Assembly: GCA_900770395.1 (NCBI GenBank)
Contig: CAAGKM010000030.1
Location: 423,210 to 487,209, forward strand
DNA: 64,000 nt
Source: an uncultured Prevotella sp.
GTDB taxonomy: Bacteria; Bacteroidota; Bacteroidia; Bacteroidales; Bacteroidaceae
Reading direction: 5' to 3'
The notes under the pieces: model-generated
Seen by the model: only the letters and a program-made list of their open reading frames with translations
The model's database searches: none
What the model was told of the DNA's origin: nothing
Made by a program: the position numbers and the translations under genes
Part shown: positions 1-64,000 of the stretch, piece by piece
How positions within the stretch are numbered: position 1 is the stretch's first letter
Layout of the letters: each line of letters starts with the position of its first letter

Positions 1-607
1 GCTGCGCTCCCAATGCCCATGAGTCACCACTATCGACAGTCTCTGCCCATTGCGGAGTGCCCCAGTCCTCAGCATCAAAGCATACAAAGTCAACACCTAA
101 TGCAAGTGAGTCCTGAGCACCGATAAGCCTTGCCAGCTCAAGCATAATAGCCACGCCGCTTGCACCGTCGTTGGCAGCCATAACAGGAGTTTGATGGTTT
201 GCCTCATCTGGGTCATTGTCTGCCCACGGACGACTGTCCCAATGAGCACATAAAAGTATGCGGTCTGCAAGTTCAGGCTTGTAGCTTGCTATGATATTCG
301 TGCTGCGAAGCATTGTGCCGTCATAGCCTCTCAGATTGGCATTCTGTGTCTGCACCGCCATTCCAAAACTGCGGAACTTACTGGCAATCCACTCACCGCA
401 CTTATCATGTGCCGAACTGTTCATAACACGTGGCCCGAAGGCGCACTGCGTCTCACAATAAGCGTATGCGCTGTCAGCGACAAACGTAGGACCAACAGGT
501 TGCATGGCTGTATTTGTCTCGGTGGTGGCTTTCTTGCTGTTGCCGCATGACTGCACCATAAATGAAGTTGCAAAAACGCATGCGGCGCATATTGTTTTTA
601 AAGTCAT
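1..607 (-). CDS. M28-family lipoprotein, glutaminyl-cyclase-like (3' part; N-terminus of protein at 607, runs off window start)
   Basis: Reverse-strand translation from ATG (complement of 605-607) gives MTLKTICAACVFATSFMVQSCG lipoprotein signal followed by an M28/QC-like region (…ASYKPELADRILLCAHWDSRP…NDGASGVAIMLELAR…FVCFDAEDWG). Not in the ORF track because it is truncated by the window edge. Confidence 0.55.
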   Translation of the reverse strand, partial: MTLKTICAACVFATSFMVQSCGNSKKATTETNTAMQPVGPTFVADSAYAYCETQCAFGPRVMNSSAHDKCGEWIASKFRSFGMAVQTQNANLRGYDGTMLRSTNIIASYKPELADRILLCAHWDSRPWADNDPDEANHQTPVMAANDGASGVAIMLELARLIGAQDSLALGVDFVCFDAEDWGTPQWAETVDSGDSWALGAQ

Positions 608-634
608 TATTCTATTTTTTATTAAGTTCCACAC

Positions 635-2389
635 TCAGCACTTCCTTGCTGCCTGTACCTGCTCCATCACTCTGAGGAAGTTGCCTCCCCAGATTTTCTG
701 GATGTCGCTCTCGCTGTAACGTCGTGAGAGTAGCTGGCGTGTTAGGTTGATAATCTCAGATGAGTCGGCAATGCCGCGCACTCCGCCGTCACCGTCGAAG
801 TCGGTGCCAATGCCCACATGGTCAATTCCCATCACGCTGATGGCGTGCTCAAGATGCTCAATGGCATCGAGTATCGTAGCCTCGCCATCTTTTTTCAGGA
901 AACCGTTGTAGAGTGTTATCTGCGCCACACCGCCTTTTTGGGCAAGAGCACGCATTTGGTCGTCGGTAAGGTTGCGGGGATGGTCGCATAAAGTCCGTGC
1001 GCTGCTGTGGCTGCATACTATCGGCAGGCGGCTTATCTCAATAGCATCGTAGAAACTCTTCTCGGCGGCATGGCTTAAGTCAACCATGATACCGAGGCGG
1101 TTCATCTCCTGAATCACCTGCGCTCCGAACGGGCTCACACCATTGTGGGTATTACATCCACGGGCACTGTCGCAAAGAGCGTTGTCGCCATTGTGGCACA
1201 GTGTGATGTAGACTACTCCACGCTTGGCGAAATGCTCCACGTTATTTATATCACCGCCAAGGGCAAGACCGTTCTCAATGCCCAGCATTATCGACTTGCG
1301 TCCCATGCGTTTGTTGCTATAGAGGTTGTCGGGAGTACGCACAATGCTGATGTACTGGCTGTTGGCAGCCGCAATCTCCTCTATTTTGTCGAATATCAGG
1401 TCGGCATATTCTGTCGGACTGTCGACGGAAAATCCCACCTTTTGCGAGAATGTCTCGCCAATTTTAGGCTGCGGCAGGTATGCCACCATGATGGTAGAGT
1501 CCTGACGGCCGTCGGTCATCTTGTGAAGGTCAACGAGCACGTGTGGGTCACGCTGGTCAAACTTGATGTTTTGCGGAAAGAACATCGGAGTGTCGCAGTG
1601 AGTGTCGAGCGTGAGCACACGGTTGTGAACGTCACAAGCCTTATGGAACAGTTTTGCCTCGTGTACAAGCCACTCAAACAATGGTGTGCCATCGTCAAGG
1701 CATTCTGGATGCCACTGCACTCCGATTATCGATTTGAACTCGCTGCTCTCAATAGCCTCGGTGATGCCGTCGGGCGATTTTGCCACCACAGTGAAGCGTG
1801 GTCCCGTCTTGTCCACTGCCTGATGGTGGAACGAGTTCACGGCAATGCTGTTGCTATTATTATATAATGTGTAGAGCGTTGAGCCCTTTTCAAGGCTCAC
1901 CGTGTGGGTAGGCTCTGAGCGGTGGGCATCTTGCGAGTGTTTTATGTCGGCATTGATGTCCTGCTCCACATGACCGTCGAGAGCCATCGCCAGTGTCTGT
2001 ATGCCACGGCAGATGCCGAGCATAGGTATTTGCCGGTTATAAGCTAAGCGTGTGATGAGCAACTCGGGTAGGTCACGCTCACTGTTGATGCTGTGAAGGT
2101 GTGGAGATGGTTCCTCGCCACAGTAGAGTGGATTGTAGTCGCCACCGCCGCTGAGCAACAGACCGTCGATGTGCTCCAAGGTGTTGATTATAACGTCGGT
2201 GTCTGTAAGTGGCGGGATAATCACTGGCACTCCTCCAGCCTCCGCCACCTTTTTATAATATGTCTCCGCCAGCATGCACGACGCATTGTCGTAGTTGCCG
2301 CTGATACCAATCACCGGCTTACTGGGAGCTTCAGGATAACGGCTGTAGACACTGGTTAGATGCCGGCTCCAATCGTAACGGTTGCTCAT
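635..2389 (-). CDS. Two-domain peptidase: N-terminal class-I glutamine amidotransferase-like/C26 gamma-glutamyl hydrolase domain fused to a C-terminal M19 membrane-dipeptidase domain
   Basis: 584 aa ORF. N-terminal half has the GATase1/C26 pattern (GISGNYD…LLLSGGGDYNP…GICRGIQ…FHHQAV). C-terminal half has M19 renal-dipeptidase motifs (HVGIGTDFDGDGG, SHSSAR). Confidence 0.75.
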   Translation of the reverse strand: MSNRYDWSRHLTSVYSRYPEAPSKPVIGISGNYDNASCMLAETYYKKVAEAGGVPVIIPPLTDTDVIINTLEHIDGLLLSGGGDYNPLYCGEEPSPHLHSINSERDLPELLITRLAYNRQIPMLGICRGIQTLAMALDGHVEQDINADIKHSQDAHRSEPTHTVSLEKGSTLYTLYNNSNSIAVNSFHHQAVDKTGPRFTVVAKSPDGITEAIESSEFKSIIGVQWHPECLDDGTPLFEWLVHEAKLFHKACDVHNRVLTLDTHCDTPMFFPQNIKFDQRDPHVLVDLHKMTDGRQDSTIMVAYLPQPKIGETFSQKVGFSVDSPTEYADLIFDKIEEIAAANSQYISIVRTPDNLYSNKRMGRKSIMLGIENGLALGGDINNVEHFAKRGVVYITLCHNGDNALCDSARGCNTHNGVSPFGAQVIQEMNRLGIMVDLSHAAEKSFYDAIEISRLPIVCSHSSARTLCDHPRNLTDDQMRALAQKGGVAQITLYNGFLKKDGEATILDAIEHLEHAISVMGIDHVGIGTDFDGDGGVRGIADSSEIINLTRQLLSRRYSESDIQKIWGGNFLRVMEQVQAARKC

Positions 2390-2416
2390 AACTGTCTTTT
2401 GCTCTGGTTTGTCAGA

Positions 2417-2884
2417 TCACTCTTCAATATGCACAGGTATTTCCCTCTTAATGCTCTGCTCAAGTGATATGAGCGTCTCTGTTGATGCCACGCCAGGGAT
2501 GTGTTGAAGCTGACGGTTGAGCAGGTCCATGAGTTGTTCGTTGTCGCGTGCGTAGAGCTTCACCATCATGGTGTAGGGACCAGTTGTGAAATGACACTCC
2601 ACAATCTCGGGAATGAGCTGCATACGCTCCACAACCTCCTTGTACATACTTCCCTTCTCGAGAGTTATGCCAACATAGGTGCATGTGGAATACCCAAGAC
2701 TCTTGGGGTTTACATCAAAGCCGCTTCCCATTATCACGTTGGCGTCTATAAGATGCTGCACACGCTGGTGGATGGCTGCGCGTGAGACACCGCAGTCAGC
2801 TGCAACGTCCTTAAAAGGTATCCGGGCATTGCGTGAGAGAATGTTCAGGATTTTTTTGTCTAATTTGTCTATCTTTTCCATCAC
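2417..2884 (-). CDS. Lrp/AsnC family transcriptional regulator
   Basis: 155 aa with an N-terminal HTH (LDKKILNILSRNARIPFKDVAADCGVSRAAIHQRVQHL) and a C-terminal RAM/ACT-like domain. Confidence 0.85.
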   Translation of the reverse strand: MMEKIDKLDKKILNILSRNARIPFKDVAADCGVSRAAIHQRVQHLIDANVIMGSGFDVNPKSLGYSTCTYVGITLEKGSMYKEVVERMQLIPEIVECHFTTGPYTMMVKLYARDNEQLMDLLNRQLQHIPGVASTETLISLEQSIKREIPVHIEE

Positions 2885-2914
2885 TATTACTTTTTATGTT
2901 TTACAATTTGTCAG

Positions 2915-2922
2915 CAAAAGTA
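2915..2922 (-). promoter_or_regulatory. Bacteroidetes -7 box (TACTTTTG on minus strand) upstream of the AsnC gene
   Basis: Plus-strand CAAAAGTA is the complement of TAnnTTTG and lies 31 bp upstream of the minus-strand start at 2884. Confidence 0.4.
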
Positions 2923-3056
2923 CTGCTTTTTATTGAATTGTGCAATATTTTTAACAAAAATAAATGCGGTTTTGAATAAAATACGCAACATCCTATTCAA
3001 AACCGCATGGTTTGTTGAGCATTTTTGCATTTAAATGGCAAAAATACATGTGTAAT

Positions 3057-4001
3057 TTACTTATTTACCTTCACGCTTTTTGGGGCGGCTGGCTTCTTTG
3101 CTGCAGGCTCATTCTTCACCTCAGGCTTTTCCGCCTCAGGCTCGCAGATGTCCACAAGCTCCACATCGAACACAAGTGTTGAGTAAGGCTTGATATCGCG
3201 ACCCGCGCCACGCTCACCGTATGCGAGGTCGTAAGGAATATACAGCTGCCATTTGCTGCCCACAGGCATGAGGAGCAGAGCCTCTGTCCAACCCTTTATC
3301 ACATCAGTAACACCAAACTCGGCAGGCTTGTCGCCGTGACGCCTGCTGGCATCGAACACTTTACCGTTGATGAGGCGGCCCTCATAGTGTACCTTTACCT
3401 TGTCGGTTCTCTGCGGTGTCTTGCCCTCACCCTTTTGCAGCACCTTGTATTGCAGTCCGCTCGGAAGTACCATTACTCCATCTTTCTTGGCGTTCTCGGC
3501 AAGGAACTTCATCCCCGGAGCCTTTTGGTTCTCCGCTTTTTTCTTCATGAACACTGTGTTTGCCTTATCTGCGGTGAATGTTGTGTCGCCGCTGAGAGCG
3601 TCGCAGAAACCACGGAAGAACAGACCATCGCTGATTGAGTCGGGAGTGTCGGTGAACTCGCTCTTTACTCGTGCGAGCATCTGCTCCCTTACCTGGTTGG
3701 CAATCTGCAAGCCAGCCCAGTAAGCCTTCTGTTTCGGGTCACCGTTGGAGGCAATCACCTCGTTGAAGCCTTGCACGAAGTCTGCCATATAAGCAGTGTC
3801 AACACCCAGCTGCTGGGTCAGATAAGGCAGTAGTCCGGTGGTGAGGCTTGCTCCAGCCGTGTAGCTCAGAGTGTCCGCTGATGTGGCGAGCACCACTGCC
3901 GACTTCTCCTCTACGACTTTCTTCTGCTTCTTTTTTGCAGAAATCGTGGCAGACATAGAGCCTGCCACGATAACCATTGCTAATATAATTAATTTTTTCA
4001 T
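3057..4001 (-). CDS. FKBP-type peptidyl-prolyl cis-trans isomerase (FkpA-like) with a Lys/Pro-rich C-terminal tail
   Basis: FKBP_C signature (VHYEGRLINGKVFDAS…GVTDVIKGWTEAL…LYIPYDLAYG) and an N-terminal signal peptide. Confidence 0.85.
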   Translation of the reverse strand: MKKLIILAMVIVAGSMSATISAKKKQKKVVEEKSAVVLATSADTLSYTAGASLTTGLLPYLTQQLGVDTAYMADFVQGFNEVIASNGDPKQKAYWAGLQIANQVREQMLARVKSEFTDTPDSISDGLFFRGFCDALSGDTTFTADKANTVFMKKKAENQKAPGMKFLAENAKKDGVMVLPSGLQYKVLQKGEGKTPQRTDKVKVHYEGRLINGKVFDASRRHGDKPAEFGVTDVIKGWTEALLLMPVGSKWQLYIPYDLAYGERGAGRDIKPYSTLVFDVELVDICEPEAEKPEVKNEPAAKKPAAPKSVKVNK

Positions 4002-4867
4002 TATTTCACCTCGATAAGCTCAATTTTGAAAATCAGTGCAGAGAAAGGTTTGATGTTGCCGGCATTCTGTGCGCCGTAAGCCTTTTCCTGTGGAATGTAA
4101 ACCTCCCATACGCTTCCTGCAGGCATGTGTACGAGAGCCTCTGTCCAGCCCTTGATCACCTGGTTTGCGCGGAATGTAGTAGGCTCCTTGCGGCCGTAAG
4201 AACTGTCGAACACCTTACCGTCAACAGTCTTGCCCTCATAGTGTACCTTCACCATGGAAGTGTCAGCGGGAATGGCACCGTTGCCCTCCTTGATTACTTT
4301 GTACTGCACGCCGCCGGGGAGAGTCTTCACGCCCTCTTTCTTTGCGTTGGCAGCAAGGAAAGCCTCACCGGCCTTCTTGTTCTCACCATACTGTGCCTCC
4401 ATTGCCTTAGCTTTCACTGCCTCCATCTTGGTCTGGGCATACATCTGAGCCTCGCTCATTGTCATGAGTCCTTTCTTACCTGTCACGCCGCTGATAAAAC
4501 CAGCCATGAGGTTCTTCTTTGAGATAGACTGTGTTGAGTCGTCACCGTAAATCTGGCGGTTGATGCCCTCATACATCTGGTTGCCAACCTGCTGACCAAT
4601 CATGATGCCTGCGAAGTAGGCTGCCTTCTTCTTGTCGTCACCAGCGCTTGCGCCCTCGTTAAGACCCTTTACAAACTCCTTGATGTAAGTGGTGTCAACA
4701 CCCTGACGTGTAAGATACTCTGTGAGTCCCTCTGTCTGTGCCATACCGATAGCGTATGTCAGTGAGTCAACCTCGCTCTTCAGACTTGCCTTTGGGGTAC
4801 TCTTGCCGCAAGACGCCAATGTGGCGGCAGCAATGGCTGCAATAGCCAAAAATGATAATTTTTTCAT
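4001..4867 (-). CDS. FKBP-type peptidyl-prolyl cis-trans isomerase (exported, lipoprotein-like)
   Basis: Signal ending in …LASCG. FKBP_C signature (VHYEGKTVDGKVFDSS…IKGWTEAL…YIPQEKAYG). Its stop overlaps the downstream FKBP start. Confidence 0.85.
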   Translation of the reverse strand: MKKLSFLAIAAIAAATLASCGKSTPKASLKSEVDSLTYAIGMAQTEGLTEYLTRQGVDTTYIKEFVKGLNEGASAGDDKKKAAYFAGIMIGQQVGNQMYEGINRQIYGDDSTQSISKKNLMAGFISGVTGKKGLMTMSEAQMYAQTKMEAVKAKAMEAQYGENKKAGEAFLAANAKKEGVKTLPGGVQYKVIKEGNGAIPADTSMVKVHYEGKTVDGKVFDSSYGRKEPTTFRANQVIKGWTEALVHMPAGSVWEVYIPQEKAYGAQNAGNIKPFSALIFKIELIEVK

Positions 4868-4965
4868 TTCGTTGTTTTATAATTTATTTAATTTTTGTTT
4901 TTGTAAGAAAATTAGGAGTATTTAGGAAAACAAACCTTACCTCATGCTCCATTATTTCACACTCC

Positions 4966-5550
4966 TCACTTTACACTAATAAGTTCCACATCGAAGATAA
5001 GTGTGGCGTAAGGAGGAATGCTCGCACCTGCTCCGCCTGCTCCGTAGCCCAGCAGGTATGGGATGAAGAAACGGAACTTTGCGCCCTCTTTCATCAGCTG
5101 CAGACCCTCGGTCCATCCTGCTATCACCTGCTGTAAGCCGAATGTAGCGGGCTCGCCGCGCTTGTATGAACTGTCGAACACCGTGCCGTCGATAAGGCTT
5201 CCCTCATAGTGGCAGGTGACACTGTCGGTGGCTTTAGGCTGTTTGCCTGTACCCTCGGTCAGCACCTGATACTGCAGACCGCTGGCTGTAGTAACAACAC
5301 CTTTCTTCTTACCATTCTCTGCAAGGAATTTCTCACCAGCCTCACGGGCAGTCTTGCTCATCTCCTCTTCTTTCTGCTTAAAATATTGCTGCACTATCTG
5401 CTGACCCTCCACATGGCTCACAAACAGGTCGTTACCGGCAATAACATCTTTTATTGCCTGTGCGAAATCGTCAATCACCAATTCTTTGGCTCCCATGTGC
5501 GCCAGCTGCTGGCCTATGCCAAGTCCCATAGCGTAACTTAATTTATCCAT
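4966..5550 (-). CDS. FKBP-type peptidyl-prolyl cis-trans isomerase (no signal peptide)
   Basis: FKBP_C signature (CHYEGSLIDGTVFDSS…IAGWTEGL…FFIPYLLGYG). Confidence 0.85.
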   Translation of the reverse strand: MDKLSYAMGLGIGQQLAHMGAKELVIDDFAQAIKDVIAGNDLFVSHVEGQQIVQQYFKQKEEEMSKTAREAGEKFLAENGKKKGVVTTASGLQYQVLTEGTGKQPKATDSVTCHYEGSLIDGTVFDSSYKRGEPATFGLQQVIAGWTEGLQLMKEGAKFRFFIPYLLGYGAGGAGASIPPYATLIFDVELISVK

Positions 5551-5604
5551 TTGCGTTTCTTAAAAAATTGTTCAAAAATTACTTACTTTCGTTATAAAAA
5601 CGTG

Positions 5605-5612
5605 CAAAGATA
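5605..5612 (-). promoter_or_regulatory. -7 box (TATCTTTG on minus strand) for the FKBP gene run
   Basis: Plus-strand CAAAGATA lies about 55 bp upstream of the minus-strand start at 5550. Confidence 0.4.
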
Positions 5613-5655
5613 CTATTTTTTCTTGATTTTGTTGCACCATTTGAGAAAAAATTAG

Positions 5656-5663
5656 TATTTTTG
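5656..5663 (+). promoter_or_regulatory. -7 box TATTTTTG upstream of the sirtuin gene
   Basis: Matches the Bacteroides sigma-A -7 consensus TAnnTTTG, 43 bp before the ATG at 5706. Confidence 0.45.
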
Positions 5664-5705
5664 TGCAAATTTTTGACACGTTAAGAAATAAATACGAAAA
5701 TAATT

Positions 5706-6410
5706 ATGAAGAAACTTGTGATATTGACAGGTGCGGGGATGTCGGTTGAGAGCGGGCTGAAGACATTCCGCGACGCAGACGGACTATGGGAGAATCACCC
5801 AGTACAGAAGGTTGCTACACATGAGGGATGGAACGCCGATCCAACTCTTGTTACCAACTTCTACAACATGCTCCGTGGCAAATGTGTTGACACTAAACCG
5901 TGTGAGGGGCACCGCCTGCTGGCTGAGATGGAAAAGGATTATGACGTGAGGGTGATAACGCAGAACGTGGACAACCTGCACGAGGCAGCCGGTTCCACCA
6001 AGGTGCTCCACCTGCACGGCGAACTGATGAAGGTGTGCTCAAGCAAAGATACGGAAAATCCCGCCTGCTGGCAAACACTCACTGCTGACAATTATGAGGT
6101 AAAGCCAGGCACAAAGGCAGCCGACGGCTCACTGTTGCGCCCCTACATAGTGTTCTTTGGTGAGGCTGTGCCCAATATGGAACTTGCTATTGACTGGGTG
6201 GCTGATGCCGACATCTTCGTGATTATAGGCTCATCACTCGTGGTTTATCCCGCAGCAAGCTTGGCGCATTATGTCAAGGCAGGCACTCCTGTGTATCTCA
6301 TCGACCCGGCCCCGTCGGTTGGTATGAGCATCCAGGGTGTGACTCATATACAGAAAGGGGCATCTGAAGGCGTGAGGGAACTGATAAAGCTGCTTGGCAA
6401 GGAGAAATAA
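5706..6410 (+). CDS. cobB: NAD-dependent protein deacylase, Sir2 family
   Basis: GAGMSVESG NAD-binding motif, QNVDNLH, and a Zn-ribbon-like Cys region; 234 aa. Confidence 0.85.
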   Translation: MKKLVILTGAGMSVESGLKTFRDADGLWENHPVQKVATHEGWNADPTLVTNFYNMLRGKCVDTKPCEGHRLLAEMEKDYDVRVITQNVDNLHEAAGSTKVLHLHGELMKVCSSKDTENPACWQTLTADNYEVKPGTKAADGSLLRPYIVFFGEAVPNMELAIDWVADADIFVIIGSSLVVYPAASLAHYVKAGTPVYLIDPAPSVGMSIQGVTHIQKGASEGVRELIKLLGKEK

Positions 6411-6435
6411 AATATTAAAAGCCAAAAAAACTTTT

Positions 6436-8190
6436 ATGGGAAAGATTGTGAAAGAGATAACCGTCGCCCTTTTGATATTGTTGTGCACAGGAAGTGTATC
6501 AGCGGTGCCTGCCAGGCGCACAAAGATTACGGTGCGTCAGAGCGACGGCACGGAGCTTGTGGTGTCGCAGCGTGGTGATGAGCATTTTCATTATTATGTA
6601 ACAGACGACGGGCTGCCGTTATTGCGTGATGCCAACGGCGACTTCTGTCACGCCATAATCGAAGACGGTAAGATTGTATCTTCAGCAATATTGGCGCATG
6701 ATATCAGCCGGCGCACAGAGCAGGAAAGGGCATTTATTGCCAGCCGTGGCGACATCAGTGGCAGTATGAGTAGAATATGTCAGGCAAAGGTCAGCAGTCG
6801 TAACGCTGCAAGAGCCAGAAGAGTTCAGAAGGCAAGGACTAACGGCAAGACTGCCTATGAGGGCAATAAGCGGGGACTTGTGATTCTCGTGAACTTCAAG
6901 GACGTACAATTCAGAATCCCGTCGCCCAAAGAGCACTTTTTAAAAAAACTCAATACACATGGATATTCCGAGTATAACTGTCACGGCTCGGTGTCAGAAT
7001 ACTTCTCAGACCAAAGTAACGGTAAGTTCAACCTCACGTTCGATGTGGCTGGTCCTTACACCCTGTCGCAAAACATGGTGTATTATGGAGGGAACGATTC
7101 AAATGGCAATGACAAAAGACCGCGGGAAATGGTAGAAGAAGCCTGCCGGTTAGCAGCGAAAGATGATATAGACTATGCCAAATACGACTGGTATGGCGAC
7201 GGCAATGTGGACTTGGTATTTGTGGTATACGCAGGATATTGCGAGTCACAATGCGTAAGTATCCCTAACCCTAATACTATATGGCCCCACCAATGGGAAT
7301 TGAAACAAAAGCTTACGTTTAACGGTAAAACTGTCAGCACGTACGCCTGCACAGGTGAGCTTGCCGGCGAAAAAGGAATAACTCCCGACGGTATAGGTAC
7401 TTTCTGCCATGAGTTCAGCCACTGTCTCGGGTTGCCCGACTTTTATGACACTAATGGTGACGCTTTTGGAATGAACCGCTGGAGTCTGATGGACTACGGC
7501 AATTATCTCGGTGAGAATGAATGCGGTGGATGCCCATGCAACTACACAGCCTATGAGCGCTGGTGCTGTGGATGGAGCGAGCCAAAGGAGCTGACAACAG
7601 CTGCCGACATCAATGATATGAAATCACTCGACAGCGGCAATGCGGGATACATTATATATAATGACGCGCACCGCGATGAGTATTATATTCTCGACAACCG
7701 CCAGCGGGAGGGCTGGGACTCTTATCTGCCAGGACACGGACTGATGGTAACGCATGTTGACTACAATGAAAATATGTGGTACTATAATACAGTGAACAAT
7801 GACGCCTCGCATCAGCGTTGCACGATAATACATGCCGACGATACTGATGGAACAAAAAAAATATTGGATTTAGCTGGTGACCCGTTCCCTGGAGAGACAG
7901 TGAAAACTGAGCTTACTGACACTTCAAAACCTGCTGCAACCTTATTTAATGATAACGCAAACGGCACGAAATTCATGGGGAAGTCCATCACCGACATCAC
8001 TGAGAGCGGCACAGGCTTAATCTCCTTCAAATTTATGGGAGGTATAGGAGATGCAATAAATGATGTGACCATCAATGGCTCACATCCCTATGACAGAATT
8101 ATTCCTCATAATTACAGACAAATGTTGCCGCACGGAATTAGGCTTAAAAAACATGATGGAAAGACAATAAAATTCATAGAGAGTAAGTAA
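6436..8190 (+). CDS. M6-family (immune inhibitor A-like) zinc metalloprotease, secreted; possible T9SS-type C-terminus
   Basis: HEFSHCLGLPDFYD matches the M6 HEFGHxLGLPDxY zinc site. A signal peptide (MGKIVKEITVALLILLCTGSVSA) starts at the internal ATG at 6436; the track ORF begins at 6394, overlapping cobB. Confidence 0.7.
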   Translation: MGKIVKEITVALLILLCTGSVSAVPARRTKITVRQSDGTELVVSQRGDEHFHYYVTDDGLPLLRDANGDFCHAIIEDGKIVSSAILAHDISRRTEQERAFIASRGDISGSMSRICQAKVSSRNAARARRVQKARTNGKTAYEGNKRGLVILVNFKDVQFRIPSPKEHFLKKLNTHGYSEYNCHGSVSEYFSDQSNGKFNLTFDVAGPYTLSQNMVYYGGNDSNGNDKRPREMVEEACRLAAKDDIDYAKYDWYGDGNVDLVFVVYAGYCESQCVSIPNPNTIWPHQWELKQKLTFNGKTVSTYACTGELAGEKGITPDGIGTFCHEFSHCLGLPDFYDTNGDAFGMNRWSLMDYGNYLGENECGGCPCNYTAYERWCCGWSEPKELTTAADINDMKSLDSGNAGYIIYNDAHRDEYYILDNRQREGWDSYLPGHGLMVTHVDYNENMWYYNTVNNDASHQRCTIIHADDTDGTKKILDLAGDPFPGETVKTELTDTSKPAATLFNDNANGTKFMGKSITDITESGTGLISFKFMGGIGDAINDVTINGSHPYDRIIPHNYRQMLPHGIRLKKHDGKTIKFIESK

Positions 8191-8270
8191 TATTTAGTTA
8201 AAAACAGACAAAATAGTTAATCTTTATTAATTATGTAATGCGAGGTGCTGGTAAAATAAATTAAAATATG

Positions 8271-8278
8271 TACCTTTG
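8271..8278 (+). promoter_or_regulatory. -7 box TACCTTTG for the rplM operon
   Basis: Consensus TAnnTTTG, about 168 bp upstream of rplM, leaving a long 5' UTR. Confidence 0.5.
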
Positions 8279-8445
8279 CAGTCCGATTATTAGGGGAGAG
8301 ACTTAGAATCCCCACAGAATGTCGTGTTAATAGCCATAGTCTTTGGCCGGGCTTGGCGGTTAGTGAATCGGCGTTCGCGTGCTGTTCCAGCGGCACATAA
8401 TAAATTGGTAAAAATGTTTTTTAGTAGTAAAATTTAAAAGTTAAG

Positions 8446-8907
8446 ATGAACACTTTAAGTTACAAGACTATTTCCGTAAACAAGGAAACAGCAAAGAAGG
8501 AGTGGGTGGTTATCGACGCAACTGATCAGGTTGTGGGTCGCCTCTGCTCAAAGGTAGCAAAGTTGCTCCGTGGCAAGTACAAGCCAACTTTCACTCCACA
8601 CGTAGACTGTGGTGACAACGTAATTATCATCAACGCATCAAAGGTGGTATTCACAGGAAAGAAGGAGACAGACAAGGTCTACACTCGTTATACAGGTTAT
8701 CCTGGTGGTCAGCGTTTCAATACTCCAGCCGAGCTTCGCAAGCGCGAGGGCGGTGCAGAGCGTATCCTCCGCCATGCCGTTAAGGGTATGCTTCCAAAGG
8801 GTCCTCTTGGACGCAGCTTGATGAACAACCTCTACATCTATGAGGGTACAGAGCACAAGCAGGAGGCACAGAAGCCAAAGACAATTGATATTAACCAGTA
8901 TAAATAA
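8446..8907 (+). CDS. rplM: 50S ribosomal protein L13
   Basis: Unambiguous L13 sequence (WVVIDATDQVVGRLCSKVAKLLRGKYKPTFTPHVDCGDNVIIINA). Confidence 0.95.
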   Translation: MNTLSYKTISVNKETAKKEWVVIDATDQVVGRLCSKVAKLLRGKYKPTFTPHVDCGDNVIIINASKVVFTGKKETDKVYTRYTGYPGGQRFNTPAELRKREGGAERILRHAVKGMLPKGPLGRSLMNNLYIYEGTEHKQEAQKPKTIDINQYK

Positions 8908-8917
8908 TTGAGAAGAT

Positions 8918-9304
8918 ATGGAAATGATTAATGCAGTTGGTCGCCGTAAGGAGGCTGTTGCCCGTGTTTATGTGACAGAGGGTACAGGCAAGATCACTAT
9001 CAATAAGAAGGATTTGACAGAATATTTCCCATCACCAATCCTGCAGTACGTTGTTAAGCAGCCTCTGACATTGCTCGACGTTGCTGAGAAGTATGACATC
9101 AAGGTTAACCTTGACGGTGGTGGCTTCACCGGCCAGAGCCAGGCTCTCCGCCTCGCTATCGCCCGTGCATTGGTGAAGATTAACGCAGAGGACAAGACTG
9201 CTCTGAAGAAGCAGGGCTTCATGACACGTGACTCACGTGCTGTTGAGCGTAAGAAGCCAGGTCGTCCAAAGGCACGCCGCCGCTTCCAGTTCAGCAAGCG
9301 TTAA
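8918..9304 (+). CDS. rpsI: 30S ribosomal protein S9
   Basis: GRRKEAVARV… and a C-terminal …PGRPKARRRFQFSKR. Confidence 0.95.
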   Translation: MEMINAVGRRKEAVARVYVTEGTGKITINKKDLTEYFPSPILQYVVKQPLTLLDVAEKYDIKVNLDGGGFTGQSQALRLAIARALVKINAEDKTALKKQGFMTRDSRAVERKKPGRPKARRRFQFSKR

Positions 9305-9466
9305 TATTGCGCCAAACCGTTTAGTATCTAAACTGGGGAGACTCCCAACGCTGTTGGCGACTACTCCTTGGCTGATTCTGAACAAAGTGTCGCTCCCACA
9401 ACGAACAGCGGCACGAGAAAAAGAATTTAAAAGAAAGTAAACAACAAAATTAAAACATCAAAGACA

Positions 9467-10267
9467 ATGTCAAGAACAAATTTTGACGCGCTGCTTCAGG
9501 CAGGTTGCCACTTCGGTCACCTCAAGCGCAAATGGTGTCCTGCAATGGCTCCATACATCTATACAGAGCGTAACGGTATTCACATCATAGATCTGCACAA
9601 GACTGTGGCCAAGATTGACGAGGCTGCTGACGCCTTGAAGCAGATCGCTAAATCGGGCAAGAAAATCTTGTTCGTAGCTACTAAAAAACAGACCAAGGAC
9701 GTGATTGCCGAGAAAGCAGCAAGCGTAAACATGCCATACGTTACTGAGCGCTGGCCAGGCGGTATGCTCACCAACTTCCCGACAATCCGCAAAGCTGTGA
9801 AGAAGATGGCGAACATCGACAAGCTCATGAACGACGGTACATACAGCAACCTCTCTAAGCGTGAGTTGCTGCAGGTTACCCGTCAGCGTGCTAAGCTGGA
9901 GAAGAACCTCGGCTCTATCGCTGACCTCACCCGTCTGCCTTCTGCACTCTTCGTTGTTGACGTGGTTAAGGAGCAGAATGCTGTTAAGGAGGCTTGCCGC
10001 CTTGGTATTCCTGTGTTCGGTATCGTTGATACCAACAGCAATCCTAAGGACATCGACTTTGTAATCCCAGCCAACGACGACGCTAAGGACAGCGTGGAGA
10101 TTATTCTCAACGCATGCTGCGGCGCTATCGCAGAGGGTATTGAGGAGCGCAAGGTAGAGAAGGCTGACGAGACTGCTGCCGCAGCTCAGGGCGATGCCAA
10201 GCGTGTTCGCAAGGCACGTAAGGACGAGCCAAAGGCTGAGGAGGCAGAGGAGGCTGCTGCTGAGTAA
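9467..10267 (+). CDS. rpsB: 30S ribosomal protein S2
   Basis: LLQAGCHFGHLKRKWCPAMAPYIYTERNGIHIIDL; acidic Ala/Glu-rich C-tail. Confidence 0.95.
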   Translation: MSRTNFDALLQAGCHFGHLKRKWCPAMAPYIYTERNGIHIIDLHKTVAKIDEAADALKQIAKSGKKILFVATKKQTKDVIAEKAASVNMPYVTERWPGGMLTNFPTIRKAVKKMANIDKLMNDGTYSNLSKRELLQVTRQRAKLEKNLGSIADLTRLPSALFVVDVVKEQNAVKEACRLGIPVFGIVDTNSNPKDIDFVIPANDDAKDSVEIILNACCGAIAEGIEERKVEKADETAAAAQGDAKRVRKARKDEPKAEEAEEAAAE

Positions 10268-10288
10268 TACGCACAACATAAAGATTTC

Positions 10289-10326
10289 ATTCCGCTTTCG
10301 GAACAATTAGTTTCCGGAAGCGGAAT
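10289..10326 (+). promoter_or_regulatory. Intercistronic hairpin between rpsB and tsf (candidate attenuator or processing site)
   Basis: ATTCCGCTTTCGGAA (10289-10303) and TTCCGGAAGCGGAAT (10312-10326) are near-perfect reverse complements with one mismatch; each arm is itself a small palindrome. No strong T-tract follows. Confidence 0.4.
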
Positions 10327-10369
10327 ACATAAAAACATTTAAAGTTCAACACTTAAAACAATTAAAGAC

Positions 10370-11371
10370 ATGGCAATTTCAATTGACGATATAAAGAAGC
10401 TGCGCGCAATGACCGGCGCCGGTCTTGCTGACGTGAAGAAGGCTCTGACCGAGGCTGAGGGTGATTTCGACAAGGCTAAGGACCTGCTTCGTGAGCGTGG
10501 TCTTGCAATTGCGGCAAAGCGTTCTGACCGTGAGACATCTAACGGTTGTGTGCTTGTGAAGAAGGATGGCAGCTTTGCAGCTATGCTCGCACTGAAGTGT
10601 GAGACTGACTTCGTGGCTAACGGTGCTGACTTCATCGCACTGACACAGAGCATCCTCGACGCAGCCATTGCTGCTAAGGCTCAGACTCTCGATGAGGTTA
10701 AGGATCTGAAGCTCGCTGATGGGCAGACAGCGCAAGAGGCTGTGACACAGCGCTCAGGCATCACAGGTGAGAAGATGGAGCTTGACGGCTATAATGTGCT
10801 CGAGGGCGACAACATCGAGGTTTACGATCACATGGGCAAGCACACTCTGTGCACCATGGTACAGCTCAACAAGGACTTTGCTGAGGCAGGTCACAAGGTT
10901 GCAATGCAGGTGGCTGCCATGAAGCCGGTGGCTCTTGACGAGGCGTCTGTTCCACAGGCTGTTATCGACGAGGAGTACAACGTTGCTGTTCAGAAGACCA
11001 AGGAGGAGCAGGTGGAGAAGGCTGTAATCAACGCCATCAAGAAGGCAGGCATCAATCCTAACCTTGTAGACAGCGAGGACCACATCGAGTCAAACATCAA
11101 CAAGGGATGGATCACACGTGAAGAGGCTGACAAGGCTATCGCAATTAAGGAGGAGACTGCTGCCGCCAAGGCTGCTAACCTCAACGAGCAGATGATTCAG
11201 AACATCGCTAAGGGACGTATGGCTAAGTTCTTCAAGGACAACTGTCTTGTTGATCAGGAGTTCCAGTTCAACGAGGGTACAGAGAAGATCAGCGTTGCCG
11301 CTTATCTGAAGACCATCGACAAGGAGCTTGTAATCAAGGCTTACAAGCGTTTCACTCTGGCTGCTGAGTAA
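10370..11371 (+). CDS. tsf: Elongation factor Ts
   Basis: N-terminal UBA-like KKLRAMTGAGLADVKKAL and the rest of the protein matches EF-Ts. Confidence 0.95.
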   Translation: MAISIDDIKKLRAMTGAGLADVKKALTEAEGDFDKAKDLLRERGLAIAAKRSDRETSNGCVLVKKDGSFAAMLALKCETDFVANGADFIALTQSILDAAIAAKAQTLDEVKDLKLADGQTAQEAVTQRSGITGEKMELDGYNVLEGDNIEVYDHMGKHTLCTMVQLNKDFAEAGHKVAMQVAAMKPVALDEASVPQAVIDEEYNVAVQKTKEEQVEKAVINAIKKAGINPNLVDSEDHIESNINKGWITREEADKAIAIKEETAAAKAANLNEQMIQNIAKGRMAKFFKDNCLVDQEFQFNEGTEKISVAAYLKTIDKELVIKAYKRFTLAAE

Positions 11372-11439
11372 ATCATCGCAAAACAGTGTGAGAAAGGCAA
11401 GGGTGGATTAATCCGAGCCGCAAATAAAAATAACATATT

Positions 11440-11476
11440 GGGAGTTTAGGTTTTAACGCCTTTACTCCCTTTTTTC
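11440..11476 (+). terminator. Weak terminator-like hairpin plus T-tract after tsf
   Basis: GGGAGT…ACTCCC stem with a long loop followed by TTTTTT. It lies only about 15 bp before the next start codon, so it may be an attenuator rather than a full terminator. Confidence 0.35.
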
Positions 11477-11491
11477 TTAAAAAGGTGTAAA

Positions 11492-12109
11492 ATGAAGATA
11501 TTTGCCGTAGGAATGAACTACATCATGCACAATAAAGAGCTTGATGGTACGTTATATAAACCAGAGTCACCAGTGATTTTCACCAAAGCCGATTCGTCGC
11601 TGCTGAAGGACAAAAAGCCTTTCTTCGTCCCTGACGACCTCGGACAGATAGATTATGAGACAGAGTTGGTGGTGAGGATATGTCGCTTGGGCAAGAGCAT
11701 ACCAGAGCGCTTCGCCCACAGATACTACGATGCAGTGACCGTGGGCATCGACTTTACCGCACGAGAGCTGCAGCGCAAGCTGCGTGATGCTGGACAGCCG
11801 TGGGACCTGTGCAAGGGATTTGACGGAGCAGCCGCAATAGGCGACTGGATGAGCGTTGAAAAATTCCGCGACATACAATCGGTACGCTTCCGTCTCGACA
11901 TCAACGGCAACACTGTGCAGCAGGGATTCAGCGGCGACATGCTGTTTAAGGTGGACGAGCTGATAGCCTACATCAGCCGATATTTCACGCTGAAGACGGG
12001 TGACATCATCTATACGGGCACTCCAATGGGAATAGGACCGGTGAAGATTGACGACCATCTTGAGGGATATATCGAAGACTACAAGGTGCTGGAGTTCAAC
12101 TGCAAGTGA
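11492..12109 (+). CDS. Fumarylacetoacetate hydrolase (FAH) family protein
   Basis: 205 aa FAH-fold pattern (IFAVGMNY…ETELVVRI…GTPMGIG). Confidence 0.8.
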   Translation: MKIFAVGMNYIMHNKELDGTLYKPESPVIFTKADSSLLKDKKPFFVPDDLGQIDYETELVVRICRLGKSIPERFAHRYYDAVTVGIDFTARELQRKLRDAGQPWDLCKGFDGAAAIGDWMSVEKFRDIQSVRFRLDINGNTVQQGFSGDMLFKVDELIAYISRYFTLKTGDIIYTGTPMGIGPVKIDDHLEGYIEDYKVLEFNCK

Positions 12110-12189
12110 TGCAGGTGTGAAATGTAGGAGGAGTAAATGAGTAGGGGAATAAAGAGAAGTTAAGAATATTAGAGAATTTATTAAGGTGT

Positions 12190-15100
12190 ATGTGTAAATT
12201 TAGAGCAATACTGCTTGCCGTAATGGCATTTGTTGCCGCTAATGGCAGCGCACAGGAATTCTTCAACCTCACTGCCGATGAGGTGAGGATAGACTCTGTG
12301 CTGCCTGTGTTTACATACACCAAACAGCTTGGAGCAAATTTTTCCGACTCGGTGTATGAGGCGCGCATAGCCTATCCTGAGTACATAGAGATGTCGAAAG
12401 CCGACATTGAGCGGTATAAGCGCATCAGTGGCAAGCCTCTGCCGAAACTTCCCGTGGTCAACAGCTATGTGGCGGTGGATCGCAAGCAGGGCGTTCTTGA
12501 CGTGGCGTTTGTGCCATTGGTGAAACAAGGAGGAAAATATAAGAAATTGGCGAGCTTCAAGCTTGACATCATCGCAAAGGCGCGCCCTAAGCGTGCAAGA
12601 GCGGCAAGGGAAGGACAGGGTGATGTCGGGAATGCAGCCCAGCGCTATGCCGCCCACTCGGTGATGGCTATGGGCAAATGGGCGAAGATACGTGTGCCGT
12701 CGACAGGCATCTACAATCTCACTGCCGATGTCATACGCCGCGCAGGATTCAGCAATCCCGACAAGGTGAGGATTTACGGCTATGGCGGAAACCTGCAGCC
12801 CGAGGTGCTCACTGCCGACTATCTTGCTGAGACCGACGACCTGAAGGAGGTGCCCACTGTGCAGGTGGGAGGAAAGCGCCTGTTTTGGGCAAAGGGTCCC
12901 GTGTATTTCAACGGCGAGCCGATGAACACTACGGGAACAGGCATAGGCAACCGTGTGAGAAACACTTACTCGGACTACGGCTATTATCTTATAACCGAGG
13001 GCAGCGGTGAGCCGGCACATATAAGCAGTGAGGAACTTTTGGCAATAGCCGATGCCAGCGGTTACTATCACAACGCACTTTACGAGGTGGATGACTTTGC
13101 ATGGTTCCATGGCGGCCGCCATCTGTTTAACTCGCAGGCGATAACCGCCGGCAACCAGGCAACCTACACCATCAATATGCCTCAGGCGGCAGACGATAAA
13201 GGCAAAGACCTGAGTATGAAAGTGAAGGTTGTGCTCAGTGCCGATGCCGCAACATCGGCAAGCGTCACACTCAACGGCGGGCAGCTGTGCAACATGTCCA
13301 TAGGAAATCCGGCATTATACAGTGAGGCGACAGTGGTGTCAAGTGTAACCAGCACGCACAGCAGCAGCGAGACACTTGACTTCACTATAAAAAATAACAC
13401 AGCCGGAAATCTCCGCCTGGACTATATATGGGTGTATAGGGACGAGGCAATGTCGCTGCCCGACATAGCTGCCACAACATTCCCCTCACCAGAGTTTGTG
13501 TACGGCGTGACCAACCAGGACCTGCACTCACACACCTCCGCCGACATGATAATCATCATTCCGGCAAGCCAGAACATGAAGGCGCAGGCCGAGCGTCTGA
13601 AGGCGCTGCATGAGCAGAAGGACGGAATGACAGTGAGGATAGTGCCAGCCGACGAGATATTCAACGAGTTTTCGAGCGGCACGCCCGACGCCACAGCCTA
13701 CAAGCGATACTTGAAGATGCTCTACGACCGCGCAACCACGGCTGAGGAGGCGCCAGGGTATCTGCTGCTCATGGGCGACTGCGCATGGGACAACAGAATG
13801 AACTGCAAGGAGTGGAGCGCTTATTCGCCCGACAATTTCCTGCTGTCGTATGAGAGCGAGAACTCAGTGAGCCATACCGACAACTACGTCACCGATGATT
13901 TCTTCTGCCTGCTCGACGATAATGAGGCGATAGAGACCACAGGCACATATAAGTTTACCGGGAAGATGGACATCGCCGTGGGACGCATTCCCGCCAGTAA
14001 TGCCGACGAGGCAAAGATTGCCGTGGACAAGATCGTGGCGTATGCCAACAACGATAACCCGGGCATCTGGCAGAACACCATCGTGATAATGGGTGACGAC
14101 GGTGACAACAACAGCCACATGCAGCAGGCGGAGAATATAGCAAAGGACATTGAGACTGCTCACCCCTCATACGACGTGAGGAGGATAATGTGGGACGCAT
14201 ACAAGATGGAGGTGTCGTCGACCGGATACAGCTATCCCGAGGTGACCAATATCGTAAAGGACTATATCGCCAACGGAGCGCTGATAATGAACTACACCGG
14301 CCATGGATCGCCACACAGCATGTCGCATGAGTATGCCATCACTGCTCCTGACCTTGTAAAAGCCAAGAACAAGAACCTGCCTTTATGGGTTGCCGCATCA
14401 TGCGACATTACTCCATACGACAGCCGTGAGGATAATTTCGGCGAGGGAGCGCTGTTCAACAGCAATGGCGGGGCGGTGGCTTTCTTAGGCGCGGCGCGCA
14501 CCGTGTACTCATCATACAACCAGCACGTCAACCGCAACTTCATGCAGGAGATGCTCAACATCGATGGCGGAAAGGTGGGCATGGGTGAGGCTGTGCGCAG
14601 GAGCAAGAACCGACTGGTGGAGCGTCCCTCTGAGAATGTATCGTATCAGGACGCATCATCAAACAAGTTGCAGTATGCGCTGCTGGGTGACCCCGCCCTT
14701 TGTCTTGCCATACCGGCAGCCACGGCTGTTGTAGACAGCATAGACGGCAAACCTGTGACCGAGGGTCTGCGGACACTGAAAGCAGGCGAGGTGGTGACTG
14801 TGACGGGACACATCGAGAACGGCGGTGTGACGAGCGAGAGCTTCAACGGCAGCGTCACAACGGTGGTGCAGGACGTTGTCCAACACGTGGTGTGCAATCT
14901 CAGTCTTGCGGCAAAAAGAGCATCGGGAAGTGATGTGCAGCCGTTTGAGTTTGACATGCGCCAGAACAATATTTTCAAGGGCTCTGACAACGTGCGTAAC
15001 GGTCGTTTCAGCTTCTCGTTCGCAGTGCCCAAGGATATCAGCTACAGCGATGAGACAGGCAGGATTATACTCTATGCGGTGAGCGACGACAACACCGTGA

Positions 15101-15816
15101 CCGCCGCAGGATGGAGCGAGATGATAGCGTTCAACGGTTTTGACGAGGCAAAGACCGACTCGCTCGGACCCTCGGTGTTCTGCTACCTCAACGAGGAGCG
15201 TTTCACCAACGGCGACGTGGTGAACGCTGCTCCATATTTTGTGGCGCAGCTCTACGATGAGGACGGTATCAACGCCTCGGGCAGCGGCATAGGCCACAAC
15301 ATGCAGCTCGTGATTGACGGTGACATGAACAAGACGTACAATCTAAACGATTACTTCACCTACGACTTCGGAAGCTACCAGAGCGGCACGGTGGGATACA
15401 GCATACCTGCTCTTGAGCCAGGCAACCACACGCTGACATTCCGCGCATGGGACGTGCTCAACAACTCTACAACGGCGCAGCTCAACTTCCGTGTGGAGCA
15501 TGGTATGCAGCCCAAACTGATTGACATCAGCTGCACGCGCAATCCAGCGAGGGAGAGCACGCAGTTCTGCATCGTGAGCGACCGCATAGGCACCGACATC
15601 GACTTTGTGATAGACGTGTTCGACATCTCAGGCAGGCATCTGTGGAGCCATGCTGCAACGGCAAACCCGGGAATCGGTGGAGTGTTTGTTGACTGGGACC
15701 TGTCGATGAGCGGCGGCGGACGCCTGTCAACGGGAGTATATCTCTACCGTGTGAGGGTTAAGGCTGAGGGCAGCGCGTATGCCTCGAAGGCGAAGAAACT
15801 GGTAATAACACAATAA
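12190..15816 (+). CDS. porU: Type IX secretion system sortase PorU (C25/gingipain-like peptidase family)
   Basis: 1208 aa with a signal peptide and the C25-like catalytic region (…YTGHGSPHSMSHE…AASCDIT…). It sits directly upstream of porV, the conserved PorU-PorV arrangement. Confidence 0.85.
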   Translation: MCKFRAILLAVMAFVAANGSAQEFFNLTADEVRIDSVLPVFTYTKQLGANFSDSVYEARIAYPEYIEMSKADIERYKRISGKPLPKLPVVNSYVAVDRKQGVLDVAFVPLVKQGGKYKKLASFKLDIIAKARPKRARAAREGQGDVGNAAQRYAAHSVMAMGKWAKIRVPSTGIYNLTADVIRRAGFSNPDKVRIYGYGGNLQPEVLTADYLAETDDLKEVPTVQVGGKRLFWAKGPVYFNGEPMNTTGTGIGNRVRNTYSDYGYYLITEGSGEPAHISSEELLAIADASGYYHNALYEVDDFAWFHGGRHLFNSQAITAGNQATYTINMPQAADDKGKDLSMKVKVVLSADAATSASVTLNGGQLCNMSIGNPALYSEATVVSSVTSTHSSSETLDFTIKNNTAGNLRLDYIWVYRDEAMSLPDIAATTFPSPEFVYGVTNQDLHSHTSADMIIIIPASQNMKAQAERLKALHEQKDGMTVRIVPADEIFNEFSSGTPDATAYKRYLKMLYDRATTAEEAPGYLLLMGDCAWDNRMNCKEWSAYSPDNFLLSYESENSVSHTDNYVTDDFFCLLDDNEAIETTGTYKFTGKMDIAVGRIPASNADEAKIAVDKIVAYANNDNPGIWQNTIVIMGDDGDNNSHMQQAENIAKDIETAHPSYDVRRIMWDAYKMEVSSTGYSYPEVTNIVKDYIANGALIMNYTGHGSPHSMSHEYAITAPDLVKAKNKNLPLWVAASCDITPYDSREDNFGEGALFNSNGGAVAFLGAARTVYSSYNQHVNRNFMQEMLNIDGGKVGMGEAVRRSKNRLVERPSENVSYQDASSNKLQYALLGDPALCLAIPAATAVVDSIDGKPVTEGLRTLKAGEVVTVTGHIENGGVTSESFNGSVTTVVQDVVQHVVCNLSLAAKRASGSDVQPFEFDMRQNNIFKGSDNVRNGRFSFSFAVPKDISYSDETGRIILYAVSDDNTVTAAGWSEMIAFNGFDEAKTDSLGPSVFCYLNEERFTNGDVVNAAPYFVAQLYDEDGINASGSGIGHNMQLVIDGDMNKTYNLNDYFTYDFGSYQSGTVGYSIPALEPGNHTLTFRAWDVLNNSTTAQLNFRVEHGMQPKLIDISCTRNPARESTQFCIVSDRIGTDIDFVIDVFDISGRHLWSHAATANPGIGGVFVDWDLSMSGGGRLSTGVYLYRVRVKAEGSAYASKAKKLVITQ

Positions 15817-15855
15817 AGTAGGGAAATCTGACAATAACATAATAAAAAACGGAAT

Positions 15856-17028
15856 ATGACAATAAGAAATAAAATAGCAGTAGCGGCGCTCCTTGTGATT
15901 GTAAGCATTGCCGCAAAGGCTGAGGGTGACGGAAAACTTATAAAGTTTAATCCCGTGGACCATGCCGTAATCTCACAGGTGATAGCTCCTGATGCCCGTG
16001 CCGCCGGTATGGGTGATGTGGGTGTCGCCACCGACCCTGATGTCAACTCGCAGTTCTGGAACCCCGCCAAGTATCCGTTCTGCATCAGCCGTGCGGGACT
16101 GTCGCTCAACTACACTCCGTGGCTGCGCCAGCTGGTTAACGACATCGATCTGGCATACGTCTCGGGATATTACCGCATCGGCGACTACAGTGCCGTCTCG
16201 GGCTCTATCCGTTATTTCTCGCTCGGCGAGGTGTTCACCTCTGGTGACGACAATGCCATGTCTGTGAATCCCTACGAGATGTCGGTTGACGTGGCATACT
16301 CGCTTATGCTGAGCGAGAAGTTCTCACTCGCCGCCGGAATCCGCTGGATTTACTCTGATCTGCGCTACGACTACAGCGAGGACTCATCGCCGGCATCAGC
16401 CTTTGCCGCTGACATCGCGATGTACTACAACAACTACATCAACATCGGTCCACGCGAGTGTCAGTTGGGACTTGGTATGAACATCAGCAACATAGGCAGC
16501 AAGATTTCCTATTTCGGCGATGACCGCAGCCAGTTTCTGCCTGCCAACCTGCGCATTGGCGCCTCGCTGATGATACCTGTGGACGAGTACAACCGCTTCA
16601 CCATCGCAGCCGACGCCAACAAGCTGCTCGTGCCCACCGTGCCCGTGCAGAAGGAGGGCGAGAGCGCTTCGGAATATCAGGACCGTGTGGTGAGGGAGTA
16701 CAGCGACGTGAGTTCCATCTCGGGTATATTCAAGAGCTTCGGCGACGCTCCTGGCGGATTTAAGGAGGAGCTGCAGGAGATACAGTGGAGCGTGGGAGCT
16801 GAGTATGTGTATCACGACCAGTTCTCGCTGCGCGCGGGCTATCACCACCAGAGCGAGAACAAGGGCAACAATCAATACTTCACCGTGGGCGGAGGCTTCC
16901 GCATGAATGTGTTCTCGCTCGACGTGGGATATGTCATTGCCACAGCAAAGAGCAATCCTTTGGACCAGACGCTTCGCTTCTCGCTGTCGTTCGACATGGA
17001 CGGCATCAAGGATTTGTTCAAGAGATAA
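15856..17028 (+). CDS. porV: Type IX secretion outer-membrane beta-barrel protein PorV (LptO)
   Basis: 390 aa with a signal peptide and a FadL-like OM-channel pattern (NPAKYPF…); immediately follows porU. Confidence 0.85.
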   Translation: MTIRNKIAVAALLVIVSIAAKAEGDGKLIKFNPVDHAVISQVIAPDARAAGMGDVGVATDPDVNSQFWNPAKYPFCISRAGLSLNYTPWLRQLVNDIDLAYVSGYYRIGDYSAVSGSIRYFSLGEVFTSGDDNAMSVNPYEMSVDVAYSLMLSEKFSLAAGIRWIYSDLRYDYSEDSSPASAFAADIAMYYNNYINIGPRECQLGLGMNISNIGSKISYFGDDRSQFLPANLRIGASLMIPVDEYNRFTIAADANKLLVPTVPVQKEGESASEYQDRVVREYSDVSSISGIFKSFGDAPGGFKEELQEIQWSVGAEYVYHDQFSLRAGYHHQSENKGNNQYFTVGGGFRMNVFSLDVGYVIATAKSNPLDQTLRFSLSFDMDGIKDLFKR

Positions 17029-17091
17029 GGGGATAAGAATAGAATTATAGAAAGTAATAAGTTATATATAATATATAAACAGTAAGGAGAT

Positions 17092-17568
17092 ATGAGGATA
17101 CGTGTTGGTATGGGCTATGATGTCCATCAGTTGGTGGAGGGCCGCGACCTGTGGATGGGCGGCATAAGGATTAAACACTCTAAGGGACTATTGGGTCACA
17201 GCGACGCCGACGTGCTTATCCACGCTATTTGCGACGCTCTGCTCGGTGCAGCCAACATGCGTGATATCGGCTATCACTTCCCCGACACCTCGGCAGAGAC
17301 TGACGGTATGGACAGTAAGATAATCCTCCGAAAAACCATTGAGTTAATTGCTACAAAGGGCTACACACTTGTAAACATCGATGCCACCATCTGCGCCGAA
17401 CGTCCCAAAATGAATCCTCACATTCCGGCAATGAAAGAATGTATGGCTGGAGTCATAGGCTGCGAGACTGACGACATATCAATAAAGGCCACCACCACTG
17501 AGAAGCTCGGCTTCACCGGACGTGAGGAGGGGATATCTGCTTATGCCGTGGTGCTGATAAGCAAATAA
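17092..17568 (+). CDS. ispF: 2-C-methyl-D-erythritol 2,4-cyclodiphosphate synthase
   Basis: RIGMGYDVHQL…GHSDADVLIHAICDALLGA… is the canonical IspF sequence. Confidence 0.95.
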   Translation: MRIRVGMGYDVHQLVEGRDLWMGGIRIKHSKGLLGHSDADVLIHAICDALLGAANMRDIGYHFPDTSAETDGMDSKIILRKTIELIATKGYTLVNIDATICAERPKMNPHIPAMKECMAGVIGCETDDISIKATTTEKLGFTGREEGISAYAVVLISK

Positions 17569-17876
17569 TATGTCAAGGAATTGCTTACCACTGCTGAAAA
17601 TCAATACCATACCCGATTCATGAAACAAGTGAGGTACAAACTCCGTTAAATAGCAACCAAAACATAATGGAAAGACAGGGAAATGGGGTTAAAACAGCAG
17701 AATCACGCTATAACGGGATAATCTTTCAGCTTTTCGTTCTGTTCAAGCACTTTACGCATAATAACGTAATGGTTTTAGCGAGAATTGTATTAATTTTGCG
17801 GTACGGACAATAATCTCGTTTTGAACTTTCATGCTCTAATGGGACATTTGTCACATCGATTGTCGATTATTTGTTG

Positions 17877-17884
17877 TAACTTTG
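17877..17884 (+). promoter_or_regulatory. -7 box TAACTTTG upstream of the DKNYY gene
   Basis: TAnnTTTG, 34 bp before the ATG at 17918, in an AT-rich spacer. Confidence 0.4.
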
Positions 17885-17917
17885 CTTAATTACAGATAAT
17901 AGACTCAAATAAAACAG

Positions 17918-19078
17918 ATGAAGTCATATCAAATATACTCTATAATATCAGTTGTTGTTCTGGGATTACTGACACTCACGTCATGTTCAGTGGGATATAA
18001 AAATGACGGTAACGAAGTGACATGGCATACTTGGAACGAAGGCAACGGACATAATTCACGCAAGGTTGATGCCGACCCTGAAACATTTGAGGTATTGGAC
18101 GATGATTATGGTCGGGACAAAACGCACGCTTTCTATCGTGGTGATATAATAAAAGGTGCGGATGGTCAATCTTTTCGGGTGCTCGAAAAAGGCTATGCCG
18201 CTGATGCATCTAATGTATATGATTCCGGAAAGTTGCTTAAAGGGGCAGACCCCGCCTCTTTCAAAGTTCATTCTTATGAATTGACTGAGGATAAGAATGA
18301 CTTTTACAATAATGGCAAGGCCTTAAATGTAAGGGATAAAGCTTCATTTGAGATTCTGAAATATAGTTCAGGTGAAAATTCAAGTTGGGGAAAAGATAAG
18401 TACAACGGATATTACCTGAATGGTATGGTAATTCCAAACATCGATTACGCCACATTTCATCCCATAGATGCAAAGAGTCCAGTTCAATCAGGATGCTATG
18501 CTGCCGATAAATATAGAGTATTTTTTATGGAGAAAGAGATACCCGGCGCAGACCCGGCTACTTTCAGGGTTGTGGATTTCTATATCGGGCAGGATAAGAA
18601 CAGGGCTTACCAAAAGGGAGAACCGACACAGATAAAAGATTACACTAAACTTACTCAATTAGGAAGATTGATGTATTCTGACGGGACGCATATCTACGAT
18701 TTACATTTTAATATTCTTTCTGAAGCTGACGTCGCAACCTTCGAGCATATTTCCGACAACTGGTATAAAGATGCGTCACATGTATGGTGGAGCAATAAAT
18801 TGGTTAACGGTGCAGATCCAAAGACCTTCCAACCAGTGCCTGTCTCATCATATTATTCGGGAAATAAAGAAAGTATGGGATGTGATTTCAACTATGGGAA
18901 AGATAGCAGGCATGTTTTTTTGAACGATTCTATAATTTCCGGTGCCGATGCCGCAAGTTTTGAAAAAATAGATTTCCCCGATGGTGATAGCTGGACAGTA
19001 TTCGACCGTCATCGTGTGTATCAAGGCAAAGATTCTCCACAACTCAGAGAATACCTGAAAAAGAAATATGGCAAATGA
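17918..19078 (+). CDS. DKNYY-repeat lipoprotein (function unknown)
   Basis: Lipoprotein signal (…LTLTSCS). Internal repeats with DKTHAFY / EDKNDFYNNG / GKDKYNGYY / GQDKNRAYQKG and recurring GADPA(S/T)F motifs. The gene is AT-rich relative to its neighbours. Confidence 0.65.
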   Translation: MKSYQIYSIISVVVLGLLTLTSCSVGYKNDGNEVTWHTWNEGNGHNSRKVDADPETFEVLDDDYGRDKTHAFYRGDIIKGADGQSFRVLEKGYAADASNVYDSGKLLKGADPASFKVHSYELTEDKNDFYNNGKALNVRDKASFEILKYSSGENSSWGKDKYNGYYLNGMVIPNIDYATFHPIDAKSPVQSGCYAADKYRVFFMEKEIPGADPATFRVVDFYIGQDKNRAYQKGEPTQIKDYTKLTQLGRLMYSDGTHIYDLHFNILSEADVATFEHISDNWYKDASHVWWSNKLVNGADPKTFQPVPVSSYYSGNKESMGCDFNYGKDSRHVFLNDSIISGADAASFEKIDFPDGDSWTVFDRHRVYQGKDSPQLREYLKKKYGK

Positions 19079-19254
19079 TGGATCAAATTGGTAAATTCAT
19101 AGTTTTGGCTGTTGTTATGTTCTTATTCATGTTCAGCCTGATATTCTGCTTCGACTCGCCCGACACGTCGACCAATACCCTATTGGTCAGTGCAAACGTG
19201 ATGTTTTGGGGAGGTATTCTCTGGCTCATTAACAGGAAAGGAGGCAAGCGATGA
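19075..19254 (+). CDS. Small hydrophobic membrane protein (59 aa), hypothetical
   Basis: An ATG overlaps the DKNYY stop (ATGATGG). It encodes MMDQIGKFIVLAVVMFLFMFSLIFCFDSPDTSTNTLLVSANVMFWGGILWLINRKGGKR, with two predicted TM segments. Below the 60-aa track cutoff. Confidence 0.3.
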   Translation: MMDQIGKFIVLAVVMFLFMFSLIFCFDSPDTSTNTLLVSANVMFWGGILWLINRKGGKR

Positions 19255-19482
19255 AACATCCATACAAAGAATACGAGTCATCCAGATTTTGGGAAATCGT
19301 AAAATCTTCAATAGAAGAATTAGTTGAAAATAATTATATTTAAGTTTTGCGGAAAGAAAACAAAATCGAAACAAGTGAAAACAAAGCAACCAAAAGAAGA
19401 GTAATATATTGGTATTCAATTATAATTGATTGTACTTTTTGATTCCCTTGTAGAAATATAAATTTCCATAAATTACTTATGT

Positions 19483-19505
19483 TTGTTGCGTTTTTGTTAC
19501 GCGGA
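19483..19505. repeat. Left copy of an imperfect direct repeat (candidate attL core)
   Basis: TTTGTTGCGTTTTTGTTACGCGG matches the sequence at 36611-36633 at 19-20 of 23 positions, including an exact 9-mer TTTGTTGCG; about 75 bp upstream of the first integrase. Confidence 0.3.
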
Positions 19506-19520
19506 ACAAATTGTTTTTAG

Positions 19521-19528
19521 TACCTTTG
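19521..19528 (+). promoter_or_regulatory. -7 box TACCTTTG upstream of the first integrase
   Basis: TAnnTTTG, 52 bp before the ATG at 19580. Confidence 0.45.
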
Positions 19529-19579
19529 CAGACGAAAAACAACACCTCCGCCATGCGGCGAGGACAATTTATGTGATTT

Positions 19580-20764
19580 ATGGGAAGACCGAAGAAGACA
19601 ACCAAGGCAAAGGAGCCAGTGCGCATCCGGGAGCGCAAGCTCGCAAACGGCAACAGGAGCCTCTATCTTGACATCTACTCAAAAGGTGTGCGCAAGGTGG
19701 AGTCGCTCGGCGTGTACCTTGTCCCGGAGAACACGCCTCTTGACAGGATACAGAACGAGCACGCAAGGAGCGTCGCCGAGAAGATAAAGTCCGAGCGCAT
19801 CATCGCGCTGCAGAACTACGGCATAGCCAACCTTGACAAGGTGATGAAAGCCTCGATGCCCCTTCTCGCATATCTTGACAAATACGCCAGTGAGGGTAAC
19901 GGGCTGACCGAATCGACCATGAAGGGGCGTAAGTTCATGCGGCGCAAGGTAGAGGAATACCTGCGCTCGACAGGACGGCTCAACGTGTCCATGCTTGAGG
20001 TCGATGTGGATTTCTGCCGGGGCTTCATCAATTTTCTGCGCACGGCGAAGAACAGGCGGCTGAAAAGCGAGGACAGGACGATAAGCAACTGCACGGGACT
20101 TCAGACACAGGCGGTGTTCACGGCGGCGTTGAACACCGCCCTGCGTGACGGCATCATCGAGCGCAACCCCATGACCCTGCTGACATCCAAGGAACGCTTC
20201 CACCAGCAGGAGAGCACAAGGGTCTATCTCACCATCGATGAACTGAAAAGAATGATGGCCACCCCATGCGATGACGAAGAACTGAAAAAGGCTTTCCTGT
20301 TTGCCTGTTTTACGGGGTTGCGCCTAAGCGACATCCGCACGTTCACATGGAACAAGGTGCTTACGACACCCAACGACTCCACCCGTTATATAAGGGTCAG
20401 GATGCTCAAGACGCAGCAGGTCATCAACGTGCCTCTTTCCAAGGATGCCCTCGGCTATCTCCGTGAGACGGAAGACCGCAACGAGCCGATCTTCCGCCTG
20501 TCAAGAGCGGTCTCCGTCATAGAGCAAAGACTGGCTGAATGGGCGAAAGCGGCCGGAATAGAGAAACATGTCACCTTTCACGTGAGCAGGCACAGCTACG
20601 CTACGATGATGCTGACCATAGGAGTTGACATCTACACCGTCAGCAAGCTGCTCGGACACAAGAATGTGGCGACAACGCAGATATACGCGAAAATTATCGA
20701 CCAGAAGAAGATTGATGCCGTCAACATGATGGACAGGTTTTTCGACAAAGACAGGCAGGCATGA
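19580..20764 (+). CDS. Tyrosine-type site-specific recombinase/integrase (Bacteroides transposon-type)
   Basis: 394 aa with an N-terminal Arg/Lys-rich arm-binding region, a SAM-like domain, and a C-terminal catalytic domain with R…HxxR…Y (HVSRHSYATMML…LLGHKNVATTQIYAKI). Confidence 0.9.
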   Translation: MGRPKKTTKAKEPVRIRERKLANGNRSLYLDIYSKGVRKVESLGVYLVPENTPLDRIQNEHARSVAEKIKSERIIALQNYGIANLDKVMKASMPLLAYLDKYASEGNGLTESTMKGRKFMRRKVEEYLRSTGRLNVSMLEVDVDFCRGFINFLRTAKNRRLKSEDRTISNCTGLQTQAVFTAALNTALRDGIIERNPMTLLTSKERFHQQESTRVYLTIDELKRMMATPCDDEELKKAFLFACFTGLRLSDIRTFTWNKVLTTPNDSTRYIRVRMLKTQQVINVPLSKDALGYLRETEDRNEPIFRLSRAVSVIEQRLAEWAKAAGIEKHVTFHVSRHSYATMMLTIGVDIYTVSKLLGHKNVATTQIYAKIIDQKKIDAVNMMDRFFDKDRQA

Positions 20765-21906
20765 AGATAGAGATAAGGACACGCGAGCTGAAGAACGGCA
20801 ACAGGACAATTTACCTTGACTATTATGACAAAGGCAAGAGGTGGTACGAATATCCCAAGCTGTACCTTGTGCCGGATTCCGCCCCTTATGCGAAGGAACA
20901 GAACAGGAGCGCGATGGACAAGGCAATCGCCATCAGAGCCAGGCGGCTGCTCGGCGAGGCACCGGAAGAGGACGGCAACCGTCCGAAAGACAAGTCCGGC
21001 AAGATGCTTGTCAGCACATGGATGGACGGATATGCCCAAGCCATGCATGCAAACGCGGGGCTTTCCTCCACATACCTCAAGCATTTCGACACGCTCATCC
21101 GCATGGTGAACGGCTATCTCGCACACATCAAAAGCCCGCGTCTCACGATGGACTGCATAGACAGGGATTTTTACCGGGGATTCCTGCACTACATGACCGA
21201 TGTCTATGAGTGCCGGACTTCCGACGGCGGGACAAGACGGCTTGCAAAATCGACCATGCACCTGTTCCAGCTGAAGATGAACACGATGCTCAACCAGGCC
21301 GCAAGGGAGGGTGTCATCAAGTGTAACCCTTATCATCTGCTGTCAAGGAACGAGCGGATAAAAAAGCCGACAGACCGGCGCGACTTCCTGACCCGCGAGG
21401 AACTGCACAGGCTGATGGAGGTTGAGACGCGGAGCATCACAACCAAGACTGCGTTTTTGTTCAGTTGCTTCACCGGCCTGCGCTACAGTGACCTGAAACA
21501 GTTGAAGTGGGGCAACATCGAACAGTCACAGTCCGGGATGGTGATAAGGATAGAGGCGATGAAAAAGACGGAAAAGCCCGTGACCGTCCCTTTGGGCACT
21601 AATGCGATGGCATGGCTGCCCGAGCGCGGCGACAAGACACCCGATGATTTTGTCTTTGATTTAGGCACATGCGGAGGCTGCAACACCGTCCTGAAGAATC
21701 TGGCGAAAAAGGCAGGAATCAACAAAAGGGTCTCTTTCCATACCGGGAGGCACAGCTTCGCAACGCTCACCCTCGCCGCCACGAATGACATTGCAACGGT
21801 GAGCAGACTGCTTGGACACACCTCTGTCGCAACGACACAAATCTATGCGGAGGTGCTGATGGAGGACAAGATTGCAGCCGTAAACAAACTGCACGGTATC
21901 TTTTAA
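20761..21906 (+). CDS. Second tyrosine-type recombinase/integrase (paralog; start overlaps upstream stop, ATGA)
   Basis: 381 aa with the same architecture (FHTGRHSFATLTL…LLGHTSVATTQIYAEV). Confidence 0.9.
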   Translation: MKIEIRTRELKNGNRTIYLDYYDKGKRWYEYPKLYLVPDSAPYAKEQNRSAMDKAIAIRARRLLGEAPEEDGNRPKDKSGKMLVSTWMDGYAQAMHANAGLSSTYLKHFDTLIRMVNGYLAHIKSPRLTMDCIDRDFYRGFLHYMTDVYECRTSDGGTRRLAKSTMHLFQLKMNTMLNQAAREGVIKCNPYHLLSRNERIKKPTDRRDFLTREELHRLMEVETRSITTKTAFLFSCFTGLRYSDLKQLKWGNIEQSQSGMVIRIEAMKKTEKPVTVPLGTNAMAWLPERGDKTPDDFVFDLGTCGGCNTVLKNLAKKAGINKRVSFHTGRHSFATLTLAATNDIATVSRLLGHTSVATTQIYAEVLMEDKIAAVNKLHGIF

Positions 21907-21948
21907 TCCGTGTAACTCGACTATACCTCTTTTATAAAAGCGCATATT

Positions 21949-22881
21949 ATGAAACGACTGTCCGACAATTTTCTTACGATGCTTTTGCCGCTTACAGCAG
22001 TAGCCGCAACCGCATTCGGTATGGTTGCCGCCGTTGCTTTCCGCATGGAAGCGACCACGGCAGGGTTTGTATTTTCCACCTTGTCCATCATCGGATGGAT
22101 CGGGCTGGTTGCCGAATTTTTCCTCTTGTACGACATCATCATAGACAAGTGGTTTTCCAAAGACCGCTCCGTGCTGACCGCCTCATGGTTTGTAATCTCG
22201 CTGCTGCTTGCCTTTATTATCACTCCCGACAAGCATTCGGACTGGGGCACCTGCATCGTCATGGGCTCGCTCTTCGCCGTGCTTTTCCTGCTGCCCTGCA
22301 TCATCGGGATGGCTTACGGCAGACAGATAAAATCATGGCTGATGCAACGGTGGAACAGACTTGTTCCGAAGAAACAACAGAACCCGGATGATTCAGCCGG
22401 ACGGCAAATCGAAGCCGTGCTTTCCGCGTCCACGTTACCCACGACAATGAGACAGGAGGATGAAATCAGGCATTACGACAGCCTTGTCTCACAGGTAAAG
22501 CCTGAGCTTATAATGAAGCTGCCGGAAACCTTGCAGACCAATGACGCGCTGTTCCTGCTGGTACTGTTCCGAGAGGACGGCTATCTCGATACGGACTTCC
22601 TGCCGCTGATGAAAAAGGAGGATGACGAAATAAACCAGACGCTCTATGCCTATATCGCCAGTGCCCTGTGCGCAGCCCTCAAGATACGGAAAGGCAAATG
22701 GGTCATCTTCGAGAAGTTCTGGCCGCTCAACAACGGCGCACAATTGGCAAGCAACTTCAAGACCGCCTACCGGGACAACCCGTCCGAACACCAGAGGCAT
22801 ATCGCCAAGCTGTTGCGCAAGGCGACACGCCTGCGTCCTAAACTTGACACCTACGACCTTGAAGAGTTCAAGAAGGTCTGA
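21949..22881 (+). CDS. Hypothetical membrane protein (about 4 TM helices plus a 190-aa C-terminal cytoplasmic domain)
   Basis: Hydrophobic N-terminal 120 aa followed by a charged soluble domain; no family recognised by eye. Confidence 0.6.
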   Translation: MKRLSDNFLTMLLPLTAVAATAFGMVAAVAFRMEATTAGFVFSTLSIIGWIGLVAEFFLLYDIIIDKWFSKDRSVLTASWFVISLLLAFIITPDKHSDWGTCIVMGSLFAVLFLLPCIIGMAYGRQIKSWLMQRWNRLVPKKQQNPDDSAGRQIEAVLSASTLPTTMRQEDEIRHYDSLVSQVKPELIMKLPETLQTNDALFLLVLFREDGYLDTDFLPLMKKEDDEINQTLYAYIASALCAALKIRKGKWVIFEKFWPLNNGAQLASNFKTAYRDNPSEHQRHIAKLLRKATRLRPKLDTYDLEEFKKV

Positions 22882-23149
22882 GCGGCATCAACGGCATTAT
22901 CCGTATATAATAATTTCCTTGTCCCTGTTCACCCGTCACCGTAACCCGATGGCGGGATTTTTTATGCCCGTCCGTGAACAGGCCTGTTTCTTTCCGCACT
23001 TATAAGTTACCATGTGCGGACAATCCGGGATTATGGAGGGTTTAGAGTTCCATTATACTTCGTTTTAGCCCTATTTATAGTTGCATTTATGCCGTACAAA
23101 GTTCTCTGTTTGTGTCATTTATAGTAATTGCTTCGGGGAAATTCCGCCA

Positions 23150-23157
23150 TACCTTTG
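23150..23157 (+). promoter_or_regulatory. -7 box TACCTTTG upstream of the Xis-like gene
   Basis: TAnnTTTG, 52 bp before the ATG at 23209. Confidence 0.4.
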
Positions 23158-23208
23158 CACTGTCGCCACGACAAAGGCGAAGCAGATTATTCATTAAAAT
23201 ATACGCAC

Positions 23209-23442
23209 ATGACAGAGCAAAGAAAACTTTTAAGCACCAGGGAGGCGGCCGAGTATTGCGGCTTCAAACTTTCCTACTTCCGCAAGCTGATGATGCGCCG
23301 GGCTATCCCGATGTACAAGCCGACGGGCAAACTGTGCTTCTTCAAGAAAGAAGACTTGGACGCTTTCCTCACGGGTGTCCGTATCTCCTCACAGGAAGAA
23401 ATCGCGGAGGAAGCCAACCGCTATATGGCAGGTCGGAAGTAA
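23209..23442 (+). CDS. Small HTH DNA-binding protein, excisionase (Xis)/MerR-like
   Basis: 77 aa from the internal ATG: MTEQRKLLSTREAAEYCGFKLSYFRKLMMRRAIPMYKPTGKLCFFKKEDLDAFL, the typical Bacteroides mobilizable-element excisionase pattern. Confidence 0.55.
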   Translation: MTEQRKLLSTREAAEYCGFKLSYFRKLMMRRAIPMYKPTGKLCFFKKEDLDAFLTGVRISSQEEIAEEANRYMAGRK

Positions 23443-23479
23443 ACAACCTTTTTTATTTACATCAAAAAACAAATGTAGT

Positions 23480-23980
23480 ATGGAACAGAACAGGAACATG
23501 GAACAGGGCGGCACAGCTGCAGCCGTTCCGACAGAGAAGAAGAACGAGAACCGTAAACGTGAAGTAAGCGGTAAGGACGCACAAATCATCCGCGCATTCT
23601 TGGAGAATGTAGGCATCTACGAGGCGGACGCATTACGCGTGAGCATCGCCATTGCCGACGGCAAGGTGTCGGCAGACAACATTTCGGCGGATGACCGCCT
23701 TGCGCTCAACCGCTATCTCAACAGCGGCACGGACAACGACCGTATGACAGCGGACAATGCGCAGGGACATCGGCTGAACCGTGCATTCGGGTTGCTGGAG
23801 CGTGTGGCGGACTTCTGCGAAAAGCAGCAGTTGGTGACGGTAAACAAGGTGCTGCTCTCCGTGGCGGTAAACGCAGATGACATCAGCCATGCCGTATCAA
23901 GCCTTGCCAAGCGTCAGGCATCCGTACAGCCGGCACAGGGAAACGCTGCAAGCAACGGAGCCAACGGAACAGGCAAGTAA
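23480..23980 (+). CDS. Hypothetical protein (166 aa), mobile-element associated
   Basis: ORF from the internal ATG (MEQNRNMEQGG…); low-complexity termini and a central Asp/Ala-rich region. No family assigned. Confidence 0.5.
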   Translation: MEQNRNMEQGGTAAAVPTEKKNENRKREVSGKDAQIIRAFLENVGIYEADALRVSIAIADGKVSADNISADDRLALNRYLNSGTDNDRMTADNAQGHRLNRAFGLLERVADFCEKQQLVTVNKVLLSVAVNADDISHAVSSLAKRQASVQPAQGNAASNGANGTGK

Positions 23981-24251
23981 CCGTATGTGAAAGGTGGAAA
24001 AGGTGAGAAGAAAGCAATAGGTATCTGACATATGTTCATGCAGCCTCCCTTATTTCTTCCCTGCTTTCGGGATTAAACAATCCGGAGGACACCCTGAATG
24101 AGAGCCATACTTTTCTCACCTGACACACGATAACGGTAACATGAGGCCGTGCATGGCACAACGAGAAAGCTGACAGTTATTCCCATGCCGGTTCCTGCAC
24201 GGCTTCATTCTTCTCCAAGCGAAAGTAATATCACATTTATAAAGACAAAGT

Positions 24252-24680
24252 TTGATGAACAAGGAAACATACAGATTCAAGTACCCGGCAGGTGCCGCCT
24301 CGCTGTCATTAGTTTTTTCTCATAAGGCACTGCAATGGCTGCAAGGGACAACGACGGATGATGACGGCAGGGAAACAGTAAACTTCATACTGCTGGGCGA
24401 CCTGCTTGCGAGAATGGCACTTACAGACGGTAAGAGCAAGGAGTTCCGCAGACCGCTCACGCTTTCCGCAGGTCAGGCGCAGTATTCCGAGGAACAGCTT
24501 TCCGCACAGTGGAACATGGGCAGGAAGCGCATACGCAACCTGCTGGACGCACTCACGAAGATGGGGCTTATCGACACCCACCGCTCAAGGGTGGCATCCG
24601 TGATGACCTTCCCGTGCCTGCGTGGGTGGGAAACGGCTGACTGCTGCCGCATATCCAATCCTTTTATACCTCAGGTCTAA
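24252..24680 (+). CDS. Hypothetical protein with a possible winged-helix segment
   Basis: 142 aa; …GRKRIRNLLDALTKMGLIDTHRSR resembles a wHTH recognition helix plus wing. No family assigned. Confidence 0.5.
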   Translation: MMNKETYRFKYPAGAASLSLVFSHKALQWLQGTTTDDDGRETVNFILLGDLLARMALTDGKSKEFRRPLTLSAGQAQYSEEQLSAQWNMGRKRIRNLLDALTKMGLIDTHRSRVASVMTFPCLRGWETADCCRISNPFIPQV

Positions 24681-24793
24681 TTCTTTTATCCATGAACAGA
24701 GGGAAGAGTATGAGCTGAAGAACGGAGGAATAAGAGCCGGACATGAGCCGAAAGACAGCCAAGCTGACAATGACACAGAGGGCATAGCCGCCA

Positions 24794-24931
24794 TTTTGTT
24801 GTACCGCAATACAAAATCTGTCATGTCTCAATATGGGGCAAAAGTGACAGACGGAGTGCTGGAGTGGCATGAAGCGATAGCGTTGAGTTTCGAGGTATGC
24901 CGAGGTATTACCGCCTCCGGACGGTATTACC
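24794..24931. promoter_or_regulatory. Candidate oriT / relaxosome assembly region upstream of the mob genes
   Basis: 7-bp inverted repeat ATTTTGT…ACAAAAT (24794-24817) and direct repeats GGTATTACC at 24904-24912 and 24923-24931, in the 370-bp spacer before the MobA-like gene. Confidence 0.3.
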
Positions 24932-25051
24932 ACGACGCTCTCGCAACGCCCCGGAAGGTCGTTGTCCCAGCCGCTCGCAGGCTCGCACCTTCCCCTCTTT
25001 TAGACACCGTTTCACGATTATTTCAAGGACACCCATTATATCAGGACATAT

Positions 25052-25507
25052 ATGGAACACGAAGATACTTCCATTCAGGAAAATCAGGAATCCGGGCAGG
25101 AGAAGCCCGTTATACGGCGTGACAAGGTGGTAGTCACCAAAGTCACGGAGCAGGAGCTGTTGCGGATTAAAGGCACGGCGGAGCAGTGCGGCATGACACG
25201 CAGCGACTTCATACGGGCAAGGGCACTCGACTACAGACCGAGGAAGCGGCTTTCGGTTACGGAGGTGGACGGCCTCAGGCAGCTTGCAGCATGTCGGACG
25301 GACATGGTGAACTTCGCCAACGCCCTGCACGGGCTGAACGACAACGAGAAGATACGCCTTTTCCGGCATCAGCCCACCATGCTCGAATGGTACGAGAAAG
25401 TGGCGCATATCACAGACCGTGTCACGGACTTTTTGCAGTCCGCGCAGAAGGCGAACAGCTATCCTGCGGAAACAACAGATGAAGAAACAAAGGAGGACGA
25501 GATATGA
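25052..25507 (+). CDS. Relaxosome accessory protein (MobA/MobC-like, Bacteroides-type)
   Basis: 151 aa; …LLRIKGTAEQCGMTRSDFIRARAL… is a ribbon-helix-helix-like region. The stop overlaps the relaxase start (ATGA), as in Bacteroides mobA-mobB pairs. Confidence 0.65.
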   Translation: MEHEDTSIQENQESGQEKPVIRRDKVVVTKVTEQELLRIKGTAEQCGMTRSDFIRARALDYRPRKRLSVTEVDGLRQLAACRTDMVNFANALHGLNDNEKIRLFRHQPTMLEWYEKVAHITDRVTDFLQSAQKANSYPAETTDEETKEDEI

Positions 25508-26763
25508 TAGCCAATGCAAAATCCATCAGCCACGGCATACGGGCGATATTGTATGTGTCGGGCGAGTCGAGGAACAAGAAACATCCGGAGAAGATAACTC
25601 GCATCTGCGACAACTTCATGCCACAGGGCATGGACGCTTCGGGTATCTGGACGGAGATGAAGTTCGCCACGATGAACCGCCCCGACATCAAGAATGATGT
25701 CATCCGCATGGAGATAAGCCCGGCGATGGAGCACACCGGGGACTTCACCGTCGAGGATTGGCGGAAGCTGTGGTGTGACTTCGCGGCGGCTTACGACAAC
25801 CAGACGATACTTGACGATGACGGCAAGGTCATTTCCGTGCCGACCAACATATCGGGCAGCAAGTCCTCCGTGTGGCTACATCTTGAATCCGACAGCGGCA
25901 TACCCCACCTCCATGCCGTAGTGTGCCGGATTGACGAGAACGGGAACATCAACAACGACCACGCCATCCACATCAGGGCACAACGGGCTGCGGAAAAAGT
26001 TGCCCGACAAAGAGGATGGACGACCGCCATGCAGATACACGAAAGCAACATTCCCAAGGTTAGCGCCGACTGCATGGACGCCTTGCGCGAACTGTCCGAA
26101 TGGTCATGGGAAGGTTACAAGGAAAGGCTCGCCGCCAGAGGCTACGAGCTGCATCAGCGCAAGGATAATGAGAAGAACATACGCGGCTATGTGCTCTGCA
26201 AGGGGAACACGAGGTTCAAGGCTTCGGAACTTGGAAAGGGGCGCAACCTGACCGCATCCCATATCATACAGACATGGGAGAAGCTGCATCCCGAAAAGAC
26301 TGAGCAAGCGAGCTTGACACCAAAACAATCTGTTGTAACGACACCGAACTCACCTGCCACAAAAGAACACGCACCACTGTTACAGTCCGAAGTGCAGCAT
26401 AACAATCCAGCTTATGAGGATTACACAGAATGGCAGTCCGACCGCCTGCGCACGGAGTTCGAGCATGACGGCAGGAACTACGACCGCTATATCCCCGGAA
26501 AGGTGCTCGACTGCCTGAATGACGAGTTCGACCACCGGGAATTGGCGAACTGGCAGGCTTTGCAGAATCTGGCTGTGGCCTTTTTTACCCTTGTCGCCTC
26601 TCCTTATGGGGAGATGTCCGGCGGTGGCGGAGGCAGCTCGCAGTCCGACCTCAAATGGGGGCGCGACCCGGAAGAGGACGAGATTGAGTTTGCCCGTCGT
26701 TGTGCACGTGAGGCTTCGCACAGGATTGGCAGACAAATGAAATCAGGAATGAAACGCAAATGA
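25504..26763 (+). CDS. Relaxase/mobilization nuclease (MobB-like, MOBP-type)
   Basis: N-terminal MIANAKSISHGIRAILYV (the catalytic-Tyr region typical of MobA/VirD2-like relaxases) and the His triad …HLHAVVCRID. Confidence 0.85.
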   Translation: MIANAKSISHGIRAILYVSGESRNKKHPEKITRICDNFMPQGMDASGIWTEMKFATMNRPDIKNDVIRMEISPAMEHTGDFTVEDWRKLWCDFAAAYDNQTILDDDGKVISVPTNISGSKSSVWLHLESDSGIPHLHAVVCRIDENGNINNDHAIHIRAQRAAEKVARQRGWTTAMQIHESNIPKVSADCMDALRELSEWSWEGYKERLAARGYELHQRKDNEKNIRGYVLCKGNTRFKASELGKGRNLTASHIIQTWEKLHPEKTEQASLTPKQSVVTTPNSPATKEHAPLLQSEVQHNNPAYEDYTEWQSDRLRTEFEHDGRNYDRYIPGKVLDCLNDEFDHRELANWQALQNLAVAFFTLVASPYGEMSGGGGGSSQSDLKWGRDPEEDEIEFARRCAREASHRIGRQMKSGMKRK

Positions 26764-26781
26764 CAAACCTAAAAAACATCA

Positions 26782-27324
26782 GTGACAATGAAACAACCCG
26801 ATACGTCCGCCCTACGGGAGCGGCTTGCCAATTATACACCCGGACAGGAGCTGGAGCAGGACAAGCAGGAACTTGAAGGACTGCTTCAGGAAGTAAGTGA
26901 CCAAATTTTTGCCATGCGCAATTTGCTCAAGGAAATCAATGAACTCAAGGAAGAACTGCACGACATACACGGAAGCCTGATGCACACTGCCAAACGGGAG
27001 CGAGTGGCTTTTAATGCTTTGAACGCGGCCAAGGACAGTGCGGACAACATTGTGAATGGTATCTGCAACGCCATTGTAAAAGCGGAACGGCATACCGTCA
27101 TACAAGCCACAGTCGGCACTGACGAACTGGAAAAGGTAAGCCAATGTTCTGCAGCCCACATCAAGGCGGAGGAAGAACTTTTGGAAAGGCACAGAAACAA
27201 GTTAGCCAGACACCTCCGTGACAATGAAGGTGTCTGGTTGTCCGACCGCTGGCTCAAGATTCTGTTCGCAGTGCAGTTGCTTTGTTATCTTGCGGTGGCA
27301 TTGTGGGTAATGCTGAAAGGATAA
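26782..27324 (+). CDS. Coiled-coil protein with a C-terminal transmembrane anchor, hypothetical
   Basis: 180 aa with heptad-like Leu/Glu/Lys-rich coiled coil and a hydrophobic C-terminal helix (ILFAVQLLCYLAVALWVMLKG). Confidence 0.5.
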   Translation: MTMKQPDTSALRERLANYTPGQELEQDKQELEGLLQEVSDQIFAMRNLLKEINELKEELHDIHGSLMHTAKRERVAFNALNAAKDSADNIVNGICNAIVKAERHTVIQATVGTDELEKVSQCSAAHIKAEEELLERHRNKLARHLRDNEGVWLSDRWLKILFAVQLLCYLAVALWVMLKG

Positions 27325-27409
27325 ACTGATTGTTCGCAATCTCCTTTTCGAGGGGACAAGGCTATCTGTATATTTCGACAAACAACAGCTATATGTTGTT
27401 ATTCGACAA

Positions 27410-28081
27410 TCATATTTTGTTCCCCAACCGATAAGCCTTGTCTCCATAATCCGTGTTGCGCACCGAACCTGCCGTCCAGACACCGGGTGCGAAAACTTCG
27501 CCTACACTTTCCCAGCCGAGGTAATCCATCATTGTGCGATAGTGCTGGAGCATGGGCTCTGCATCGCTTTTAGCAGTGTTCGCGTATGTCATCAGATAGG
27601 CAGCTTTCTTGTAATGCCCCTTGATTTTCCCGTTGATGGCATAGAAACGGTCAATTACCTTTTTCATCTGCGCGGAAATACCAAAATAATACATAGGAGT
27701 AGCGAAAACCACCATATCCGCCTCAATAAGATGCGGACGGAGTTCGCTGAAATCATCATCGAAGATGCACGGTCCGTCCATACCGCAACGGTTGCACGCA
27801 CGGCACGGCTCCACCTGCTTGAAAGCACAGTCGAAACGATAGACCTCGTGACCTTTCTCTTGTGCCCCTTTTATGAACTGGTTCGCGAGAAAAGCGGAAT
27901 TTCCGTTACGGCGGGGGCTACCTGTGAGAACTACTATTTTCATTTTATCTTGTTTTGATTCATTAGAAACTGACGGGTTATCATCAACACTCATTGCCGC
28001 CAAGCTATGAATAGCACTGCCCGCAAGGAGTGTGCTGCTTACGGCAAATACAGATTTCTTTATAAAATCCCTTCTTTTCAT
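27410..28081 (-). CDS. Twin-arginine (TAT) signal flavoprotein, NADPH-dependent FMN reductase / iron-sulfur flavoprotein-like
   Basis: MKRRDFIKKSVFAVSSTLLAGSAIHSLAA is a TAT-type signal. Flavodoxin-like fold (KIVVLTGSPRRNGNS…) and a Cys cluster (CRACNRCGMDGPC). Confidence 0.7.
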   Translation of the reverse strand: MKRRDFIKKSVFAVSSTLLAGSAIHSLAAMSVDDNPSVSNESKQDKMKIVVLTGSPRRNGNSAFLANQFIKGAQEKGHEVYRFDCAFKQVEPCRACNRCGMDGPCIFDDDFSELRPHLIEADMVVFATPMYYFGISAQMKKVIDRFYAINGKIKGHYKKAAYLMTYANTAKSDAEPMLQHYRTMMDYLGWESVGEVFAPGVWTAGSVRNTDYGDKAYRLGNKI

Positions 28082-28111
28082 ACGTTTATCTTTTGCCCGA
28101 TAGAACTTTAT

Positions 28112-28966
28112 TTAATTTTCCGGCTGAAAATCCTTGATGATGTTTAATGCTTTCAGTGCGGCAGGGAAGCCGATATAAGGCATACACTGGATGACGGCAG
28201 CCGTCACTCTCTCCTTACTGTTGCCGGCCCTCAGATTGGCGCGAAGATGTGCGTGAAGCTGCGGCTCAGCTCCGATTACGGTCAGAACGCAGTAAGTCAG
28301 CAATTCGCGAGTCTGCGTATCGAGACCGCTTCGTGTCTGAAAATCGCCGAAATGAACCTCCGTCAGAAAGCGCGCAACCTTTTCACCCATGCCGCCGGGT
28401 ACGTCCTTCAATGCCTCTTTCATCCGGTCTCCGTAAAGCGGATATTGGATTTCATGCCCTTTCTCGTAACGGTTCCCTTCCGTAACGGTTGCCTGTGTTT
28501 CAAGCGGCACTTTAATTCCGCGCTCCGTGAAGGCTTCATTAACCGCAGTCATCGCATTAAGGACTTTTGGGAAGCCGATGATGGGAGCGCACTGGTAAAC
28601 TGCCTCGCGCAACTCTATGGGAGTGACCCCGACATTGAGGGCGGCTCCGGCATGTCCTTTCAGTTGGGGTAATTGCTGCATGGTGGCGAGGCATACGCAG
28701 GTAATCATCTCACGTGTCTTGATGTCCAAATCTCCTGTGCGGAACACCTCTCCGAAAATATATTTTTGGAGAATATCCATAATTTCCGGGTCTGTACCGC
28801 CTCCATTAAGTGCCTCACCGCCGAACAAAACCTTAAAGTTTTCCTTGCACAATTCTATCCTGTCCATCGTATTCTCTTTTTTTATGTCATTCTCTGCCGT
28901 TTGTGCTGTAGCCGAAGCAAATCCGAAGACGGAGAGAACTATGATTGCCAATATGTTTTTTCTCAT
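28112..28966 (-). CDS. Carboxymuconolactone decarboxylase (CMD/AhpD-like) family protein, tandem CMD domains, Sec signal
   Basis: Two AhpD-like repeats (…IGFPKVLNAMTAV… / …IGFPAALKALNII…) and an N-terminal signal (MRKNILAIIVLSVFGFASATAQ). Confidence 0.8.
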   Translation of the reverse strand: MRKNILAIIVLSVFGFASATAQTAENDIKKENTMDRIELCKENFKVLFGGEALNGGGTDPEIMDILQKYIFGEVFRTGDLDIKTREMITCVCLATMQQLPQLKGHAGAALNVGVTPIELREAVYQCAPIIGFPKVLNAMTAVNEAFTERGIKVPLETQATVTEGNRYEKGHEIQYPLYGDRMKEALKDVPGGMGEKVARFLTEVHFGDFQTRSGLDTQTRELLTYCVLTVIGAEPQLHAHLRANLRAGNSKERVTAAVIQCMPYIGFPAALKALNIIKDFQPEN

Positions 28967-28989
28967 TTCGATTGTAATTTTTTGGATTA

Positions 28990-29832
28990 TTATTCTGTTA
29001 CTGCCCGAACGGAATGACCGATATAGCGGCGGGTATTGCGGTTCCCGAATTGCTCTTTTGAATAGAAATAAAGATAATAAGCGAAATCAGAATCCGATGG
29101 ATATAATGTTCCCGTCCAATAGCAGCCGCGCTGTCTGACCTGATTGGATATTTTGTCACCTGTTCTCGATGCTCCTGCCGGGAAAAATATCGAGTTTCCG
29201 TTAGGACCTGTTGCCCTGCGTCCGTTTATACCATTCAACTCCGTCCATTCCCAAGTGCAGTTGTCAACCAATTCCTGCACCTCTTCCTGTGTAGGCATCC
29301 TCCAATTTTCGCCCCACTGCACGTAAGCAATATCGTATTCGGTGCCACAGATGTTTTCAGGAGGAGTATCTGAGGGATAATCATTGAAATCCGTAGTTTG
29401 TTTTTCTCCGGTCGGGTCTGCCCATCCATATAGTCCGCCGTATTCTTCAGGAGTTGCGGCTCCGATGTTCCAAGCAGCCCATTTTACGCTCAAACCTAAA
29501 TCCACGGCTTCGGCAATACTTACCGTATTGGCCTCAAATTGTGCTTGTAGGCTTACATCGTGAGCAGGCATTCTGAACGAGTATATAGATTCAGATGAAA
29601 CCATTTCTTCGGCTTCATACCATCCGGCAAATATATAGCCGTCATCTGCCGTAGCGGTCACGGTCACTTCTTCCTCCGGAATATAAGTTGACTTTTCCGT
29701 GGTTACCGTACCACCTTCTGTAGAGGAAATGGTAAGTGTGTAAGAAACCGGTTCATTAACATCATCACTACAAGAGCAGAGACAAAAAAGGACTACAAGT
29801 AATGCGAATATCGTTATCTTCAAATTTTTCAT
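28990..29832 (-). CDS. Lipoprotein with a Fibrobacter-succinogenes-major-paralogous (Fib_succ_major) domain
   Basis: Lipoprotein signal (…CLCSCSDD), …GENWRMPTQEEVQELV… and a C-terminal …YIGHSVRAVTE, matching the FISUMP pattern (GWRLPT…SVRCV). Confidence 0.65.
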   Translation of the reverse strand: MKNLKITIFALLVVLFCLCSCSDDVNEPVSYTLTISSTEGGTVTTEKSTYIPEEEVTVTATADDGYIFAGWYEAEEMVSSESIYSFRMPAHDVSLQAQFEANTVSIAEAVDLGLSVKWAAWNIGAATPEEYGGLYGWADPTGEKQTTDFNDYPSDTPPENICGTEYDIAYVQWGENWRMPTQEEVQELVDNCTWEWTELNGINGRRATGPNGNSIFFPAGASRTGDKISNQVRQRGCYWTGTLYPSDSDFAYYLYFYSKEQFGNRNTRRYIGHSVRAVTE

Positions 29833-29843
29833 CTTTGATTATT

Positions 29844-30857
29844 TTATTCATTAAACAACTCACGGGCATTCTCGGAAAAGAACCGCTCCGTGTATGGAGC
29901 CAACTCCTTGTCGGCGGCAAACTGTTCACGCATCCGTTTCAGATTCCCCTGCAACACATTGTCCGGCATATACGGATAATCCGAGCCGTAGAGAATATGT
30001 TCAGGAGTGGTGATGGTCAGCATCATCTTCACGATTTCAGGACTTGCACCTCCGGCAAGGTCATAATACAGACGCGAAAGGTTAGCCTCCCAGTCAATCT
30101 GCCCCATAAACCCTTTGGCAAGCATTGCCGGGTGAACGGCTTTCATACGGGGTATAGCCATAGGTAGAAATGATCCGCAATGCGGTACAACGACTTTGAC
30201 ATTGGGATTCTGCGCCAACACATTGCGAGAAATCATATTGATGACCGCACGGGTTGTTTCAGCCGGATATTCATAGACTGCAAGCGGAGCGGTGGCAATG
30301 ATACCGTCATTGACCGGAGTGGGCTTGTGCGGATGGATGATAATGACTGCATTTCTGTCGTTCAGCACCTTCATCAACGGGTCAAGCGCCTTGTCACCGA
30401 GATATTGCCCCCGGCTGTTTGTCGCCAGTTTCACTCCGTCCGCTCCCAATGTATCGAGCGCATAAACAGCTTCCTCTATGGCCGCATTGACATCCGGCAG
30501 GGGCAACGCAGCGCAGAACTTGAATTTCCCCGGATACTCCTTCTTCAAACGGGCGCAATACTCATTGTATTCACGGATAACCCGTCTGCTTTCCTCCGTA
30601 TCCCCAAACCACGGCTGAGGAGCGGGCATAGTCAGCACCGAACATTCTATCCCGGCATTCTGCATAAAAGCGATATGCGATTCCACATTCCAAGCCGGCA
30701 ACGGGAATGTCTCCTCCATTGCGGCATCGTGTTTTTCCAGCACAGCCATATATTCGGGCAGGATGTTATGGCAATGCACATCAATGGTCTGCCCGAATAC
30801 CGAAGGGCTGATGAAGAGAGCGGACATAGCCATTAGCAAAATCAGTTTTCTTCTCAT
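29844..30857 (-). CDS. Amidohydrolase-2 family (ACMSD-like metal-dependent hydrolase/decarboxylase), Sec signal
   Basis: Signal MRRKLILLMAMSALFISPSVFGQ. IDVHCHN… metal-binding start typical of the amidohydrolase_2 TIM barrel. Confidence 0.75.
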   Translation of the reverse strand: MRRKLILLMAMSALFISPSVFGQTIDVHCHNILPEYMAVLEKHDAAMEETFPLPAWNVESHIAFMQNAGIECSVLTMPAPQPWFGDTEESRRVIREYNEYCARLKKEYPGKFKFCAALPLPDVNAAIEEAVYALDTLGADGVKLATNSRGQYLGDKALDPLMKVLNDRNAVIIIHPHKPTPVNDGIIATAPLAVYEYPAETTRAVINMISRNVLAQNPNVKVVVPHCGSFLPMAIPRMKAVHPAMLAKGFMGQIDWEANLSRLYYDLAGGASPEIVKMMLTITTPEHILYGSDYPYMPDNVLQGNLKRMREQFAADKELAPYTERFFSENARELFNE

Positions 30858-30863
30858 ATCGGA

Positions 30864-31355
30864 TTATTTACCGCTGTTAATAGTTTCAAGCCACTCCGAA
30901 AACTGCCTTTCAGACAAAGGTCTGTTCAGCAATTTTCCGGAACACCAGTCTATTTCAGGATAGGCTTTGCGCAGATTTTTCTCACAGTTGGCAATGCCGC
31001 TGCCGCCCGAAGTGGCAAACGGTACCACTTTCTTACCTGCAAGGTTGTGGCTTTCAATGAACGTGTTGATGATAGTCGGTGCGATGTACCACCATACGGG
31101 GAAACCGATGAACACCACATCATACTTCTCCATACCGGACACCCGCCCAGCAATGGCAGGACGGGAAGTCACATCACGCATCTCCACGGAACTACGGCTC
31201 TGGCGATTATTCCAGTTCAAGTCTGCATCCGTGTAGGGTTGCTCCGGTACTATTTCATGTAAATCGGCGTTAGCCACGGCCGCCAGTTCACGGGCAGCCT
31301 CCCTTGTCGTACCGCTACAAGAGAAATAGGCGACCAATATTTTTTTACTACTCAT
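30864..31355 (-). CDS. Flavodoxin (Flavodoxin_4-like), cytoplasmic
   Basis: [20 protein letters not shown]…[11 protein letters not shown]…; the likely start is the internal MSSKK (the track ORF runs to 31394). Confidence 0.75.
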
Positions 31356-31372
31356 GTCGTTCTTCTTTATAA

Positions 31373-32317
31373 TTACACCATAGGCATTTCCCAAGAGCCT
31401 CTTGTATCGACTCCGGTACTCTCTGCCGCATTTTCCAGAGTGTTCATCTCCTCCTCAGTCAGCGTCACCTTTATAGCTTCCAACGCATCCTGAACCTGAA
31501 CAGGCTTAGTCACGCCGATAATCGGGGTCGTGCCTTTGCCAATCGCCCAAGCCAAGGCAACCTGTGCCGGTGTGATGCCGTATTTCTCGCCGACAGTACG
31601 CATAACGGCAATGAGTTTTTCAATCTGAGGCAACAACGGATTATAGGTGTCACCACGTTGGCTTCCGGCAGGCAGCGGGTGGGCGGTGTCATATTTTCCG
31701 CTTAACGCGCCTTGCTCCAGCACCATGTAAGCCCAGAAGTCAATGCCGTTTTCCTTGCAATAGTCAAGGATGCCGGCTTTCTCCGATGAACGGTAAAGGA
31801 GGCTGAAGTGATTCTGCACTGCGGAGATATGCACACCCTCTTTGGAAAGGATTTCTTCAGCACGCTTGATCTGTGTAAGGTTGTGGTTGGAGACGCCTAC
31901 ACGTCTTACCTTGCCGCTTTTCACGAGGTCGGCGAGGAACGGAGTCCATTTCTCCACATCAGCAGGATTGTGAATCCAGTAAATGTCGATATAGTCTGTG
32001 CCGAATCGTTCGAGGCTGCCGTTGAGCATATCTTCCACGGGATTGGCAGACTCACCGGCAATCTGAGGAGTGAACTTCGTTGAGATAAGCACATCCTCGC
32101 GATTGCACTCTTTGGTAAATGCGGCGAGTACGTTTTCCGAAGCGCCCATGCCGTACACCACGGCTGAATCCCACAGGTTCAGCCCTCCGGCCATTGCCGC
32201 ATCGAATACGGGCTTCAGTTCATTCACGCCGAGGTTGTTCCCGAATACCTGATCGCCTCCGGCGAATCCTGCGCCCCACGACCATGTGCCTAATGCTATT
32301 GACGGTTGATTTTTCAT
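31373..32317 (-). CDS. Aldo/keto reductase
   Basis: LGTWSWG…, conserved AKR catalytic tetrad context, [12 protein letters not shown]. Confidence 0.9.
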
Positions 32318-32363
32318 TTTTGTTTCTCCTTATTGATTTTATTGTTATTCTGATTTTGATTGT

Positions 32364-33002
32364 TTAACGTATGAAATTCGTCATAGTATGCTGTTCATGC
32401 ACCGGGAACTCTATGCCGTGTTCACGCCCTGTTGCGATGCACTTCAGCAACCATGCCATGTTTCTTGCAAGTGTGCGCATGGTCTGTAGCCCCTCAACAT
32501 CCCGGCGGATTTCATCCGGTGTATTCCCGTGGACTACGTTCCAGTATTGCGACGGTACGATAGGCATATTGCAGTCGGTCATATATTTGTTCATCTGATC
32601 AAGTGCAGCCGTTGCACCGCTACGGCGACAAGTTGCTATTGCAGCGGCAGGTTTCCCGGCAAAGTGGTCGCCATTGTACTCGTCAATCAGAAACACCCTG
32701 TCAAGGAACGAGGTCACGGCACCGCTTGCAGCCGCATAGTGTACGGGAGTGCCGAACACGAAACCGTCATACTCATCCATTATCTTCACGAACTCGTTGA
32801 CTTTGTCGTTTCGGAAGCAGCTACGCTTACCCACGCACGCCCCACAGCCGATACATCCGGCTAACGGCTGATTGCCAACCCAGAATATCGTCGATTCGAT
32901 TCCCTCGCTTTTGAGCGTGTCGGCAATTTCCGACAAAGCGGTGTGAACACATCCGTCCTTGTGAGGGCTTCCGTTTACCAATAATACTTTCAATGTGTTC
33001 AT
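32364..33002 (-). CDS. Flavodoxin-like NAD(P)H-dependent FMN reductase / iron-sulfur flavoprotein
   Basis: KVLLVNGSPHKDGCVHTAL… with a Cys cluster (CIGCGACVGKRSC) and FGTPVHYAAASG. Confidence 0.75.
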   Translation of the reverse strand: MNTLKVLLVNGSPHKDGCVHTALSEIADTLKSEGIESTIFWVGNQPLAGCIGCGACVGKRSCFRNDKVNEFVKIMDEYDGFVFGTPVHYAAASGAVTSFLDRVFLIDEYNGDHFAGKPAAAIATCRRSGATAALDQMNKYMTDCNMPIVPSQYWNVVHGNTPDEIRRDVEGLQTMRTLARNMAWLLKCIATGREHGIEFPVHEQHTMTNFIR

Positions 33003-33015
33003 ATTCTTGGCCTTG

Positions 33016-33204
33016 TCATTTGTTCATATCAGGCAGGAGGACACCTCCGACTCCCACGTTCTCAGGTTCGTTCTCCTTGATGAAGACGAAGATTACATTT
33101 TCGGGAAGCCCGGTAATGCGTGATGTCGATTCAGTGACTTCTTTGACCAACTGAGCTTTCTTCTCCTTGCTCATCTTGACCAGTTCCATTGTTATTGAAG
33201 GCAT
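33016..33204 (-). CDS. 4-oxalocrotonate tautomerase family protein
   Basis: 62 aa beginning MPSITMELVKMSKEKKAQLVKEVT (Pro1 catalytic residue). Confidence 0.7.
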   Translation of the reverse strand: MPSITMELVKMSKEKKAQLVKEVTESTSRITGLPENVIFVFIKENEPENVGVGGVLLPDMNK

Positions 33205-33238
33205 GATATTTTCTTTTTTTCAGGTTAAACGATTTGTG

Positions 33239-33802
33239 TTACAGGTTCTCTTCACGGAATTTCTTGCCGAATGAAGTGCATTTGCCTATCATCTCGCCGG
33301 TACGCAGGTAAGAATAGGTGGGCATCTCGAAGAGGACGGGCTTCAGTTTGTTGTAGTCCACCTTACCGGCCTCGTTGAGCATATCTTCCTCGACGTATGT
33401 GTTGGATATCTTGCAGATGAAGTTGTCGAAAGTCTCCGTTTCATAGTTCTCCACGGCTTCACACTCCATAATCAAAGGGCTGTCCTCTATTACGGGAGTG
33501 CCGGCTTCTCCGGGATGCCATGCGAAAACCTGCGACTTGTCAACTTTTGCACCGCTTGTAATACCTACATAGTCAGCACGGGGAAGCAGAGCTTCATCAA
33601 CAATGTTCACGGAAAGATGCCCGGTCATTCTAACACCAAGGTTCGTGTGATGTGCTTTGTGCAGACTGACAAGAATGCGATCGTGCCCGATGATGCCTAT
33701 ATGACCGGCAAGCAACCAGGTCGGCTTGTCATCTATCATTGTCCCCACAACAACTGCCGGTGTGGGATAAAGGGCTAATACAGATCCGATGTTCTTTTTC
33801 AT
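33239..33802 (-). CDS. Flavin reductase-like (FMN-binding split-barrel) protein
   Basis: …LALYPTPAVVVGT… and the split-barrel pattern. Probable start MKKNIG at 33802; the track ORF extends to 33841. Confidence 0.7.
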   Translation of the reverse strand: MKKNIGSVLALYPTPAVVVGTMIDDKPTWLLAGHIGIIGHDRILVSLHKAHHTNLGVRMTGHLSVNIVDEALLPRADYVGITSGAKVDKSQVFAWHPGEAGTPVIEDSPLIMECEAVENYETETFDNFICKISNTYVEEDMLNEAGKVDYNKLKPVLFEMPTYSYLRTGEMIGKCTSFGKKFREENL

Positions 33803-33921
33803 TTTTCTTGAAGTATTATGCTGTTTATAAATCTGTTGCAAAGATAGCGTGCTTGCTGCAAATAGACTGTATCCGTATTACGGACGATAGTAACTGCATT
33901 ACGGTATCTTCTGCGCGTGTG

Positions 33922-34410
33922 TTATTTTACCGCTTCGGAATATTCCTCATCCGTTACAGGATTGAGCCAGGTATTCTTGTTGGTCTGCGGATTACATTCG
34001 ATAGCCAGATGTGAGAACCAGCTGTCGGGAGTCGCCCCGTGCCAATGCACTACGTCAGGTGCTATTTCGACCACATCACCGGCTTTAAGCCGTCTTGCGG
34101 GCTTGCCCTTTTCCTGATAATAACCCTCGCCACCGACACATACAAGAATCTGTCCGCCTGTATGACTGTGCCAGTTGTTGCGGCATCTCGGCTCGAACGT
34201 CACATTCGATACAGGCACATTCAGTTCCTTCATAGAAGTCAGCGGGGCCAGCCATGAGCGGCCGCTGAAATATTGCTCGTATGCGACATTCGGTTTGCCT
34301 GTGGGGAATGCGCTGATTTCCGGTACTTCTGTTTCCATATTCTTATTGCTGTTACAGCCGGCAGCCAGTATAACAATCGCTGCGGAGGCCAATAGTTTTG
34401 AGATTCTCAT
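33922..34410 (-). CDS. Cupin-domain lipoprotein
   Basis: Lipoprotein signal (…ILAAGCNS); cupin motifs (HSHTGGQILVCVGGEG…HWHGA). Confidence 0.7.
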   Translation of the reverse strand: MRISKLLASAAIVILAAGCNSNKNMETEVPEISAFPTGKPNVAYEQYFSGRSWLAPLTSMKELNVPVSNVTFEPRCRNNWHSHTGGQILVCVGGEGYYQEKGKPARRLKAGDVVEIAPDVVHWHGATPDSWFSHLAIECNPQTNKNTWLNPVTDEEYSEAVK

Positions 34411-34435
34411 ATTGTGAGTTGATGTGTTAATTCAA

Positions 34436-35239
34436 TTAGCGGTTTATCATTATTTTCTTTGATACCGTATGTGTGCCGGAACTGACCTGCGCCAGATAGA
34501 TGCCTGATGTAAGTGCGGAGGTTTCAATTAAGTTTCGGGATGATTCCAACACCTTGCTGCCGGAAAGGTTGTAGAGCGCAACTCTATCAAACTCACCATC
34601 TATATAAATCGTGCCGGATGCGACATTGATATTCACGTCTTTGTCACTCACAACAGATTCTACGGCACTTGCAAGCGTATTGTAGTCAATCTGCTCCAAC
34701 CAGTTGGCAATTAAAGAATGACTGTTGGATGTTTGAGCGGAACGAATCCAAAGACTTGGTGTTACGAAGTCTCCATTCGGTATAAGACGGTGTGCATCGG
34801 CTTCCACTCCGCTTATCCCACTGCTCGCGCTCGAAACGATAAGTCCTATTTTCTTGCCTGCCATTTTTGCCCCGTTATGGAAAAGGAATGTCTGCATCGG
34901 CGCGGCCATATTGCTCCACCATAACGGTGCGGCCACAATTACCATATCATACTCATCGAAATTCACATCCACCGGCTTGATTCTGGGATAGGAAGCCGCA
35001 TCATCGGGATTGTTGCGGATCGCCGAGATTAACGCGCTGCCAATGGCATAATTGTTGGCGGCATAGTCCAGCCCTTCTTCCGAGGGTTCTATTCTGACCA
35101 TATCCGCTCCCGTCTGCGCCTGCAAATCGGTCGCGATGGTGTGGACATTGTTTGTAAAGCTGTAGTAAACTATCAGCGTTTTCGCGTTGATGGTGATTGC
35201 TGTAAGTGCAACGACCAATGTCAGGATTAACTTTTTCAT
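34436..35239 (-). CDS. Exported flavodoxin-like (Flavodoxin_4) protein with a T9SS C-terminal sorting domain
   Basis: Sec signal (MKKLILTLVVALTAITINA). Flavodoxin_4-like core (TLIVYYS…VIVAAPLWWSNM…), paralogous to 30864-31355. C-terminal about 75 aa (…VALYNLSGSKVLE…GIYLAQVSSGTHTVSKKIMINR) looks like a T9SS type-A CTD. Confidence 0.65.
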   Translation of the reverse strand: MKKLILTLVVALTAITINAKTLIVYYSFTNNVHTIATDLQAQTGADMVRIEPSEEGLDYAANNYAIGSALISAIRNNPDDAASYPRIKPVDVNFDEYDMVIVAAPLWWSNMAAPMQTFLFHNGAKMAGKKIGLIVSSASSGISGVEADAHRLIPNGDFVTPSLWIRSAQTSNSHSLIANWLEQIDYNTLASAVESVVSDKDVNINVASGTIYIDGEFDRVALYNLSGSKVLESSRNLIETSALTSGIYLAQVSSGTHTVSKKIMINR

Positions 35240-35481
35240 TTTCGTAAACCTTTTTAATGTTGATACTTATTTTTCTGGTGCAAAGGTAAGGGACTTTATT
35301 GGTAATGGCTGTATCTGCATTACGGACAAGAGTGATTATATTACGGAATGTTATCGTCATACACAAATCTCTTACAACCAAGCGTGTATGCCATATATGA
35401 AATTTGTACGAATCTTACGGATATTTGTAACTGTATTACGGATTTCATACTCTGCCATGCGTAATTCCCATCTAAAATAGC

Positions 35482-35489
35482 TACCTTTG
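35482..35489 (+). promoter_or_regulatory. -7 box TACCTTTG for the AraC regulator (divergent from the cargo operon)
   Basis: TAnnTTTG, 24 bp before the ATG at 35513. Confidence 0.45.
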
Positions 35490-35512
35490 CACAAAAAAAT
35501 TGAAATGCTTTT

Positions 35513-36412
35513 ATGAAAGAGGTAATAAAGGTCAGCACAATCGACCAATATAATAAGCTGTTCGGGCTGGAAACCTTGCATCCGTTGGTTTCCGTTGTCG
35601 ATTTGTCGAAAGCCCCGATATGGCCGGATCATTTTCGCTTCAATTATGGGGTATATTGCATCTATCTGAAAGATGCGAAATGCGGAACTATCCGATACGG
35701 ACGGCAGAACTACGATTATCAGGAAGGTAGCATTGTCGCCTTTGCTCCTGGACAAATCGCCAATGTCGATATGGAGCGGGGTATGAAACCGTCGGGTCTG
35801 GGCGTACTATTCCACCCGGATTTACTTCGTGGGACACCGCTTGGCAGAGAAATCGACAGGTATTCGTTCTTCTCATACGATGTGAACGAGGCACTGCACG
35901 TTTCGGAAAGAGAAAGGAAAATCCTCGTGGACTGTATTGACAAAATCGCTTATGAAATGGAACATTCGATAGACCAGCATAGCAAGCGGTTGATTGCAAC
36001 AAATATCGAATTGTTCCTTGACTACTGTATGCGGTTTTATGACCGCCAGTTCATCACGCGCTCAGAAGTTCACCACGATGTACTTGTGAAATTTGAGCGG
36101 CTGTTGGACGAGTATTTCAAAAACGAGCATTTACGCAAAAACGGTTTACCGCAAGTGCGATACTTTGCCGATAAAGTATGTCTTTCACCTAATTATTTCG
36201 GAGACCTTATAAAGAAAGAAACCGGCATGACCGCTCAGGAATATATTCAAAACAAGATAATCAATGTTTCCAAAGACTGGGTCGCAAACACTAATTTGAC
36301 CGTCAGTCAGATAGCATACGAACTTGGATTCCAGTACTCCCAACATTTCAGCCGTGTCTTTAAGAAAAGCGTGGGATGCACGCCTTTGGAGTATAGGAGA
36401 GCACAGGCATAG
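35513..36412 (+). CDS. AraC-family transcriptional regulator
   Basis: C-terminal double HTH (…QIAYELGFQYSQHFSRVFKKSVGCTPLEYRR) and an N-terminal cupin-like ligand domain. Confidence 0.9.
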   Translation: MKEVIKVSTIDQYNKLFGLETLHPLVSVVDLSKAPIWPDHFRFNYGVYCIYLKDAKCGTIRYGRQNYDYQEGSIVAFAPGQIANVDMERGMKPSGLGVLFHPDLLRGTPLGREIDRYSFFSYDVNEALHVSERERKILVDCIDKIAYEMEHSIDQHSKRLIATNIELFLDYCMRFYDRQFITRSEVHHDVLVKFERLLDEYFKNEHLRKNGLPQVRYFADKVCLSPNYFGDLIKKETGMTAQEYIQNKIINVSKDWVANTNLTVSQIAYELGFQYSQHFSRVFKKSVGCTPLEYRRAQA

Positions 36413-36420
36413 GGGAACTA

Positions 36421-36457
36421 AAGGAGGATGTGTTTTCATTTGCACATCCTCCTTTTA
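36421..36457 (+). terminator. Rho-independent terminator after the AraC gene
   Basis: Perfect 12-bp stem AAGGAGGATGTG / CACATCCTCCTT with a 10-nt loop, followed by TTTTAT. Confidence 0.55.
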
Positions 36458-36610
36458 TATCACATATTCATTCCCTTTGGTCGGTTCTCAACACTGTAAT
36501 TGTAGGTCTGCAGTTGTCTATAACATAATTAGATCCAACCATTTTAATTGCTATAAAGTTTTCAAGTCATTAATCTCGTTGTCACATCACAGTTTATATT
36601 TTCCTATTTT

Positions 36611-36633
36611 TTTGTTGCGAATTTGTTGCGCTA
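36611..36633. repeat. Right copy of the imperfect direct repeat (candidate attR core)
   Basis: TTTGTTGCGAATTTGTTGCGCTA; see 19483-19505. Confidence 0.3.
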
Positions 36634-36831
36634 CAATTCTTTAATTCTGTAATATAACTGAATATCAATACATTGTGATTTATACAAAATCAATGATATT
36701 GAACTTCAAACTCCGATAGAATATGTCGTAGGTTATATTTGTAAAAACATCTCATTAACAGATATGCCTGTTAAAGACATCTTACACGAGCTTTATTCCA
36801 ACAAAATCACAGAAGATGAAGCACCGGAATT

Positions 36832-37227
36832 ATGAAACTGACCGATAAACTATTCTGGAATTGGCGCACACTTATCGTAGTGTTGATTATCTCACTACTG
36901 ATTGCGATTGTCGTGTTTTTCAAAAGATGTATGATAACTGATACTGCTGATATAGAGCGTGTGGGAAATGAAATTATCGTAATGATTGATGATTTTCAAA
37001 AAATGAATAACAGGCTACCAATCGGACTTAATGAGATAGGAACTCCTTTCGAGGAAATTAATGAGACCTATGAATACAAGGGCTATATTTTCTATTACGA
37101 ACCGAGAAAAGACGGCTTTTATTGGCTGACCGTCACATTCGGTCCGGATGAGAATTATTGTTACAATTCTAAAAATAAGTCTTGGATATGGGGTTGTGAT
37201 TCTGATAGAGTAGACGCGTACAAATAG
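36832..37227 (+). CDS. Hypothetical N-terminally anchored protein (131 aa)
   Basis: AT-rich gene with an N-terminal TM helix (LIVVLIISLLIAIVVFF); its first 27 bp are duplicated at 37253. Confidence 0.4.
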   Translation: MKLTDKLFWNWRTLIVVLIISLLIAIVVFFKRCMITDTADIERVGNEIIVMIDDFQKMNNRLPIGLNEIGTPFEEINETYEYKGYIFYYEPRKDGFYWLTVTFGPDENYCYNSKNKSWIWGCDSDRVDAYK

Positions 37228-37662
37228 TATTTTCTTGAAAATGATTCTGGTGATGAGACTGACCGATAAACGATTTCGGATATATGAGAGTTGTAACGAG
37301 ATTATAGGCTGATTCCACCTCGTCCTTTCTCAATCTTTCAGTCATACCGACCTTCCGCGACATCGCTAACCTCATTGAGTGTGTGGCGATGTTTTATTTC
37401 ATCAAAGGACTGTCGGTGTTCCGCATAGTCACAGAGCCATGTGCCGACCGCTTTCTGCTGCTCGGTGGTCTCGCCGTAGCTCTGCATAACACTCTTGATG
37501 TCGGCGGCTTCGGAGGGAGAGAAAATTGACTTGTGCTGTGATTCCCCACCGCTCCTTACACACCTCGCAGAAATGTTGCAACTGTTCCATAGTGGTATCA
37601 TCCTTGAATAGATTCTTTTATGCAGGCACACTGTATAAAAAAGCGATATGCAGAGTCTGTAA

Positions 37663-39507
37663 TCACAGGCTCTGCATGTCGTTCAGTTTCTTGTAGTAAC
37701 CGTCTTTTTGCAGCAGTTCGTCGTGCGTTCCCTGCTCCACGATTTGCCCCTCGTGAATTACGTAGATTTCGTCGGCGCTCTTGATGGTCGACAGACGGTG
37801 GGCGATGGCGATGGTGGTGCGCGTCTTCATCAGCCGCTCCAGCGCGTCCTGCACAAGGCGCTCGCTCTCAGTGTCGAGTGCCGATGTGGCCTCGTCGAGT
37901 ATGAGTATCGGCGGATTCTTCAGTATAGCCCGTGCAATGCTTATCCGCTGGCGCTGTCCGCCGGAGAGCCGTCCGCCGCGGTCGCCCACGGTGGTGTCCA
38001 TGCCGTGCTCGCTCTCCATTATAAACTCGTAGGCGTTGGCTATCTTCGCCGCCTCGGCTATGCGCTGGTCGAGGTCAGTGCGGTCGGCATCCTCGGCCAC
38101 GCTGAATGCAATGTTGTTGCGGAAGCTGTCGTTGAACAGGATTGCCTCCTGGTTTACGTTGCCTATGAGCTGCCGCAGGTCGTTGATGCCAAGGTCTTTC
38201 ACGTTGATGCCGTCGATGAGCACCTCACCCTCCTGCACGTCGTAGTAGCGTGGTATGAGGTCTACGAGTGTCGACTTTCCTCCTCCGCTCTGTCCCACGA
38301 TGGCAATGGTCTTCCCCTTGGGGATGGTGAGGTTGATGTTGCGCAGAATCCATTTGTCGGCATAGCGGAACGACACATTGCGGAACTCTATCTCATGCTC
38401 AAACCTGCTGATATGCTTTGGGTTCTCAGGCTCGGCGATGGTGTTTTCGGCAAGCAGGATCTTGTCTACACGCTCCATCGATGCAAGTCCCTTGGGAATG
38501 TTGTAGCCCGCCTTTGAGAACTCCTTCAGCGGGTTGATGATGCTGTAGAGTATCACCATGTAATATATAAAGGTGGGGCCGGAGAGCCCGTAGCCGTCGA
38601 GCACGAGGATGCCGCCGAACCACAGCACTATGACTATCATCACCGTGCCGAGAAACTCGCTCATTGGGTGCGCCATCTGCTGGCGTATGTTCACACGCAT
38701 TATGCTGTTGCGGTAGTTGGTGTTGATGGTGTTGAAGCGGTCGTTCATCTTCTTCTCGGCACAGAATGCCTTGATGATGCGCAGTCCGCCAAGTGTCTCC
38801 TCCACCTGACTCATGGTGTCGCTCCACAAAGCCTGCGCCGTGATTGACTTTTGTTTCAATTTTCTGCCCACATAGCCCATGAACCATCCCATGACGGGCA
38901 CGATGAGAAGGGTGAACACTGTGAGCTGCCAGCTGATGAACAGCAGTGTGGCGAAATATGCTATAATCAATACGGGATTCTTGAACAGCATGTCGAGCGA
39001 TGACATTATGCTGTTCTCAATCTCCTGCACGTCGCCGCTCATGCGGGCAATGATGTCGCCCTTGCGCTCCTCGGAGAAGAAGCCGAGCGGCAAGGCGTTA
39101 ATCTTGCGGTAGAGCTGGTTGCGGATGTCGCGCACAATGCCCGTACGTATGGGAATGATTGTGGCTGATGACAGAAAGTATGCGCCGGTCTTCAGAAAAG
39201 TGGTGACGGCGAGGAACAGTCCTATGCAGAGCAGCGTTGTGGCGGGACCGATGTCGTTTATCATCTGCGACACATAGTAGTTCATGTTGTTTGTCGCCAC
39301 CACCTTCAGATCGTCACTGCCCCACTCCATCAGCTCTGTAGCCCGCTCAGCCTCACCTGTCTGAAAGAGTATCTGCAGTATCGGTATTATAGCAGCGAAC
39401 GAAAAGATGTTTAGTACTGCCGACAGGATGTTGAACACCACCGACCACACAAGGTATTTCTTGTATGGCGGTATGAAGCGGCGGAGCACGTTTAAGAATT
39501 CACGCAT
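37663..39507 (-). CDS. ABC transporter ATP-binding/permease fusion (MsbA-like exporter)
   Basis: Six-TM N-terminal domain plus an NBD with Walker A (GQSGGGKST), signature LSGGQRQR and Walker B (ILILDEATSALD). Start set at the internal MREFLNVL. Confidence 0.9.
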   Translation of the reverse strand: MREFLNVLRRFIPPYKKYLVWSVVFNILSAVLNIFSFAAIIPILQILFQTGEAERATELMEWGSDDLKVVATNNMNYYVSQMINDIGPATTLLCIGLFLAVTTFLKTGAYFLSSATIIPIRTGIVRDIRNQLYRKINALPLGFFSEERKGDIIARMSGDVQEIENSIMSSLDMLFKNPVLIIAYFATLLFISWQLTVFTLLIVPVMGWFMGYVGRKLKQKSITAQALWSDTMSQVEETLGGLRIIKAFCAEKKMNDRFNTINTNYRNSIMRVNIRQQMAHPMSEFLGTVMIVIVLWFGGILVLDGYGLSGPTFIYYMVILYSIINPLKEFSKAGYNIPKGLASMERVDKILLAENTIAEPENPKHISRFEHEIEFRNVSFRYADKWILRNINLTIPKGKTIAIVGQSGGGKSTLVDLIPRYYDVQEGEVLIDGINVKDLGINDLRQLIGNVNQEAILFNDSFRNNIAFSVAEDADRTDLDQRIAEAAKIANAYEFIMESEHGMDTTVGDRGGRLSGGQRQRISIARAILKNPPILILDEATSALDTESERLVQDALERLMKTRTTIAIAHRLSTIKSADEIYVIHEGQIVEQGTHDELLQKDGYYKKLNDMQSL

Positions 39508-39533
39508 GTTTTGTATGTGGTTGTTTGCTGTAA

Positions 39534-40859
39534 TTATTCTGTTATGGTCTCGCCAAACAAAGTGGCACTTGACGAGCCTGTGATTCTCACTCTTACGGTC
39601 TCGCCGACATGATGGCTGCCTTTGTCGAACACCACCATCTTGTTCTGCTCCGTGCGCCCGCACAGCTGTTCACGGCTGCGCTTGCTGAACCCCTCTACAA
39701 GCACGTCGAACACCTTGCCCTCATCCTTCTTGTTTGCCTTTGCCGACATCTCTGTCTGCAGCGCGATAAGCTCGTTGAGGCGGCGTATCTTCTCTGCCTC
39801 GTCCACATCGTCGGGCAGATGCTTTGAGGCGTATGTGCCCGGACGCTCAGAATATTTGAACATGAAGGCGGAGTCGTAGCCCACGGTGCGCATAAGGTCG
39901 AGCGACATCTGATGGTCTTCCTCTGTCTCGCTGTGATAGCCAACGAATATGTCGGTGCTCAGTCCGCAGTCGGGTATTATGCGGCGGATGGCTGCCACAC
40001 GGTCGAGATACCACTCGCGGGTGTACTTACGGTTCATCAACTTCAGTATTCTGTCGCTTCCGCTCTGCACCGGCAGATGTATGTGCCTGCACACATTAGG
40101 CATGTCGGCAATCACGTGCAACGTCTCATCGCTCATGTCTTTGGGGTGGCTGGTGGTGAAGCGCACTCTCATACCGGGTACAGCCTCTGCCACACGGCGC
40201 AGTAACTCGGGGAAACGTATCTCCTTGTTGTCGCTGCCTGTAAACTGATAGCTGTTCACGTTCTGTCCCAGCAGCGTCACCTCCTTAAAGCCCCGTGCCT
40301 CAAGGTCTTTCACTTCACGCAGAATGCTCTCGATGTCTCGGCTGCGCTCCCTGCCCCGAGTGTAAGGCACGATGCAGTAGTGACAGAAGTTGTTGCAGCC
40401 ACGCATGATGCTCACAAAGCCGCCGATGCGTGAGCCGTGAAGGCGCAGCGGCACGATGTCGCGGTAGGTTTCGGTGGTCGACAGCTCAATGTTTATTGCC
40501 TTATGTCCTGTCTCGGCCTGGGCAATGAGGTCGGGCAACGACAGATAGGCATCGGGACCAGCCACGAGGTCGGCGTGATGGTTGTTGAGCAGGTCTTCCT
40601 TGGCACGCTCAGCCATGCAGCCCAATACTCCCAGTATCATCTTGTGTCCCTTCTTGCGCTCTGCGTTCAGCGTGTCAAGGCGGTTGATGATTTTCTGCTC
40701 AGCATTGTCACGCACCGAGCAGGTGTTTAGAAACACCGCATCGGCGTCCTTTATGTCATCGCACACTTCATAGTCGGCCATCTTCATGACTGAAGCCACA
40801 ACCTCACTGTCTGCCACGTTCATCTGGCAGCCGTATGTCTCAATAAAAAGTTTTTTCAC
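39534..40859 (-). CDS. miaB: Radical-SAM methylthiotransferase, MiaB-like
   Basis: MTTase N-domain Cys triad, radical SAM CNNFCHYC, and a TRAM C-terminus. A GTG start is inferred because a -7 promoter box lies inside the track's upstream extension. Confidence 0.8.
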   Translation of the reverse strand: MKKLFIETYGCQMNVADSEVVASVMKMADYEVCDDIKDADAVFLNTCSVRDNAEQKIINRLDTLNAERKKGHKMILGVLGCMAERAKEDLLNNHHADLVAGPDAYLSLPDLIAQAETGHKAINIELSTTETYRDIVPLRLHGSRIGGFVSIMRGCNNFCHYCIVPYTRGRERSRDIESILREVKDLEARGFKEVTLLGQNVNSYQFTGSDNKEIRFPELLRRVAEAVPGMRVRFTTSHPKDMSDETLHVIADMPNVCRHIHLPVQSGSDRILKLMNRKYTREWYLDRVAAIRRIIPDCGLSTDIFVGYHSETEEDHQMSLDLMRTVGYDSAFMFKYSERPGTYASKHLPDDVDEAEKIRRLNELIALQTEMSAKANKKDEGKVFDVLVEGFSKRSREQLCGRTEQNKMVVFDKGSHHVGETVRVRITGSSSATLFGETITE

Positions 40860-40883
40860 GTTGTATTTTATGTATATTTTCTG

Positions 40884-40891
40884 CAAAGTTA
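40884..40891 (-). promoter_or_regulatory. -7 box (TAACTTTG on minus strand) for miaB
   Basis: Plus-strand CAAAGTTA, 25 bp upstream of the GTG at 40859. Confidence 0.45.
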
Positions 40892-40934
40892 CGAATAAAT
40901 GAGGGAAATACAAAATAAATCACAATTTTTTTCG

Positions 40935-40942
40935 TACCTTTG
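40935..40942 (+). promoter_or_regulatory. -7 box TACCTTTG for proA (divergent from miaB)
   Basis: TAnnTTTG, about 160 bp before proA. Confidence 0.4.
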
Positions 40943-41100
40943 CAGAAGATTTAGCTGCACTCGGGAAATTGAAAGAAAATCTTTCCTTTCCTCTCGTTTG
41001 CAAAAACTTTGCAGCTGAAAGGCATAGCTCCGGCAATTTAGAGCATGCTCTATTGCGTTTGGATAGCACTTTATAACAAAATAACAAATAAAACACAGAT

Positions 41101-42342
41101 ATGATAAAGATTTTTAAGCGTGCGAAGGCGGCTGGCAGAGCCTTGGCGATGATTGACGACGGGAAGAGAAACGAAATTCTCAGGGCAGTGGCTGGCGCCA
41201 TAACGGCAAGCAAGGAGCGGCTGTTGGAGGCAAACGCCAGGGACCTGGCGATGATGGACAGGGAGAATCCGCTGTACGACCGCCTGCAGCTTACTGACGC
41301 AAGATTAGAGGGCATTGCCGCTGATATGTGCAATGTGGCTTCGCTTCCCTCACCATTGGGACTGGTGACAAAGGAAAGGACATTATACAATGGACTGCGG
41401 CTGAAGAGGGTGAGCGTGCCGTTCGGGGTGATAGGAATGATTTATGAGGCACGCCCCAACGTGACGTTCGACGTGTTCTCGCTGTGCTTCAAGAGCGGAA
41501 ACGCCTGTGTGCTGAAAGGCGGCAAGGATGCCGACAACAGCAATCGCGAGGCTGTGGCGCTGATACATGAGGTGCTGAGCCGCTACGGCATAGACACGGC
41601 AGCCGTGGAGCTGATGCCTGCCACCCACGAGGCAACGGCTGAGATGCTCAACGCCGTGGGATATATTGACTTGTGCATTCCGCGTGGCGGCAGGCGGTTG
41701 ATTGACTTTGTGAGAGACAATGCTCGGGTGCCGGTGATAGAGACGGGAGCCGGTGTGGTGAACACGTATTTCGACAAGGAAGGCAACACCGCCATGGGAG
41801 CTGCGATAATCAACAATGCCAAGACCCGCCGAGTGAGCGTGTGCAACGCCCTCGACTGTCTGATTATCCACCGAGAGAGGATTGGAGCACTGCCGCAACT
41901 GTGCGCAAAGCTTGCTGAGAGAAATGTTGTGATATATGCTGACAATGAGGCATATAATATTTTGAGCTGCAATTATCCTGCGCAACTGCTTGAAAAAGCT
42001 GACGACAGCAGTTTCGGCACTGAGTTTATGGACTATAAGATGGCTGTAAAGACCGTCGGCAGTCTCGATGATGCGATAGAGCACATCAGCCGCTACGGCT
42101 CGGGGCACAGTGAGTGCATCATCACCGACGACAAGGCTGCCGCAAGGAAGTTCCAGCAGACGGTTGACGCAGCCTGCGTGTACTGGAACGCACCGACGAG
42201 CTTCACCGACGGGGCGCAGTTTGGCTTAGGCGCAGAGATAGGAATATCAACGCAGAAGCTCGGTCCAAGAGGGCCAATGGCATTGGAGGAAATTACCACC
42301 TATAAGTGGATTATCGAAGGCGAAGGGCAAACCAGAGCGTAA
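41101..42342 (+). CDS. proA: Glutamate-5-semialdehyde dehydrogenase (gamma-glutamyl phosphate reductase)
   Basis: Full-length ProA pattern (…[19 protein letters not shown]…, catalytic Cys region). Confidence 0.9.
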
Positions 42343-43258
42343 AGAACAGCAAGGCTCCGCTCACCCAGCCGCCAATCACGTCGATGGCATAATGCGCCTG
42401 AATATACACGGTGCTCAGGCACAGCAGCACGTAGAGCGGCAGCAGGCTGTAGAGCAGGCGGCGTGAGCCAGTCTTCCACGCAAGAAGCATAACAATGGTG
42501 CTAACACCCACATGACTGCTGGGGAACGCCGCCGTAGGCCGTTCTCCGGCATCATGTGCATTCTGCACCATGTCGTAGAAGAATCCCCCGTCCCATCCTG
42601 GCAGCGGCAGACATTCGCTGTGGCTCAGGAAATAGTCGTGGACATTTGGGAACACACCGGCGGCAATGTCCTCCAGTCCCACGGCAAGATAATAATACTG
42701 CGGTCCTGCTACGGGGATGGCTATATAAATAATGTAATACACGAAGAACGATACCATGATGACCGTTGCGGCGCGCTCCATCATGTCGTATTTGCGCAGC
42801 AGGCAGTATATCACCACCACGGCAATCATGGGATAATAGGCACTGTATCCCAAGTGCATCAGCTCGCTGAACACCTTCCACGAAAAGACGTTGTGGAAAT
42901 GCAATGCCGGCTGACAGCCGAAGAGACTTTGCTCCCAAGTGGCAAAGAGATGGTCGAGGTTGGGGAAGAGCCGGTTGAACTCATAGGTGTCGGGATACCA
43001 CCAGCTGAGCAGTGCCATCTGCACCACGATGCGCGCAAAGAGAGTGATGCGGCACGGCACAAGACGGTAGACGCCCCACATGGCGAGGGTGATAAAGAGA
43101 ATGCGCACACGCCCCCAGAGCATCGACTCGGGGTTCTGCAGCTTGGTGAACATGAAGAACATGAGCAGAGTGGTGAGTGCCATGTATGCCAGCATCACCC
43201 ACTCTAAGGTAATCAGTCCTCGGCGCGGCGTGCGCTCTATCTTGAAAAGGGCTGTCAT
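42311..43258 (-). CDS. PAP2-superfamily integral membrane protein
   Basis: Multi-TM protein with PSSH… and …HYAIDVIGG (PAP2 motifs 2 and 3). Confidence 0.6.
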
Positions 43259-43262
43259 TGCT

Positions 43263-44519
43263 TTAACTCTTTACAATCTTGAACAACTTGTCGCTCGGGC
43301 GCACTTTCGCCGGCACTGGTATCGACACACGCTGTCCCTTGAGGGCTGTATCTACGGGCTTGAGGTCGTAGCGTATCTCGCTGCAGTCGAGATAAATCAC
43401 TCCTGTTGTGGGGCCTGTGATGAGCAGCTTGTCGCCCACGCTGAACTCCGACGCCTCCACCTGAAACTCCGCCACGCCGAGCTTCGAGAAGTACTTTATT
43501 CCCTTGGCGCAATACACCTTTCGCTCCGTGGCTGCCGAACCGTAGTTCTTGTTCCACTCGCCGAGAGTCTGTCCCTGATAGTAGCCGTCCCAGAAGCCAC
43601 GGTTGAACACTGTTGCGAGACGCTCGTCCCAGGCATCCTTTTTCTCTTCGGTGAAAGTGCCGTCGAGCACCGATTGGATAGCCTCCTTGTAGCATTTCAC
43701 CACGGTGTAGACGTACTCTGGTCCGCGTGCCCTGCCCTCAATCTTGAACACCCTCACTCCGCTCTTCATCATGCGGTCGATGAAGCGCACGGTCTTCAGA
43801 TCCTTGGGGCTCATTATGTATTTATTGTCTATCTCCAGCTCGTTGCCCGTCTCCATGTCGGTCACTCGGTATGAGCGGCGGCATATCTGCACGCACTCTC
43901 CACGGTTGGCTGAGCGGTTGGCGTTCTGCAGGCTGAGGTAGCACTTACCGCTGATTGCCATGCACAATGCGCCGTGGCAGAACATCTCTATGCGTATCTG
44001 CTCTCCCGACGGACCGCAGATGTGCTGCTCCTCTATCTGACGGTAGATGTCTGCCACCTGGTCGAGGTTCAGCTCACGCGCCAGCACCACCACGTCGGCA
44101 AACTGTGCGTAGAACCTCAGCGCCTCGATGTTGCTGATGTTGAGCTGCGTGGAGAGATGTACCTCCTGACCGATAGAGTTGCAGTAGGTCATCACCGCCA
44201 CGTCGCTGGCAATCACGGCAGATATTCCGGCAGCCTTTGCCGCATCCACAATCTCGTGCATCAGCGGTATGTCCTCGCCGTAGATTATGGTGTTCACAGT
44301 GAGGTAAGTCTTTATGCCCTCGGCGTTGCATGTCTCCGCTATCTCGCGCAGGTCGTCGATGGTGAATGTGTTTGCCGAATGTGCGCGCATGTTGAGCTTC
44401 TCAATGCCGAAGTACACGCTGCCGGCACCAGCCTGTATGGCGGCGGCAAGACTCTCGCGGGAGCCCACGGGCGCCATTATCTCGTATTCGTTTGTCATAT
44501 TGTCCTGTTGGCTCATCAT
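43263..44519 (-). CDS. Peptidase U32 family protein (PrtC-like)
   Basis: U32 signature region (…EMFCHGALCMAISGKCYLS…) and overall collagenase-like pattern. Confidence 0.85.
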   Translation of the reverse strand: MMSQQDNMTNEYEIMAPVGSRESLAAAIQAGAGSVYFGIEKLNMRAHSANTFTIDDLREIAETCNAEGIKTYLTVNTIIYGEDIPLMHEIVDAAKAAGISAVIASDVAVMTYCNSIGQEVHLSTQLNISNIEALRFYAQFADVVVLARELNLDQVADIYRQIEEQHICGPSGEQIRIEMFCHGALCMAISGKCYLSLQNANRSANRGECVQICRRSYRVTDMETGNELEIDNKYIMSPKDLKTVRFIDRMMKSGVRVFKIEGRARGPEYVYTVVKCYKEAIQSVLDGTFTEEKKDAWDERLATVFNRGFWDGYYQGQTLGEWNKNYGSAATERKVYCAKGIKYFSKLGVAEFQVEASEFSVGDKLLITGPTTGVIYLDCSEIRYDLKPVDTALKGQRVSIPVPAKVRPSDKLFKIVKS

Positions 44520-45922
44520 CTCATCAGTTCTGCTATACGTTTGCTTATCTCGTTGTTCTCCATCACTCCGCTGAAGCGCTCTGCACCGGCACCTACGGCA
44601 AACACTGGCACGAAGCCGCTGGTGTGGCCTCCTGTGGTCCAGCCCACCACAGCCTTGCGGTTGAGTATCCTGATGGCTGTGGCTGCCATGAGATTGTCAA
44701 CATAATATTCGCTCTTCACTCCCTTCGCCTTGCCCTGCATTGTCCTGTCGTAGGCATCCTTCATCTCAGCCTCGTCTTTCTCGTCCATCCTCACGCTGGT
44801 CCACAGTCCCGTATATTCAGCCACCATCTGCCTCATCACGTCAAAGGTGAAGGCGTCCCTGTTCTCCTCTAACTTTGCCAGCAGCTTTTTGGTGAGTGTG
44901 TTCTGCGAGCACTTCTGGTTTCCGAGCACATCAAGATGAAGGTCATAATTGCCGTCACGCCCGAGGGTCACTCCTCCGGTCTCGTGGTCGGCGGATACTA
45001 CAATCAGGGTCTCATCGGGGTGCTGTTTGTAGAAACGGTATGCCACTGCGATGGCATTGTCGAAGTCGACGGTCTCGTGGATGGCTGTCGCAGCGTCGTT
45101 GGAGTGGCAGGCATAGTCAATCTGTCCGCCCTCCACCATTAGGAAGAATCCCTTTTCTTTACCTTTATTATATAGGAAGTCAACGGCAGCCTCGGTAATC
45201 TGCGGCAGTTGCAGGTCGGTGGCGTTGCGGTCGAGGGCGCAGGGCAGCTGGGTGCGGAACAGTTCTTCCCTGTCGTCGGTCTGGGTGAGCAGCACCTTCT
45301 GCTGCTTCCTGCCCTTCTCGAGATACTCATCATAGCCCTTGAGCGTGGTGTAGCCTGCTTTTGTCAGCATGTCGGCGATGGCGGGCTGCCTGCCGTCCTT
45401 GCCCTTTGGCTGGCGGAACCATGCTCCGCCGAAGAAGTCGAAACCGGATGCGGCAAGCTGCTTGCCTATCTCATAGTACATGCCACGCTCAGGCACGTGG
45501 GCGTAGAACACTGCCGGAGTGGCGTGGTCGATGCTCACGCTTGTGGTCACTCCCACAGCCATGCCGCGCTGCTTTGCCAGCTCGGCGATGGTCACGATGG
45601 GGCTCGCCTTAGCAGAGTCCATGGCTATCGTTCCGTTTGTTGTCTTCTCGCCGGTGCTCAGCGCCGTTCCTCCCGCAGCGCTGTCGGTGGTGCCGTGACT
45701 CTTGGAATAAGTATAGGAGTAACCCGTCACGGGGAATTGTGTCATGCACAGCGGCACACGGCAATTACTGCCGTTCATCGCCGCTCTGTAACGCTCGGTA
45801 AGGTTGATTTGGTTCACCCCCATGCCGTCGCCAATCATAAGAAACACATACTTCGCCCTCTGTGCCGCCGACGCCATGGTCATGCACAGGCACAGAAATA
45901 AGATATAAATTCTTGTCATCAT
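44516..45922 (-). CDS. Alkaline phosphatase (PhoA family), secreted
   Basis: Signal peptide, IGDGMG, and the active-site DSAAG(G)TA region. Confidence 0.9.
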   Translation of the reverse strand: MMTRIYILFLCLCMTMASAAQRAKYVFLMIGDGMGVNQINLTERYRAAMNGSNCRVPLCMTQFPVTGYSYTYSKSHGTTDSAAGGTALSTGEKTTNGTIAMDSAKASPIVTIAELAKQRGMAVGVTTSVSIDHATPAVFYAHVPERGMYYEIGKQLAASGFDFFGGAWFRQPKGKDGRQPAIADMLTKAGYTTLKGYDEYLEKGRKQQKVLLTQTDDREELFRTQLPCALDRNATDLQLPQITEAAVDFLYNKGKEKGFFLMVEGGQIDYACHSNDAATAIHETVDFDNAIAVAYRFYKQHPDETLIVVSADHETGGVTLGRDGNYDLHLDVLGNQKCSQNTLTKKLLAKLEENRDAFTFDVMRQMVAEYTGLWTSVRMDEKDEAEMKDAYDRTMQGKAKGVKSEYYVDNLMAATAIRILNRKAVVGWTTGGHTSGFVPVFAVGAGAERFSGVMENNEISKRIAELMR

Positions 45923-45947
45923 ACTGTATATCCCTTGATTTGAAGCG

Positions 45948-45955
45948 CAAAATTA
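45948..45955 (-). promoter_or_regulatory. -7 box (TAATTTTG on minus strand) for alkaline phosphatase
   Basis: Plus-strand CAAAATTA, 26 bp upstream of the minus-strand start. Confidence 0.4.
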
Positions 45956-46051
45956 ACACTTTTTTTGCAGAAGGCAATGCCTGCCACTCCCTTTTTAATG
46001 TTTTTTATTGATTAATAATGGCGAAACCGCACGTTTGCCCGATATTTTTAT

Positions 46052-46059
46052 TAACTTTG
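46052..46059 (+). promoter_or_regulatory. -7 box TAACTTTG upstream of the HU-like gene
   Basis: TAnnTTTG, followed about 40 bp downstream by the triple palindrome array. Confidence 0.4.
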
Positions 46060-46097
46060 CACCCGAGGGAAGGAGACGGACTGCCTGGAGTGATTAC

Positions 46098-46164
46098 CGT
46101 ACCCTATATATAGGTGGCAATCGTACCCTATATATAGGTGACAGTCATACCCTATATATAGGTT
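46098..46164. repeat. Three tandem copies (24-bp period) of a 19-bp unit containing the perfect 12-bp palindrome CCTATATATAGG
   Basis: CGTACCCTATATATAGGTG at 46098-46116, 46122-46140 and 46146-46164 (the third with 1-2 changes); palindromes at 46103-14, 46127-38 and 46151-62. Confidence 0.6.
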
Positions 46165-46219
46165 ACAACGACACTCCACCCACATCAATTGCGATGACAT
46201 GACCTAAACGATAACAGAT

Positions 46220-46639
46220 ATGATAGAACTTGAGATTAAAAGCAAGCGGCTGGCGCAGGGAAAGCGTAAGGGTAATATAGTTTACTTCGCCATGCCGAAG
46301 ACACAGGTGCGCATGACCTACAAGGAACTTGTAGACCGCATAGTGCGCGAGACATCGCTCACGGCGGGCGACGTGAGCAACGCAATAATAAGCATAGCGA
46401 ACGTGGTGTGCGATGTGATTGAGCTGGGCGGAAGCGTAGACCTTGCTGACCTCGGGCTGATTAGGGCAACCGTAAACACTAAAATGATGGACTCGCCCGG
46501 GGAAGTGACGGTGAAAGATGCCCTGCTCACGCCCAAGATTTCGTATACGCCCAAAAAGCGCATGCGCGAGTCACTGAAAAAAATAGAGGTGAGAATCGTC
46601 CGTGATGAAGCCGCGGCTAAGCCAAGCCCTGCGCCTTGA
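46220..46639 (+). CDS. HU-like DNA-binding protein (Bacteroidetes-specific HU family)
   Basis: 139 aa; …MTYKELVDRIVRETSLTAGDVSNAIISIANVVCDVIELGGSVDLADLGLI… shows HU/IHF fold spacing and a Lys-rich C-terminal tail. Confidence 0.75.
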   Translation: MIELEIKSKRLAQGKRKGNIVYFAMPKTQVRMTYKELVDRIVRETSLTAGDVSNAIISIANVVCDVIELGGSVDLADLGLIRATVNTKMMDSPGEVTVKDALLTPKISYTPKKRMRESLKKIEVRIVRDEAAAKPSPAP

Positions 46640-47213
46640 GCTCCTCCACTGCCGTTTCGAGAGCTGCATACCAGTCCTCACCGAAGCGCCGCGTAAGCGG
46701 TCCCTTCAGGAACTTATATACAGGAAGGTCAAGCTCCTGCCCTTTCTTTCGGGCATCGGCGCATACAGCCCAGCGGTGATAGTGCAGAGCTATGTCGCCC
46801 GAGCGCAGCGTTTTCTCCCTTATGGGATAGAGCGCGCAGCTTATGGGCTTGCAGAACCTCGCCTTGCCGCTGCGGTAAGCCTTCTCAAGAGCACACAGGC
46901 AGCAGCCGTTCTCATAGCAGGTGAACACGCAGTCCTTGCCGCCCACGATGCTGGTCACAAGCTCGCCGTCGACATCGGTGTAAGCCACGCCCTGCCTGTC
47001 GACGACCGCCTGCGCCGAGGCGCTCAGACCGCTCCACACCACGTCGAGCGAATCCTCAATCGCACTTATCTCATCCAAGGTCACAGGGGCACCGGCATCG
47101 CCCTCTACACAGCAAATGCCCTTGCAGGCATCAAGGTCGCAGCAAAAGCGCTCGGTGATGATGTCGAGCGGTATCAGTACATTGTCTATTTGTATTATCG
47201 GCAGGTGTTGCAT
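46617..47213 (-). CDS. Cys-rich conserved hypothetical protein (DUF3109-like)
   Basis: 198 aa with multiple CxxC/CC motifs (CCDLDACKGICC, CYENGCCLC). Confidence 0.5.
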   Translation of the reverse strand: MQHLPIIQIDNVLIPLDIITERFCCDLDACKGICCVEGDAGAPVTLDEISAIEDSLDVVWSGLSASAQAVVDRQGVAYTDVDGELVTSIVGGKDCVFTCYENGCCLCALEKAYRSGKARFCKPISCALYPIREKTLRSGDIALHYHRWAVCADARKKGQELDLPVYKFLKGPLTRRFGEDWYAALETAVEELKAQGLA

Positions 47214-47345
47214 TTCTATAACTTTTTATTCATATTTCGGGAGGTATCCTTCCACCAGACACCATCCTGTTGACGTTTTCGGGTGCAAAAGTAACGTTTT
47301 TTTTCTTTTCCACCAAATTTTTTTGGCATCATGATATTTTTTTCG

Positions 47346-47353
47346 TACTTTTG
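47346..47353 (+). promoter_or_regulatory. -7 box TACTTTTG upstream of the ECF sigma factor
   Basis: TAnnTTTG, 45 bp before the ATG at 47399. Confidence 0.45.
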
Positions 47354-47398
47354 CAACATTAATTTACCTGTACACAAACATACAGTAATCAAAACGGA

Positions 47399-47920
47399 AT
47401 GTCAAACAGCATGCAGAAAGAACATCGGCTTATGGAGCGTATGGAACAGCTATACAAACAGTTTCATACGCGGCTTTATCTGTATGCGCTGACAATCCTC
47501 GACAATGAAGACGATGCCAAAGACACCGTGAGCGACGTGATGCAGCAAATATGGGAACAATGGCATGCCGACGGCACGGAGACTGGTATTCCGGGAGCAG
47601 CATTCCTTTACACCGCCGTGCGCAACCGCAGCTTGGACAGGCTGCGCCACAGCAAGGTGACGGGACGATATGCCGAGGCAATGCGTGCCACCGAAGCGTT
47701 TGACGATGACGGGCAGGCTGAGGAATACGAGACACGGGTGGAGCGAATCAGGCATGCTATAAGCCAGCTGCCCGAACCGGGACAGACGGTGCTGCGCCAC
47801 ACCTACTTCAAGAAACTCACCTACAAACAGACCGCTGAAATATTGGGAATGAGCGAAAACATGGTGCACAAGCACATGATACGCATGTTCAGGCTATTAA
47901 GGGAAATAATGGCAAGATAA
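47399..47920 (+). CDS. RNA polymerase ECF-type sigma-70 factor
   Basis: Sigma-70 region 2 (…FLYTAVRNRSLDRLRH) and region 4 HTH (…YKQTAEILGMSENMVHKHM). Confidence 0.9.
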   Translation: MSNSMQKEHRLMERMEQLYKQFHTRLYLYALTILDNEDDAKDTVSDVMQQIWEQWHADGTETGIPGAAFLYTAVRNRSLDRLRHSKVTGRYAEAMRATEAFDDDGQAEEYETRVERIRHAISQLPEPGQTVLRHTYFKKLTYKQTAEILGMSENMVHKHMIRMFRLLREIMAR

Positions 47921-48024
47921 CGGCACAGGCAACATGCCATGCACGTATAAACAAAGTTAAAAAAGATTATAGGTAGCGCACAAAAAGCGCTATTCGGACG
48001 TAATAAAGAAAAAATAAACGACTA

Positions 48025-49125
48025 ATGGAATCAACCAACCATACCACCAAGCCACAACTGCCATACGATGATGAGCAGCTTGCCTTTGAAATACGCAGAG
48101 CATTGCTCGATGAGACTGCCGCCCCCGATGCCGGCGAGGCATTTGCGGAATTCAAGCGCCGCAACAGCCACATGAGCCGCAGGCTCAGACTTGCCGTAAG
48201 CCTGACAGCAGCCATAGCGGCTGCATGCATCGCCACATTAATAATAATAAGGAGCACGACATCCGGCGCCCCCTCTGCCGCAACTTCAGCAGTAAAGGCA
48301 CTGGCAGCGGCGGGCACAATAGTATATGAGGCACAGCCTGCCACAGACAGCCGGATAACCATGAACACCGGCAACGGTGAGGAAATAAAAGTGGGCAGCA
48401 GCGAGGCACGCGAAGCAGGAATAGACGTAAACAGCGAAGGAGAGATAATAATCACAGACCATACGCCGGCAAGCGAAAGCCACGAAATTGAGACACTGAC
48501 CCTGACCATCCCGCAGGGGAAACTGGCAAAGCTTATGCTCGACGACGGCACCACCGTGTGGCTCAGCGCCTACAGCAGGCTGATATTTCCCCAGCATTTC
48601 GCCCCCGCCATGCCGCGCGAGGTAATACTCTACGGCGAGGCATACTTCAAGGTGGCACACGATGAGGCACGCCCGTTCACGGTAAAGGCAGGAAGCATCA
48701 GCACACACGTATTGGGCACGCAATTCACCATACGCAACTTTGACGGCGAGCAGCCACAGGTGACACTGATAGAGGGCAAGGTGGAGGTAAGTGCCGGCAG
48801 CGACCGCAACATCACCCTCAGTCCCGACCAGACAGCATGGCTTGACGGCAACGGCACACTCAACAGGGAAGCCGCCGACATGGACGTGGCTACAAGCTGG
48901 ATGAGCGGGAACTTCTATTACGACGGTCAGACGCTGAAACACATAATGACAGACATCGGGCGATGGTACAACATGAGTGTAGTGTTTGAGAACAGTGCCC
49001 TCATTGGCACACAGCTGCATTTCAATGCCTGCAGAAACTGGAGCATAAAGCAGGTACTGGAGCAGCTGCAGCTAATTTGCACGGCGAAATTCGTCATAAA
49101 AGACAATGTTTTAATTGTAAAGTGA
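48025..49125 (+). CDS. FecR-family anti-sigma factor
   Basis: Single TM after a cytoplasmic N-domain; a FecR domain (…TVWLSAYSRLIFP…) with a C-terminal …LIGTQLHFNA… partner-switch region. Confidence 0.85.
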   Translation: MESTNHTTKPQLPYDDEQLAFEIRRALLDETAAPDAGEAFAEFKRRNSHMSRRLRLAVSLTAAIAAACIATLIIIRSTTSGAPSAATSAVKALAAAGTIVYEAQPATDSRITMNTGNGEEIKVGSSEAREAGIDVNSEGEIIITDHTPASESHEIETLTLTIPQGKLAKLMLDDGTTVWLSAYSRLIFPQHFAPAMPREVILYGEAYFKVAHDEARPFTVKAGSISTHVLGTQFTIRNFDGEQPQVTLIEGKVEVSAGSDRNITLSPDQTAWLDGNGTLNREAADMDVATSWMSGNFYYDGQTLKHIMTDIGRWYNMSVVFENSALIGTQLHFNACRNWSIKQVLEQLQLICTAKFVIKDNVLIVK

Positions 49126-49204
49126 AAGATAAAACAACGTTTTTCTTTTATTCTGTATTGATTTTAACTTTTATTAAAGGCACAATGTAGACACCGAGCA
49201 CGTT

Positions 49205-49247
49205 ATCACTAAGTAAACGTTGGAAAAAATTAATAAAACTTAGTGAT
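49205..49247. promoter_or_regulatory. Perfect 10-bp inverted repeat ending 3 nt before the susC-like start codon
   Basis: ATCACTAAGT (49205-49214) and ACTTAGTGAT (49238-49247) with a 23-nt A-rich spacer. Confidence 0.4.
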
Positions 49248-49250
49248 ATT

Positions 49251-52200
49251 ATGCAAATATTCAACACACGAAAGCATTTTACCGTGACCGCCGGCAAACG
49301 CTTAGGCGCCTTAGCCGTAATGCTGATTTTGTCATTGGCTGTAATAGCGCAGTCAAAGGGACACATCACTGTGGCGTTCAACAACGAGAAAGCCACGACA
49401 GCACTGCGAAAGGTGGAAAAGCTGTCAGGCAGAAAAATCCAGTACAATTATGACGATGTGAACTTCAAGGTTACACTGTCGCTGAAAAACAAAACGCCCG
49501 AGGATGTAATCAGGGCAATAGTGAAAGGACACCGCCTGAGAGTGCAGTCGAACGGCGAGTTTATTGTGATAATAAGGACCGACAACATCCCGACAGAGAC
49601 AACCGACGGCAAAACCGTGCAAGGCATCGTGATAGACATGCACGGCGAGCCTGTCATTGGAGCGGTGGTACGTGACCGAACACACAAGCAGAACACCGTG
49701 ACAGACGTTGAGGGAAAATTCGCACTGGAGGCACAGTCTGACCGCATATCGCTCAACGCGTCATACCTCGGCATGAAGGCTGCCACATGGAACGGCAACC
49801 GCGGCGACTACGCCGTGATTGTGATGGAAGACGCCACCAACACTCTTGAGGACGTGGTGGTGACGGGATACCAGCAGCTTGACAGGCGTAACCTCACATC
49901 GTCGGTGACATCAAAGGACATGGACGAGCTGAAGATTGCCGGAGTGAGCGACCTGTCGAAAATGCTTGAGGGACAGATTCCCGACCTGATAAGCACAGCT
50001 GCCAGCGGCGAGATCAATGCCACCAACCGCATAAGGATTAGAGGTACAAGTACACTTATCGGCAACCGTGAGCCGCTGTGGGTTCTCGACGGGATAATCC
50101 TGACCGACCCCATCAGCCTTACGAGCGACGTGCTCAACGACCCCGACTACGTGAACCGCATAGGTAACGCCATAGCAGGAATAAACCCTCAGGACATAAA
50201 GCGTATAGACGTGCTGAAGGATGCTGCCGCAACGGCACTCTACGGCACGCGTGCCGCCAACGGCGTGATTGTAATCACCACCAAGAGCGGCCGCGAGGGA
50301 AAGCCCATCATCTCATACGACACACAGCTCACACTGCGCAAGCGCCCTTACTACACCGACGGCAAGATAAACCTTATGAACTCGGCTGAGCGCATACAGT
50401 TTTCAAAATATCTTGCCGACCAGCACTACAAATATCCCAGCAGCATGGCATGGGTGGGATATGAATATGCCCTGTCGCAGTACTACGCAGGCAAGCTCAC
50501 CGAACAGGAGTTCAAGCAGGAGGTGAGAAACATGGAGCTCCGCAACACCGACTGGTTTGATGTGCTGTGCCACAACTCGTTCTCCCACGACCATTCGGTA
50601 AGCATATCAGGAGGCTCGGAGCGTGTGAGGTATTACACCTCTGTAGGATACACCGACCAGGACGATGTCATCGACAACACCACAAACCGTCGCTACACCA
50701 CCATGGCAAAGATTGACATGACGCTGAGCAGCAAGTTTCAGCTGCAGGTAAACCTCAACGGATATCTCAACAACCGCGAATATACCGCAGGAGAAGTGAA
50801 CCCAATCGACTATGCCTACAACACAAGCCGCACGATAGCCGCCTACAATCCCGACGGCAGCCTACACTACTACCAGCGGCCTGCAACCACCAGCTACAGC
50901 TACGGCTACAACATCTTGGGCGAGATGGAAAACAGCGGCACCACCCAGCAGACCAGTTCGGTGACCGCTACCGCCAACCTGCGCTACCAGCCCACGAACA
51001 ACCTGTTCTTCAACGCCATCTTCTCGGCAAACGTGAACAACGGAAGCATCGAGACCTATTACGGAGAAAACACATTCCACTCAAAACTGCTGCGAAGGGC
51101 TGGTTCCGACGGAACAGTATCCAGCGACAGCTACATGCCATACGGCGGTGAATACACAAGCCAAAAAAACAAAAACGTGGGATGGACGGCACGACTGCAG
51201 GGAAACTACAACAAATACATAGGATGGAAACACAACATCAACGTGGCGCTGGGATTCGAGGCTTCGTCGGCACACGTCACCGGCGACAGCTACACACAGC
51301 GCGGATACTACAAGGACCGCGGACGCTCGTTTGCAGTTAATATTCCCGAATCGTTCACAAACTACTGGTCGTGGATGAGATCCAATGTGCCGAAAATCAC
51401 CGACTCAAAGACCAATATGGTGAGTGCATACGCCACATTGTCCTATTCCTACGGAGGGCTGTTCACCGTGAATGCCAACGGCCGCTTCGACGGCAGCAAC
51501 CAGTTTGGCAGCCGCAGCAACGAGAAACTGCTGCCCATCTGGAGCGTATCGGGAAATGCCAACCTGCGCGACATCACGAAGATAAAGGCAAAATGGCTCG
51601 ACGACCTGCGCCTGAAGGCATCCTACGGCGAGCAGGGCAACATGCTCGACAACCAGACATCGGAGCTCATAATAAAAAAGGGCGGAATGAACTCGTTCTA
51701 TAACGAAATGGAATCTACCGTGGCATATTTTGCCAACCCTGACCTGAAATGGGAAAAGACACGCTCAATAAACACGGGCTTGGAGGCAAGCCTGTTTGAC
51801 AGCCGCCTGCAGCTTGAGGTGGAATACTACAACAAGCACACCACCGATGCCTTTATGAGCAAAACCATCAGCGACGTAAACGGATATACTTCATACATCA
51901 TCAACTCGGGAACAATCACCAACAGCGGCTTCAACTTCACGCTGACGGCAACCCCGATAAAACTGAAAGACTTCTACTGGATATTCTCAGGAAACCTGTC
52001 GAAGATATATAATAAGGTGAAAACCGCTCCGGGTGCCGAGACGTATCAGCGAAATGACTTTCTCACAGGAAACGCCGTTATAGAGGGACAGCCCGTGGGA
52101 ACATTCTATTCGTTCAAGTTCTTGGGACTGAGCCCCACAGACGGCGGACCGCTCATTGACGACATGGAGGAGCGTCAGGAGGAAATCAACAACGTGAGCA

Positions 52201-52802
52201 ACTATGAGCTCTACACCCGGGTGCTGACTCCATCAGGCCGCCGCGAGCCGGACATCACGGGCAGCATCAACAACACATTCACATACAAGCAATGGCGGCT
52301 CAGCTCCTCGCTTGTCTACAACCTGGGAGCAAAGACACGGTTGTTCCGCCTGTTCGACGGCTTCGCAACAACGGGCTCGGCATTTATGGCAGACCACAAC
52401 ATCAACCGCGACTTTCTCAACCGCTGGCAAAAGCCCGGTGACGAGCTGAATACAAACATACCGGCGGTGATTGGCAATGGCAACAAAGACTACTGGTACT
52501 ATAGCAGCCACTGGAACTCGCGTCTTGCCGACAATGCCTGGGAAATGTATGATTACAGCACGGCGAGAGTGGTAAGCGCCAATTATCTGAAACTGTCCAA
52601 CCTGTCGCTCACCTACGAGTTCAGCCGCAAACAGCTCGACCGCATGAAGCTTGACCGTCTGGCAATCATCCTGAGCGGATATAACCTGCACACATGGTGT
52701 GACAAATCACTGCGCGGACAAACCCCTACCCAAGGCGGTTTCACAGAGATACAGCTCTCCGACACCCCAAGCTACACTCTTGGCGTATCAATTAATTTCT
52801 AA
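49251..52802 (+). CDS. SusC/RagA-family TonB-dependent outer-membrane transporter with N-terminal STN signalling and carboxypeptidase-regulatory-like domains
   Basis: 1183 aa. The N-terminal extension is typical of anti-sigma-coupled SusC proteins; it has a TonB box region and a C-terminal …SYTLGVSINF terminal beta-strand. Confidence 0.9.
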   Translation: MQIFNTRKHFTVTAGKRLGALAVMLILSLAVIAQSKGHITVAFNNEKATTALRKVEKLSGRKIQYNYDDVNFKVTLSLKNKTPEDVIRAIVKGHRLRVQSNGEFIVIIRTDNIPTETTDGKTVQGIVIDMHGEPVIGAVVRDRTHKQNTVTDVEGKFALEAQSDRISLNASYLGMKAATWNGNRGDYAVIVMEDATNTLEDVVVTGYQQLDRRNLTSSVTSKDMDELKIAGVSDLSKMLEGQIPDLISTAASGEINATNRIRIRGTSTLIGNREPLWVLDGIILTDPISLTSDVLNDPDYVNRIGNAIAGINPQDIKRIDVLKDAAATALYGTRAANGVIVITTKSGREGKPIISYDTQLTLRKRPYYTDGKINLMNSAERIQFSKYLADQHYKYPSSMAWVGYEYALSQYYAGKLTEQEFKQEVRNMELRNTDWFDVLCHNSFSHDHSVSISGGSERVRYYTSVGYTDQDDVIDNTTNRRYTTMAKIDMTLSSKFQLQVNLNGYLNNREYTAGEVNPIDYAYNTSRTIAAYNPDGSLHYYQRPATTSYSYGYNILGEMENSGTTQQTSSVTATANLRYQPTNNLFFNAIFSANVNNGSIETYYGENTFHSKLLRRAGSDGTVSSDSYMPYGGEYTSQKNKNVGWTARLQGNYNKYIGWKHNINVALGFEASSAHVTGDSYTQRGYYKDRGRSFAVNIPESFTNYWSWMRSNVPKITDSKTNMVSAYATLSYSYGGLFTVNANGRFDGSNQFGSRSNEKLLPIWSVSGNANLRDITKIKAKWLDDLRLKASYGEQGNMLDNQTSELIIKKGGMNSFYNEMESTVAYFANPDLKWEKTRSINTGLEASLFDSRLQLEVEYYNKHTTDAFMSKTISDVNGYTSYIINSGTITNSGFNFTLTATPIKLKDFYWIFSGNLSKIYNKVKTAPGAETYQRNDFLTGNAVIEGQPVGTFYSFKFLGLSPTDGGPLIDDMEERQEEINNVSNYELYTRVLTPSGRREPDITGSINNTFTYKQWRLSSSLVYNLGAKTRLFRLFDGFATTGSAFMADHNINRDFLNRWQKPGDELNTNIPAVIGNGNKDYWYYSSHWNSRLADNAWEMYDYSTARVVSANYLKLSNLSLTYEFSRKQLDRMKLDRLAIILSGYNLHTWCDKSLRGQTPTQGGFTEIQLSDTPSYTLGVSINF

Positions 52803-52814
52803 AACAAAAGACGT

Positions 52815-54398
52815 ATGAAACTAAGATATATTATACTTGCTGTCTCGGCAATGACCATGAGCAGTTGCGGGGACTTTCTTGAGGAGTCGTCCCAAGACCA
52901 TGACTATGTACGCTCATGGAACGACCTTAACGAACTGCTTATAGGCGACTGCTACATGCCGTCGAACAACAGCAACACTTTCGATACCTTCGCAAATCCG
53001 GGAATGTTCCTACATCTTCTTGCCGACGAGCTGCAGGAGGTGACAGAAGGCGCGGGCATTGGCGGCGCCAGTTTCGACCAGCACGAGCCGCAATACGGAT
53101 ACATAGGCTGGCAACAGCGCTATGGAGTGGACGAGAACTACACAAAGTATTTTCAGGAAAACACTGCATGGACCACAATGTATAAATACATCAATGTGGC
53201 AAACAACATACTGGAAGCTGCCAAGGAACTGCCCACGGCACAGGATGAGGAGAAAGCAGGAGTTAGCTACGTGAACGGGCAGGCACACTTTCTGAGAGCA
53301 TTCTATCTGTTCTGGCTCACAAACACCTACGGTCAGCCCTACAGTCCACAGACAGCAGGCACCGAGCTTGGCGTGCCTGTAAAGACAACAAAGGAAGTGG
53401 AGGACATTATCTTCCAGCGCGCCACCGTGCAGGAGTGCTACGACCAGATTGTCGCCGACCTCCACTCTGCCGAGCAGGAGTTTGAGGCATCAACGATGAT
53501 TCCACGCAAGAGCGTATTCCGTGCCGACATCACATCGGTGCAAATGCTTCTCAGCCGCGTGTATCTCTATATGCAAGACTGGGACAAGGCTGCAGAATAT
53601 GCCCAAAAAGTAATAACAGCCAAACCCGCACTGCAGGATTTAAACAACACCACCGGCGATTTCGCCACGAAAGACAACCCCGAGACCATATTCAGCATGG
53701 GCGGCGATGACCTGCCCGCATTTCAGTGCAACTGTGTACAATGCCTGAAAGTGAGCGACGGCTTGTTCAATTCCTATAGCATCAACGATGCACGCCGCGA
53801 CCAGTGGTTTTGGGAATACGGCGCATTCCACGGACTGACAAAACAACCCTTTCCTTACGCACTCTACGGCTCAAAGGATATGACCGACAGAACTTCCTAC
53901 TGGAAATACTGGCAATATCCATCACTACAGCGCGAAATATCATCGCTGTTCTGGCTGCGCACAGGCGAGGCATACCTCATCCTTGCCGAAGCCGAAGCTT
54001 ACCGCGGCAACGAGGAGCCGGCACGCACAGCCCTGAACACGCTGCGCCGCGCACGCTTCTATAAGGGCACAGCCGACTGTGACGTAAAGTCGGAAGGCAG
54101 CAGGCTGATAAGCGACATACGCAACGAGCGCCGCATAGAGCTGATGGGCGAAGGACACCGCTGGTTTGACCTGCGCCGCTACCGTGTGTGCAGCGTGCAG
54201 CCGGAGAAGGTGGAGCTTACCCACACTTACACGTGCTACAAGGAACGCGGCTCACAGGAAATAGTGGAAACCCGGCTGTTCGTTCTTGAAAAAGACGACC
54301 CGGCATGGACTTGCCCAATACCACAGGATGTGATAGACTTCAACGTGGGAATGCCTAACAACGGCAACAGGCACAAGGAATATACAGTAGTAAAATAA
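52815..54398 (+). CDS. RagB/SusD-family outer-membrane lipoprotein
   Basis: Lipoprotein signal (MTMSSCG) and TPR-like SusD core (…RAFYLFWLTNTYG…, …RRIELMGEGHRWFDLRR…). Confidence 0.9.
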   Translation: MKLRYIILAVSAMTMSSCGDFLEESSQDHDYVRSWNDLNELLIGDCYMPSNNSNTFDTFANPGMFLHLLADELQEVTEGAGIGGASFDQHEPQYGYIGWQQRYGVDENYTKYFQENTAWTTMYKYINVANNILEAAKELPTAQDEEKAGVSYVNGQAHFLRAFYLFWLTNTYGQPYSPQTAGTELGVPVKTTKEVEDIIFQRATVQECYDQIVADLHSAEQEFEASTMIPRKSVFRADITSVQMLLSRVYLYMQDWDKAAEYAQKVITAKPALQDLNNTTGDFATKDNPETIFSMGGDDLPAFQCNCVQCLKVSDGLFNSYSINDARRDQWFWEYGAFHGLTKQPFPYALYGSKDMTDRTSYWKYWQYPSLQREISSLFWLRTGEAYLILAEAEAYRGNEEPARTALNTLRRARFYKGTADCDVKSEGSRLISDIRNERRIELMGEGHRWFDLRRYRVCSVQPEKVELTHTYTCYKERGSQEIVETRLFVLEKDDPAWTCPIPQDVIDFNVGMPNNGNRHKEYTVVK

Positions 54399-54420
54399 TC
54401 AAGGGAAAAAGACAAACAGC

Positions 54421-55335
54421 ATGAAAAAGATAAAACTTCTGCAACTCATGGCACTTATTGCTGCCATGGCAGGCATTTCAACAGCGTGCAGCGAGGAAGA
54501 CGAACCCGTTGCCGGTGAATATGACATAGCTTCAAATTACATGCCTGCAGCCGACGACAACAGCGAGACAGCACAGATGCGCCGTGCCTTTACAGAAAAA
54601 TACGGTTCGTTTCTGCTCTTCAACGACACTCTGCAGCATGTGTTCTTAGGCAAAGACATAAACGGTGACGACCGCTACTTTACTGAGCACATCGACATAG
54701 AATATCACATAGGGCAAACAAGCAGTTCTTCCGACAAGAACTACAGCTACACACTGCTCACCGACGTGAACACACAGCGTATGGCTGTGGAGTTTCTTGA
54801 GGAATACATACTGCCGCATCTCGGCACGAAGCTCAAGCCGTTCTCATGGCTGCTCGCGGCTACCATCACTCACAAGACAGACATAAACGCCATAGTACGT
54901 CCATACGCAGTGACAGGACAGAGATGCTATGCCTTGAAAATGAACGACCTGAAACCGTCAAGTACGGAAAGAGTGAAGCAACAGCTTGCAAACCGCCAGC
55001 TAACGGTTGTTGTGGCTGGACTTGTAAATACCTACAGTGAGGAGTTCAGTGATTTCATTGCTGTGAGTGAGTCAAAATACGGGCAAAACATGGGCACTAC
55101 AGTTGTCGAGGAGCAGCTTCAGCTACTGCGCAGCAACGGCTTCATTGGTTTCGGTGCCAGCAGCAAATCCAGCTATCCCAAACGCAACGAGGACATAAAC
55201 GCATTCGTAACAACGGTGGTGAACTACAACGATGAAGCATTAGAGCGTATGTATGGAAGCTATCCGCAAGTGATGCGCAAGATACAGATTCTGAAAAACG
55301 AACTTACGAGATTAGGCTACAAATTTGACATATAA
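54421..55335 (+). CDS. Hypothetical lipoprotein (PUL-associated, unknown family)
   Basis: Lipoprotein signal (…STACSEEDE); no recognisable catalytic motifs. Confidence 0.5.
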   Translation: MKKIKLLQLMALIAAMAGISTACSEEDEPVAGEYDIASNYMPAADDNSETAQMRRAFTEKYGSFLLFNDTLQHVFLGKDINGDDRYFTEHIDIEYHIGQTSSSSDKNYSYTLLTDVNTQRMAVEFLEEYILPHLGTKLKPFSWLLAATITHKTDINAIVRPYAVTGQRCYALKMNDLKPSSTERVKQQLANRQLTVVVAGLVNTYSEEFSDFIAVSESKYGQNMGTTVVEEQLQLLRSNGFIGFGASSKSSYPKRNEDINAFVTTVVNYNDEALERMYGSYPQVMRKIQILKNELTRLGYKFDI

Positions 55336-55353
55336 AAAGTAAATATTGTAAAT

Positions 55354-56070
55354 ATGATACGACACACTTTTTCTCTATTGTCGGCAGTTGCATTGGCGGT
55401 GCTTTGTCTCACTGCATGCGGCGATGACGAATATTCATCAGAAAACATCGACTTTACGCCTGTAAAAGCAACGGCACAAGGTACATTTACCGACTCACGT
55501 GACGGCGAGACATATAATTGGGTGCGCTACGGCAACACCGACTGGATGGCAGAGAACTTCAGACAGGAGATGAACGATGTAAACAAATGCCGCCTTTACA
55601 ATCTTCAGGAGGGAGAAGCTGAAAGCGACAAGCGACCACCGGTAGACCCTAACCGTTACGGCAGACTGTACACATATTATGGAGCCGTGGAAGCATGCCC
55701 TGAAGGATGGCGACTGCCCACGGATGACGACTGGAAACAGTTGGAAATTGCCATGGGCATGAGCCACGGAGATGCAGACCGGCGTGAGTGGCGCGGCAAC
55801 GTTGCAGGCAAGATGCTCTCATGCTATGACCGCACTACAGACCTGAACCTGCTGCTTGGCGGCTACTATACCTACCATACGATAATGTCTACTCCCGGAT
55901 TCCGCTTCCTTGGGTCGCAGGCATTCTACTGGACTGCCACTCAAGATACAGAAAAGGAAACAGGATATTATTTCTACCGTAAAATGGTGTATAACCGCGG
56001 CAGTGTGTACCGCGAAAGCATGGAAACAGGTCAGTACCTCAGTGTAAGATATGTACGCGATGCCAAGTGA
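55354..56070 (+). CDS. Fib_succ_major (FISUMP) domain lipoprotein
   Basis: Lipoprotein signal (…LTACGDD); …CPEGWRLPTDDDWKQLE… and a C-terminal …YLSVRYVRDAK. Confidence 0.7.
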   Translation: MIRHTFSLLSAVALAVLCLTACGDDEYSSENIDFTPVKATAQGTFTDSRDGETYNWVRYGNTDWMAENFRQEMNDVNKCRLYNLQEGEAESDKRPPVDPNRYGRLYTYYGAVEACPEGWRLPTDDDWKQLEIAMGMSHGDADRREWRGNVAGKMLSCYDRTTDLNLLLGGYYTYHTIMSTPGFRFLGSQAFYWTATQDTEKETGYYFYRKMVYNRGSVYRESMETGQYLSVRYVRDAK

Positions 56071-56083
56071 GTGCCCTCAAAGG

Positions 56084-56941
56084 ATGAACATCCCCGGCAG
56101 ACTGAGCCGGCTACTGGCTGCCGCAGTACTGACACTCACTGCAACCACCGCCGTGGCACAGAGTTCCGACATACATGCCTATCTGTTGAACATAGGCAAA
56201 GGCAACAAAGTCTATACTGCCTTCGGACACACAGCCTTGCGCATGACCTGCCCCGAGCGCAGTCTCGACTACTGTTTCACCTTTGAGATGGACATGCACC
56301 AAAGCAACTATGCAGATGTGTTGCTCCGCAAGGCAAAAGCAGGATTTGCAGTGGTGCCGACAACGAAATTCCTACACGAATACAGCGCTGAAGGGCGTGG
56401 AGTGACTGAATCGGAACTGAATCTCACCACAGAGCAGAAACAGGAAATGTGGCGGTTGCTTGACACAGAAGTGAGGCGTGGAGCTGTATGGACGTTCGAT
56501 TTTATCGACAACAACTGCACCACAATGGTGCTATACATCATTGAAAAGGCAATTGCTCCAGCCACAATAGAATTTACCCAAATGCCAGAGTGCATGCACG
56601 GCACACGAGCCGATGTGCTCAATCAGATATCGCAGGAATCGCCATGGGTGAGACTGGCGCTTGGAGCAGTGCTGCATGGAGAGCTAAGCCAGCCGGCGCA
56701 TCCCATGCAGATGGCTGCGCCAGAAATCATTGCGGAGATGCTGCCCACGGCAGTCATTGCCGACAGTGCACACAAACACAGGCTGCCGTTGGTAACAGGC
56801 TGCCGGACTTTGCTCAAAAATACAGTCGTGGCACGTCCTTGTCCCTTCAGACCATGGATGGCAACTGTCCTGACAGTCGTTGCGACAGTAACAGCGCTTG
56901 GCATAGTGATGATTAGAAAGAGAAAGAAACGTAGAGCCTGA
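56084..56941 (+). CDS. DUF4105-like exported protein with a C-terminal TM anchor
   Basis: Signal (MNIPGRLSRLLAAAVLTLTATTAVAQ), …YTAFGHTALRM… characteristic of the DUF4105/Lnb N-terminal domain, and a C-terminal hydrophobic helix plus a KRKKRR stop-transfer. Confidence 0.55.
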   Translation: MNIPGRLSRLLAAAVLTLTATTAVAQSSDIHAYLLNIGKGNKVYTAFGHTALRMTCPERSLDYCFTFEMDMHQSNYADVLLRKAKAGFAVVPTTKFLHEYSAEGRGVTESELNLTTEQKQEMWRLLDTEVRRGAVWTFDFIDNNCTTMVLYIIEKAIAPATIEFTQMPECMHGTRADVLNQISQESPWVRLALGAVLHGELSQPAHPMQMAAPEIIAEMLPTAVIADSAHKHRLPLVTGCRTLLKNTVVARPCPFRPWMATVLTVVATVTALGIVMIRKRKKRRA

Positions 56942-56989
56942 CAATAACAGACAATACAAAAAGTTTAACAACAATAAAAAATTAAGTTT

Positions 56990-58378
56990 ATGAAAAAGAT
57001 TTTTACTAAAGCTATGCGCGCAACCCGGTTGATGACCACAATGATTGCGCTGGTAGCATCAACAGGTGCGGCATTTGCCGGCGGCGACGGCTATTTTTCT
57101 TACTTTGCCGACCTCATTGCCTACCCTACAGGTGCAGGTACGGTGTATGCAGATGCATCATCCTCCACTGTGCCTGAATTTGACGGCGTGGAGTTCAAGG
57201 ACTTCACCGTACCGTCAGAACAGGTGGAGGTGAAGTATGTCACACAAGGTTCCGTAATGGGCTATAACGCAACAGCCATACCTGCCAAAGGATGGATATT
57301 TGCAGGATTCAGCGGAGCAAAGAAGAATGCTGAAGGCGATCCCGTGTTTAGCGACAGCATCTGTGTAACGGGTAATCCGGGATATCTAAGTGTGACAGCG
57401 ACAATGAAGAGCGATGATGAAGCGTCGGCACTCGCAAACTTCCCGCTTGTGTCGGACACTACCCACTATGCCCTTTTCACCCATATAGCAGTGAGCGTGG
57501 CAGAGGGACAGGAAGACTTCGGAACAGCAAAGATAAGCAAAGTGTGCAATGAGATAGGCGACAAGGTGACGCTGACAGCCACTCCATCGGAAAAAGATGC
57601 AACGGCTAAGTTTGAATACTGGCTTAATGCCACAACTGGCGAGAAGACCACTCAAAACCCGTTGGAGCTGACCGTTGCCGATACCGCACGTTATCAGGCT
57701 TTCTTCACCAGCGACAACGGTATAAGAATCAACTTCCCCGAAGAGGGCGGAAAAATTGCATTCCACGCCGACTGTGGATACAGCATGCCATACAGTATGC
57801 AAGCACTTAAATTTGAAAACCGTTCTGATCACGAGGAATGGGGAAGTGTAGTGGCTGGCGACTCATTGGAATATGATGCGACATCGGGAAAATGCTATCA
57901 GGAACCCGACACAATAAGATATACACTCTACCAAGGAGAGACTTATATCCTGTATGGCAAAGGCATAAAGACACTCACAAAATATGAAGATGCGACACTG
58001 GAGCAGAGCTACAACCAGTTGGCTTGGAGCGGAGAAGGAGGAAAGAAAGTAAGCGAGCTGGCTGTAACAAGCCATTACTACAGCGTGGATATAGACAAGA
58101 ATGAATTCAACCTCTTAGCTGCAGATGCTACAATTGCTCCCAACACCGCATATCTGGCTCTCACCAATGCAAGCTATGAGAAATATGGACTGAAAGAGGC
58201 TCCCGGCACCATCTACTGGATTAACCCGCAGACATCCACAGGCATAGACGAGATTACCGTAAACGGGGGGGTATCAAAAAAAGGCATATACACCATTGAC
58301 GGCAAGAAACTTGACCGCATAACAAAGACAGGTCTTTACATTGTGGACGGTGAGAAACGCTTCTACATGAAGAAATAA
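56990..58378 (+). CDS. Secreted hypothetical protein with a probable T9SS C-terminal sorting domain
   Basis: Signal peptide; the C-terminal about 60 aa (…GIYTIDGKKLDRITKTGLYIVDGEKRFYMKK) resembles a T9SS CTD. Confidence 0.5.
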   Translation: MKKIFTKAMRATRLMTTMIALVASTGAAFAGGDGYFSYFADLIAYPTGAGTVYADASSSTVPEFDGVEFKDFTVPSEQVEVKYVTQGSVMGYNATAIPAKGWIFAGFSGAKKNAEGDPVFSDSICVTGNPGYLSVTATMKSDDEASALANFPLVSDTTHYALFTHIAVSVAEGQEDFGTAKISKVCNEIGDKVTLTATPSEKDATAKFEYWLNATTGEKTTQNPLELTVADTARYQAFFTSDNGIRINFPEEGGKIAFHADCGYSMPYSMQALKFENRSDHEEWGSVVAGDSLEYDATSGKCYQEPDTIRYTLYQGETYILYGKGIKTLTKYEDATLEQSYNQLAWSGEGGKKVSELAVTSHYYSVDIDKNEFNLLAADATIAPNTAYLALTNASYEKYGLKEAPGTIYWINPQTSTGIDEITVNGGVSKKGIYTIDGKKLDRITKTGLYIVDGEKRFYMKK

Positions 58379-58385
58379 ACTCTCT

Positions 58386-59435
58386 ATGAAAAAATCATTT
58401 ATAACGTTCTTTCTAATATCTGGGCTGATTACGGTTTCAACCGCCGTAACAGCCCAGACTGAAGGATTCACGGTAAGAGGCATAGTAAATTTGCCCGACG
58501 GCTATGAGGCTGGCATCTGCTGCCATACCGATACGATGTACTCTGTGGAGGTTGCCCACGGAACGATAAAGAACGGACAGTTTACGCTGCATGGCAGACA
58601 CATGGAGCAACCGCAGCCCGGCACTCTAATGACCAACAACATGAAATTGGTAAGTGCCAAGGGATGGCCCGTAGACTCCATAAGATGGACATACACTGAC
58701 ATATTTCTGTCGAACGGCGAAATCACCGTGGACAAGAATTTCACCATCACTGGCGGGCAGGTGCAGACTGACTTCAACGAATGGCAGAAACTGAAAGCCG
58801 CCCATACTGACAAAGCTGTATCGGCAGAAGAGGCATTTATCGCCTCGCATCCGCAGAGCGTGATATCTGTGTGGCTTGCCAACGACATGCTAAAACGTGG
58901 ATACAACCTGACGAAAGAGCAGGTGGAGCAATTGGAGAGGACCATAACATCCGTGCCTCAGGACACTGCACGTCTGTCGGAATTCAAGAAGCGCATTGCC
59001 TTTGCCAAGAAGACCACCAAAGGCGGCAATCTTGTGGACTTGGAACTGGAAGACATTAACGGCAGCATCTGCCATCTCACCGACATTGTGCCTAAGAATA
59101 AATATGTGCTTATCGACTTCTGGGCGTCGTGGTGCGGCATCTGCATCGCCGCCATGCCTGAGATACAGCGCATAGCCGAACAGTACAAGGACAAGTTTGC
59201 AGTGATAGCCGTGTCAATCGACACTAAGCGTGAGGCATGGAAAGCCGCAATGGAGAAACATCCGGAGCCTTGGCCGCAATATGTCACCACAAAGAACGGC
59301 TATCAGGACTTGTTTCACAAATATCAGGTGGGCAACGGCGTACCTTATTATATTATGATAACTCCTGACGGCAAGGTGCTCAACTCACCTTCGCATCCTA
59401 AGGCTGTGAAGGAAATACTTGACAAATATAACTAA
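58386..59435 (+). CDS. TlpA-family thiol-disulfide oxidoreductase (DUF4369-like N-domain plus thioredoxin fold)
   Basis: WASWCGIC active site with a thioredoxin-like C-terminal half; signal peptide. Confidence 0.8.
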   Translation: MKKSFITFFLISGLITVSTAVTAQTEGFTVRGIVNLPDGYEAGICCHTDTMYSVEVAHGTIKNGQFTLHGRHMEQPQPGTLMTNNMKLVSAKGWPVDSIRWTYTDIFLSNGEITVDKNFTITGGQVQTDFNEWQKLKAAHTDKAVSAEEAFIASHPQSVISVWLANDMLKRGYNLTKEQVEQLERTITSVPQDTARLSEFKKRIAFAKKTTKGGNLVDLELEDINGSICHLTDIVPKNKYVLIDFWASWCGICIAAMPEIQRIAEQYKDKFAVIAVSIDTKREAWKAAMEKHPEPWPQYVTTKNGYQDLFHKYQVGNGVPYYIMITPDGKVLNSPSHPKAVKEILDKYN

Positions 59436-59463
59436 AATTTTACCTATAAACAAAAACAAAAAG

Positions 59464-60570
59464 ATGAAAAAATTTTTTCTTTCAATGGCTGCTGTATTAT
59501 CAATGACTGCAGCAACAGCACAGAACGGGTACAGAATAACCGGCACAGTAGACGACTGTGTGGTGCCTGGCGACACAATATACCTGTGCAACGTGCAGGG
59601 ATTCTTCAGCTTTGTGCCTGAGGACACCACAATAGTGCAGGCTGGCAACAAATTTGAATTTACGGGCAACTTCGACGGTCTGACCACTCGCTATGTACTG
59701 CCAATCCACAACGGTACGGCAGTGGCAACAGCAGAGGTGATGCTTGAGAATGCCGACATCGAGATGCAGATTTTCAAGGATGAAAAGAAAAACGTGATGA
59801 AGGGTGGTCCTGCCTACAAGCTCTACAAGGAGTATGAAGCAGGTAAGGAAGTGTATGAACGCCAAATAGAAAAGCCATGGGCTATTGTGATGGACAGTAC
59901 TACTACAAAAGAGGCAAAGGCTGTGGCACAAGCCACTGTTGACTCTCTCTCCACACTGCGCGATGCCTATACAAAGAAGTACATTGTTGAAAACGTCCCA
60001 TCGCCTGTGTGCGACATGCTGTTCATCTATCATCAGAAGCTCTTCACCGAGGCTGAGCAGGAAGATGTGCTGAAAAGAATGGGCGAAGGTCATCACTATT
60101 ATTACTACAATCTGCTTATGGCAGAGCGTGCAGCAACAGCAAGAACAGCCGTTGGACAGCAGTACACCGACCTGGCTATGCCTGGACCCGACGGAAAGAC
60201 TGTAAAGGCAAGCGACTATGTGGGCAAAAACCGCTATACCCTCATAGACTTCTGGGCTTCATGGTGCGGTCCGTGCCGTGCCGAAATGCCTAACGTGGTG
60301 AAGGCATACGACTTGTACCATGCAAAGGGATTTGAGGTTGTGGGCGTATCGTTCGATAACAACAAGGATGCATGGGTGAAGGCTCTCACTCAGCTCAAGA
60401 TGCCATGGCCGCAGATGAGCGACCTCAAGGGTTGGGACTGCGCTGCCGCACCACTCTACAACGTAAAGGGCATACCCGCCAACGTACTCGTTGACCAGAG
60501 CGGAAAGATTGTAGCAAAGAACCTGCGCGACAAAGACCTTCTTGACACACTGGAGAAACTGATGAAATAG
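59464..60570 (+). CDS. TlpA-family thiol-disulfide oxidoreductase (paralog)
   Basis: WASWCGPC active site; same architecture. Start set at the internal MKKFFLSMAAV signal. Confidence 0.8.
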   Translation: MKKFFLSMAAVLSMTAATAQNGYRITGTVDDCVVPGDTIYLCNVQGFFSFVPEDTTIVQAGNKFEFTGNFDGLTTRYVLPIHNGTAVATAEVMLENADIEMQIFKDEKKNVMKGGPAYKLYKEYEAGKEVYERQIEKPWAIVMDSTTTKEAKAVAQATVDSLSTLRDAYTKKYIVENVPSPVCDMLFIYHQKLFTEAEQEDVLKRMGEGHHYYYYNLLMAERAATARTAVGQQYTDLAMPGPDGKTVKASDYVGKNRYTLIDFWASWCGPCRAEMPNVVKAYDLYHAKGFEVVGVSFDNNKDAWVKALTQLKMPWPQMSDLKGWDCAAAPLYNVKGIPANVLVDQSGKIVAKNLRDKDLLDTLEKLMK

Positions 60571-60646
60571 ACCACAGCTTTTTTCATGAAATATCAAAAG
60601 AATGTGAAAAAAGCAATATGAATTTTGCAGTGTCACGGAATTTCAT

Positions 60647-60654
60647 TATTTTTG
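60647..60654 (+). promoter_or_regulatory. -7 box TATTTTTG upstream of the M20 peptidase gene
   Basis: TAnnTTTG, 23 bp before the ATG at 60677. Confidence 0.4.
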
Positions 60655-60676
60655 CAACACAAATAATGAAATTCCA

Positions 60677-61744
60677 ATGAGATATGCAGATTATGCCCAC
60701 GAAGCCGTGGAATTGCTGAAACGGCTTATCGCCACACCGTCTGTCAGCCGTGAAGAAAAAGCGGCTGCAGACTTATTGTATGAATATGCGGAAGGTAGCG
60801 GACTTTGCTGCCATCGTTATGGCAACAACATCTGGATAATGAACGAGGATGAGTTCTCGCCGCTATGTCCCACGATACTGCTAAATGCCCACATCGACAC
60901 TGTGCGGCCGTCGGCGTCGTGGACACGCAGTCCGTTTGTGCCGCAGATTGAGGGCGACCGCCTTTTCGGTCTTGGCAGCAATGACGACGGCGGCGGGCTG
61001 GTGGCGCTGCTTCAGGCATTCCGCATAATGACCGCGGAGTTTACACCGTTCTATAATCTTGTGTTCTTGGCATCGTGCGAGGAAGAGGTGTCGGGAGCCG
61101 GCGGCATAACAAGTGTGCTGCCTATGCTGCCGAAGATTGATTTTGCCATCGTGGGCGAGCCGACAAACATGCAGCCCGCCATTGCCGAGAAGGGACTGAT
61201 GGTCATCGACGGCGTGGCGCACGGCAAGGCAGGACACGCCGCACGCAACGAGGGAGTCAACGCCATCTATGAGGCGCTCGATGACTTCATGTGGATACGC
61301 GATTATAAATTTCCTAAAGTAAGTCCGTTGCTTGGCCCTGTGAAGATGACCCTCACTGTGGTTGGCGCAGGCAAGCAGCATAACGTCATTCCCGACGAGT
61401 GCAAGTTTGTGATTGACGTGCGCAGCAACGAGCTGTACAGAAATGAGGAGCTGTTTAATATTATACAGGCAAACGTGAAGAGCGAGCTGAAGGCACGCTC
61501 ATACCGTCTCAACTCATCGAGCATAAGCACCGACCACCCCATAGTGAGGCGCTGCATGAGCATGGGGTTGCATCCATTTGGCAGTCCTACGCTTAGCGAT
61601 CAGGCTTTGATGCCTTTCCCCTCTGTAAAACTTGGACCAGGCAAGTCACGCCGCTCACACACAGCCGACGAGTTTATACATATCTCAGAAATCAGTCAGG
61701 CAATATCAATGTATGTGCAACTGCTAAAAGGACTGGAGATTTAG
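60677..61744 (+). CDS. M20-family metallopeptidase (ArgE/DapE-like deacylase)
   Basis: …LNAHIDTV… metal-binding His/Asp and …GSNDDGGG…; an M20 dimerisation-domain pattern. Confidence 0.8.
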   Translation: MRYADYAHEAVELLKRLIATPSVSREEKAAADLLYEYAEGSGLCCHRYGNNIWIMNEDEFSPLCPTILLNAHIDTVRPSASWTRSPFVPQIEGDRLFGLGSNDDGGGLVALLQAFRIMTAEFTPFYNLVFLASCEEEVSGAGGITSVLPMLPKIDFAIVGEPTNMQPAIAEKGLMVIDGVAHGKAGHAARNEGVNAIYEALDDFMWIRDYKFPKVSPLLGPVKMTLTVVGAGKQHNVIPDECKFVIDVRSNELYRNEELFNIIQANVKSELKARSYRLNSSSISTDHPIVRRCMSMGLHPFGSPTLSDQALMPFPSVKLGPGKSRRSHTADEFIHISEISQAISMYVQLLKGLEI

Positions 61745-61764
61745 TGTTCAGTGTTTAGTTAATC

Positions 61765-62307
61765 ATGAGAAAACTTAGAACGATAGAGATGAACCGTCTC
61801 ACTGTGGACGAGTATAAAAAAGCGGAGAAGACACCGTTAGTGGTGGTGATGGACAATGTGCGGTCGATGCACAATGTGGGCAGCGTGTTCCGCACTGCCG
61901 ACGCCTTCCGCCTTGAGGCGGTGTATCTTTGCGGTATCACTGCCACTCCGCCCAGCAACGAGATTCACAAGACAGCCCTTGGTGCCGAGGAGAGCGTGGA
62001 CTGGACCTATTTCCCCACTGCCCTTGAGGCTGTGCGCAGCCTGCAGAATGCTGGCTACGAGGTGCTGGCGGTGGAGCAGGCTGAGGGCAGCACCAAACTG
62101 CATGAGTTTACGCCGGAACCGGGCAGGAAATATGCCGTTGTGATGGGCAACGAGGTGAAAGGAGTGGCGCAGGAAGTGATAGATGCCGCCGACGGATGCC
62201 TGGAGATTCCTCAGTTTGGCACCAAGCACTCCATGAATGTCAGCGTTACGGCTGGTATTATAATATACAAATTTGCGGAGATTTACATCCCCGCAAATTC
62301 ATATTAA
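61765..62307 (+). CDS. TrmH/SpoU-family RNA 2'-O-methyltransferase
   Basis: SPOUT motifs (…VVMDNVRSMHNVGSVFRTADAF…, …LEIPQFGTKHSMNVSVTAGIIIY). Confidence 0.85.
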   Translation: MRKLRTIEMNRLTVDEYKKAEKTPLVVVMDNVRSMHNVGSVFRTADAFRLEAVYLCGITATPPSNEIHKTALGAEESVDWTYFPTALEAVRSLQNAGYEVLAVEQAEGSTKLHEFTPEPGRKYAVVMGNEVKGVAQEVIDAADGCLEIPQFGTKHSMNVSVTAGIIIYKFAEIYIPANSY

Positions 62308-62317
62308 AAAATATTTT

Positions 62318-64000
62318 TTATTTCGCAATCTTCTTGCCGTTCACTATATATATGCCGTGTGGCAGCACGTCGATGGATGTGGCGTCAATGCGCTGTCCGC
62401 TCAGGGTGTATATGCCAGCGCGTTTTGTGGCAGGGGCGGCGGTAATGTCGCTGATGTCCGTCACAGTTCCCTTTATTCCGTATGTGGCGTAATAACCGCC
62501 GTTGGTGAATGGCATGTCGGCTGTCTGTTGTGAACCGTTGTTGCTGAAGATGATGCCTTCGTTGGTGCTTGCTTGTGCCACCTTGTTGCCGTTCCACGAC
62601 CATTTCCATACATTGTTTCCGTTGTCGGCCTTGCCTATCTTCTCGCACTTCACTCCCGGCCATTTGTTGGTGGTGTAGTTGCCGGTCTTGTCCCATCGCC
62701 AGCAGTACACGTTGGTCCATGTGCTCGGTGCCTCGAAGAAGGCGCATGTCTCGCCCTCGTCCATTTTGCAGAAGTCGGGTATCTTAAATTCCGGGTCTTC
62801 CACGTCCTTTATCTCGTCGAGTGCGCTGATGTCGGTGCTTGTTGGCACATAATACTTATATGCCGTGCCTTCCATGGCGAGTTTATATCCAGCGGTGCTT
62901 GCTGGAGCGGCATTGCCAAATGCCAGGAGCGCATTGCCTTTCGTTCCTTTTACGTTTAGGATGTATCCGCCAGTGGCGGTGGCTGCGCTCACAATCTCGC
63001 TCTGACTGTTGATGCCGAGCAGACGGCGCAGCGTGATGAGCTTCTTGATGGCGGTCTTGTACGACTTCCAGTGGGAGATAAATACGCAAGGTGTGCCGGG
63101 CATAGCCAGAATATAGGCATTGGCAGCTTCTACGTTGGCATAGAGCGGGTCGGCACCGTCCTTGCCGCTCGACCCTGTGTCGTGGTTGTCCACGAAGGTC
63201 ACGGCATAACGCTGGTAGTCCTTGTCGGCGGCAAGAGAACTTTGGTTGAGCGCATACCACGCCCCGTTGCCGAATGCTCCCCTGATGCTGTATCGCAGTG
63301 GAAAGTCGAATGCCGCCGACTGTATTACGCCGTCAACTTTTGTGCCGTTAATCCAGTTTTTCACTACGTTGATGTTGCCGTCCCAGCACTCGCCCACCGA
63401 GAACTGTGGCTTTGCCGAGGTGTTGTATTGTCCAACGTATTTCGCTGCAAATCCTTTCACGAAGTCGTAGCGGAAACCTGTATATCCGAGGTCGTTGAGC
63501 AGGAAGTCAAGATAGGTCTTGACATTGTTCTGCACATTGGCACTGGTGTGGTCGAGGTCACGGCAACCGTCAAAGTCCTCGCCGGTGTCGGCTGCTCCAG
63601 TGACTTTATATCCGGCTTTTTCTGTCTTGCCGCCGTCGTCGCCCTTGCAGATGTCGGCGAGCGTCCATGAGATTGTTTTGCCGTTCCATGTCTCGGTGGC
63701 AAAGTCGCACCAGTTGCTCACTCCAGCCTTATGGTTTATCACCACGTCCTCAATGATGCCTGTGCCTTTTGCCTTGAATGTCTTGATCATTGAGCGGAGC
63801 GCCTCCTCCGAACCGAATGCGCTCTTTTGGTCGAACCAGTAGATGGGGAAATATCCCATATTGCCTGACAACGTGTTACAATAAGCAGAGTTTGGCACCC
63901 ATATCAGGCTGAAATACCCGGACAATTCGTCGGCTTGTGATTCAAGGTTCGTCCACTGACTCTCATCAAAGCTGTCCCAGTAGAATCCTTGTAGCATCAC
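62318..64000 (-). CDS. GH13 alpha-amylase with a T9SS C-terminal sorting domain (N-terminus beyond the window edge)
   Basis: LQGFYWDS… start of the catalytic domain and …VVINHK…, …GFRYDFVKG… GH13 regions. C-terminal …GIYTLSGQRIDATSIDVLPHGIYIVNGKKIAK is CTD-like. The ORF is open at position 64000, so the signal peptide and true start lie outside. Confidence 0.85.
   Translation of the reverse strand: MMLQGFYWDSFDESQWTNLESQADELSGYFSLIWVPNSAYCNTLSGNMGYFPIYWFDQKSAFGSEEALRSMIKTFKAKGTGIIEDVVINHKAGVSNWCDFATETWNGKTISWTLADICKGDDGGKTEKAGYKVTGAADTGEDFDGCRDLDHTSANVQNNVKTYLDFLLNDLGYTGFRYDFVKGFAAKYVGQYNTSAKPQFSVGECWDGNINVVKNWINGTKVDGVIQSAAFDFPLRYSIRGAFGNGAWYALNQSSLAADKDYQRYAVTFVDNHDTGSSGKDGADPLYANVEAANAYILAMPGTPCVFISHWKSYKTAIKKLITLRRLLGINSQSEIVSAATATGGYILNVKGTKGNALLAFGNAAPASTAGYKLAMEGTAYKYYVPTSTDISALDEIKDVEDPEFKIPDFCKMDEGETCAFFEAPSTWTNVYCWRWDKTGNYTTNKWPGVKCEKIGKADNGNNVWKWSWNGNKVAQASTNEGIIFSNNGSQQTADMPFTNGGYYATYGIKGTVTDISDITAAPATKRAGIYTLSGQRIDATSIDVLPHGIYIVNGKKIAK

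What the first reader, a model, noticed from the sequence alone, without database searches (positions are those of the whole stretch)
19483..36633. About 17 kb putative integrative mobilizable element bounded by an imperfect 21-23 bp direct repeat
Order from left to right: DR-L, -7 promoter, two overlapping tyrosine recombinase genes, a 4-TM protein, an Xis-like HTH, two unknown ORFs, oriT-like repeats, a MobA-like/relaxase pair (overlapping ATGA), a coiled-coil membrane protein, the cargo operon plus AraC, a terminator, then DR-R. The repeats TTTGTTGCGTTTTTGTTACGCGG and TTTGTTGCGAATTTGTTGCGCTA share an exact 9-mer and 19-20 of 23 positions. The element sits between ispF plus an AT-rich islet on the left and an AT-rich junction before the msbA-like gene on the right. 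No tRNA is present at either junction, so the target is not the tRNA 3' end typical of NBU elements. Two tandem integrases is an uncommon layout.
Basis: partly seen in the sequence, partly recalled or inferred. Interest (0 to 1): 0.6.

Follow-up and report, generated by a model that had tools for sequence, protein, structure and literature searches.

The report
Two-integrase mobilizable element, borders corrected

Summary
Three contigs from other samples carry the uninterrupted target site. Near-identical copies, one of them 99.97% identical over 17,355 bp, sit at 10 or more unrelated chromosomal sites.

The borders are not the proposed 23-bp repeats. The inserted DNA is window 19335-36694 (17,360 bp). 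The conserved ends are TTAAGTTTTGC on the left and ACAAAATCAAT on the right, separated from the target by a 5-nt semi-variable segment. That segment differs between attL and attR, as it does for CTnDOT.

Each is a tandem pair of TTTGTTRCG with 11-bp spacing. The same pairs, at the same distances from the ends, occur in relatives whose Int1 is only about 55% identical and whose cargo and target differ. Together with the conserved arm-binding domains, this marks them as probable arm-type integrase sites.

Tandem integrases are common in Bacteroidales relatives (29 of 69 loci) and were reported for Prevotella intermedia MTnPi1-3. Verdict: a new member of a known kind, of moderate-to-low interest.

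The parts
19335..19339 (.). attL 5-nt semi-variable 'coupling'/overlap segment (TATAT); first inserted base is 19335
   Evidence: The empty site reads AAT-GATAT-TGAAC. The 5 nt between the flank and the conserved element end vary among 10 attL junctions.
19340..19350 (+). Conserved left end of the element, TTAAGTTTTGC (putative core-type half-site)
   Evidence: Identical in 11 left junctions at 10 different sites.
19356..19375 (-). Degenerate tandem arm-type motif in inverted orientation (reverse complement TTGTTTCGATTTTGTTTTC), next to the left core
   Evidence: (I3). A similar inverted pair lies in the same place in L026 and L110. The assignment is tentative.
19482..19504 (+).
   Evidence: It is conserved upstream of Int1 in relatives with 51-57% identity and changes to TTTGTCCC or TTTGTTTC in more distant clades.
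19521..19528 (+). TACCTTTG, matching the Bacteroidetes -7 promoter consensus TAnnTTTG, upstream of int1
   Evidence: Read from the sequence. A TAnnTTTG element is conserved at the same place in relatives. Its function is inferred.
19580..20764 (+). Int1, tyrosine recombinase (394 aa) with arm-binding, SAM_5 core-binding and catalytic domains
   Evidence: Pfam PF17293, PF13102 and PF00589. The R-K-H-R-H-Y residues are invariant in alignment A1. The MGRPKK N-terminus is conserved in relatives, which supports the 19580 start.
20761..21906 (+). Int2, second tyrosine recombinase (381 aa), 36% identical to Int1, with a 4-bp overlap with int1
   Evidence: The catalytic hexad is intact in 18 of 18 orthologues.
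21949..22881 (+). 310-aa backbone protein with an N-terminal 4-TM region and no recognised family
   Evidence: A 56%-identical homologue lies in the related backbone L051.
23209..23442 (+). 77-aa excisionase-type HTH (HTH_17), candidate recombination directionality factor
   Evidence: TIGR01764 'excise' E 1.2e-9, 38 bits against a cut-off of 28.8; PF12728 on record.
23480..23980 (+). 166-aa backbone protein, no family
24255..24680 (+). 141-aa protein with a weak winged-helix match, a possible regulator
24890..24990 (+). Candidate oriT: sequence blocks (CGAGGTATGCC, GCGCTCTCGCA, CGCTCGCAGGCTCGCA) conserved with a backbone that is only 41-52% identical at the protein level
   Evidence: Inferred, not tested.
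25052..25507 (+). NikA/MbpA-like relaxosome accessory protein
   Evidence: PF21983 E 3e-11; NF041418 MbpA E 2.7e-11.
25504..26763 (+). Relaxase (419 aa), distantly MbpB-like
   Evidence: NF041420 MbpB E 8.7e-26, below the cut-off, and PF03432 E 8e-5. About 30% identical to plasmid MbpB.
26788..27324 (+). 178-aa coiled-coil protein with a C-terminal TM helix
27410..35239 (-). Cargo operon: FMN reductases, CMD/PcaC-like protein, Flg_new/Lcl_C protein, Amidohydro_2, flavodoxins, aldo-keto reductase, 4-OT tautomerase, flavin reductase, cupin, and a flavodoxin-like protein with a T9SS tail
   Evidence: Its composition varies between copies.
35513..36412 (+). AraC-family regulator, divergent from the cargo operon
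36420..36455 (+). Perfect 13-bp hairpin followed by a T-rich run, a terminator after araC
   Evidence: I1.
36611..36633 (+).
   Evidence: The same motif lies 82-83 bp before the right core in L027 and L110.
36684..36694 (+). Conserved right end of the element, ACAAAATCAAT (putative core-type half-site); the last inserted base is 36694
   Evidence: Identical in 11 right junctions at 8 different sites.
36695..36699 (.). attR 5-nt overlap segment (GATAT), identical to the empty site and therefore target DNA

Best explanation
Window 19335-36694 is an intact, currently mobile integrative mobilizable element (mobilizable transposon) of gut Bacteroidales, here inserted in a small ORF of an uncultured Prevotella.

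How it most likely works:
1. Recombination. Two co-transcribed tyrosine recombinases of the CTnDOT/NBU integrase group, Int1 and Int2, both catalytically intact, recombine an attP with the core ACAAAATCAAT-N5-TTAAGTTTTGC. The chromosomal targets resemble it loosely (about AAnnTGAT-GATRT-TGAAnTT). Strand exchange occurs across an overlap that contains the 5-nt segment and tolerates mismatches, as with IntDOT. As a result attL and attR carry different 5-mers and no target duplication is made.
2. Arm sites. The recombinases are positioned by their N-terminal arm-binding domains on subterminal tandem TTTGTTRCG repeats. A degenerate inverted pair probably lies next to the left core. The left distal pair overlaps the int1 promoter, so it may also autoregulate int1.
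3. Excision and transfer. An excisionase-type HTH probably gives directionality. After excision, a NikA/MbpA-like protein and an MbpB-like relaxase nick an oriT upstream of their genes. The circle is then transferred by the mating apparatus of a co-resident conjugative transposon, because the element has no coupling protein and no T4SS genes.
4. Cargo. The cargo is an AraC-controlled set of flavin- and NAD(P)H-dependent reductases and aromatic-acid-type enzymes, probably for detoxification of quinones, aldehydes or phenolics.

Shown: the insertion, the exact ends, the multiple sites, the heterologous overlap 5-mers, conservation of the integrase pair and its catalytic residues, and conservation and positioning of the repeats.

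Inferred: which protein binds the repeats, the need for both integrases, the cleavage positions, oriT, the helper element, and the cargo function.
For: Empty site: three contigs from other samples (L004, L114, L115) have flanks about 99% identical to the window and read GTTGAAAATAAT-GATAT-TGAACTTC, with nothing in between.

Second complete copy: L111 holds 17,355 bp with 5 mismatches between unrelated genes. Its attL 5-mer is AATAT and its attR 5-mer is AATTT. In the window attL is TATAT and attR is GATAT, the latter equal to attB.

Other junctions: the element and close variants give 10 distinct attL and 8 distinct attR junctions. All break exactly at TTAAGTTTTGC and ACAAAATCAAT, and the flanks share a loose consensus.

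Modules. No tra or T4CP genes lie between the ends.

Integrases: the two are 36% identical to each other. The catalytic residues are invariant in Int1 relatives and in 18 of 18 Int2 orthologues. Every determinable locus with Int1 at 43% identity or more has the pair, 29 of 69 loci overall.

Repeats: there are only four copies in 64 kb, all subterminal. The tandem motif is conserved upstream of Int1 in 14 relatives and changes with the integrase clade. Two complete relatives with other cargo and another core have the motif at both ends at the same distances: L027 (Phocaeicola faecicola) and L110 (Segatella hominis, type I R-M plus MobV cargo).

Domains: against relatives that share the motif, Int1's arm-binding domain is 65-79% identical to the window's, the core-binding domain 38-50% and the catalytic domain 48-56%. 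This fits conserved arm sites with diverged core sites.

[quoted passage not shown] P. intermedia MTnPi1-3 have tandem int genes and an N5-containing att, and a copy lacking int2 did not excise (PMC4755523).

Host range: clusters at 90% identity or more for Int2 and AraC include Phocaeicola vulgatus, P. massiliensis, Bacteroides xylanisolvens and Odoribacter records.
Against: No excised circle or attP junction was found. Two scans of JGI metagenomes gave nothing relevant, but that collection seems to hold few copies of the element.

No binding or cleavage data exist. The repeats could be bound by the HTH protein or by a host factor, and the left pair sits where a -33 promoter element would be.

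The 5-nt segment is not random (consensus GATRT), so part of it may be recognition sequence rather than a free coupling sequence. The exact cleavage positions are therefore unknown.

The requirement for both integrases rests on conservation and on one published natural deletion in a different element.

The relaxase matches known families only weakly, and oriT is only a conserved block.
Confidence: 0.8

Rival explanations
1. One reading: the imperfect 21-23-bp direct repeats are the att sites (attL/attR), the element is 19483-36633, and recombination takes place within the repeat.
For: The repeats are real, directly oriented, near both ends, and statistically unexpected.
Against: Three empty sites place the junctions at 19334/19335 and 36694/36695. 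In 10 attL and 8 attR junctions at other sites, about 145 bp to the left and 61 bp to the right of the repeats stay with the element. The empty site contains no copy of the repeat.
Confidence: 0.02
2. The element is as delimited here, but the tandem TTTGTTRCG repeats are not integrase arm sites. They would be binding sites for the excisionase-type HTH or another accessory or host protein, or promoter/operator elements of int1 (the -33 TTTG of a Bacteroidetes promoter).
For: The left pair lies 20-40 bp upstream of a TAnnTTTG -7 element, and each unit contains TTTG. In lambda the Xis sites are also tandem direct repeats (textbook knowledge).
Against: The right pair has no downstream gene or -7 element and points out of the element. 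The motif is nearly unchanged in relatives where the HTH_17 homologue is absent from the backbone or at most 36% identical, whereas Int1's arm-binding domain is 65-79% identical. The motif keeps fixed distances to the core at both ends in three diverged elements. A dual role as arm site and operator is not excluded and is part of the best explanation.
Confidence: 0.2
3. Only one of the two integrases moves the element. The other would be a redundant paralogue, a regulator, or a recombinase for another reaction such as multimer resolution or an inversion.
For: Single integrases suffice for CTnDOT, NBU1 and Tn4555 (PMC8138268, and established knowledge). Forty of 69 more distant relatives have a single gene. 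L029 carries a frameshifted Int2.
Against: The pair, in the same order and with overlapping or closely spaced genes, is kept in all relatives with Int1 at 43% identity or more across several families. Both catalytic hexads are intact. An MTnPi1 copy that lacks the second gene does not excise (PMC4755523).
Confidence: 0.25
4. The segment is a fixed genomic island that is no longer mobile, and its presence or absence between strains reflects deletion or homologous exchange.
For: No circular form was recovered.
Against: There are 99.97%-identical copies of identical length at unrelated loci. Ten or more sites have base-exact ends. All genes are intact. Close variants occur in several genera.
Confidence: 0.02

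Closest known systems
MTnPi1, MTnPi2 and MTnPi3 of Prevotella intermedia (Naito et al. 2016, PMC4755523)
   Same: They are Prevotella mobilizable transposons of 16.5-18.4 kb with two tyrosine-integrase genes in tandem at one end and a relaxase. Their att site has two short conserved blocks around a variable N5, they insert into ordinary genes rather than tRNA genes, and they occur at multiple sites.
   Different: Their att core is TTAC/TTGC-N5-AA flanked by GATTAG and GATAAT, whereas this element has CAAT-N5-TTAA. They carry a primase-family gene, which was not recognised here. Their cargo differs.
CTnDOT integration system (IntDOT, attDOT)
   Same: It belongs to the same integrase group, with an arm-binding domain, an extended core-binding domain and a catalytic domain. 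It has subterminal arm-type sites and loosely conserved target sites that resemble attP. Its overlap contains a 5-bp coupling sequence that differs from site to site and between attL and attR. It makes no target duplication (PMC2817482, PMC8138268).
   Different: CTnDOT is a 65-kb self-transmissible element with one integrase that lacks the first catalytic Arg. Here there are two integrases, both with the canonical Arg, and no transfer genes. The core sequence is different (not GTANNTTTGC), and the 5-mer is biased towards GATRT.
NBU1 and NBU2 (Bacteroides mobilizable insertion elements)
   Same: They are integrative elements of Bacteroidales mobilised in trans by CTns. Their tyrosine integrase belongs to the same group and has the canonical Arg. 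They have a relaxase and an internal oriT.
   Different: NBU elements have one integrase and integrate into the 3' end of a tRNA-Leu or tRNA-Ser gene through an identical core of 13-14 bp. This element has two integrases, no tRNA target, and many sites.
pLV22a-type MbpA/MbpB mobilization module of Bacteroides plasmids
   Same: It has a small ribbon-helix-helix/NikA-like protein followed by an overlapping relaxase gene. The N-terminal 268 aa of the relaxase here match MbpB (E 8.7e-26).
   Different: Identity is only about 30%, and the score of 91 bits is far below the family cut-off of 400. The relaxase here is 419 aa with an unrelated C-terminal part, no MbpC was recognised, and the module sits on an integrative element rather than a plasmid.
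XerC/XerD at dif, and TnpA/TnpB of Tn554
   Same: These are two paralogous tyrosine recombinases encoded or acting together on one site, a possible analogy for a heteromeric Int1/Int2 complex.
   Different: Xer proteins lack arm-binding domains and resolve dimers. Tn554 is a Firmicutes transposon with a third protein, TnpC. No evidence was obtained here for a heteromer. This is an analogy only, drawn from general knowledge.

Membership tests
Integrative mobilizable element / mobilizable transposon (IME, MTn) | Discrete DNA segment that is present or absent at a site with base-exact ends | tested here: met
   Three empty sites, a second full copy, and 10 attL plus 8 attR junctions.
Integrative mobilizable element / mobilizable transposon (IME, MTn) | Encodes its own integrase(s) | tested here: met
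   Two PF00589 recombinases with intact catalytic residues.
Integrative mobilizable element / mobilizable transposon (IME, MTn) | Encodes a relaxase and oriT but no mating-pair-formation or coupling-protein genes | tested here: met
   A NikA/MbpA-like protein and an MbpB-like relaxase are present. No T4SS or T4CP family appears among the element's proteins. oriT is only inferred.
Integrative mobilizable element / mobilizable transposon (IME, MTn) | Excises to a circle and is transferred by a helper element | not testable with these tools
   No attP junction was found in two metagenome scans. This needs PCR, long reads and mating assays.
IntCTnDOT subgroup of tyrosine recombinases | Bacteroidota integrase with an N-terminal arm-binding domain, SAM_5-type core-binding domain and catalytic domain | tested here: met
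   PF17293, PF13102 and PF00589 in both proteins. Relatives are found only in Bacteroidota-type contigs. No phylogenetic placement was made.
IntCTnDOT subgroup of tyrosine recombinases | Recombination tolerant of heterology in the overlap (coupling sequence) | tested here: met
   The attL and attR 5-mers differ in both complete copies: TATAT/GATAT and AATAT/AATTT. The cleavage sites themselves were not determined.
NBU1/NBU2 family | Integration into the 3' end of a tRNA gene through an identical 13-14-bp core | tested here: not met
   There is no tRNA in the window. The targets are protein-coding or intergenic sites with a loose consensus.
NBU1/NBU2 family | Single integrase | tested here: not met
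   Two integrase genes.
MTnPi1-3 group (P. intermedia) | Two tandem tyrosine-integrase genes at the element end | tested here: met
   PMC4755523.
MTnPi1-3 group (P. intermedia) | att site TTAC/TTGC-N5-AA with GATTAG and GATAAT flanks | tested here: not met
   The ends here are CAAT-N5-TTAAG, against Table S3 and Fig. S2 of PMC4755523. The MTnPi end motif is absent from all 112 loci fetched.
MTnPi1-3 group (P. intermedia) | Homologous integrases, relaxase and primase-family protein | not testable with these tools
No primase family was recognised in this element's proteins.
MbpB relaxase family (NF041420) | Score above the curated cut-off (400 bits) | tested here: not met
   91 bits, E 8.7e-26, covering the N-terminal 268 aa only. 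It is a distant relative, not a member.

The most novel reading that the evidence does not exclude
Int1 and Int2 form an obligate heteromeric recombinase, in the manner of XerC/XerD but with arm-binding domains. The complex would be built on a conserved scaffold of tandem arm sites, and its target specificity would be re-programmed by divergence of the core-binding domains alone. This would explain how one conserved two-integrase and arm-site module serves both elements that insert at one site (ACGAAGTA, in a traJ-like gene of conjugative transposons) and this promiscuous element.
Probability: 0.35. Interest if true: 0.55.

Novelty: new member of a known kind. Interest (0 to 1): 0.3.

Why it matters
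The result gives base-exact ends, a target consensus and a predicted attP for a mobilizable element that is circulating now among gut Prevotella, Phocaeicola, Bacteroides and Odoribacter. The element disrupts genes where it lands, including SusC/SusD genes and conjugative-transposon genes, and it carries a variable redox and detoxification operon.

The result also shows that the two-integrase module reported once in oral Prevotella is widespread in Bacteroidales. The module comes with a conserved arrangement of arm sites, which makes the open question of why these elements need two integrases directly testable with the named sites and proteins.

For genome annotation it is a caution: subterminal arm-site repeats can be mistaken for att repeats, here misplacing the borders by about 60-150 bp.

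Tried and rejected
1. Scan of JGI metagenome contigs for the left end (ATATTTAAGTTTTGCGGAAAG): 0 hits. In hindsight the pattern included variable bases.
2. Scan for the predicted attP junction ACAAAATCAAT-N5-TTAAGTTTTGC: one hit, L109, which is unrelated DNA and a chance match. No evidence about the circle was obtained either way.
3. The genome-contig scan with an Int1 alignment did not return the element itself. The host was therefore identified only through protein clusters as Prevotella sp..
4. Attempts to reach P. intermedia MTnPi sequences failed. These were a megablast of a published attL 39-mer against the plasmid collection and a search for the end motif in all fetched loci. Both gave nothing.
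5. Pfam did not recognise the gene interrupted by the S. hominis relative. NCBIfam gave only a weak TraJ match.
7. Literature searches for functional work on tandem integrases in Bacteroidales found only PMC4755523.
8. A symmetry analysis of the core could not discriminate homo- from hetero-tetramer binding. The target consensus is quasi-palindromic (AAGTT...AACTT), while attP is less so.
9. NCBIfam gave only generic names for the cargo, so no specific substrate is proposed.

Full report
**Observation**

Each consists of two 9-mers, TTTGTTRCG, spaced 11 bp apart. This 9-mer occurs four times in the 64-kb window, always in these two places; 1.3 occurrences are expected by chance, and none of 100 shuffles reached four.

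The gene order is as described:
- Two tyrosine-recombinase genes with a 4-bp overlap (19580-20764 and 20761-21906). Each has an arm-binding, a SAM_5 core-binding and a catalytic domain.
- A 310-aa protein with four N-terminal TM helices.
- A 77-aa excisionase-type HTH.
- Two proteins with no recognised family.
- A NikA/MbpA-like gene overlapping a 419-aa relaxase gene.
- A coiled-coil protein with a C-terminal TM helix.
- A minus-strand operon of flavin- and NAD(P)H-dependent enzymes.
- A divergent AraC gene followed by a hairpin terminator.

These rest. There is no tRNA gene in the window.

**True borders**

A look-up of the flanking ispF protein returned a contig from another sample, L004, whose flanks are 99% identical to the window. 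In L004 the DKNYY gene and the small ORFs run straight into the sequence that lies to the right of the element in the window. Identity with the left flank runs through window 19334, and identity with the right flank starts at 36692, with an ambiguous AAT. Two further contigs from other samples, L114 and L115, carry the same uninterrupted site GTTGAAAATAAT-GATAT-TGAACTTC.

The insertion splits a 74-aa ORF. The inserted DNA is therefore 19335-36694, or 17,360 bp.

**Mobility**

Exact-protein look-ups with Int2, AraC, a close Int1 variant and the CMD-family cargo protein returned the element or close variants at many unrelated places. These include sites in or next to SusC/TonB-receptor and SusD genes, a GH123 gene, Mfa-type fimbrial genes, the coupling-protein and tra regions of conjugative transposons, and others.

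All right junctions break after ...ACAAAATCAAT (8 distinct sites). All left junctions break before TTAAGTTTTGC (10 distinct sites).

One contig, L111, holds a complete second copy. It is 17,355 bp from TTAAG to CAAT, the same length as in the window, with five mismatches, and it lies between a YjeF/carbohydrate-kinase gene and a GH123 gene.

Housekeeping proteins of the window cluster with Prevotella sp. MAG proteins. The clusters at 90% identity or more for Int2 and AraC contain records from Phocaeicola vulgatus, P. massiliensis, Bacteroides xylanisolvens and Odoribacter. The element is therefore recent, intact and circulating across families of Bacteroidales.

**Junction structure**

[quoted passage not shown] In the window attL has TATAT and attR has GATAT, and the empty site has GATAT. 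In L111 attL has AATAT and attR has AATTT. The two junctions of one insertion are thus not identical in this segment, and there is no target duplication.

The flanks share a loose consensus, about AAnnTGAT on the left and TGAAnTT on the right. This resembles the two halves of the predicted attP, ACAAAATCAAT-N5-TTAAGTTTTGC.

This is the pattern described for CTnDOT. [quoted passage not shown] By analogy, the invariant AT that precedes the 5-mer in attP and in 9-10 of 10 targets may be the homology-dependent side of the overlap. That step is inference, because the cleavage positions were not determined.

A scan of one genome per species with an Int1 alignment gave 80 loci across Bacteroidota.

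Conservation of the motif:
- In all 14 relatives with Int1 at 51-57% identity, a tandem pair TTTGTTGC(A/G)-nn-TTTGTT(G/A)C lies 50-100 bp upstream of int1, followed by a TAnnTTTG -7 element.
- In the clades at about 44-46% identity the unit is TTTGTCCC or TTTGTTTC instead.

Positions in complete relatives:
- L027 (Phocaeicola faecicola, 11.4 kb) and L110 (Segatella hominis, 17.9 kb, with type I restriction-modification and MobV cargo) have both ends visible. They use a different core, a direct repeat of ACGAAGTA.
- In both, the tandem motif occurs once about 120-135 bp inside the left core and once 82-83 bp before the right core, in the same orientation. In the window the distances are 143 and 84 bp.
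- A degenerate inverted pair lies next to the left core in the window (19356-19375) and in L026 and L110.

Domain-wise identity tells the same story. Between the window's Int1 and the relatives that share the motif, the arm-binding domain is 65-79% identical, the core-binding domain 38-50% and the catalytic domain 48-56%. Int2 shows the same ranking, at 41-60%, 25-33% and 46-54%.

Conserved arm-binding domains with conserved subterminal repeats, and diverged core-binding domains with different cores and targets, are what is expected if the repeats are arm-type integrase sites. Such sites are documented for IntDOT (PMC8138268).

The main alternative is that the excisionase-type HTH or a host factor binds the repeats, or that they are promoter elements. 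This is weakened because the right pair has no gene or -7 element downstream, and because the motif is kept where the HTH homologue is absent or at most 36% identical. The left pair does overlap the int1 promoter region, so a second role in autoregulation is plausible.

**The two integrases**

Int1 and Int2 are 36% identical. The R-K-H-R-H-Y residues are invariant in the Int1 alignment and in 18 of 18 Int2 orthologues.

Every locus whose Int1 is at least 43% identical and whose contig allows a judgement has the pair in the same order. Overall 29 of 69 determinable loci have the pair, spanning Muribaculaceae, Paraprevotella, Bacteroides, Phocaeicola, Leyella, Paludibacteraceae and others. The 41-kb S. 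hominis stretch holds two such pairs.

The layout has been published for P. intermedia MTnPi1-3. These are elements of 16.5-18.4 kb with an att site TTAC/TTGC-N5-AA, and a copy lacking the second gene did not excise (PMC4755523). Tandem integrases are therefore a conserved module in this lineage and not an oddity. Why two are needed is not known. A heteromeric complex is the most attractive reading, but nothing here tests it.

**Transfer and cargo**

No coupling-protein or T4SS family was found among the element's proteins, so transfer must depend on a helper element.

The relaxase is a distant relative of MbpB of small Bacteroides plasmids. The match has E 8.7e-26 and 91 bits against a cut-off of 400, with about 30% identity to plasmid MbpB. 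Its partner is NikA/MbpA-like. Blocks conserved with a backbone that is only 41-52% identical at the protein level mark 24890-24990 as a candidate oriT.

The cargo contains FMN reductases, flavodoxins, an aldo-keto reductase, an Amidohydro_2 enzyme, a PcaC-like CMD protein, a 4-oxalocrotonate tautomerase, a cupin, a flavin reductase and two exported proteins, all under an AraC regulator. It receives only generic names, and its composition differs between copies. Detoxification of quinones, aldehydes or phenolic compounds is a reasonable guess and no more than that.

**Comparison and verdict**

The element works like a CTnDOT- or NBU-type integration module attached to an MbpAB-like mobilization module. 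It is a mobilizable transposon in the sense used for Bacteroidales.
- It is not an NBU element, because it has no tRNA target and has two integrases.
- It shares the two-integrase layout, the size and the N5-type att format with MTnPi1-3. Its att sequence differs, and protein relatedness could not be tested.

The finding is real and its borders are now corrected, but it is a new member of a known kind. The points of some interest are the conserved arm-site architecture of the two-integrase module and the switch from a single specific target in relatives to promiscuous targeting here.

Noticed in passing
L110 19757-19763 and 37694-37700; left flanks of L019-L032 (about 245 bp upstream of Int1): The relatives whose Int1 is about 55% identical all sit at the same target, ACGAAGTA(T/G)AG. 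In Segatella hominis this lies in the gene next to traK-traM of a conjugative transposon. The interrupted gene gives a weak TraJ match (TIGR03782, E 3e-6) and no Pfam hit. A clade of two-integrase elements may specifically insert into, and interrupt, a transfer gene of conjugative transposons.
   Followed up: partly
L110 38633-40971: A second, different tandem pair of site-specific integrase genes starts less than 1 kb to the right of the first element in the S. hominis 317-kb replicon. This suggests that two-integrase elements can pile up next to each other.
   Followed up: no
window 34436-35239 (-) and 28990-29832 (-): The redox cargo operon encodes a flavodoxin-like protein with a T9SS C-terminal sorting domain (Por_Secre_tail). 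It also encodes a Listeria-Bacteroides-repeat/Lcl_C protein. Apparently exported proteins therefore sit among otherwise cytoplasmic reductases.
   Followed up: no
L010, L014, L015, L012, L013, L016 (cargo regions): Copies with the same ends and the same AraC protein carry different cargo. Some have an added zinc-ADH, a DUF362 protein and a 635-aa RCC1-repeat protein. Others have an extra flavodoxin, AKR and CMD set, and one has a DDE_Tnp_1 insertion sequence inside the operon. The cargo region is being remodelled quickly.
   Followed up: no
L010/L014/L015, L100, L102, L105, L099/L106, L013/L017: Several insertions truncate SusD or SusC/TonB-receptor genes. Others lie beside the coupling-protein gene or inside the tra region of conjugative transposons. 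The element therefore inactivates host and helper-element genes when it lands.
   Followed up: partly
window 17600-19334 and 36695-37640: The target lies in a low-GC islet (0.37-0.44, against about 0.52 around it). The islet encodes a DKNYY-family protein and several small hydrophobic ORFs with no recognised family. It is contiguous in the empty-site contigs and may itself be strain-variable DNA.
   Followed up: no
protein P0008: One database protein (455 aa) combines AraC HTH and response-regulator domains with the C-terminal 78% of an Int1 that is 89% identical. It is probably a gene-call or assembly chimera across an element junction.
   Followed up: no
L051 4647-9506; plasmid-collection record OY726067.1 93524-100857: The backbone from the 310-aa protein to the relaxase (HTH 86% identical, relaxase 50-52%) is also found behind a different, more distant pair of integrases. 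The recombination and mobilization modules have therefore been exchanged between elements.
   Followed up: partly

Follow-up and report, generated by a model that had tools for sequence, protein, structure and literature searches.

The 64-kb window analysed here, the whole stretch of DNA under study, raises the question of what a set of redox enzymes, about half of them apparently exported, is doing on a mobile element. The element, 17.4 kb long, sits in a Prevotella chromosome. Judging by its sequence, its cargo is an operon of 11 genes under AraC control, which encode enzymes of flavin, iron-sulfur and decarboxylase types. All 11 genes run in one direction on the minus strand (27410-35239), and a divergent AraC-family gene lies next to them on the plus strand (35513-36412). 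The sequence-only reading had seen this tight array and its regulator, but its count of nine genes is contradicted by its own list of 11, and its gaps of 3-80 bp measure 6-119 bp (30, 23, 11, 6, 17, 46, 13, 34, 119 and 25 bp from gene 1 to gene 11). The 119-bp gap, between genes 9 and 10, contains a promoter-like site. For gene 5 the ATG at 31355 is the most probable start, and for gene 9 position 33802, as chosen by gene callers. Every Pfam assignment except Fib_succ_major holds, with scores above curated cut-offs: FMN_red (genes 1 and 7), two CMD domains, Amidohydro_2, Flavodoxin_4 (genes 5 and 11), Aldo_ket_red, Tautomerase, Flavin_Reduct, Cupin_2, Por_Secre_tail and HTH_18/HTH_AraC. The specific equivalog models all fall under cut-off except DmpI.

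Genes 5-9 encode the cytoplasmic products. Gene 5 (30864-31355, 163 aa) is a Flavodoxin_4 protein (268.8 bits; NF005501 242.6, cut-off 198), and gene 6 (31373-32317, 314 aa) is an aldo-keto reductase (Aldo_ket_red, 213.4 bits). Gene 7 (32364-33002, 212 aa) is an iron-sulfur-flavoprotein (ISF)-like FMN reductase (FMN_red, 103.9 bits) with the motif Cys50-x2-Cys53-x2-Cys56-x5-Cys62. Gene 8 (33016-33204, 62 aa) belongs to the 4-oxalocrotonate tautomerase family and has a proline after Met1 (Tautomerase, 51.2 bits; NCBIfam DmpI 85.6, cut-off 70). Gene 9 (33239-33802, 187 aa) is a flavoredoxin-like flavin reductase (Flavin_Reduct, 58.4 bits), whose nearest solved relatives are the flavoredoxins 3BNK and 2D5M.

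The other six products carry N-terminal export signals, as judged from hydropathy, motifs and conservation among homologs: a Tat signal in gene 1, Sec signals in genes 2 and 4, lipoprotein signals in genes 3 and 10, and a Sec signal plus a type IX secretion system (T9SS) tail in gene 11. The estimate that about half of the products are exported therefore holds (6 of 11), and solved cytoplasmic homologs lack the signal-bearing N-termini. No Tat genes are seen within the 64-kb window; the host PorU and PorV are encoded there.

Gene 1 (27410-28081, 223 aa) is a Tat-signal ISF-like FMN reductase (FMN_red, 88.9 bits) that begins MKRRDFIKK. The twin-arginine motif RRxF[LI] is kept in 103 of 109 homologs and CxxCxxCx5C in 108 of the 109. 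In the structural model, residues 1-42 are disordered and the fold is quinone/azoreductase-like, nearest to quinone, azo, indigo and flavone reductases by structural comparison. Like Isf of Methanosarcina thermophila and other anaerobes, genes 1 and 7 combine an FMN_red/flavodoxin-like fold with the compact ISF motif CX2CX2CX5-7C (PMC3164229). Known ISFs are cytoplasmic, whereas gene 1 has a conserved twin-arginine signal. By phmmer, no PDB chain of an ISF is found at E<=1e-3, quinone and azo reductases lead the structural matches, and the cofactors of both proteins are putative.

Gene 2 (28112-28966, 284 aa) is a PcaC-like tandem-CMD protein with a signal-like N-terminus (two CMD domains, 120.8 bits), although its score against PcaC TIGR02425 (103) is under the cut-off of 155.7. 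Its homologs adjoin those of gene 1 in loci L096-L098, and the pair is kept at 70% identity in relatives. AhpD is also a CMD-family protein, and an oxygen or peroxide defence, in which ISFs, flavoredoxin and an AhpD-like CMD protein would act as reductants of O2 and H2O2 in both cytoplasm and periplasm, would account for the compact Cys motif of genes 1 and 7 and for the flavoredoxin homology of gene 9. ISFs have been linked to oxidative-stress responses in anaerobes (PMC3164229). This defence is nevertheless unlikely. The Cys positions in the CMD domains of gene 2 do not form the AhpD CxxC motif and the hits are PcaC-type, no peroxidase, rubrerythrin or superoxide reductase is present, and the regulator is no OxyR/PerR-type protein but an AraC-type one whose N-terminal domain is ligand-type. 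Nor is there an obvious part in O2 or H2O2 defence for the decarboxylase, tautomerase, aldo-keto reductase and cupin.

Gene 4 (29844-30857, 337 aa) is a Sec-signal Amidohydro_2 enzyme of the ACMSD/LigW decarboxylase branch (100.6 bits). Its nearest solved relative is 2F6K, followed by IDCase, LigW, ACMSD and gamma-resorcylate decarboxylases, which places it nearest to non-oxidative aromatic-acid decarboxylases; a 22-residue N-terminal extension is absent from 2F6K. Gene 10 (33922-34410, 162 aa) is a lipoprotein cupin of the TM1010/Mn-cupin type with the lipobox LAAGC (Cupin_2, 34.4 bits; E 7e-35 to 2F4P; MandnitrLy 124.3, under the cut-off of 140), and its relatives include Sec-signal CMD-cupin fusions. 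The PcaC-like CMD protein, DmpI-type tautomerase, ACMSD/LigW-type amidohydrolase and cupin are families typical of aromatic catabolism, and the operon might accordingly encode a protocatechuate or meta-cleavage-like pathway for an aromatic carbon source. That it does so is very improbable, since the operon has no confidently assigned ring-cleaving dioxygenase and no hydratase, aldolase, dehydrogenase, CoA-transferase, thiolase or transporter. The enzymes are divided between compartments, the host is an anaerobe, and the PcaC equivalog score is sub-threshold.

Gene 3 (28990-29832, 280 aa) encodes a lipoprotein, with SDDVNE after the lipobox Cys, that consists of an InlB B-repeat (Flg_new_2, 67.8 bits) and a weak FISUMP/Lcl_C-like C-terminal domain. 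Fib_succ_major is no more than a weak, sub-threshold match for it: TIGR02145 reaches 21.7 where the cut-off is 41.65, and PF09603 gives no match. Lcl_C is likewise sub-threshold.

Gene 11 (34436-35239, 267 aa) combines a signal peptide, a divergent Flavodoxin_4 domain (52.2 bits) and a type A T9SS C-terminal domain (Por_Secre_tail, 30.6 bits; TIGR04183 30.5, cut-off 23, as had been expected), assigned by HMM and structure. Its model matches 4ICI, 4J8P and 3KLB, the secretion tail matches those of 8GLK_D and 7PQ4, and the protein is a member of a large family of full-length homologs. The phosphate-binding loop is altered (SFTNNV as against S-x-S/T-G-x-T), and none of the exported proteins of the operon, gene 11 included, has an ApbE-type flavinylation motif. 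Gene 11 may therefore be without any flavin. The sequence-only reading took flavodoxin and FMN-reductase folds to be canonically cytoplasmic, a view now outdated: in Firmicutes, Flavodoxin_4 and FMN_red proteins that are extracytosolic and flavinylated by ApbE take part in electron transfer (Huang et al., mSystems 2024, PMC11334425). The operon resembles that set in placing these folds outside the cytoplasm within an accessory redox gene cluster. It differs in having neither the [S/T]GA[S/T] flavinylation insertion nor apbE, in its export routes (for gene 11 a T9SS tail, for gene 1 a Tat signal combined with an Fe-S motif), and in its Bacteroidales host, with no DUF4405 or other membrane electron carrier nearby. 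Exported, non-flavinylated flavodoxin-fold proteins in Bacteroidales appear to be undescribed so far.

The exported flavodoxin-fold and Fe-S flavoprotein paralogs raise the possibility that cytoplasmic reductases pass electrons to flavoproteins exported by Tat or secreted by the T9SS, and these in turn to an external acceptor, in respiration-like or extracellular reduction. In locus L087, gene-11 homologs occur with Tat-signal aldo-keto reductases, a Fer4_5 membrane polyferredoxin and TatA/TatC. Among relatives there are also a DUF362 protein that ends in a secretion tail and a Zn-ADH that has a signal peptide. None of the 11 operon proteins, however, has an internal transmembrane segment, and none is a cytochrome, quinol-oxidising protein, polyferredoxin or transporter, so nothing encoded there would carry electrons across the inner membrane. 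No apbE is found among the annotated genes of the window either, and half of the exported proteins are of cofactor-independent decarboxylase or isomerase types. Electron transfer to an external acceptor is thus an improbable role. The sequence-only reading had favoured a mixed cytoplasmic, periplasmic and surface module for electron transfer over a simple detox cluster; the split between compartments stands, while electron transfer, lacking a membrane carrier and a flavinylation motif, has no basis in the operon. It may still apply in the wider gene pool, where, as in L087, such parts are combined.

The AraC/XylS-family regulator (35513-36412, 299 aa; HTH_18 73.9 bits, HTH_AraC 65.2 bits) has an unclassified N-terminal domain of about 200 aa, and PDB matches span only residues 204-298. 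The listed relatives with at least 74% identity all adjoin versions of the operon. Exact CCGTAA-N15-CCGTAA pairs occur three times, as against 0.17 expected per 64 kb. Two of the three are followed, after exactly 22 nt, by a Bacteroidetes-type TAnnTTTG box, an arrangement suggestive of two activator-dependent promoters. Promoter region P1 (35281-35346, minus strand) consists of CCGTAATATAATCAC-N6-CCGTAATGCAGATAC (35346-35311), 22 nt and TACCTTTG (35288-35281). The internal region P2 (33839-33904, minus strand) consists of CCGTAATGCAGTTAC-N6-CCGTAATACGGATAC (33904-33869), 22 nt and TATCTTTG (33846-33839). The distal pair, CCGTAATACAGTTAC-N6-CCGTAAGATTCGTAC (35406-35441, minus strand), lies 40 nt upstream of the AraC gene -7 box TACCTTTG, read from the sequence at 35482-35489 on the plus strand; this box and that of P1 are parts of inverted repeat I6. 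Counted from the AraC ATG, the P1 pair stands at about -191 in loci L004-L009 and L099-L103, and the distal pair at about -97 in L004, L008, L010-L012 and L099-L103. The P2 pair keeps its own place, ahead of gene 9, in L004 and L099-L103. Repeat positions are constant and spacers variable in all AraC relatives with at least 69% identity and in L099-L103, and these conserved operator-like repeats support the claimed link between regulator and operon. The regulator would bind the direct repeats, one helical double-turn apart, next to the -33 region of P1, ahead of genes 11-10, and of P2, ahead of genes 9-1. A small molecule sensed by its N-terminal domain may then switch on both transcription units. 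The DNA-binding domain, the ~21-bp-spaced direct repeats adjoining a promoter, and targets that include flavodoxin-like proteins and quinone-type reductases recall MarA/SoxS/Rob and other AraC/XylS activators of redox or xenobiotic regulons. Unlike MarA/SoxS/Rob, this regulator is full-length, reaches no equivalog model and appears to control a local operon with Bacteroidetes-type -7/-33 promoters rather than a chromosomal regulon.

The integrative mobilizable element that carries the operon spans about 17.4 kb (~19328-36694), with borders set by homology at 19328 (locus L093) and 36694 (L001). The same element, 99.9% identical, occurs on another contig with different flanking genes, and in relatives 96-97% identical the site is empty, with ispF directly beside an ABC-transporter gene (L089-L092). 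Near-identical operons occur in at least five further contexts, conjugative elements among them, and the proposal that the operon is horizontally transferable is borne out. Tyrosine integrases are encoded by two genes in tandem (19580-20764 and 20761-21906, plus strand), each with Phage_integrase, Arm-DNA-bind_5 and Phage_int_SAM_5 domains. The mobilization module (25052-27324, plus strand) encodes a NikA-like MobA (25052-25507; 43.7 bits), a relaxase (25504-26763) with a weak Relaxase nuclease-domain match, and a third Mob-associated ORF (26782-27324). With its integrases, small HTH_17 gene, Mob genes, defined ends, several insertion sites and no conjugation-pore genes found within it, the element resembles Bacteroidales NBU/Tn4555-like elements and MbpABC-type mobilization as on pLV22a. 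It differs in its tandem integrases, in a relaxase match to MbpB (91 bits) far under the cut-off of 400, and in carrying a 9-kb redox/decarboxylase operon rather than an antibiotic-resistance gene.

Gene neighbourhood is conserved as anticipated, with synteny in at least 12 independent loci, beyond what chance would give; syntenic copies are seen in L001-L009 and L099-L103. The operon edges differ between copies. Some gain or lose an RCC1-Flavodoxin_4 lipoprotein, Zn-ADH, DUF362 protein or extra Flavodoxin_4, and gene 3 is limited to the window lineage among close, syntenic relatives. Such variation would be expected of independently useful accessory genes hitch-hiking on mobile elements behind one promoter region, with no common substrate or pathway. 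A collage of this kind is doubtful at best, because genes 11, 10, 9, 8, 7, 6, 5, 4 and 2 form a stable core in fixed order at 85-97% identity in many contexts, the conserved operator sites are common to this core, and sub-modules are found again at about 60-70% identity.

The proximity of the gene-1 model to quinone and azo reductases, of gene 4 to aromatic-acid decarboxylases and of gene 9 to flavoredoxins points instead to a defence that would reduce and transform redox-active aromatic electrophiles on both sides of the cytoplasmic membrane. The Zn-ADH, dienelactone-hydrolase-like esterases and Hexapep acetyltransferases that relatives add are further hints at such chemistry. Its cytoplasmic set would be the flavoredoxin-like flavin reductase, ISF-like reductase, Flavodoxin_4, aldo-keto reductase and 4-oxalocrotonate-tautomerase-type isomerase. 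The envelope set would comprise the Tat-exported ISF paralog, the Sec-exported double-CMD protein and ACMSD/LigW-type decarboxylase, the periplasmic lipoprotein cupin, a surface lipoprotein and the T9SS-exported flavodoxin-fold protein. It may act on quinones, phenolic acids and aldehydes from plants or the diet, with nitro or azo compounds as further possibilities; the quinone, nitro/azo and lactone classes proposed earlier are putative, drawn from family membership. Against such a defence, the operon encodes no membrane protein and hence no source of reducing power for the exported proteins, and no NAD(P)H would be expected in the compartments that they reach. Given the variable operon edges, a loose toolbox fits as well as a pathway.

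The MhqR, YodB and CatR regulons of B. subtilis, which detoxify quinones and catechols, are inducible and combine azoreductase/quinone-reductase-type flavoenzymes with cupin-/dioxygenase-like and hydrolase-like proteins against aromatic electrophiles. The operon has a similar enzyme mix, a likeness that carries no claim of orthology. Those regulons have MarR/DUF24 regulators, entirely cytoplasmic products and no mobility, whereas here the regulator is of the AraC type, about half of the products carry export signals and the operon is mobile. The chances are about even that this mobile-element cargo, with its two regulator-dependent promoters, provides an inducible and transferable defence against redox-active aromatic electrophiles.

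The operon runs from 27410 to 35239 on the minus strand and consists of 11 consecutive ORFs (genes 1 to 11), where the sequence-only reading counted nine genes in its text and named eleven in its list. With the start codons picked by independent gene callers, the intergenic gaps are 30, 23, 11, 6, 17, 46, 13, 34, 119 and 25 bp. The regulator gene (35513-36412, plus strand, 299 residues) diverges from this array over a 273-bp spacer. Its product scores above the cut-offs for HTH_18 (73.9 bits) and HTH_AraC (65.2 bits), and its DNA-binding domain matches those of AraC, XylR, SoxS and ToxT in the PDB. This anatomy of the operon is near certain.

Nearly all of the domain labels proposed earlier for these genes exceed the curated Pfam cut-offs. 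Genes 1 (27410-28081) and 7 (32364-33002) encode FMN_red domains (88.9 and 103.9 bits), gene 2 (28112-28966) has two carboxymuconolactone decarboxylase-type (CMD) domains, and gene 4 (29844-30857) is assigned to Amidohydro_2, gene 6 (31373-32317) to Aldo_ket_red, gene 8 (33016-33204) to Tautomerase, gene 9 (33239-33802) to Flavin_Reduct and gene 10 (33922-34410) to Cupin_2. Flavodoxin_4 is found in gene 5 (30864-31355; 268.8 bits) and in gene 11 (34436-35239; 52.2 bits), the latter together with a Por_Secre_tail. Gene 3 (28990-29832) has Flg_new_2 and a weak Lcl_C-like tail; it scores 21.7 against the TIGR02145 cut-off of 41.65 and PF09603 gives no match, so that "Fib_succ_major lipoprotein" is the only label to fail. 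A PDB sequence search with genes 7 and 3 gave no matches.

Judged by family, genes 1 and 7 would be two-electron flavin reductases of the quinone/azo type, gene 9 a flavoredoxin, gene 5 a flavodoxin, gene 6 an aldehyde/ketone reductase and gene 8 a cofactor-independent tautomerase. In the envelope, gene 4 would be of the non-oxidative aromatic-acid decarboxylase type, gene 2 a PcaC-like CMD protein and gene 10 a metal cupin, and the regulator may be an AraC-type ligand-sensing activator. Accessory genes in relatives encode a Zn-ADH, a dienelactone-hydrolase-like esterase and a Hexapep acetyltransferase. The fold and family chemistry, the AraC activator and these accessory genes make an inducible defence against, or transformation of, redox-active aromatic compounds on both sides of the inner membrane the most economical reading, and it has about an even chance of being the right one. 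Aromatic redox-active compounds are the substrate class that we infer.

Gene 8 passes the NCBIfam DmpI equivalog model (NF041920; 85.6, cut-off 70), and its product starts with MPSI, which provides an N-terminal Pro. The pathway partners of the DmpI 4-oxalocrotonate tautomerase are absent. Ring-cleavage and lower-pathway enzymes are absent as well, which makes catabolism of aromatic compounds for carbon hardly probable at all. Gene 2 stays below the cut-off of the PcaC equivalog (TIGR02425; 103, cut-off 155.7), as does gene 10 for the (R)-mandelonitrile lyase equivalog (NF049940; 124.3, cut-off 140), and the structure nearest to gene 10 is the uncharacterised TM1010. An AhpD-like peroxidase role for gene 2 was rejected, since its CMD domains lack the CxxC motif and its matches are PcaC-like; with peroxidase partners also absent, defence against oxidative stress is unlikely to be the function of the operon.

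Genes 1 and 7 share with the iron-sulfur flavoprotein Isf both the flavodoxin-like FMN_red fold and the compact Cys motif quoted for that family (PMC3164229). The motif, CX2CX2CX5-7C, is formed by C93, C96, C99 and C105 in gene 1 and by C50, C53, C56 and C62 in gene 7, and the form CxxCxxCx5C is kept in 108 of 109 full-length gene-1 homologs, a set reaching down to about 66% identity. In the AlphaFold model of gene 1 (pLDDT 78), residues 1-42 are disordered. For the part beyond residue 42, the nearest structures are those of FMN-dependent quinone, azo, indigo and flavone reductases, with TM 0.6-0.7 to the FMN quinone/azoreductases.

Export signals were judged by hydropathy, motif inspection and conservation across homologs. 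The N-terminus of gene 1, MKRRDFIKKSVFAVSSTLLAGSAIHSLAA, fits the pattern expected of Tat substrates, in which an S/T-R-R-x-F-L-K motif precedes an h-region of mild hydrophobicity and an AxA-type site. An RRxF[LI] motif lies within the first 25 residues in 103 of the 109 homologs, and the remainder of the N-terminal 40 residues diverges. The TAT_signal models of Pfam and NCBIfam do not match gene 1. No Tat genes are seen in the 64-kb window; TatA/TatC lie beside a similar cluster in a relative's locus (L087). Use of the Tat route by a cofactor-laden protein would be mechanistically sensible. Genes 2, 4 and 11 have positively charged and hydrophobic, signal-like N-termini, and these extensions are missing in the cytoplasmic solved homologs. 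Both genes 3 and 10 have a lipobox, and in gene 3 the +1 Cys is directly followed by SDDVNE, which we take to resemble the acidic surface-export signal of Bacteroidetes lipoproteins. Hydropathy and motif inspection revealed no export signal in genes 5-9, and the predicted split is therefore six exported and five cytoplasmic products. All 11 products lack internal transmembrane segments, and there is no gene for a membrane protein in the operon.

Gene 11 joins a flavodoxin fold to a type IX secretion (T9SS) tail. Its sorting domain scores 30.5 with TIGR04183 (cut-off 23) and 30.6 with PF18962 (cut-off 27). In the model (pLDDT 82.6), the Flavodoxin_4 structures 4ICI, 4J8P and 3KLB from Bacteroides align with residues 20-190 (TMt 0.75-0.79), and the C-terminal T9SS domains in NucA (8GLK_D) and RgpB (7PQ4) align with residues 203-265. 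PorU (Peptidase_C25, 1208 residues) and PorV are encoded at 12190-17028, a stretch directly upstream of ispF and of the insertion site, so the host can process such a tail. Gene 5 has all of the expected loops, namely the FMN phosphate loop S/T-x-S/T-G-x-T, PxWW and SGGSG. In the gene-11 family the phosphate-loop position reads YYSFTNNV, with Gly changed to Asn and Thr to Val; Y25, Y26, S27, T29 and N31 never vary, N30 and V32 almost never do, and F28 is the consensus residue. The family retains PLWW and SSASSG, within the invariant motifs PLWWSNMAAP and VSSASSGISG. It is large and made up of full-length homologs; among the best 120, identity is about 57-97% and length is nearly always about 267 residues.

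In Firmicutes, the known Flavodoxin_4 and FMN_red proteins outside the cytosol are marked by an ApbE flavinylation motif (PMC11334425). The exported flavodoxin-fold proteins of this operon differ, since the [S/T]GA[S/T] motif and an insertion after strand 1 are both absent from the operon's exported proteins; ApbE flavinylation of these flavoproteins was accordingly ruled out. ApbE is also not found among the annotated genes of the window. These observations bear on the suggestion of the sequence-only reading that the operon is an electron-transfer module. An extracytoplasmic module of that kind is improbable here, given that no operon product could carry electrons across the membrane and that the flavinylation motif is missing. 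The idea survives because of L087 (7811-14372), where a gene-11 homolog (61% identical) and two Tat-signal aldo-keto reductases occur with a 492-residue Fer4_5 polyferredoxin, TatA/TatC, an AraC regulator and a Flavodoxin_4-esterase fusion. L087 bears a closer resemblance to a genuine periplasmic redox chain than the operon of the window does.

The defence or transformation reading supposes an inducible operon, and candidate control sites lie at several positions. A 15-nt repeat, CCGTAATRCRGWTAC, occurs in four exact minus-strand copies, with no exact copy elsewhere in the window. CCGTAA-N15-CCGTAA, with half-sites 21 bp apart, forms three exact pairs against 0.17 expected, all on the minus strand: pair 1 at 35441-35415, pair 2 at 35346-35320 (repeat unit ending at 35311) and pair 3 at 33904-33878 (repeat unit ending at 33869). 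The repeat units of pairs 2 and 3 are each followed, after exactly 22 nt, by a -7 box of the Bacteroidetes type (TAnnTTTG, identified by eye). These boxes are TACCTTTG at 35288-35281, 41 nt before the gene-11 ATG, and TATCTTTG at 33846-33839, 36 nt before the gene-9 ATG, both on the minus strand. The AraC gene has a -7 box TACCTTTG of its own on the plus strand (35482-35489), and pair 1 sits 40 nt upstream of it. A sigma-70 promoter and terminator scan, which is ill-suited to Bacteroidetes promoters, gave counts not above those of shuffled sequences.

Operator conservation was checked in 80 loci of species-representative genomes that encode regulator relatives. Those with at least 69% identity all retain one or more pairs at about -97 and/or -191 from the start codon, with a variable spacer sequence, and many more distant relatives have a one-mismatch pair near -105. 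All three pairs are retained in five further near-identical operons. Position and conservation together suggest that the CCGTAA repeats are the putative operator of the linked regulator, and that two putative activator-dependent promoters serve the operon, with P1 preceding genes 11-10 and P2 preceding genes 9-1. An autoregulatory site at the regulator gene is possible. Control by a riboswitch or leader was rejected, since an Rfam scan of the whole window found no FMN riboswitch or other element near the operon. Its sole match is the L13-Bacteroidia ribosomal-protein leader (RF03127, 68 bits) at 8293-8369 on the plus strand, upstream of rplM (8446-8907).

The expectation that the genes stay together in related genomes is borne out, as the listed regulator relatives with at least 74% identity all flank versions of the operon (L004-L009). 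Genes 11, 10, 9, 8, 7, 6, 5, 4 and 2 form a stable core whose order is kept. A collage of unrelated genes is very unlikely in view of this stable order and the shared operator sites. Among close relatives, gene 3 is confined to the lineage of the window, and the distal end holds either gene 1 or an aldo-keto reductase. Variable extras include a 187-residue Flavodoxin_4 protein, a Zn-ADH that has a signal peptide, a secretion-tailed DUF362 protein, and a 635-residue predicted surface lipoprotein that combines an InlB B-repeat, seven RCC1 repeats and a C-terminal Flavodoxin_4. This lipoprotein (L004, 7004-8911; also in L099-L102) has CSEDD at its lipobox Cys and is encoded between genes 11 and 10 of sister operons.

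More distant regulator relatives commonly have as neighbours exported lipoproteins with Flavodoxin_4, at 14 loci, and CMD-cupin fusions with a signal peptide, at 11 loci, and the fusion points to a functional tie between the gene-2 and gene-10 types. The pair of a Tat-signal iron-sulfur flavoprotein and a double-CMD protein recurs at about 70% identity in unrelated loci. AraC relatives below about 65% identity mostly flank unrelated genes and are thus uninformative on the function of the operon. The more distant members of the regulator's own AraC subfamily (22 loci, L010-L076) usually stand in tandem with a second paralog, 35-43% identical, directly downstream.

The operon is carried by an integrative mobilizable element. 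Exact-protein look-ups located the same DNA, at 99.9% identity, in a second metagenomic contig with other neighbours on both sides, and homology to this second-site copy (L001/L093) extends from 19328 to 36694. In four contigs from relatives (L089-L092) ispF is directly followed by the ABC-transporter gene, with flanks 96-97% identical; all of 17562-37662 is therefore an insertion in this strain. The element proper, of 17.4 kb, encodes two tandem tyrosine integrases, an HTH_17 protein, a NikA-like protein, a relaxase and a third Mob protein. It has no conjugation pore genes, and no clear target-site duplication was found at its ends. A longer element including the DKNYY gene, hinted at by a 9-bp AAAATCAAT match at 17598, was rejected because the homology to L093 starts at 19328.

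The integrase genes are paralogous, with 39-nt stretches near their 5' ends (19634-19672 and 20782-20820) 74% identical, and the second overlaps the first by 4 bp, suggesting a duplicated or two-subunit recombinase arrangement. Low-GC (about 41%), strain-specific segments flank the element. The segment at 17562-19327 holds the DKNYY-family gene (17918-19078), and that at 36695-37662 holds small paralogous ORFs (36832-37280) whose starts, 36832-36859 and 37253-37280, are 86% identical. Since 17562-37662 is absent from the 96-97% identical relatives, the element landed in an already variable spot.

The window's housekeeping proteins group with those of Prevotella MAGs, and for the regulator, the amidohydrolase and gene 1, copies with at least 90% identity are named from Phocaeicola massiliensis and Bacteroides xylanisolvens, so the operon moves between families. 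It is also widespread, with a 97%-identical regulator indexed in 347 blocks of the metagenome collection. Such a regulator stands beside the operon in five more contexts, some of them adjoining CTn-type transfer genes (TraM, DUF4138, DUF1896 and topoisomerase). The second site, the empty site and these five contexts give good support to the horizontal transferability proposed earlier. Contigs L004, L019, L025, L069 and L077 contain Bacteroidales-type AraC relatives (56-96% identical) but fall into MAG bins of Oscillospiraceae, Anaerovoracaceae, Acutalibacteraceae, Clostridium and Lachnospiraceae; these assignments most likely reflect mis-binned mobile DNA rather than cross-phylum transfer.

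Elsewhere in the window, 47399-60570 holds an ECF sigma / FecR anti-sigma / SusC-SusD-like locus. It includes a true Fib_succ_major protein (55354-56070, 129 bits). Also encoded there are a protein with an Lnb_N domain and two with a thioredoxin/AhpC-TSA fold (58386-60570), and the locus may be an envelope redox locus of a different kind. Three tandem genes for FKBP-type peptidyl-prolyl isomerases (FKBP_N + FKBP_C) lie at 3057-5550 on the minus strand.

The building blocks of the operon all belong to known families, and AraC-controlled redox/xenobiotic clusters and Bacteroidales mobilizable elements are known kinds. A full-text literature search found no description of the cluster or of a T9SS-secreted flavodoxin, and papers that mention CMD and AraC in Bacteroides proved to be unrelated lists. 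The T9SS-tailed flavodoxin-fold family and the Tat-signal iron-sulfur flavoprotein family thus appear undescribed in the searchable literature, as does the linkage of both with an exported CMD protein, cupin and decarboxylase under a conserved operator. A broader proposal, which we regard as doubtful, is that Bacteroidales have an undescribed class of extracytoplasmic flavoproteins that do without the covalent flavin of ApbE. Its members would be flavodoxin-fold proteins, exported via T9SS or as surface lipoproteins, and Tat-exported iron-sulfur flavoproteins. With the exported CMD, cupin and decarboxylase enzymes as partners, they would make up a redox system of the periplasm and cell surface, passed from one gut genus to another by mobilizable and conjugative elements.

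Experiments can build on the arrangement of operators and promoters and on the delimited element, by way of reporter fusions, deletion of the regulator and transfer of the element. If the products are ordinary detoxification enzymes, the operon is a well-delimited but unremarkable accessory island. If the exported flavodoxin-fold and Fe-S flavoproteins are active, gut Bacteroidales could transform redox-active molecules of dietary, host or drug origin before these cross the inner membrane, and this capacity would be transferable, with a bearing on polyphenol and drug metabolism by the microbiome.

Follow-up and report, generated by a model that had tools for sequence, protein, structure and literature searches.

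Extracytosolic proteins with a Flavodoxin_4 domain have been treated in a single publication, which reports that they are covalently flavinylated by ApbE and argues that this tether prevents the loss of flavin outside the cell (PMC11334425). The described examples come from Firmicutes, including Anaerocolumna xylanovorans (SHO45324.1) and Desulfosporosinus lacus (WP_073032509.1), where an insertion between beta1 and alpha1 carries the flavinylated Ser/Thr and apbE adjoins the gene (PMC11334425). Other Flavodoxin_4 proteins, from Bacteroides and Lactobacillus, are known as solved structures (3KLB and 3EDO/2MWM with FMN, 4ICI and 4J8P), none of which has a published function.

Cargo of the T9SS forms a second group of described systems. 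Type A cargo proteins, such as P. gingivalis RgpB and F. johnsoniae NucA (7PQ4, 5HFS, 8GLK), combine a Sec signal with a C-terminal beta-sandwich of ~65-75 aa that is recognised by TIGR04183 and PF18962, and their genomes encode PorU and PorV. Known cargo consists mostly of proteases, glycosidases, nucleases and adhesins. Among them, P. gingivalis HBP35, in which a thioredoxin-like motif is joined to a C-terminal sorting domain (CTD), comes nearest to a precedent for a redox fold. Literature searches on periplasmic, extracellular or T9SS flavodoxins returned nothing relevant, and no flavodoxin-fold cofactor protein was found as T9SS cargo. The view in the original prediction that a flavodoxin-like protein delivered in this way would be unusual therefore holds relative to the literature. 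Outer-membrane vesicles of T. forsythia are listed as containing a 'flavodoxin' of 21 kDa with a predicted periplasmic location (PMC4604654), which was set aside as proteomic support as it could not be tied to the clade discussed here. The short exported member checked in this connection came from Turicimonas muris.

Architecture and family

The gene described here lies in a 64,000-nucleotide stretch of DNA from an uncultured Prevotella sp. (the window) and encodes a protein of 267 aa. From its N-terminus, this protein consists of a Sec/SPase I signal (residues 1-19) and a Flavodoxin_4-like core (20-185), which a disordered linker joins to a type A CTD (203-267), making four parts in all. PF12682 (Flavodoxin_4) matches residues 20-184 with 52.2 bits (Pfam; E=6.1e-14, cut-off 24) and is covered end to end (positions 1-155 of 155), while the Flavodoxin_1 HMM from Pfam has no match in the protein. 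An AlphaFold (AF2) model has a mean pLDDT of 83, with a disordered linker. The combination of Sec signal, flavodoxin-like core and CTD that was proposed for this gene is thus upheld by HMM, profile and predicted-structure evidence. None of the matches for Flavodoxin_4, CTD, paralog, PorU and PorV is at chance level.

The kinship with a cytoplasmic paralog from the same operon, previously seen by eye, is borne out by BLASTP (28% identity over 167 aa, E=4e-15), with the PxWW region included in the alignment. The two proteins nevertheless differ in their scores against the NCBIfam 'flavodoxin' model NF005501: the paralog reaches 242.9 bits, whereas the 267-aa protein, at 66.6 bits, is far under the cut-off of 198, which places it in a separate clade.

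This clade is large. The 267-aa protein is not a one-off: relatives were found in at least 539 stretches of GTDB species genomes, in Bacteroidales, and gut Bacteroidales commonly carry the family. In the wider clade, almost every full-length member has either an SPase I signal or a lipoprotein Cys, and some relatives are fused to a calcineurin-like metallophosphoesterase. In one homolog locus (L017), a neighbouring lipoprotein Flavodoxin_4 scores 233 bits to 4ICI and 186 bits to FMN-bound 3KLB, indicating that these bacteria do have FMN-type domains of near-canonical kind that bear export signals. Judging from this match, 4ICI itself appears to represent the mature portion of a lipoprotein-type paralog that is exported. 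Cultured carriers of the family with a full CTD include Phocaeicola barnesiae DSM 18169, Lepagella muris NM04_E33 and Palleniella muris NM73_A23.

Export signal and sorting domain

The N-terminus, MKKLILTLVVALTAITINA followed by KT, opens with a basic KK n-region; a hydrophobic core of 14 residues comes next, and positions -3 to -1 are I-N-A. The SPase I site INA/KT is a rule-based call, and it agrees with the uniformity of the family, as Ala directly precedes a conserved K/R-T-L in 113 of the 114 members. Signal heuristics are passed by 107/114 members; a twin-arginine motif occurs in none of the 114, and no lipobox was found in the family. Residues 1-17 are outside the fold of the AF2 model, with pLDDT below 50. 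By these sequence rules the N-terminus is a predicted cleavable signal peptide, as originally suggested, and it is probably cut after Ala19.

At the other end of the protein, the CTD is matched by both PF18962 (Por_Secre_tail, Pfam; 30.6 bits, cut-off 27, residues 208-265) and TIGR04183 (NCBIfam; 30.5 bits, cut-off 23, residues 215-266 of 267), although these scores are just 3-7 bits over the cut-offs. Seven strands are predicted in residues 203-265, at a pLDDT of 76-89 (AF2). Foldseek aligns the domain with chain D of 8GLK, the CTD of a T9SS-bound substrate (target-normalised TM 0.73, rmsd 2.5, 31% identity), and also with the RgpB CTD 7PQ4, and the family profile matches the CTDs of 8glk_D, 7pq4, 5hfs and 5ag8 by sequence. 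The CTD is therefore detected independently by sequence, profile and predicted-structure evidence. Together with the PF12682 score, the TIGR04183 match means that both models proposed for checking the architecture score above cut-off, and the CTD suspected from its C-terminal pattern is recovered.

Conservation in this region is uneven. The signature residues G215, F217, G227, K229, G246, Y248 and K262 vary little or not at all in the family, while the CTD as a whole, with an entropy of 1.82 bits, is the least conserved folded part of the protein. The linker that precedes it is the most variable region of the protein (entropy 2.19 bits), and its residues 193-199 have pLDDT below 50 in the AF2 model. 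Among the 80 best species loci, 39 have an orthologue with a shorter tail, and the short tail of these ~240-aa variants does not match T9SS models even at E<=1.

T9SS machinery was checked as genes within the window, where porU and porV are both present, as the original prediction had it; they lie on the plus strand and score 959.5 bits (NF033707) and 511 bits (NF033710), respectively. PorU and PorV are needed for type A CTD cargo.

Operon and regulation

The gene is the first of an operon with eleven products that is divergent from an AraC-family regulator (Table 1). The rest of the co-directional cluster spans 27410-34410 on the minus strand, and the gene order is the same in homolog loci L006-L008. 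Export signals are carried by six of the eleven products, among them a Tat-signal FMN_red. The chemistry of the operon is guessed from family names. Similar neighbourhoods recur elsewhere: within 6 kb of the gene in 80 species loci, AraC regulators were found in 48, hexapeptide transferases in 35, cupins in 31 and Tat-type AKRs in 24. Homolog loci also include tatA/tatC, Tat-signal AKRs and a NapH-like polyferredoxin.

Table 1. Positions of the gene, its parts and associated features in the window
Feature	Position	Strand	Basis
Complete gene, exported flavodoxin-like protein with T9SS CTD, 267 aa	34436-35239	-	ORF list, Pfam and NCBIfam matches, >120 full-length homolog clusters
Signal peptide MKKLILTLVVALTAITINA, residues 1-19, predicted SPase I cut before K20	35183-35239	-	sequence rules
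Flavodoxin_4-like alpha/beta core, residues 20-185	34685-35182	-	PF12682, AF2, Foldseek
beta1-alpha1 loop at phosphate-binding position, S27-F-T-N-N-V-H33	35141-35161	-	gap-free alignment to 3KLB S-C-S-G-V-T-K
Clade-specific motif EPSEEGLDYAANNYAIGS, residues 51-68	35036-35089	-	family conservation
P105-L-W-W-S-N-M-A-A-P114 loop, PVWW isoalloxazine loop equivalent	34898-34927	-	aligns to 3KLB PVWWYIAPT
S136-S-A-S-S-G-I-S143 loop, Flavodoxin_4 T-S-G-G-S-G-I loop equivalent	34811-34834	-	alignment to 3KLB
Variable linker, residues 186-202, likely PorU cleavage region	34634-34684	-	pLDDT, entropy
Type A T9SS C-terminal sorting domain, residues 203-267, seven-strand beta-sandwich	34439-34633	-	HMMs, Foldseek, profile
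Cupin lipoprotein	33922-34410	-	Pfam/NCBIfam, N-terminus read
Flavin_Reduct	33239-33841	-	Pfam/NCBIfam
4-OT tautomerase	33016-33204	-	Pfam/NCBIfam
FMN_red	32364-33002	-	Pfam/NCBIfam
AKR	31373-32317	-	Pfam/NCBIfam
Cytoplasmic Flavodoxin_4 paralog	30864-31355	-	Pfam/NCBIfam
Amidohydro_2 with signal peptide	29844-30857	-	Pfam/NCBIfam, N-terminus read
Flg_new_2/Lcl_C lipoprotein	28990-29832	-	Pfam/NCBIfam, N-terminus read
CMD with signal peptide	28112-28966	-	Pfam/NCBIfam, N-terminus read
FMN_red with Tat motif KRRDFIK	27410-28081	-	Pfam/NCBIfam, N-terminus read
Divergent AraC-family regulator	35513-36412	+	HTH_18 73.9 bits, HTH_AraC 65.2 bits
Candidate -7 promoter box TACCTTTG, 42-49 nt upstream of start codon	35281-35288	-	motif count, conservation
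Candidate AraC operator, two TTACGGA direct-repeat pairs	35320-35442	+	repeat count, conserved layout
porU, T9SS sortase	12190-15816	+	NF033707
porV, outer-membrane shuttle	15856-17028	+	NF033710

The intergenic region holds candidate elements for both promoter and operator. The box TACCTTTG fits TAnnTTTG, the consensus of the Bacteroidetes -7 element. It occurs in seven copies in the window against 1.5 expected, and is kept at -49 or -39 in orthologous loci. A mirror copy lies upstream of the AraC gene (35482-35489, plus strand), inside an 18-nt inverted repeat. The putative operator consists of TTACGGA repeats (repeat families D1-D3), with a spacing of 21 nt inside each pair and 95 nt between the pairs. 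Four of the window's 11 copies of TTACGGA fall within these 123 bp, compared with 5.1 expected window-wide. Exactly this layout recurs in L006-L008 and L012, and one pair with 21-nt spacing is kept in L014-L016.

A scan for sigma-70 promoters and terminators gave results at shuffle level and is uninformative in Bacteroidetes. For mobile-element borders, no tRNA and no clear GC step were found. The only long flanking direct repeat (19507/40921) was considered as a pair of att sites and rejected, because the promoter box forms part of the repeat and housekeeping genes would lie between its two copies.

Cofactor site and proposed function

The core is confidently modelled, with pLDDT mostly 84-94 (AF2), and Foldseek places it close to 4ICI, 3KLB, 4J8P and 3EDO (E 5e-9 to 5e-8, target-normalised TM 0.75-0.78), with target-normalised TM of 0.78 for 4ICI and of 0.75 and 0.77 for the FMN complexes 3KLB and 3EDO. 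The three loops that correspond to the FMN site, together with the EPSEEGLDYAANNYAIGS motif, have a mean column entropy of 0.33-0.44 bits, compared with 0.70 for the whole core and 1.7-2.2 bits for signal, linker and CTD. All three loops can be aligned with 3KLB free of gaps. The isoalloxazine loop is invariant in the family at P105, L106, W107, W108, M111, A112, A113 and P114, and the serine-rich loop at S136, S137, S139 and S140, the S136-S143 block having the lowest entropy of all (0.33 bits). In the EPSEEGLDYAANNYAIGS motif, 10/18 positions are invariant (mean entropy 0.37 bits), and it aligns with the EGTFDADMYK segment of FMN-bound 3EDO.

The phosphate loop is less canonical. The family shows no variation at S27, T29 and N31, but when S-F-T-N-N-V is compared with S/T-x-S/T-G-x-T, length, Ser and Thr are kept while Asn stands in place of Gly and Val in place of the last Thr. 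The question raised with the original prediction, whether the FMN-binding loops are retained, therefore has a divided answer: loop length, PLWW and SSxSSG are kept, and the phosphate-loop Gly is not. With this Gly and the last Thr of the loop gone, FMN might be bound less well or not at all. Exported relatives, however, have either T-G-N or T-N-N at this position, and those with the canonical S-x-T-G-N loop are 55-60% identical to the 267-aa protein. The original prediction offered extracellular redox or a repurposed non-flavin fold as functions; judged from the sequences, the conservation of the FMN loops and the existence of these T-G-N relatives favour retained flavin binding.

The reading that we prefer, and to which we give about an even chance, is that the protein is a non-covalent FMN-binding domain which the T9SS sends to the surface and which belongs to an inducible redox/detoxification island. 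Transcription would start from the gene's own promoter, with the divergent AraC-family regulator binding the TTACGGA pairs. The protein would leave unfolded via Sec and, as sequence rules and family uniformity suggest, lose its signal after Ala19. It would then fold in the periplasm and take up FMN non-covalently in the three-loop site, without an ApbE tether. Membership of the type A CTD family and the presence of PorU and PorV point to recognition by the T9SS, after which PorU would remove the CTD and either release the ~19-kDa domain or anchor it on the cell surface. The weakest step concerns what happens there. Through its flavin, the surface domain may transfer electrons or serve as a reductase within the inducible island, which pairs cytoplasmic reductases with exported enzymes, and the probable targets would be small molecules that are redox-active or electrophilic, quinones and plant phenolics for example. 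Points against this reading are the altered phosphate loop, the absence of the insertion and motif by which published extracytosolic members are flavinylated, CTD scores close to the cut-offs and the short tails of 39 of the 80 species loci. In addition, the window shows no evident path by which electrons could pass the outer membrane.

Whether flavin is bound at all can be questioned. The exported clade could have lost flavin binding, leaving a pocket that serves another ligand or a non-redox activity. The Gly to Asn and Thr to Val changes in the phosphate loop would fit such repurposing, as would delivery of an apo-protein by Sec, the NF005501 score, which at 66.6 bits (cut-off 198) sets the protein well apart from the canonical group, and the strong conservation of the 51-68 motif, which is absent from 3KLB-type proteins. 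This motif, however, has its counterpart in FMN-bound 3EDO, and the three cofactor loops are canonical in length and character, with PLWW and SSxSSG invariant. The T-G-N members of the clade are otherwise 55-60% identical, and the family alignment contains no invariant Cys or His that would hint at a new catalytic or metal site. On balance, we consider repurposing unlikely. A second possibility is that flavin is bound but not used for redox, with a surface or periplasmic domain capturing environmental riboflavin, FMN or FAD, either for scavenging or as a local pool for exported flavoproteins. The conserved FMN-type site, the predicted extracytoplasmic location, the lack of a visible electron conduit to the surface and the cofactor needs of other exported flavoenzyme-type operon proteins are in keeping with this, and the fused calcineurin-like metallophosphoesterase could in principle process flavin nucleotides. 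NCBIfam, however, places the fused phosphoesterases near cyclic-nucleotide phosphodiesterases rather than with UshA-type FAD pyrophosphatases; this counts against capture, and the idea of a fused FAD pyrophosphatase was dropped. The conserved neighbours, which are regulators and oxidoreductase-type enzymes, and the fact that riboflavin is made by most Bacteroidota also count against capture. No flavin transporter was found in annotated homolog loci, and TonB-dependent receptor homologs occur within 6 kb in 0/80 species loci, a count from two TBDT queries that divergent receptors could escape. Flavin capture is decidedly unlikely in our view.

Location and attachment can be questioned in the same way. 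If the CTD were decayed or non-functional, the protein would stay in the periplasm and work with the Tat-exported enzymes of the island. Plausible partners are encoded in the operon, around half of the related species have a short tail in which T9SS models find no match, and the CTD combines HMM scores barely over threshold with the lowest conservation of any folded part (1.82 bits). Against these stand a confidently predicted beta-sandwich (pLDDT 76-89) with 31% identity to a CTD caught in the translocon, signature residues that are invariant or nearly so, and the presence of PorU and PorV. The maintenance of a CTD of ~65 residues in dozens of species also argues for selection. We regard periplasmic residence as very unlikely. 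Bacteroidales have ApbE for Nqr and Rnf, a point in favour of covalent attachment of FMN as in Firmicutes. The extracytosolic Flavodoxin_4 proteins of that phylum are indeed ApbE substrates (PMC11334425), but the beta1-alpha1 insertion is absent here, as the gap-free alignment to 3KLB makes clear, and [ST]G[AS][ST] is not conserved, with five sporadic occurrences at non-homologous positions among 120 family members. No ApbE family gene was found among the window's operon products or in annotated homolog loci, and the chance of covalent flavinylation appears close to negligible.

The preferred reading of a non-covalent FMN-binding domain at the surface can be extended. The exported unflavinylated clade might form the outward part of flavin-based extracytoplasmic electron transfer in gut Bacteroidales, with periplasmic lipoprotein Flavodoxin_4, Tat FMN_red/AKR and NapH-like polyferredoxin relaying electrons to a T9SS-anchored flavodoxin that reduces extracellular quinones, phenolics or other acceptors. 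We regard this relay as doubtful, and would be surprised to see it confirmed in full. If true, a diderm would carry out extracellular electron transfer with neither multihaem cytochromes nor a covalent flavin tether.

Even short of this, a cofactor-type redox domain at the surface would widen the range of T9SS deliveries beyond hydrolases and adhesins. A large clade (at least 539 stretches of GTDB species genomes) that is consistently exported and untethered would mean either that flavin held tightly but non-covalently is enough outside the cell or that the domain has another role, and both outcomes would be informative. The inducible islands under AraC control, in which oxidoreductase-type enzymes of the cytoplasm stand beside exported ones, could also bear on how gut bacteria handle dietary phenolics, quinones or drugs. 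The cultured carriers make the question of a surface flavodoxin directly testable.

In summary, the 267-aa protein resembles several described systems without coinciding with any of them. With classical short- and long-chain flavodoxins (Flavodoxin_1), such as those of C. beijerinckii and D. vulgaris, it shares the alpha/beta fold and the S-x-T-x-N-x loop after beta1 (Foldseek E ~3e-5), but these are cytoplasmic low-potential carriers that keep the loop Gly. The solved Flavodoxin_4 proteins have the same fold, homologous cofactor loops and, in 3EDO, a segment like the 51-68 motif; identity to them is 19-25%, the loop Gly has become Asn, and signal, linker and CTD are additions. In its Sec signal, C-terminal beta-sandwich and accompanying PorU and PorV, it follows the T9SS type A cargo. 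The Firmicutes Flavodoxin_4 proteins share with it PF12682, a predicted extracytosolic site and presumed flavin electron transfer (PMC11334425). Unlike them, it has a canonical-length loop, no flavinylation motif, no apbE neighbour, a diderm host and a T9SS CTD. As extracytosolic Flavodoxin_4 proteins have been published as flavinylated, and neither the insertion nor the motif is present here, this clade stands as an exception to the described pattern (PMC11334425).

Architecture and predicted flavin site

The original prediction described the product of the CTD flavodoxin gene as a flavodoxin-like core with a Sec signal and a T9SS C-terminal domain (CTD), encoded in the same window as porU and porV. 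All of this was recovered, and the observation is real, correctly read and far from chance. The core matches Flavodoxin_4 (PF12682; residues 20-184, 52.2 bits, E=6.1e-14, Pfam cut-off 24) and aligns over 167 aa, PxWW region included, with the cytoplasmic paralog of the same cluster (28% identity, E=4e-15), itself canonical Flavodoxin_4 (269 bits). The C-terminus scores above the cut-offs of both TIGR04183, the model for type A sorting domains of the T9SS (30.5 bits, NCBIfam cut-off 23), and Por_Secre_tail (PF18962; residues 208-265, 30.6 bits, Pfam cut-off 27). The N-terminus (MKKLILTLVVALTAITINA↓KT) satisfies SPase I rules in a rule-based call, and neither a twin-arginine motif nor a lipobox can be read in it.

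From an alignment of 34 family sequences, AlphaFold2 produced a model (mean pLDDT 83) in which a helix of low confidence lies apart from the fold (residues 1-17), followed by a confident five-stranded alpha/beta domain (20-185), a disordered segment (193-199) and a seven-stranded beta-sandwich (203-265). In Foldseek searches of the PDB, the core superposes on 4ICI, 3KLB, 4J8P and 3EDO (3KLB and 3EDO being FMN complexes) with target-normalised TM scores of 0.75-0.78, while the tail superposes on the RgpB CTD (7PQ4) and on 8GLK_D, the CTD from a substrate trapped in the T9SS (TM 0.73, 31% identity, rmsd 2.5 Å). The family profile, from sequence alone, also picks up 8glk_D, 7pq4, 5hfs and 5ag8.

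Conservation within the family alignment is concentrated at positions that align with the FMN-binding positions of Flavodoxin_4. Mean column entropy is 0.33 bits in beta1 and the phosphate loop, 0.44 in the PLWW loop, 0.33 in the SSASSG loop and 0.37 in a clade-specific motif (residues 51-68) similar to the equivalent segment of FMN-bound 3EDO; it is 0.70 across the whole core and 1.7-2.2 in the signal, linker and CTD. The three loops align gap-free to 3KLB (S-F-T-N-N-V with S-C-S-G-V-T, PLWWSNMAAP with PVWWYIAPT, and SSASSGI with TSGGSGI), the sole clear departure being in the phosphate loop, where Gly becomes Asn and the last Thr becomes Val. The canonical S-x-T-G-N loop is present in exported relatives at 55-60% identity, and T-N-N and T-G-N are about equally frequent among clade representatives (37 vs 33). 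Given this loop conservation, the gap-free alignment and the T-G-N loop of exported relatives, flavin binding is probably retained in the family. The alignment contains no invariant Cys or His.

Gene cluster, candidate operator and flanking elements

The CTD flavodoxin gene heads a co-directional cluster that extends to about 27410, with an AraC-family regulator gene divergent from it. Export signals occur in six of the 11 products: the CTD flavodoxin, the cupin lipoprotein, Amidohydro_2, the Flg_new_2/Lcl_C lipoprotein, CMD and the Tat-motif FMN_red. Reductases that are clearly cytoplasmic are encoded in between, across 27410-35239 (-). The last product has a 46-residue N-terminal extension beginning MKRRDFIKKSVFAVSSTLLAGSAIHSLAA; it is probably a Tat-exported flavoprotein, since the extension fits the twin-arginine consensus, and the TAT_signal HMM gave no match to it.

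Features of the window
Feature	Position	Strand	Details
porU/porV	12190-17028		PorU 959.5 bits, PorV 511 bits
29-nt direct repeat	19507-19535, 40921-40949		83% identity; contains TACCTTTG box
Two tandem tyrosine integrases, MbpB-like mobilization protein	19580-21906, 25504-26763	+	Arm-DNA-bind_5, Phage_int_SAM_5, Phage_integrase (integrases)
Gene 11, FMN_red/Flavodoxin_2	27410-28081	-	88.9 bits; MKRRDFIKK..., twin-arginine consensus
Gene 10, CMD protein		-	signal peptide, ATA↓Q
Gene 9, Flg_new_2/Lcl_C lipoprotein		-	
Gene 8, Amidohydro_2		-	signal peptide, VFG↓Q
Gene 7, cytoplasmic Flavodoxin_4	30867-31355	-	
Gene 6, aldo/keto reductase		-	
Gene 5, FMN_red		-	
Gene 4, 4-OT tautomerase		-	
Gene 3, Flavin_Reduct		-	
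Gene 2, cupin lipoprotein		-	LAAG↓C
Gene 1, CTD flavodoxin	34436-35239	-	267 aa
TACCTTTG boxes	35281-35288, 35482-35489		mirror-image, one before each divergent gene
TTACGGA repeats	35320-35442		two direct-repeat pairs
AraC-family regulator	35513-36412		divergent

The 273-bp intergenic region holds four copies of TTACGGA (11 in the window, 5.1 expected), with 21-nt spacing inside each pair, and the TACCTTTG boxes flank the pairs. TAnnTTTG is the Bacteroidetes-type promoter consensus. Orthologs at 88-89% identity have exactly this arrangement upstream, and a pair with 21-nt spacing persists at 75-78% identity (loci L006-L008, L012 and L014-L016). The region is a plausible candidate for an AraC operator accompanied by two promoters of Bacteroidetes type. 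The 29-nt direct repeat most likely represents two similar promoters; att sites were rejected because MsbA-like and MiaB genes would lie inside the span.

Gene order is kept behind the 89%-identical ortholog at L006-L008, with four inserted genes. More distant members lie in similar AraC-associated clusters rich in Flavodoxin_4 paralogs, cupins, CMD, hexapeptide transferases, Tat-signal AKRs and tatA/tatC, and once with a NapH-like polyferredoxin. Within 6 kb, 48 of 80 species loci have AraC, 35 a hexapeptide transferase, 31 a cupin and 24 a Tat-type AKR. The integrases and mobilization protein lie directly downstream of the operon. The genes flanking the L006 ortholog differ from those of the window, and an integrase is likewise found close by in L011. 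An integrative mobilizable element may carry the island.

Family spread and exported relatives

The CTD flavodoxin belongs to a large, automatically annotated and uncharacterised family and is no singular oddity. A search of 5.8 billion proteins gave 4055 matches. All of the top 120 clusters have lengths near 267 aa, at 57-97% identity, and 69 have a precomputed PF18962 match. Ala precedes the conserved K/R-T-L in 113 of 114 members, 88 of which have a 19-residue signal. With one genome per GTDB species, relatives are encoded in at least 539 stretches. Among the 80 loci kept, all but one bear Bacteroidales family labels (Prevotellaceae, 'Porphyromonadaceae', Muribaculaceae, Paludibacteraceae, Rikenellaceae-type). 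L012 (CAVDNW010000020.1), the best GTDB match among those listed (88% identity), is labelled an Oscillospiraceae MAG; its operator layout is identical to the window's and it has a neighbouring RCC1-repeat gene as in L006; mis-binning of a Bacteroidales or mobile-element contig is probable. Cultured strains are represented by Phocaeicola barnesiae DSM 18169, Lepagella muris and Palleniella muris, which allow direct testing of function.

In 39 of the 80 species loci (including L036, L043-L045, L048-L055 and L058-L064), orthologs of ~240 aa have a ~40-aa tail instead of the 65-aa CTD. Its pattern, …FTxYTLSGxxL…LxxGLYIINGKKxxIxx, looks like the CTD minus its first two strands, and many multidomain relatives (e.g. 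P0125, P0129, P0148) end in it. At E<=1 the tail goes undetected by TIGR04183, by PF18962 and by the models for types B and C; it could be a short sorting signal that has escaped recognition.

A core-only search of 1.84 billion 50%-identity representatives returned 2290 matches at E<=1e-3 and 76 at E<=1e-30. Since nearly all full-length top matches start with an SPase I signal or a lipoprotein Cys (the latter followed by a low-complexity linker), the whole branch appears extracytoplasmic. The exported core also occurs in fusion proteins as long as 888 aa (P0125, P0129, P0136, P0143, P0148, P0128, P0147), whose further modules are dockerin type I, Cyclophil_like2, or a calcineurin-like metallophosphoesterase that is accompanied by Cyclophil_like2 in some cases. 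Turicimonas muris, a gut betaproteobacterium, encodes a 192-aa member (P0124/P0270) that bears a signal peptide and shares 60% identity with the core, suggesting that the exported form has passed between phyla.

Near-canonical Flavodoxin_4 domains with predicted export signals also adjoin the CTD flavodoxin gene in homolog loci. For example, L017 encodes a lipoprotein-signal paralog of canonical YFSATGT type (6821-7384, ~187 aa), with similar neighbours at L001 (9836-10399), L066 and L091. The L017 copy matches FMN-bound 3KLB (186 bits) and 4ICI (233 bits), the latter directly after the lipobox, an indication that 4ICI (and 4J8P) represent exported Bacteroides proteins in mature form. In L004 (3703-5289) and L005 (293-1858), proteins of 521-528 aa combine Flavodoxin_4 with BD-FAE/Abhydrolase_3 esterase domains; tatA/tatC, Tat-signal AKRs and a NapH-like polyferredoxin (Fer4_5) are encoded close by. 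This hints at esterified plant phenolics as compounds on which such islands act.

Proposed role and comparison with published flavodoxins

Taken jointly, the predictions give about an even chance to the following course. AraC-induced CTD flavodoxin would be exported by Sec, fold in the periplasm with non-covalent FMN and be translocated by the T9SS, with PorU removing the CTD; the flavin domain, on the surface or released, would take part in electron transfer or reduction, serving an envelope-plus-cytoplasm redox/detoxification island. The analysis demonstrates the domain architecture, the fold, the breadth of the family, the operon and the T9SS genes; the rest we infer.

It is rather unlikely that the pocket has been repurposed for a non-flavin use, a reading favoured by the lost phosphate-loop Gly and by a score well under the canonical NCBIfam subfamily cut-off. 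Capture of flavin without redox chemistry is unlikely, as no receptor or transporter lies nearby in the neighbourhoods examined. We consider it very unlikely that the protein resides in the periplasm and that its CTD has decayed, although the marginal CTD scores would fit this, as would the shorter tails, unrecognised by any T9SS model, of 39 among the 80 related species.

Literature searches turned up no relevant work on flavodoxins that are T9SS-linked, periplasmic or extracellular, and a single paper on extracytosolic Flavodoxin_4 (PMC11334425, mSystems 2024). There, Firmicutes members have a beta1-alpha1 insertion whose Ser/Thr is flavinylated by ApbE, and exported flavodoxins, not cytosolic ones, are argued to be flavinylated to prevent flavin loss. 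That ApbE flavinylates the CTD flavodoxin is barely credible. In contrast to the Firmicutes proteins, it lacks the insertion when aligned to 3KLB, its Bacteroidales family has no conserved [ST]G[AS][ST] motif, and no apbE neighbour occurs among the window operon products or annotated homolog loci. By these features the Bacteroidales clade would be an exported, untethered exception, and the CTD flavodoxin a predicted extracytosolic Flavodoxin_4 protein that is new in being untethered and T9SS-targeted.
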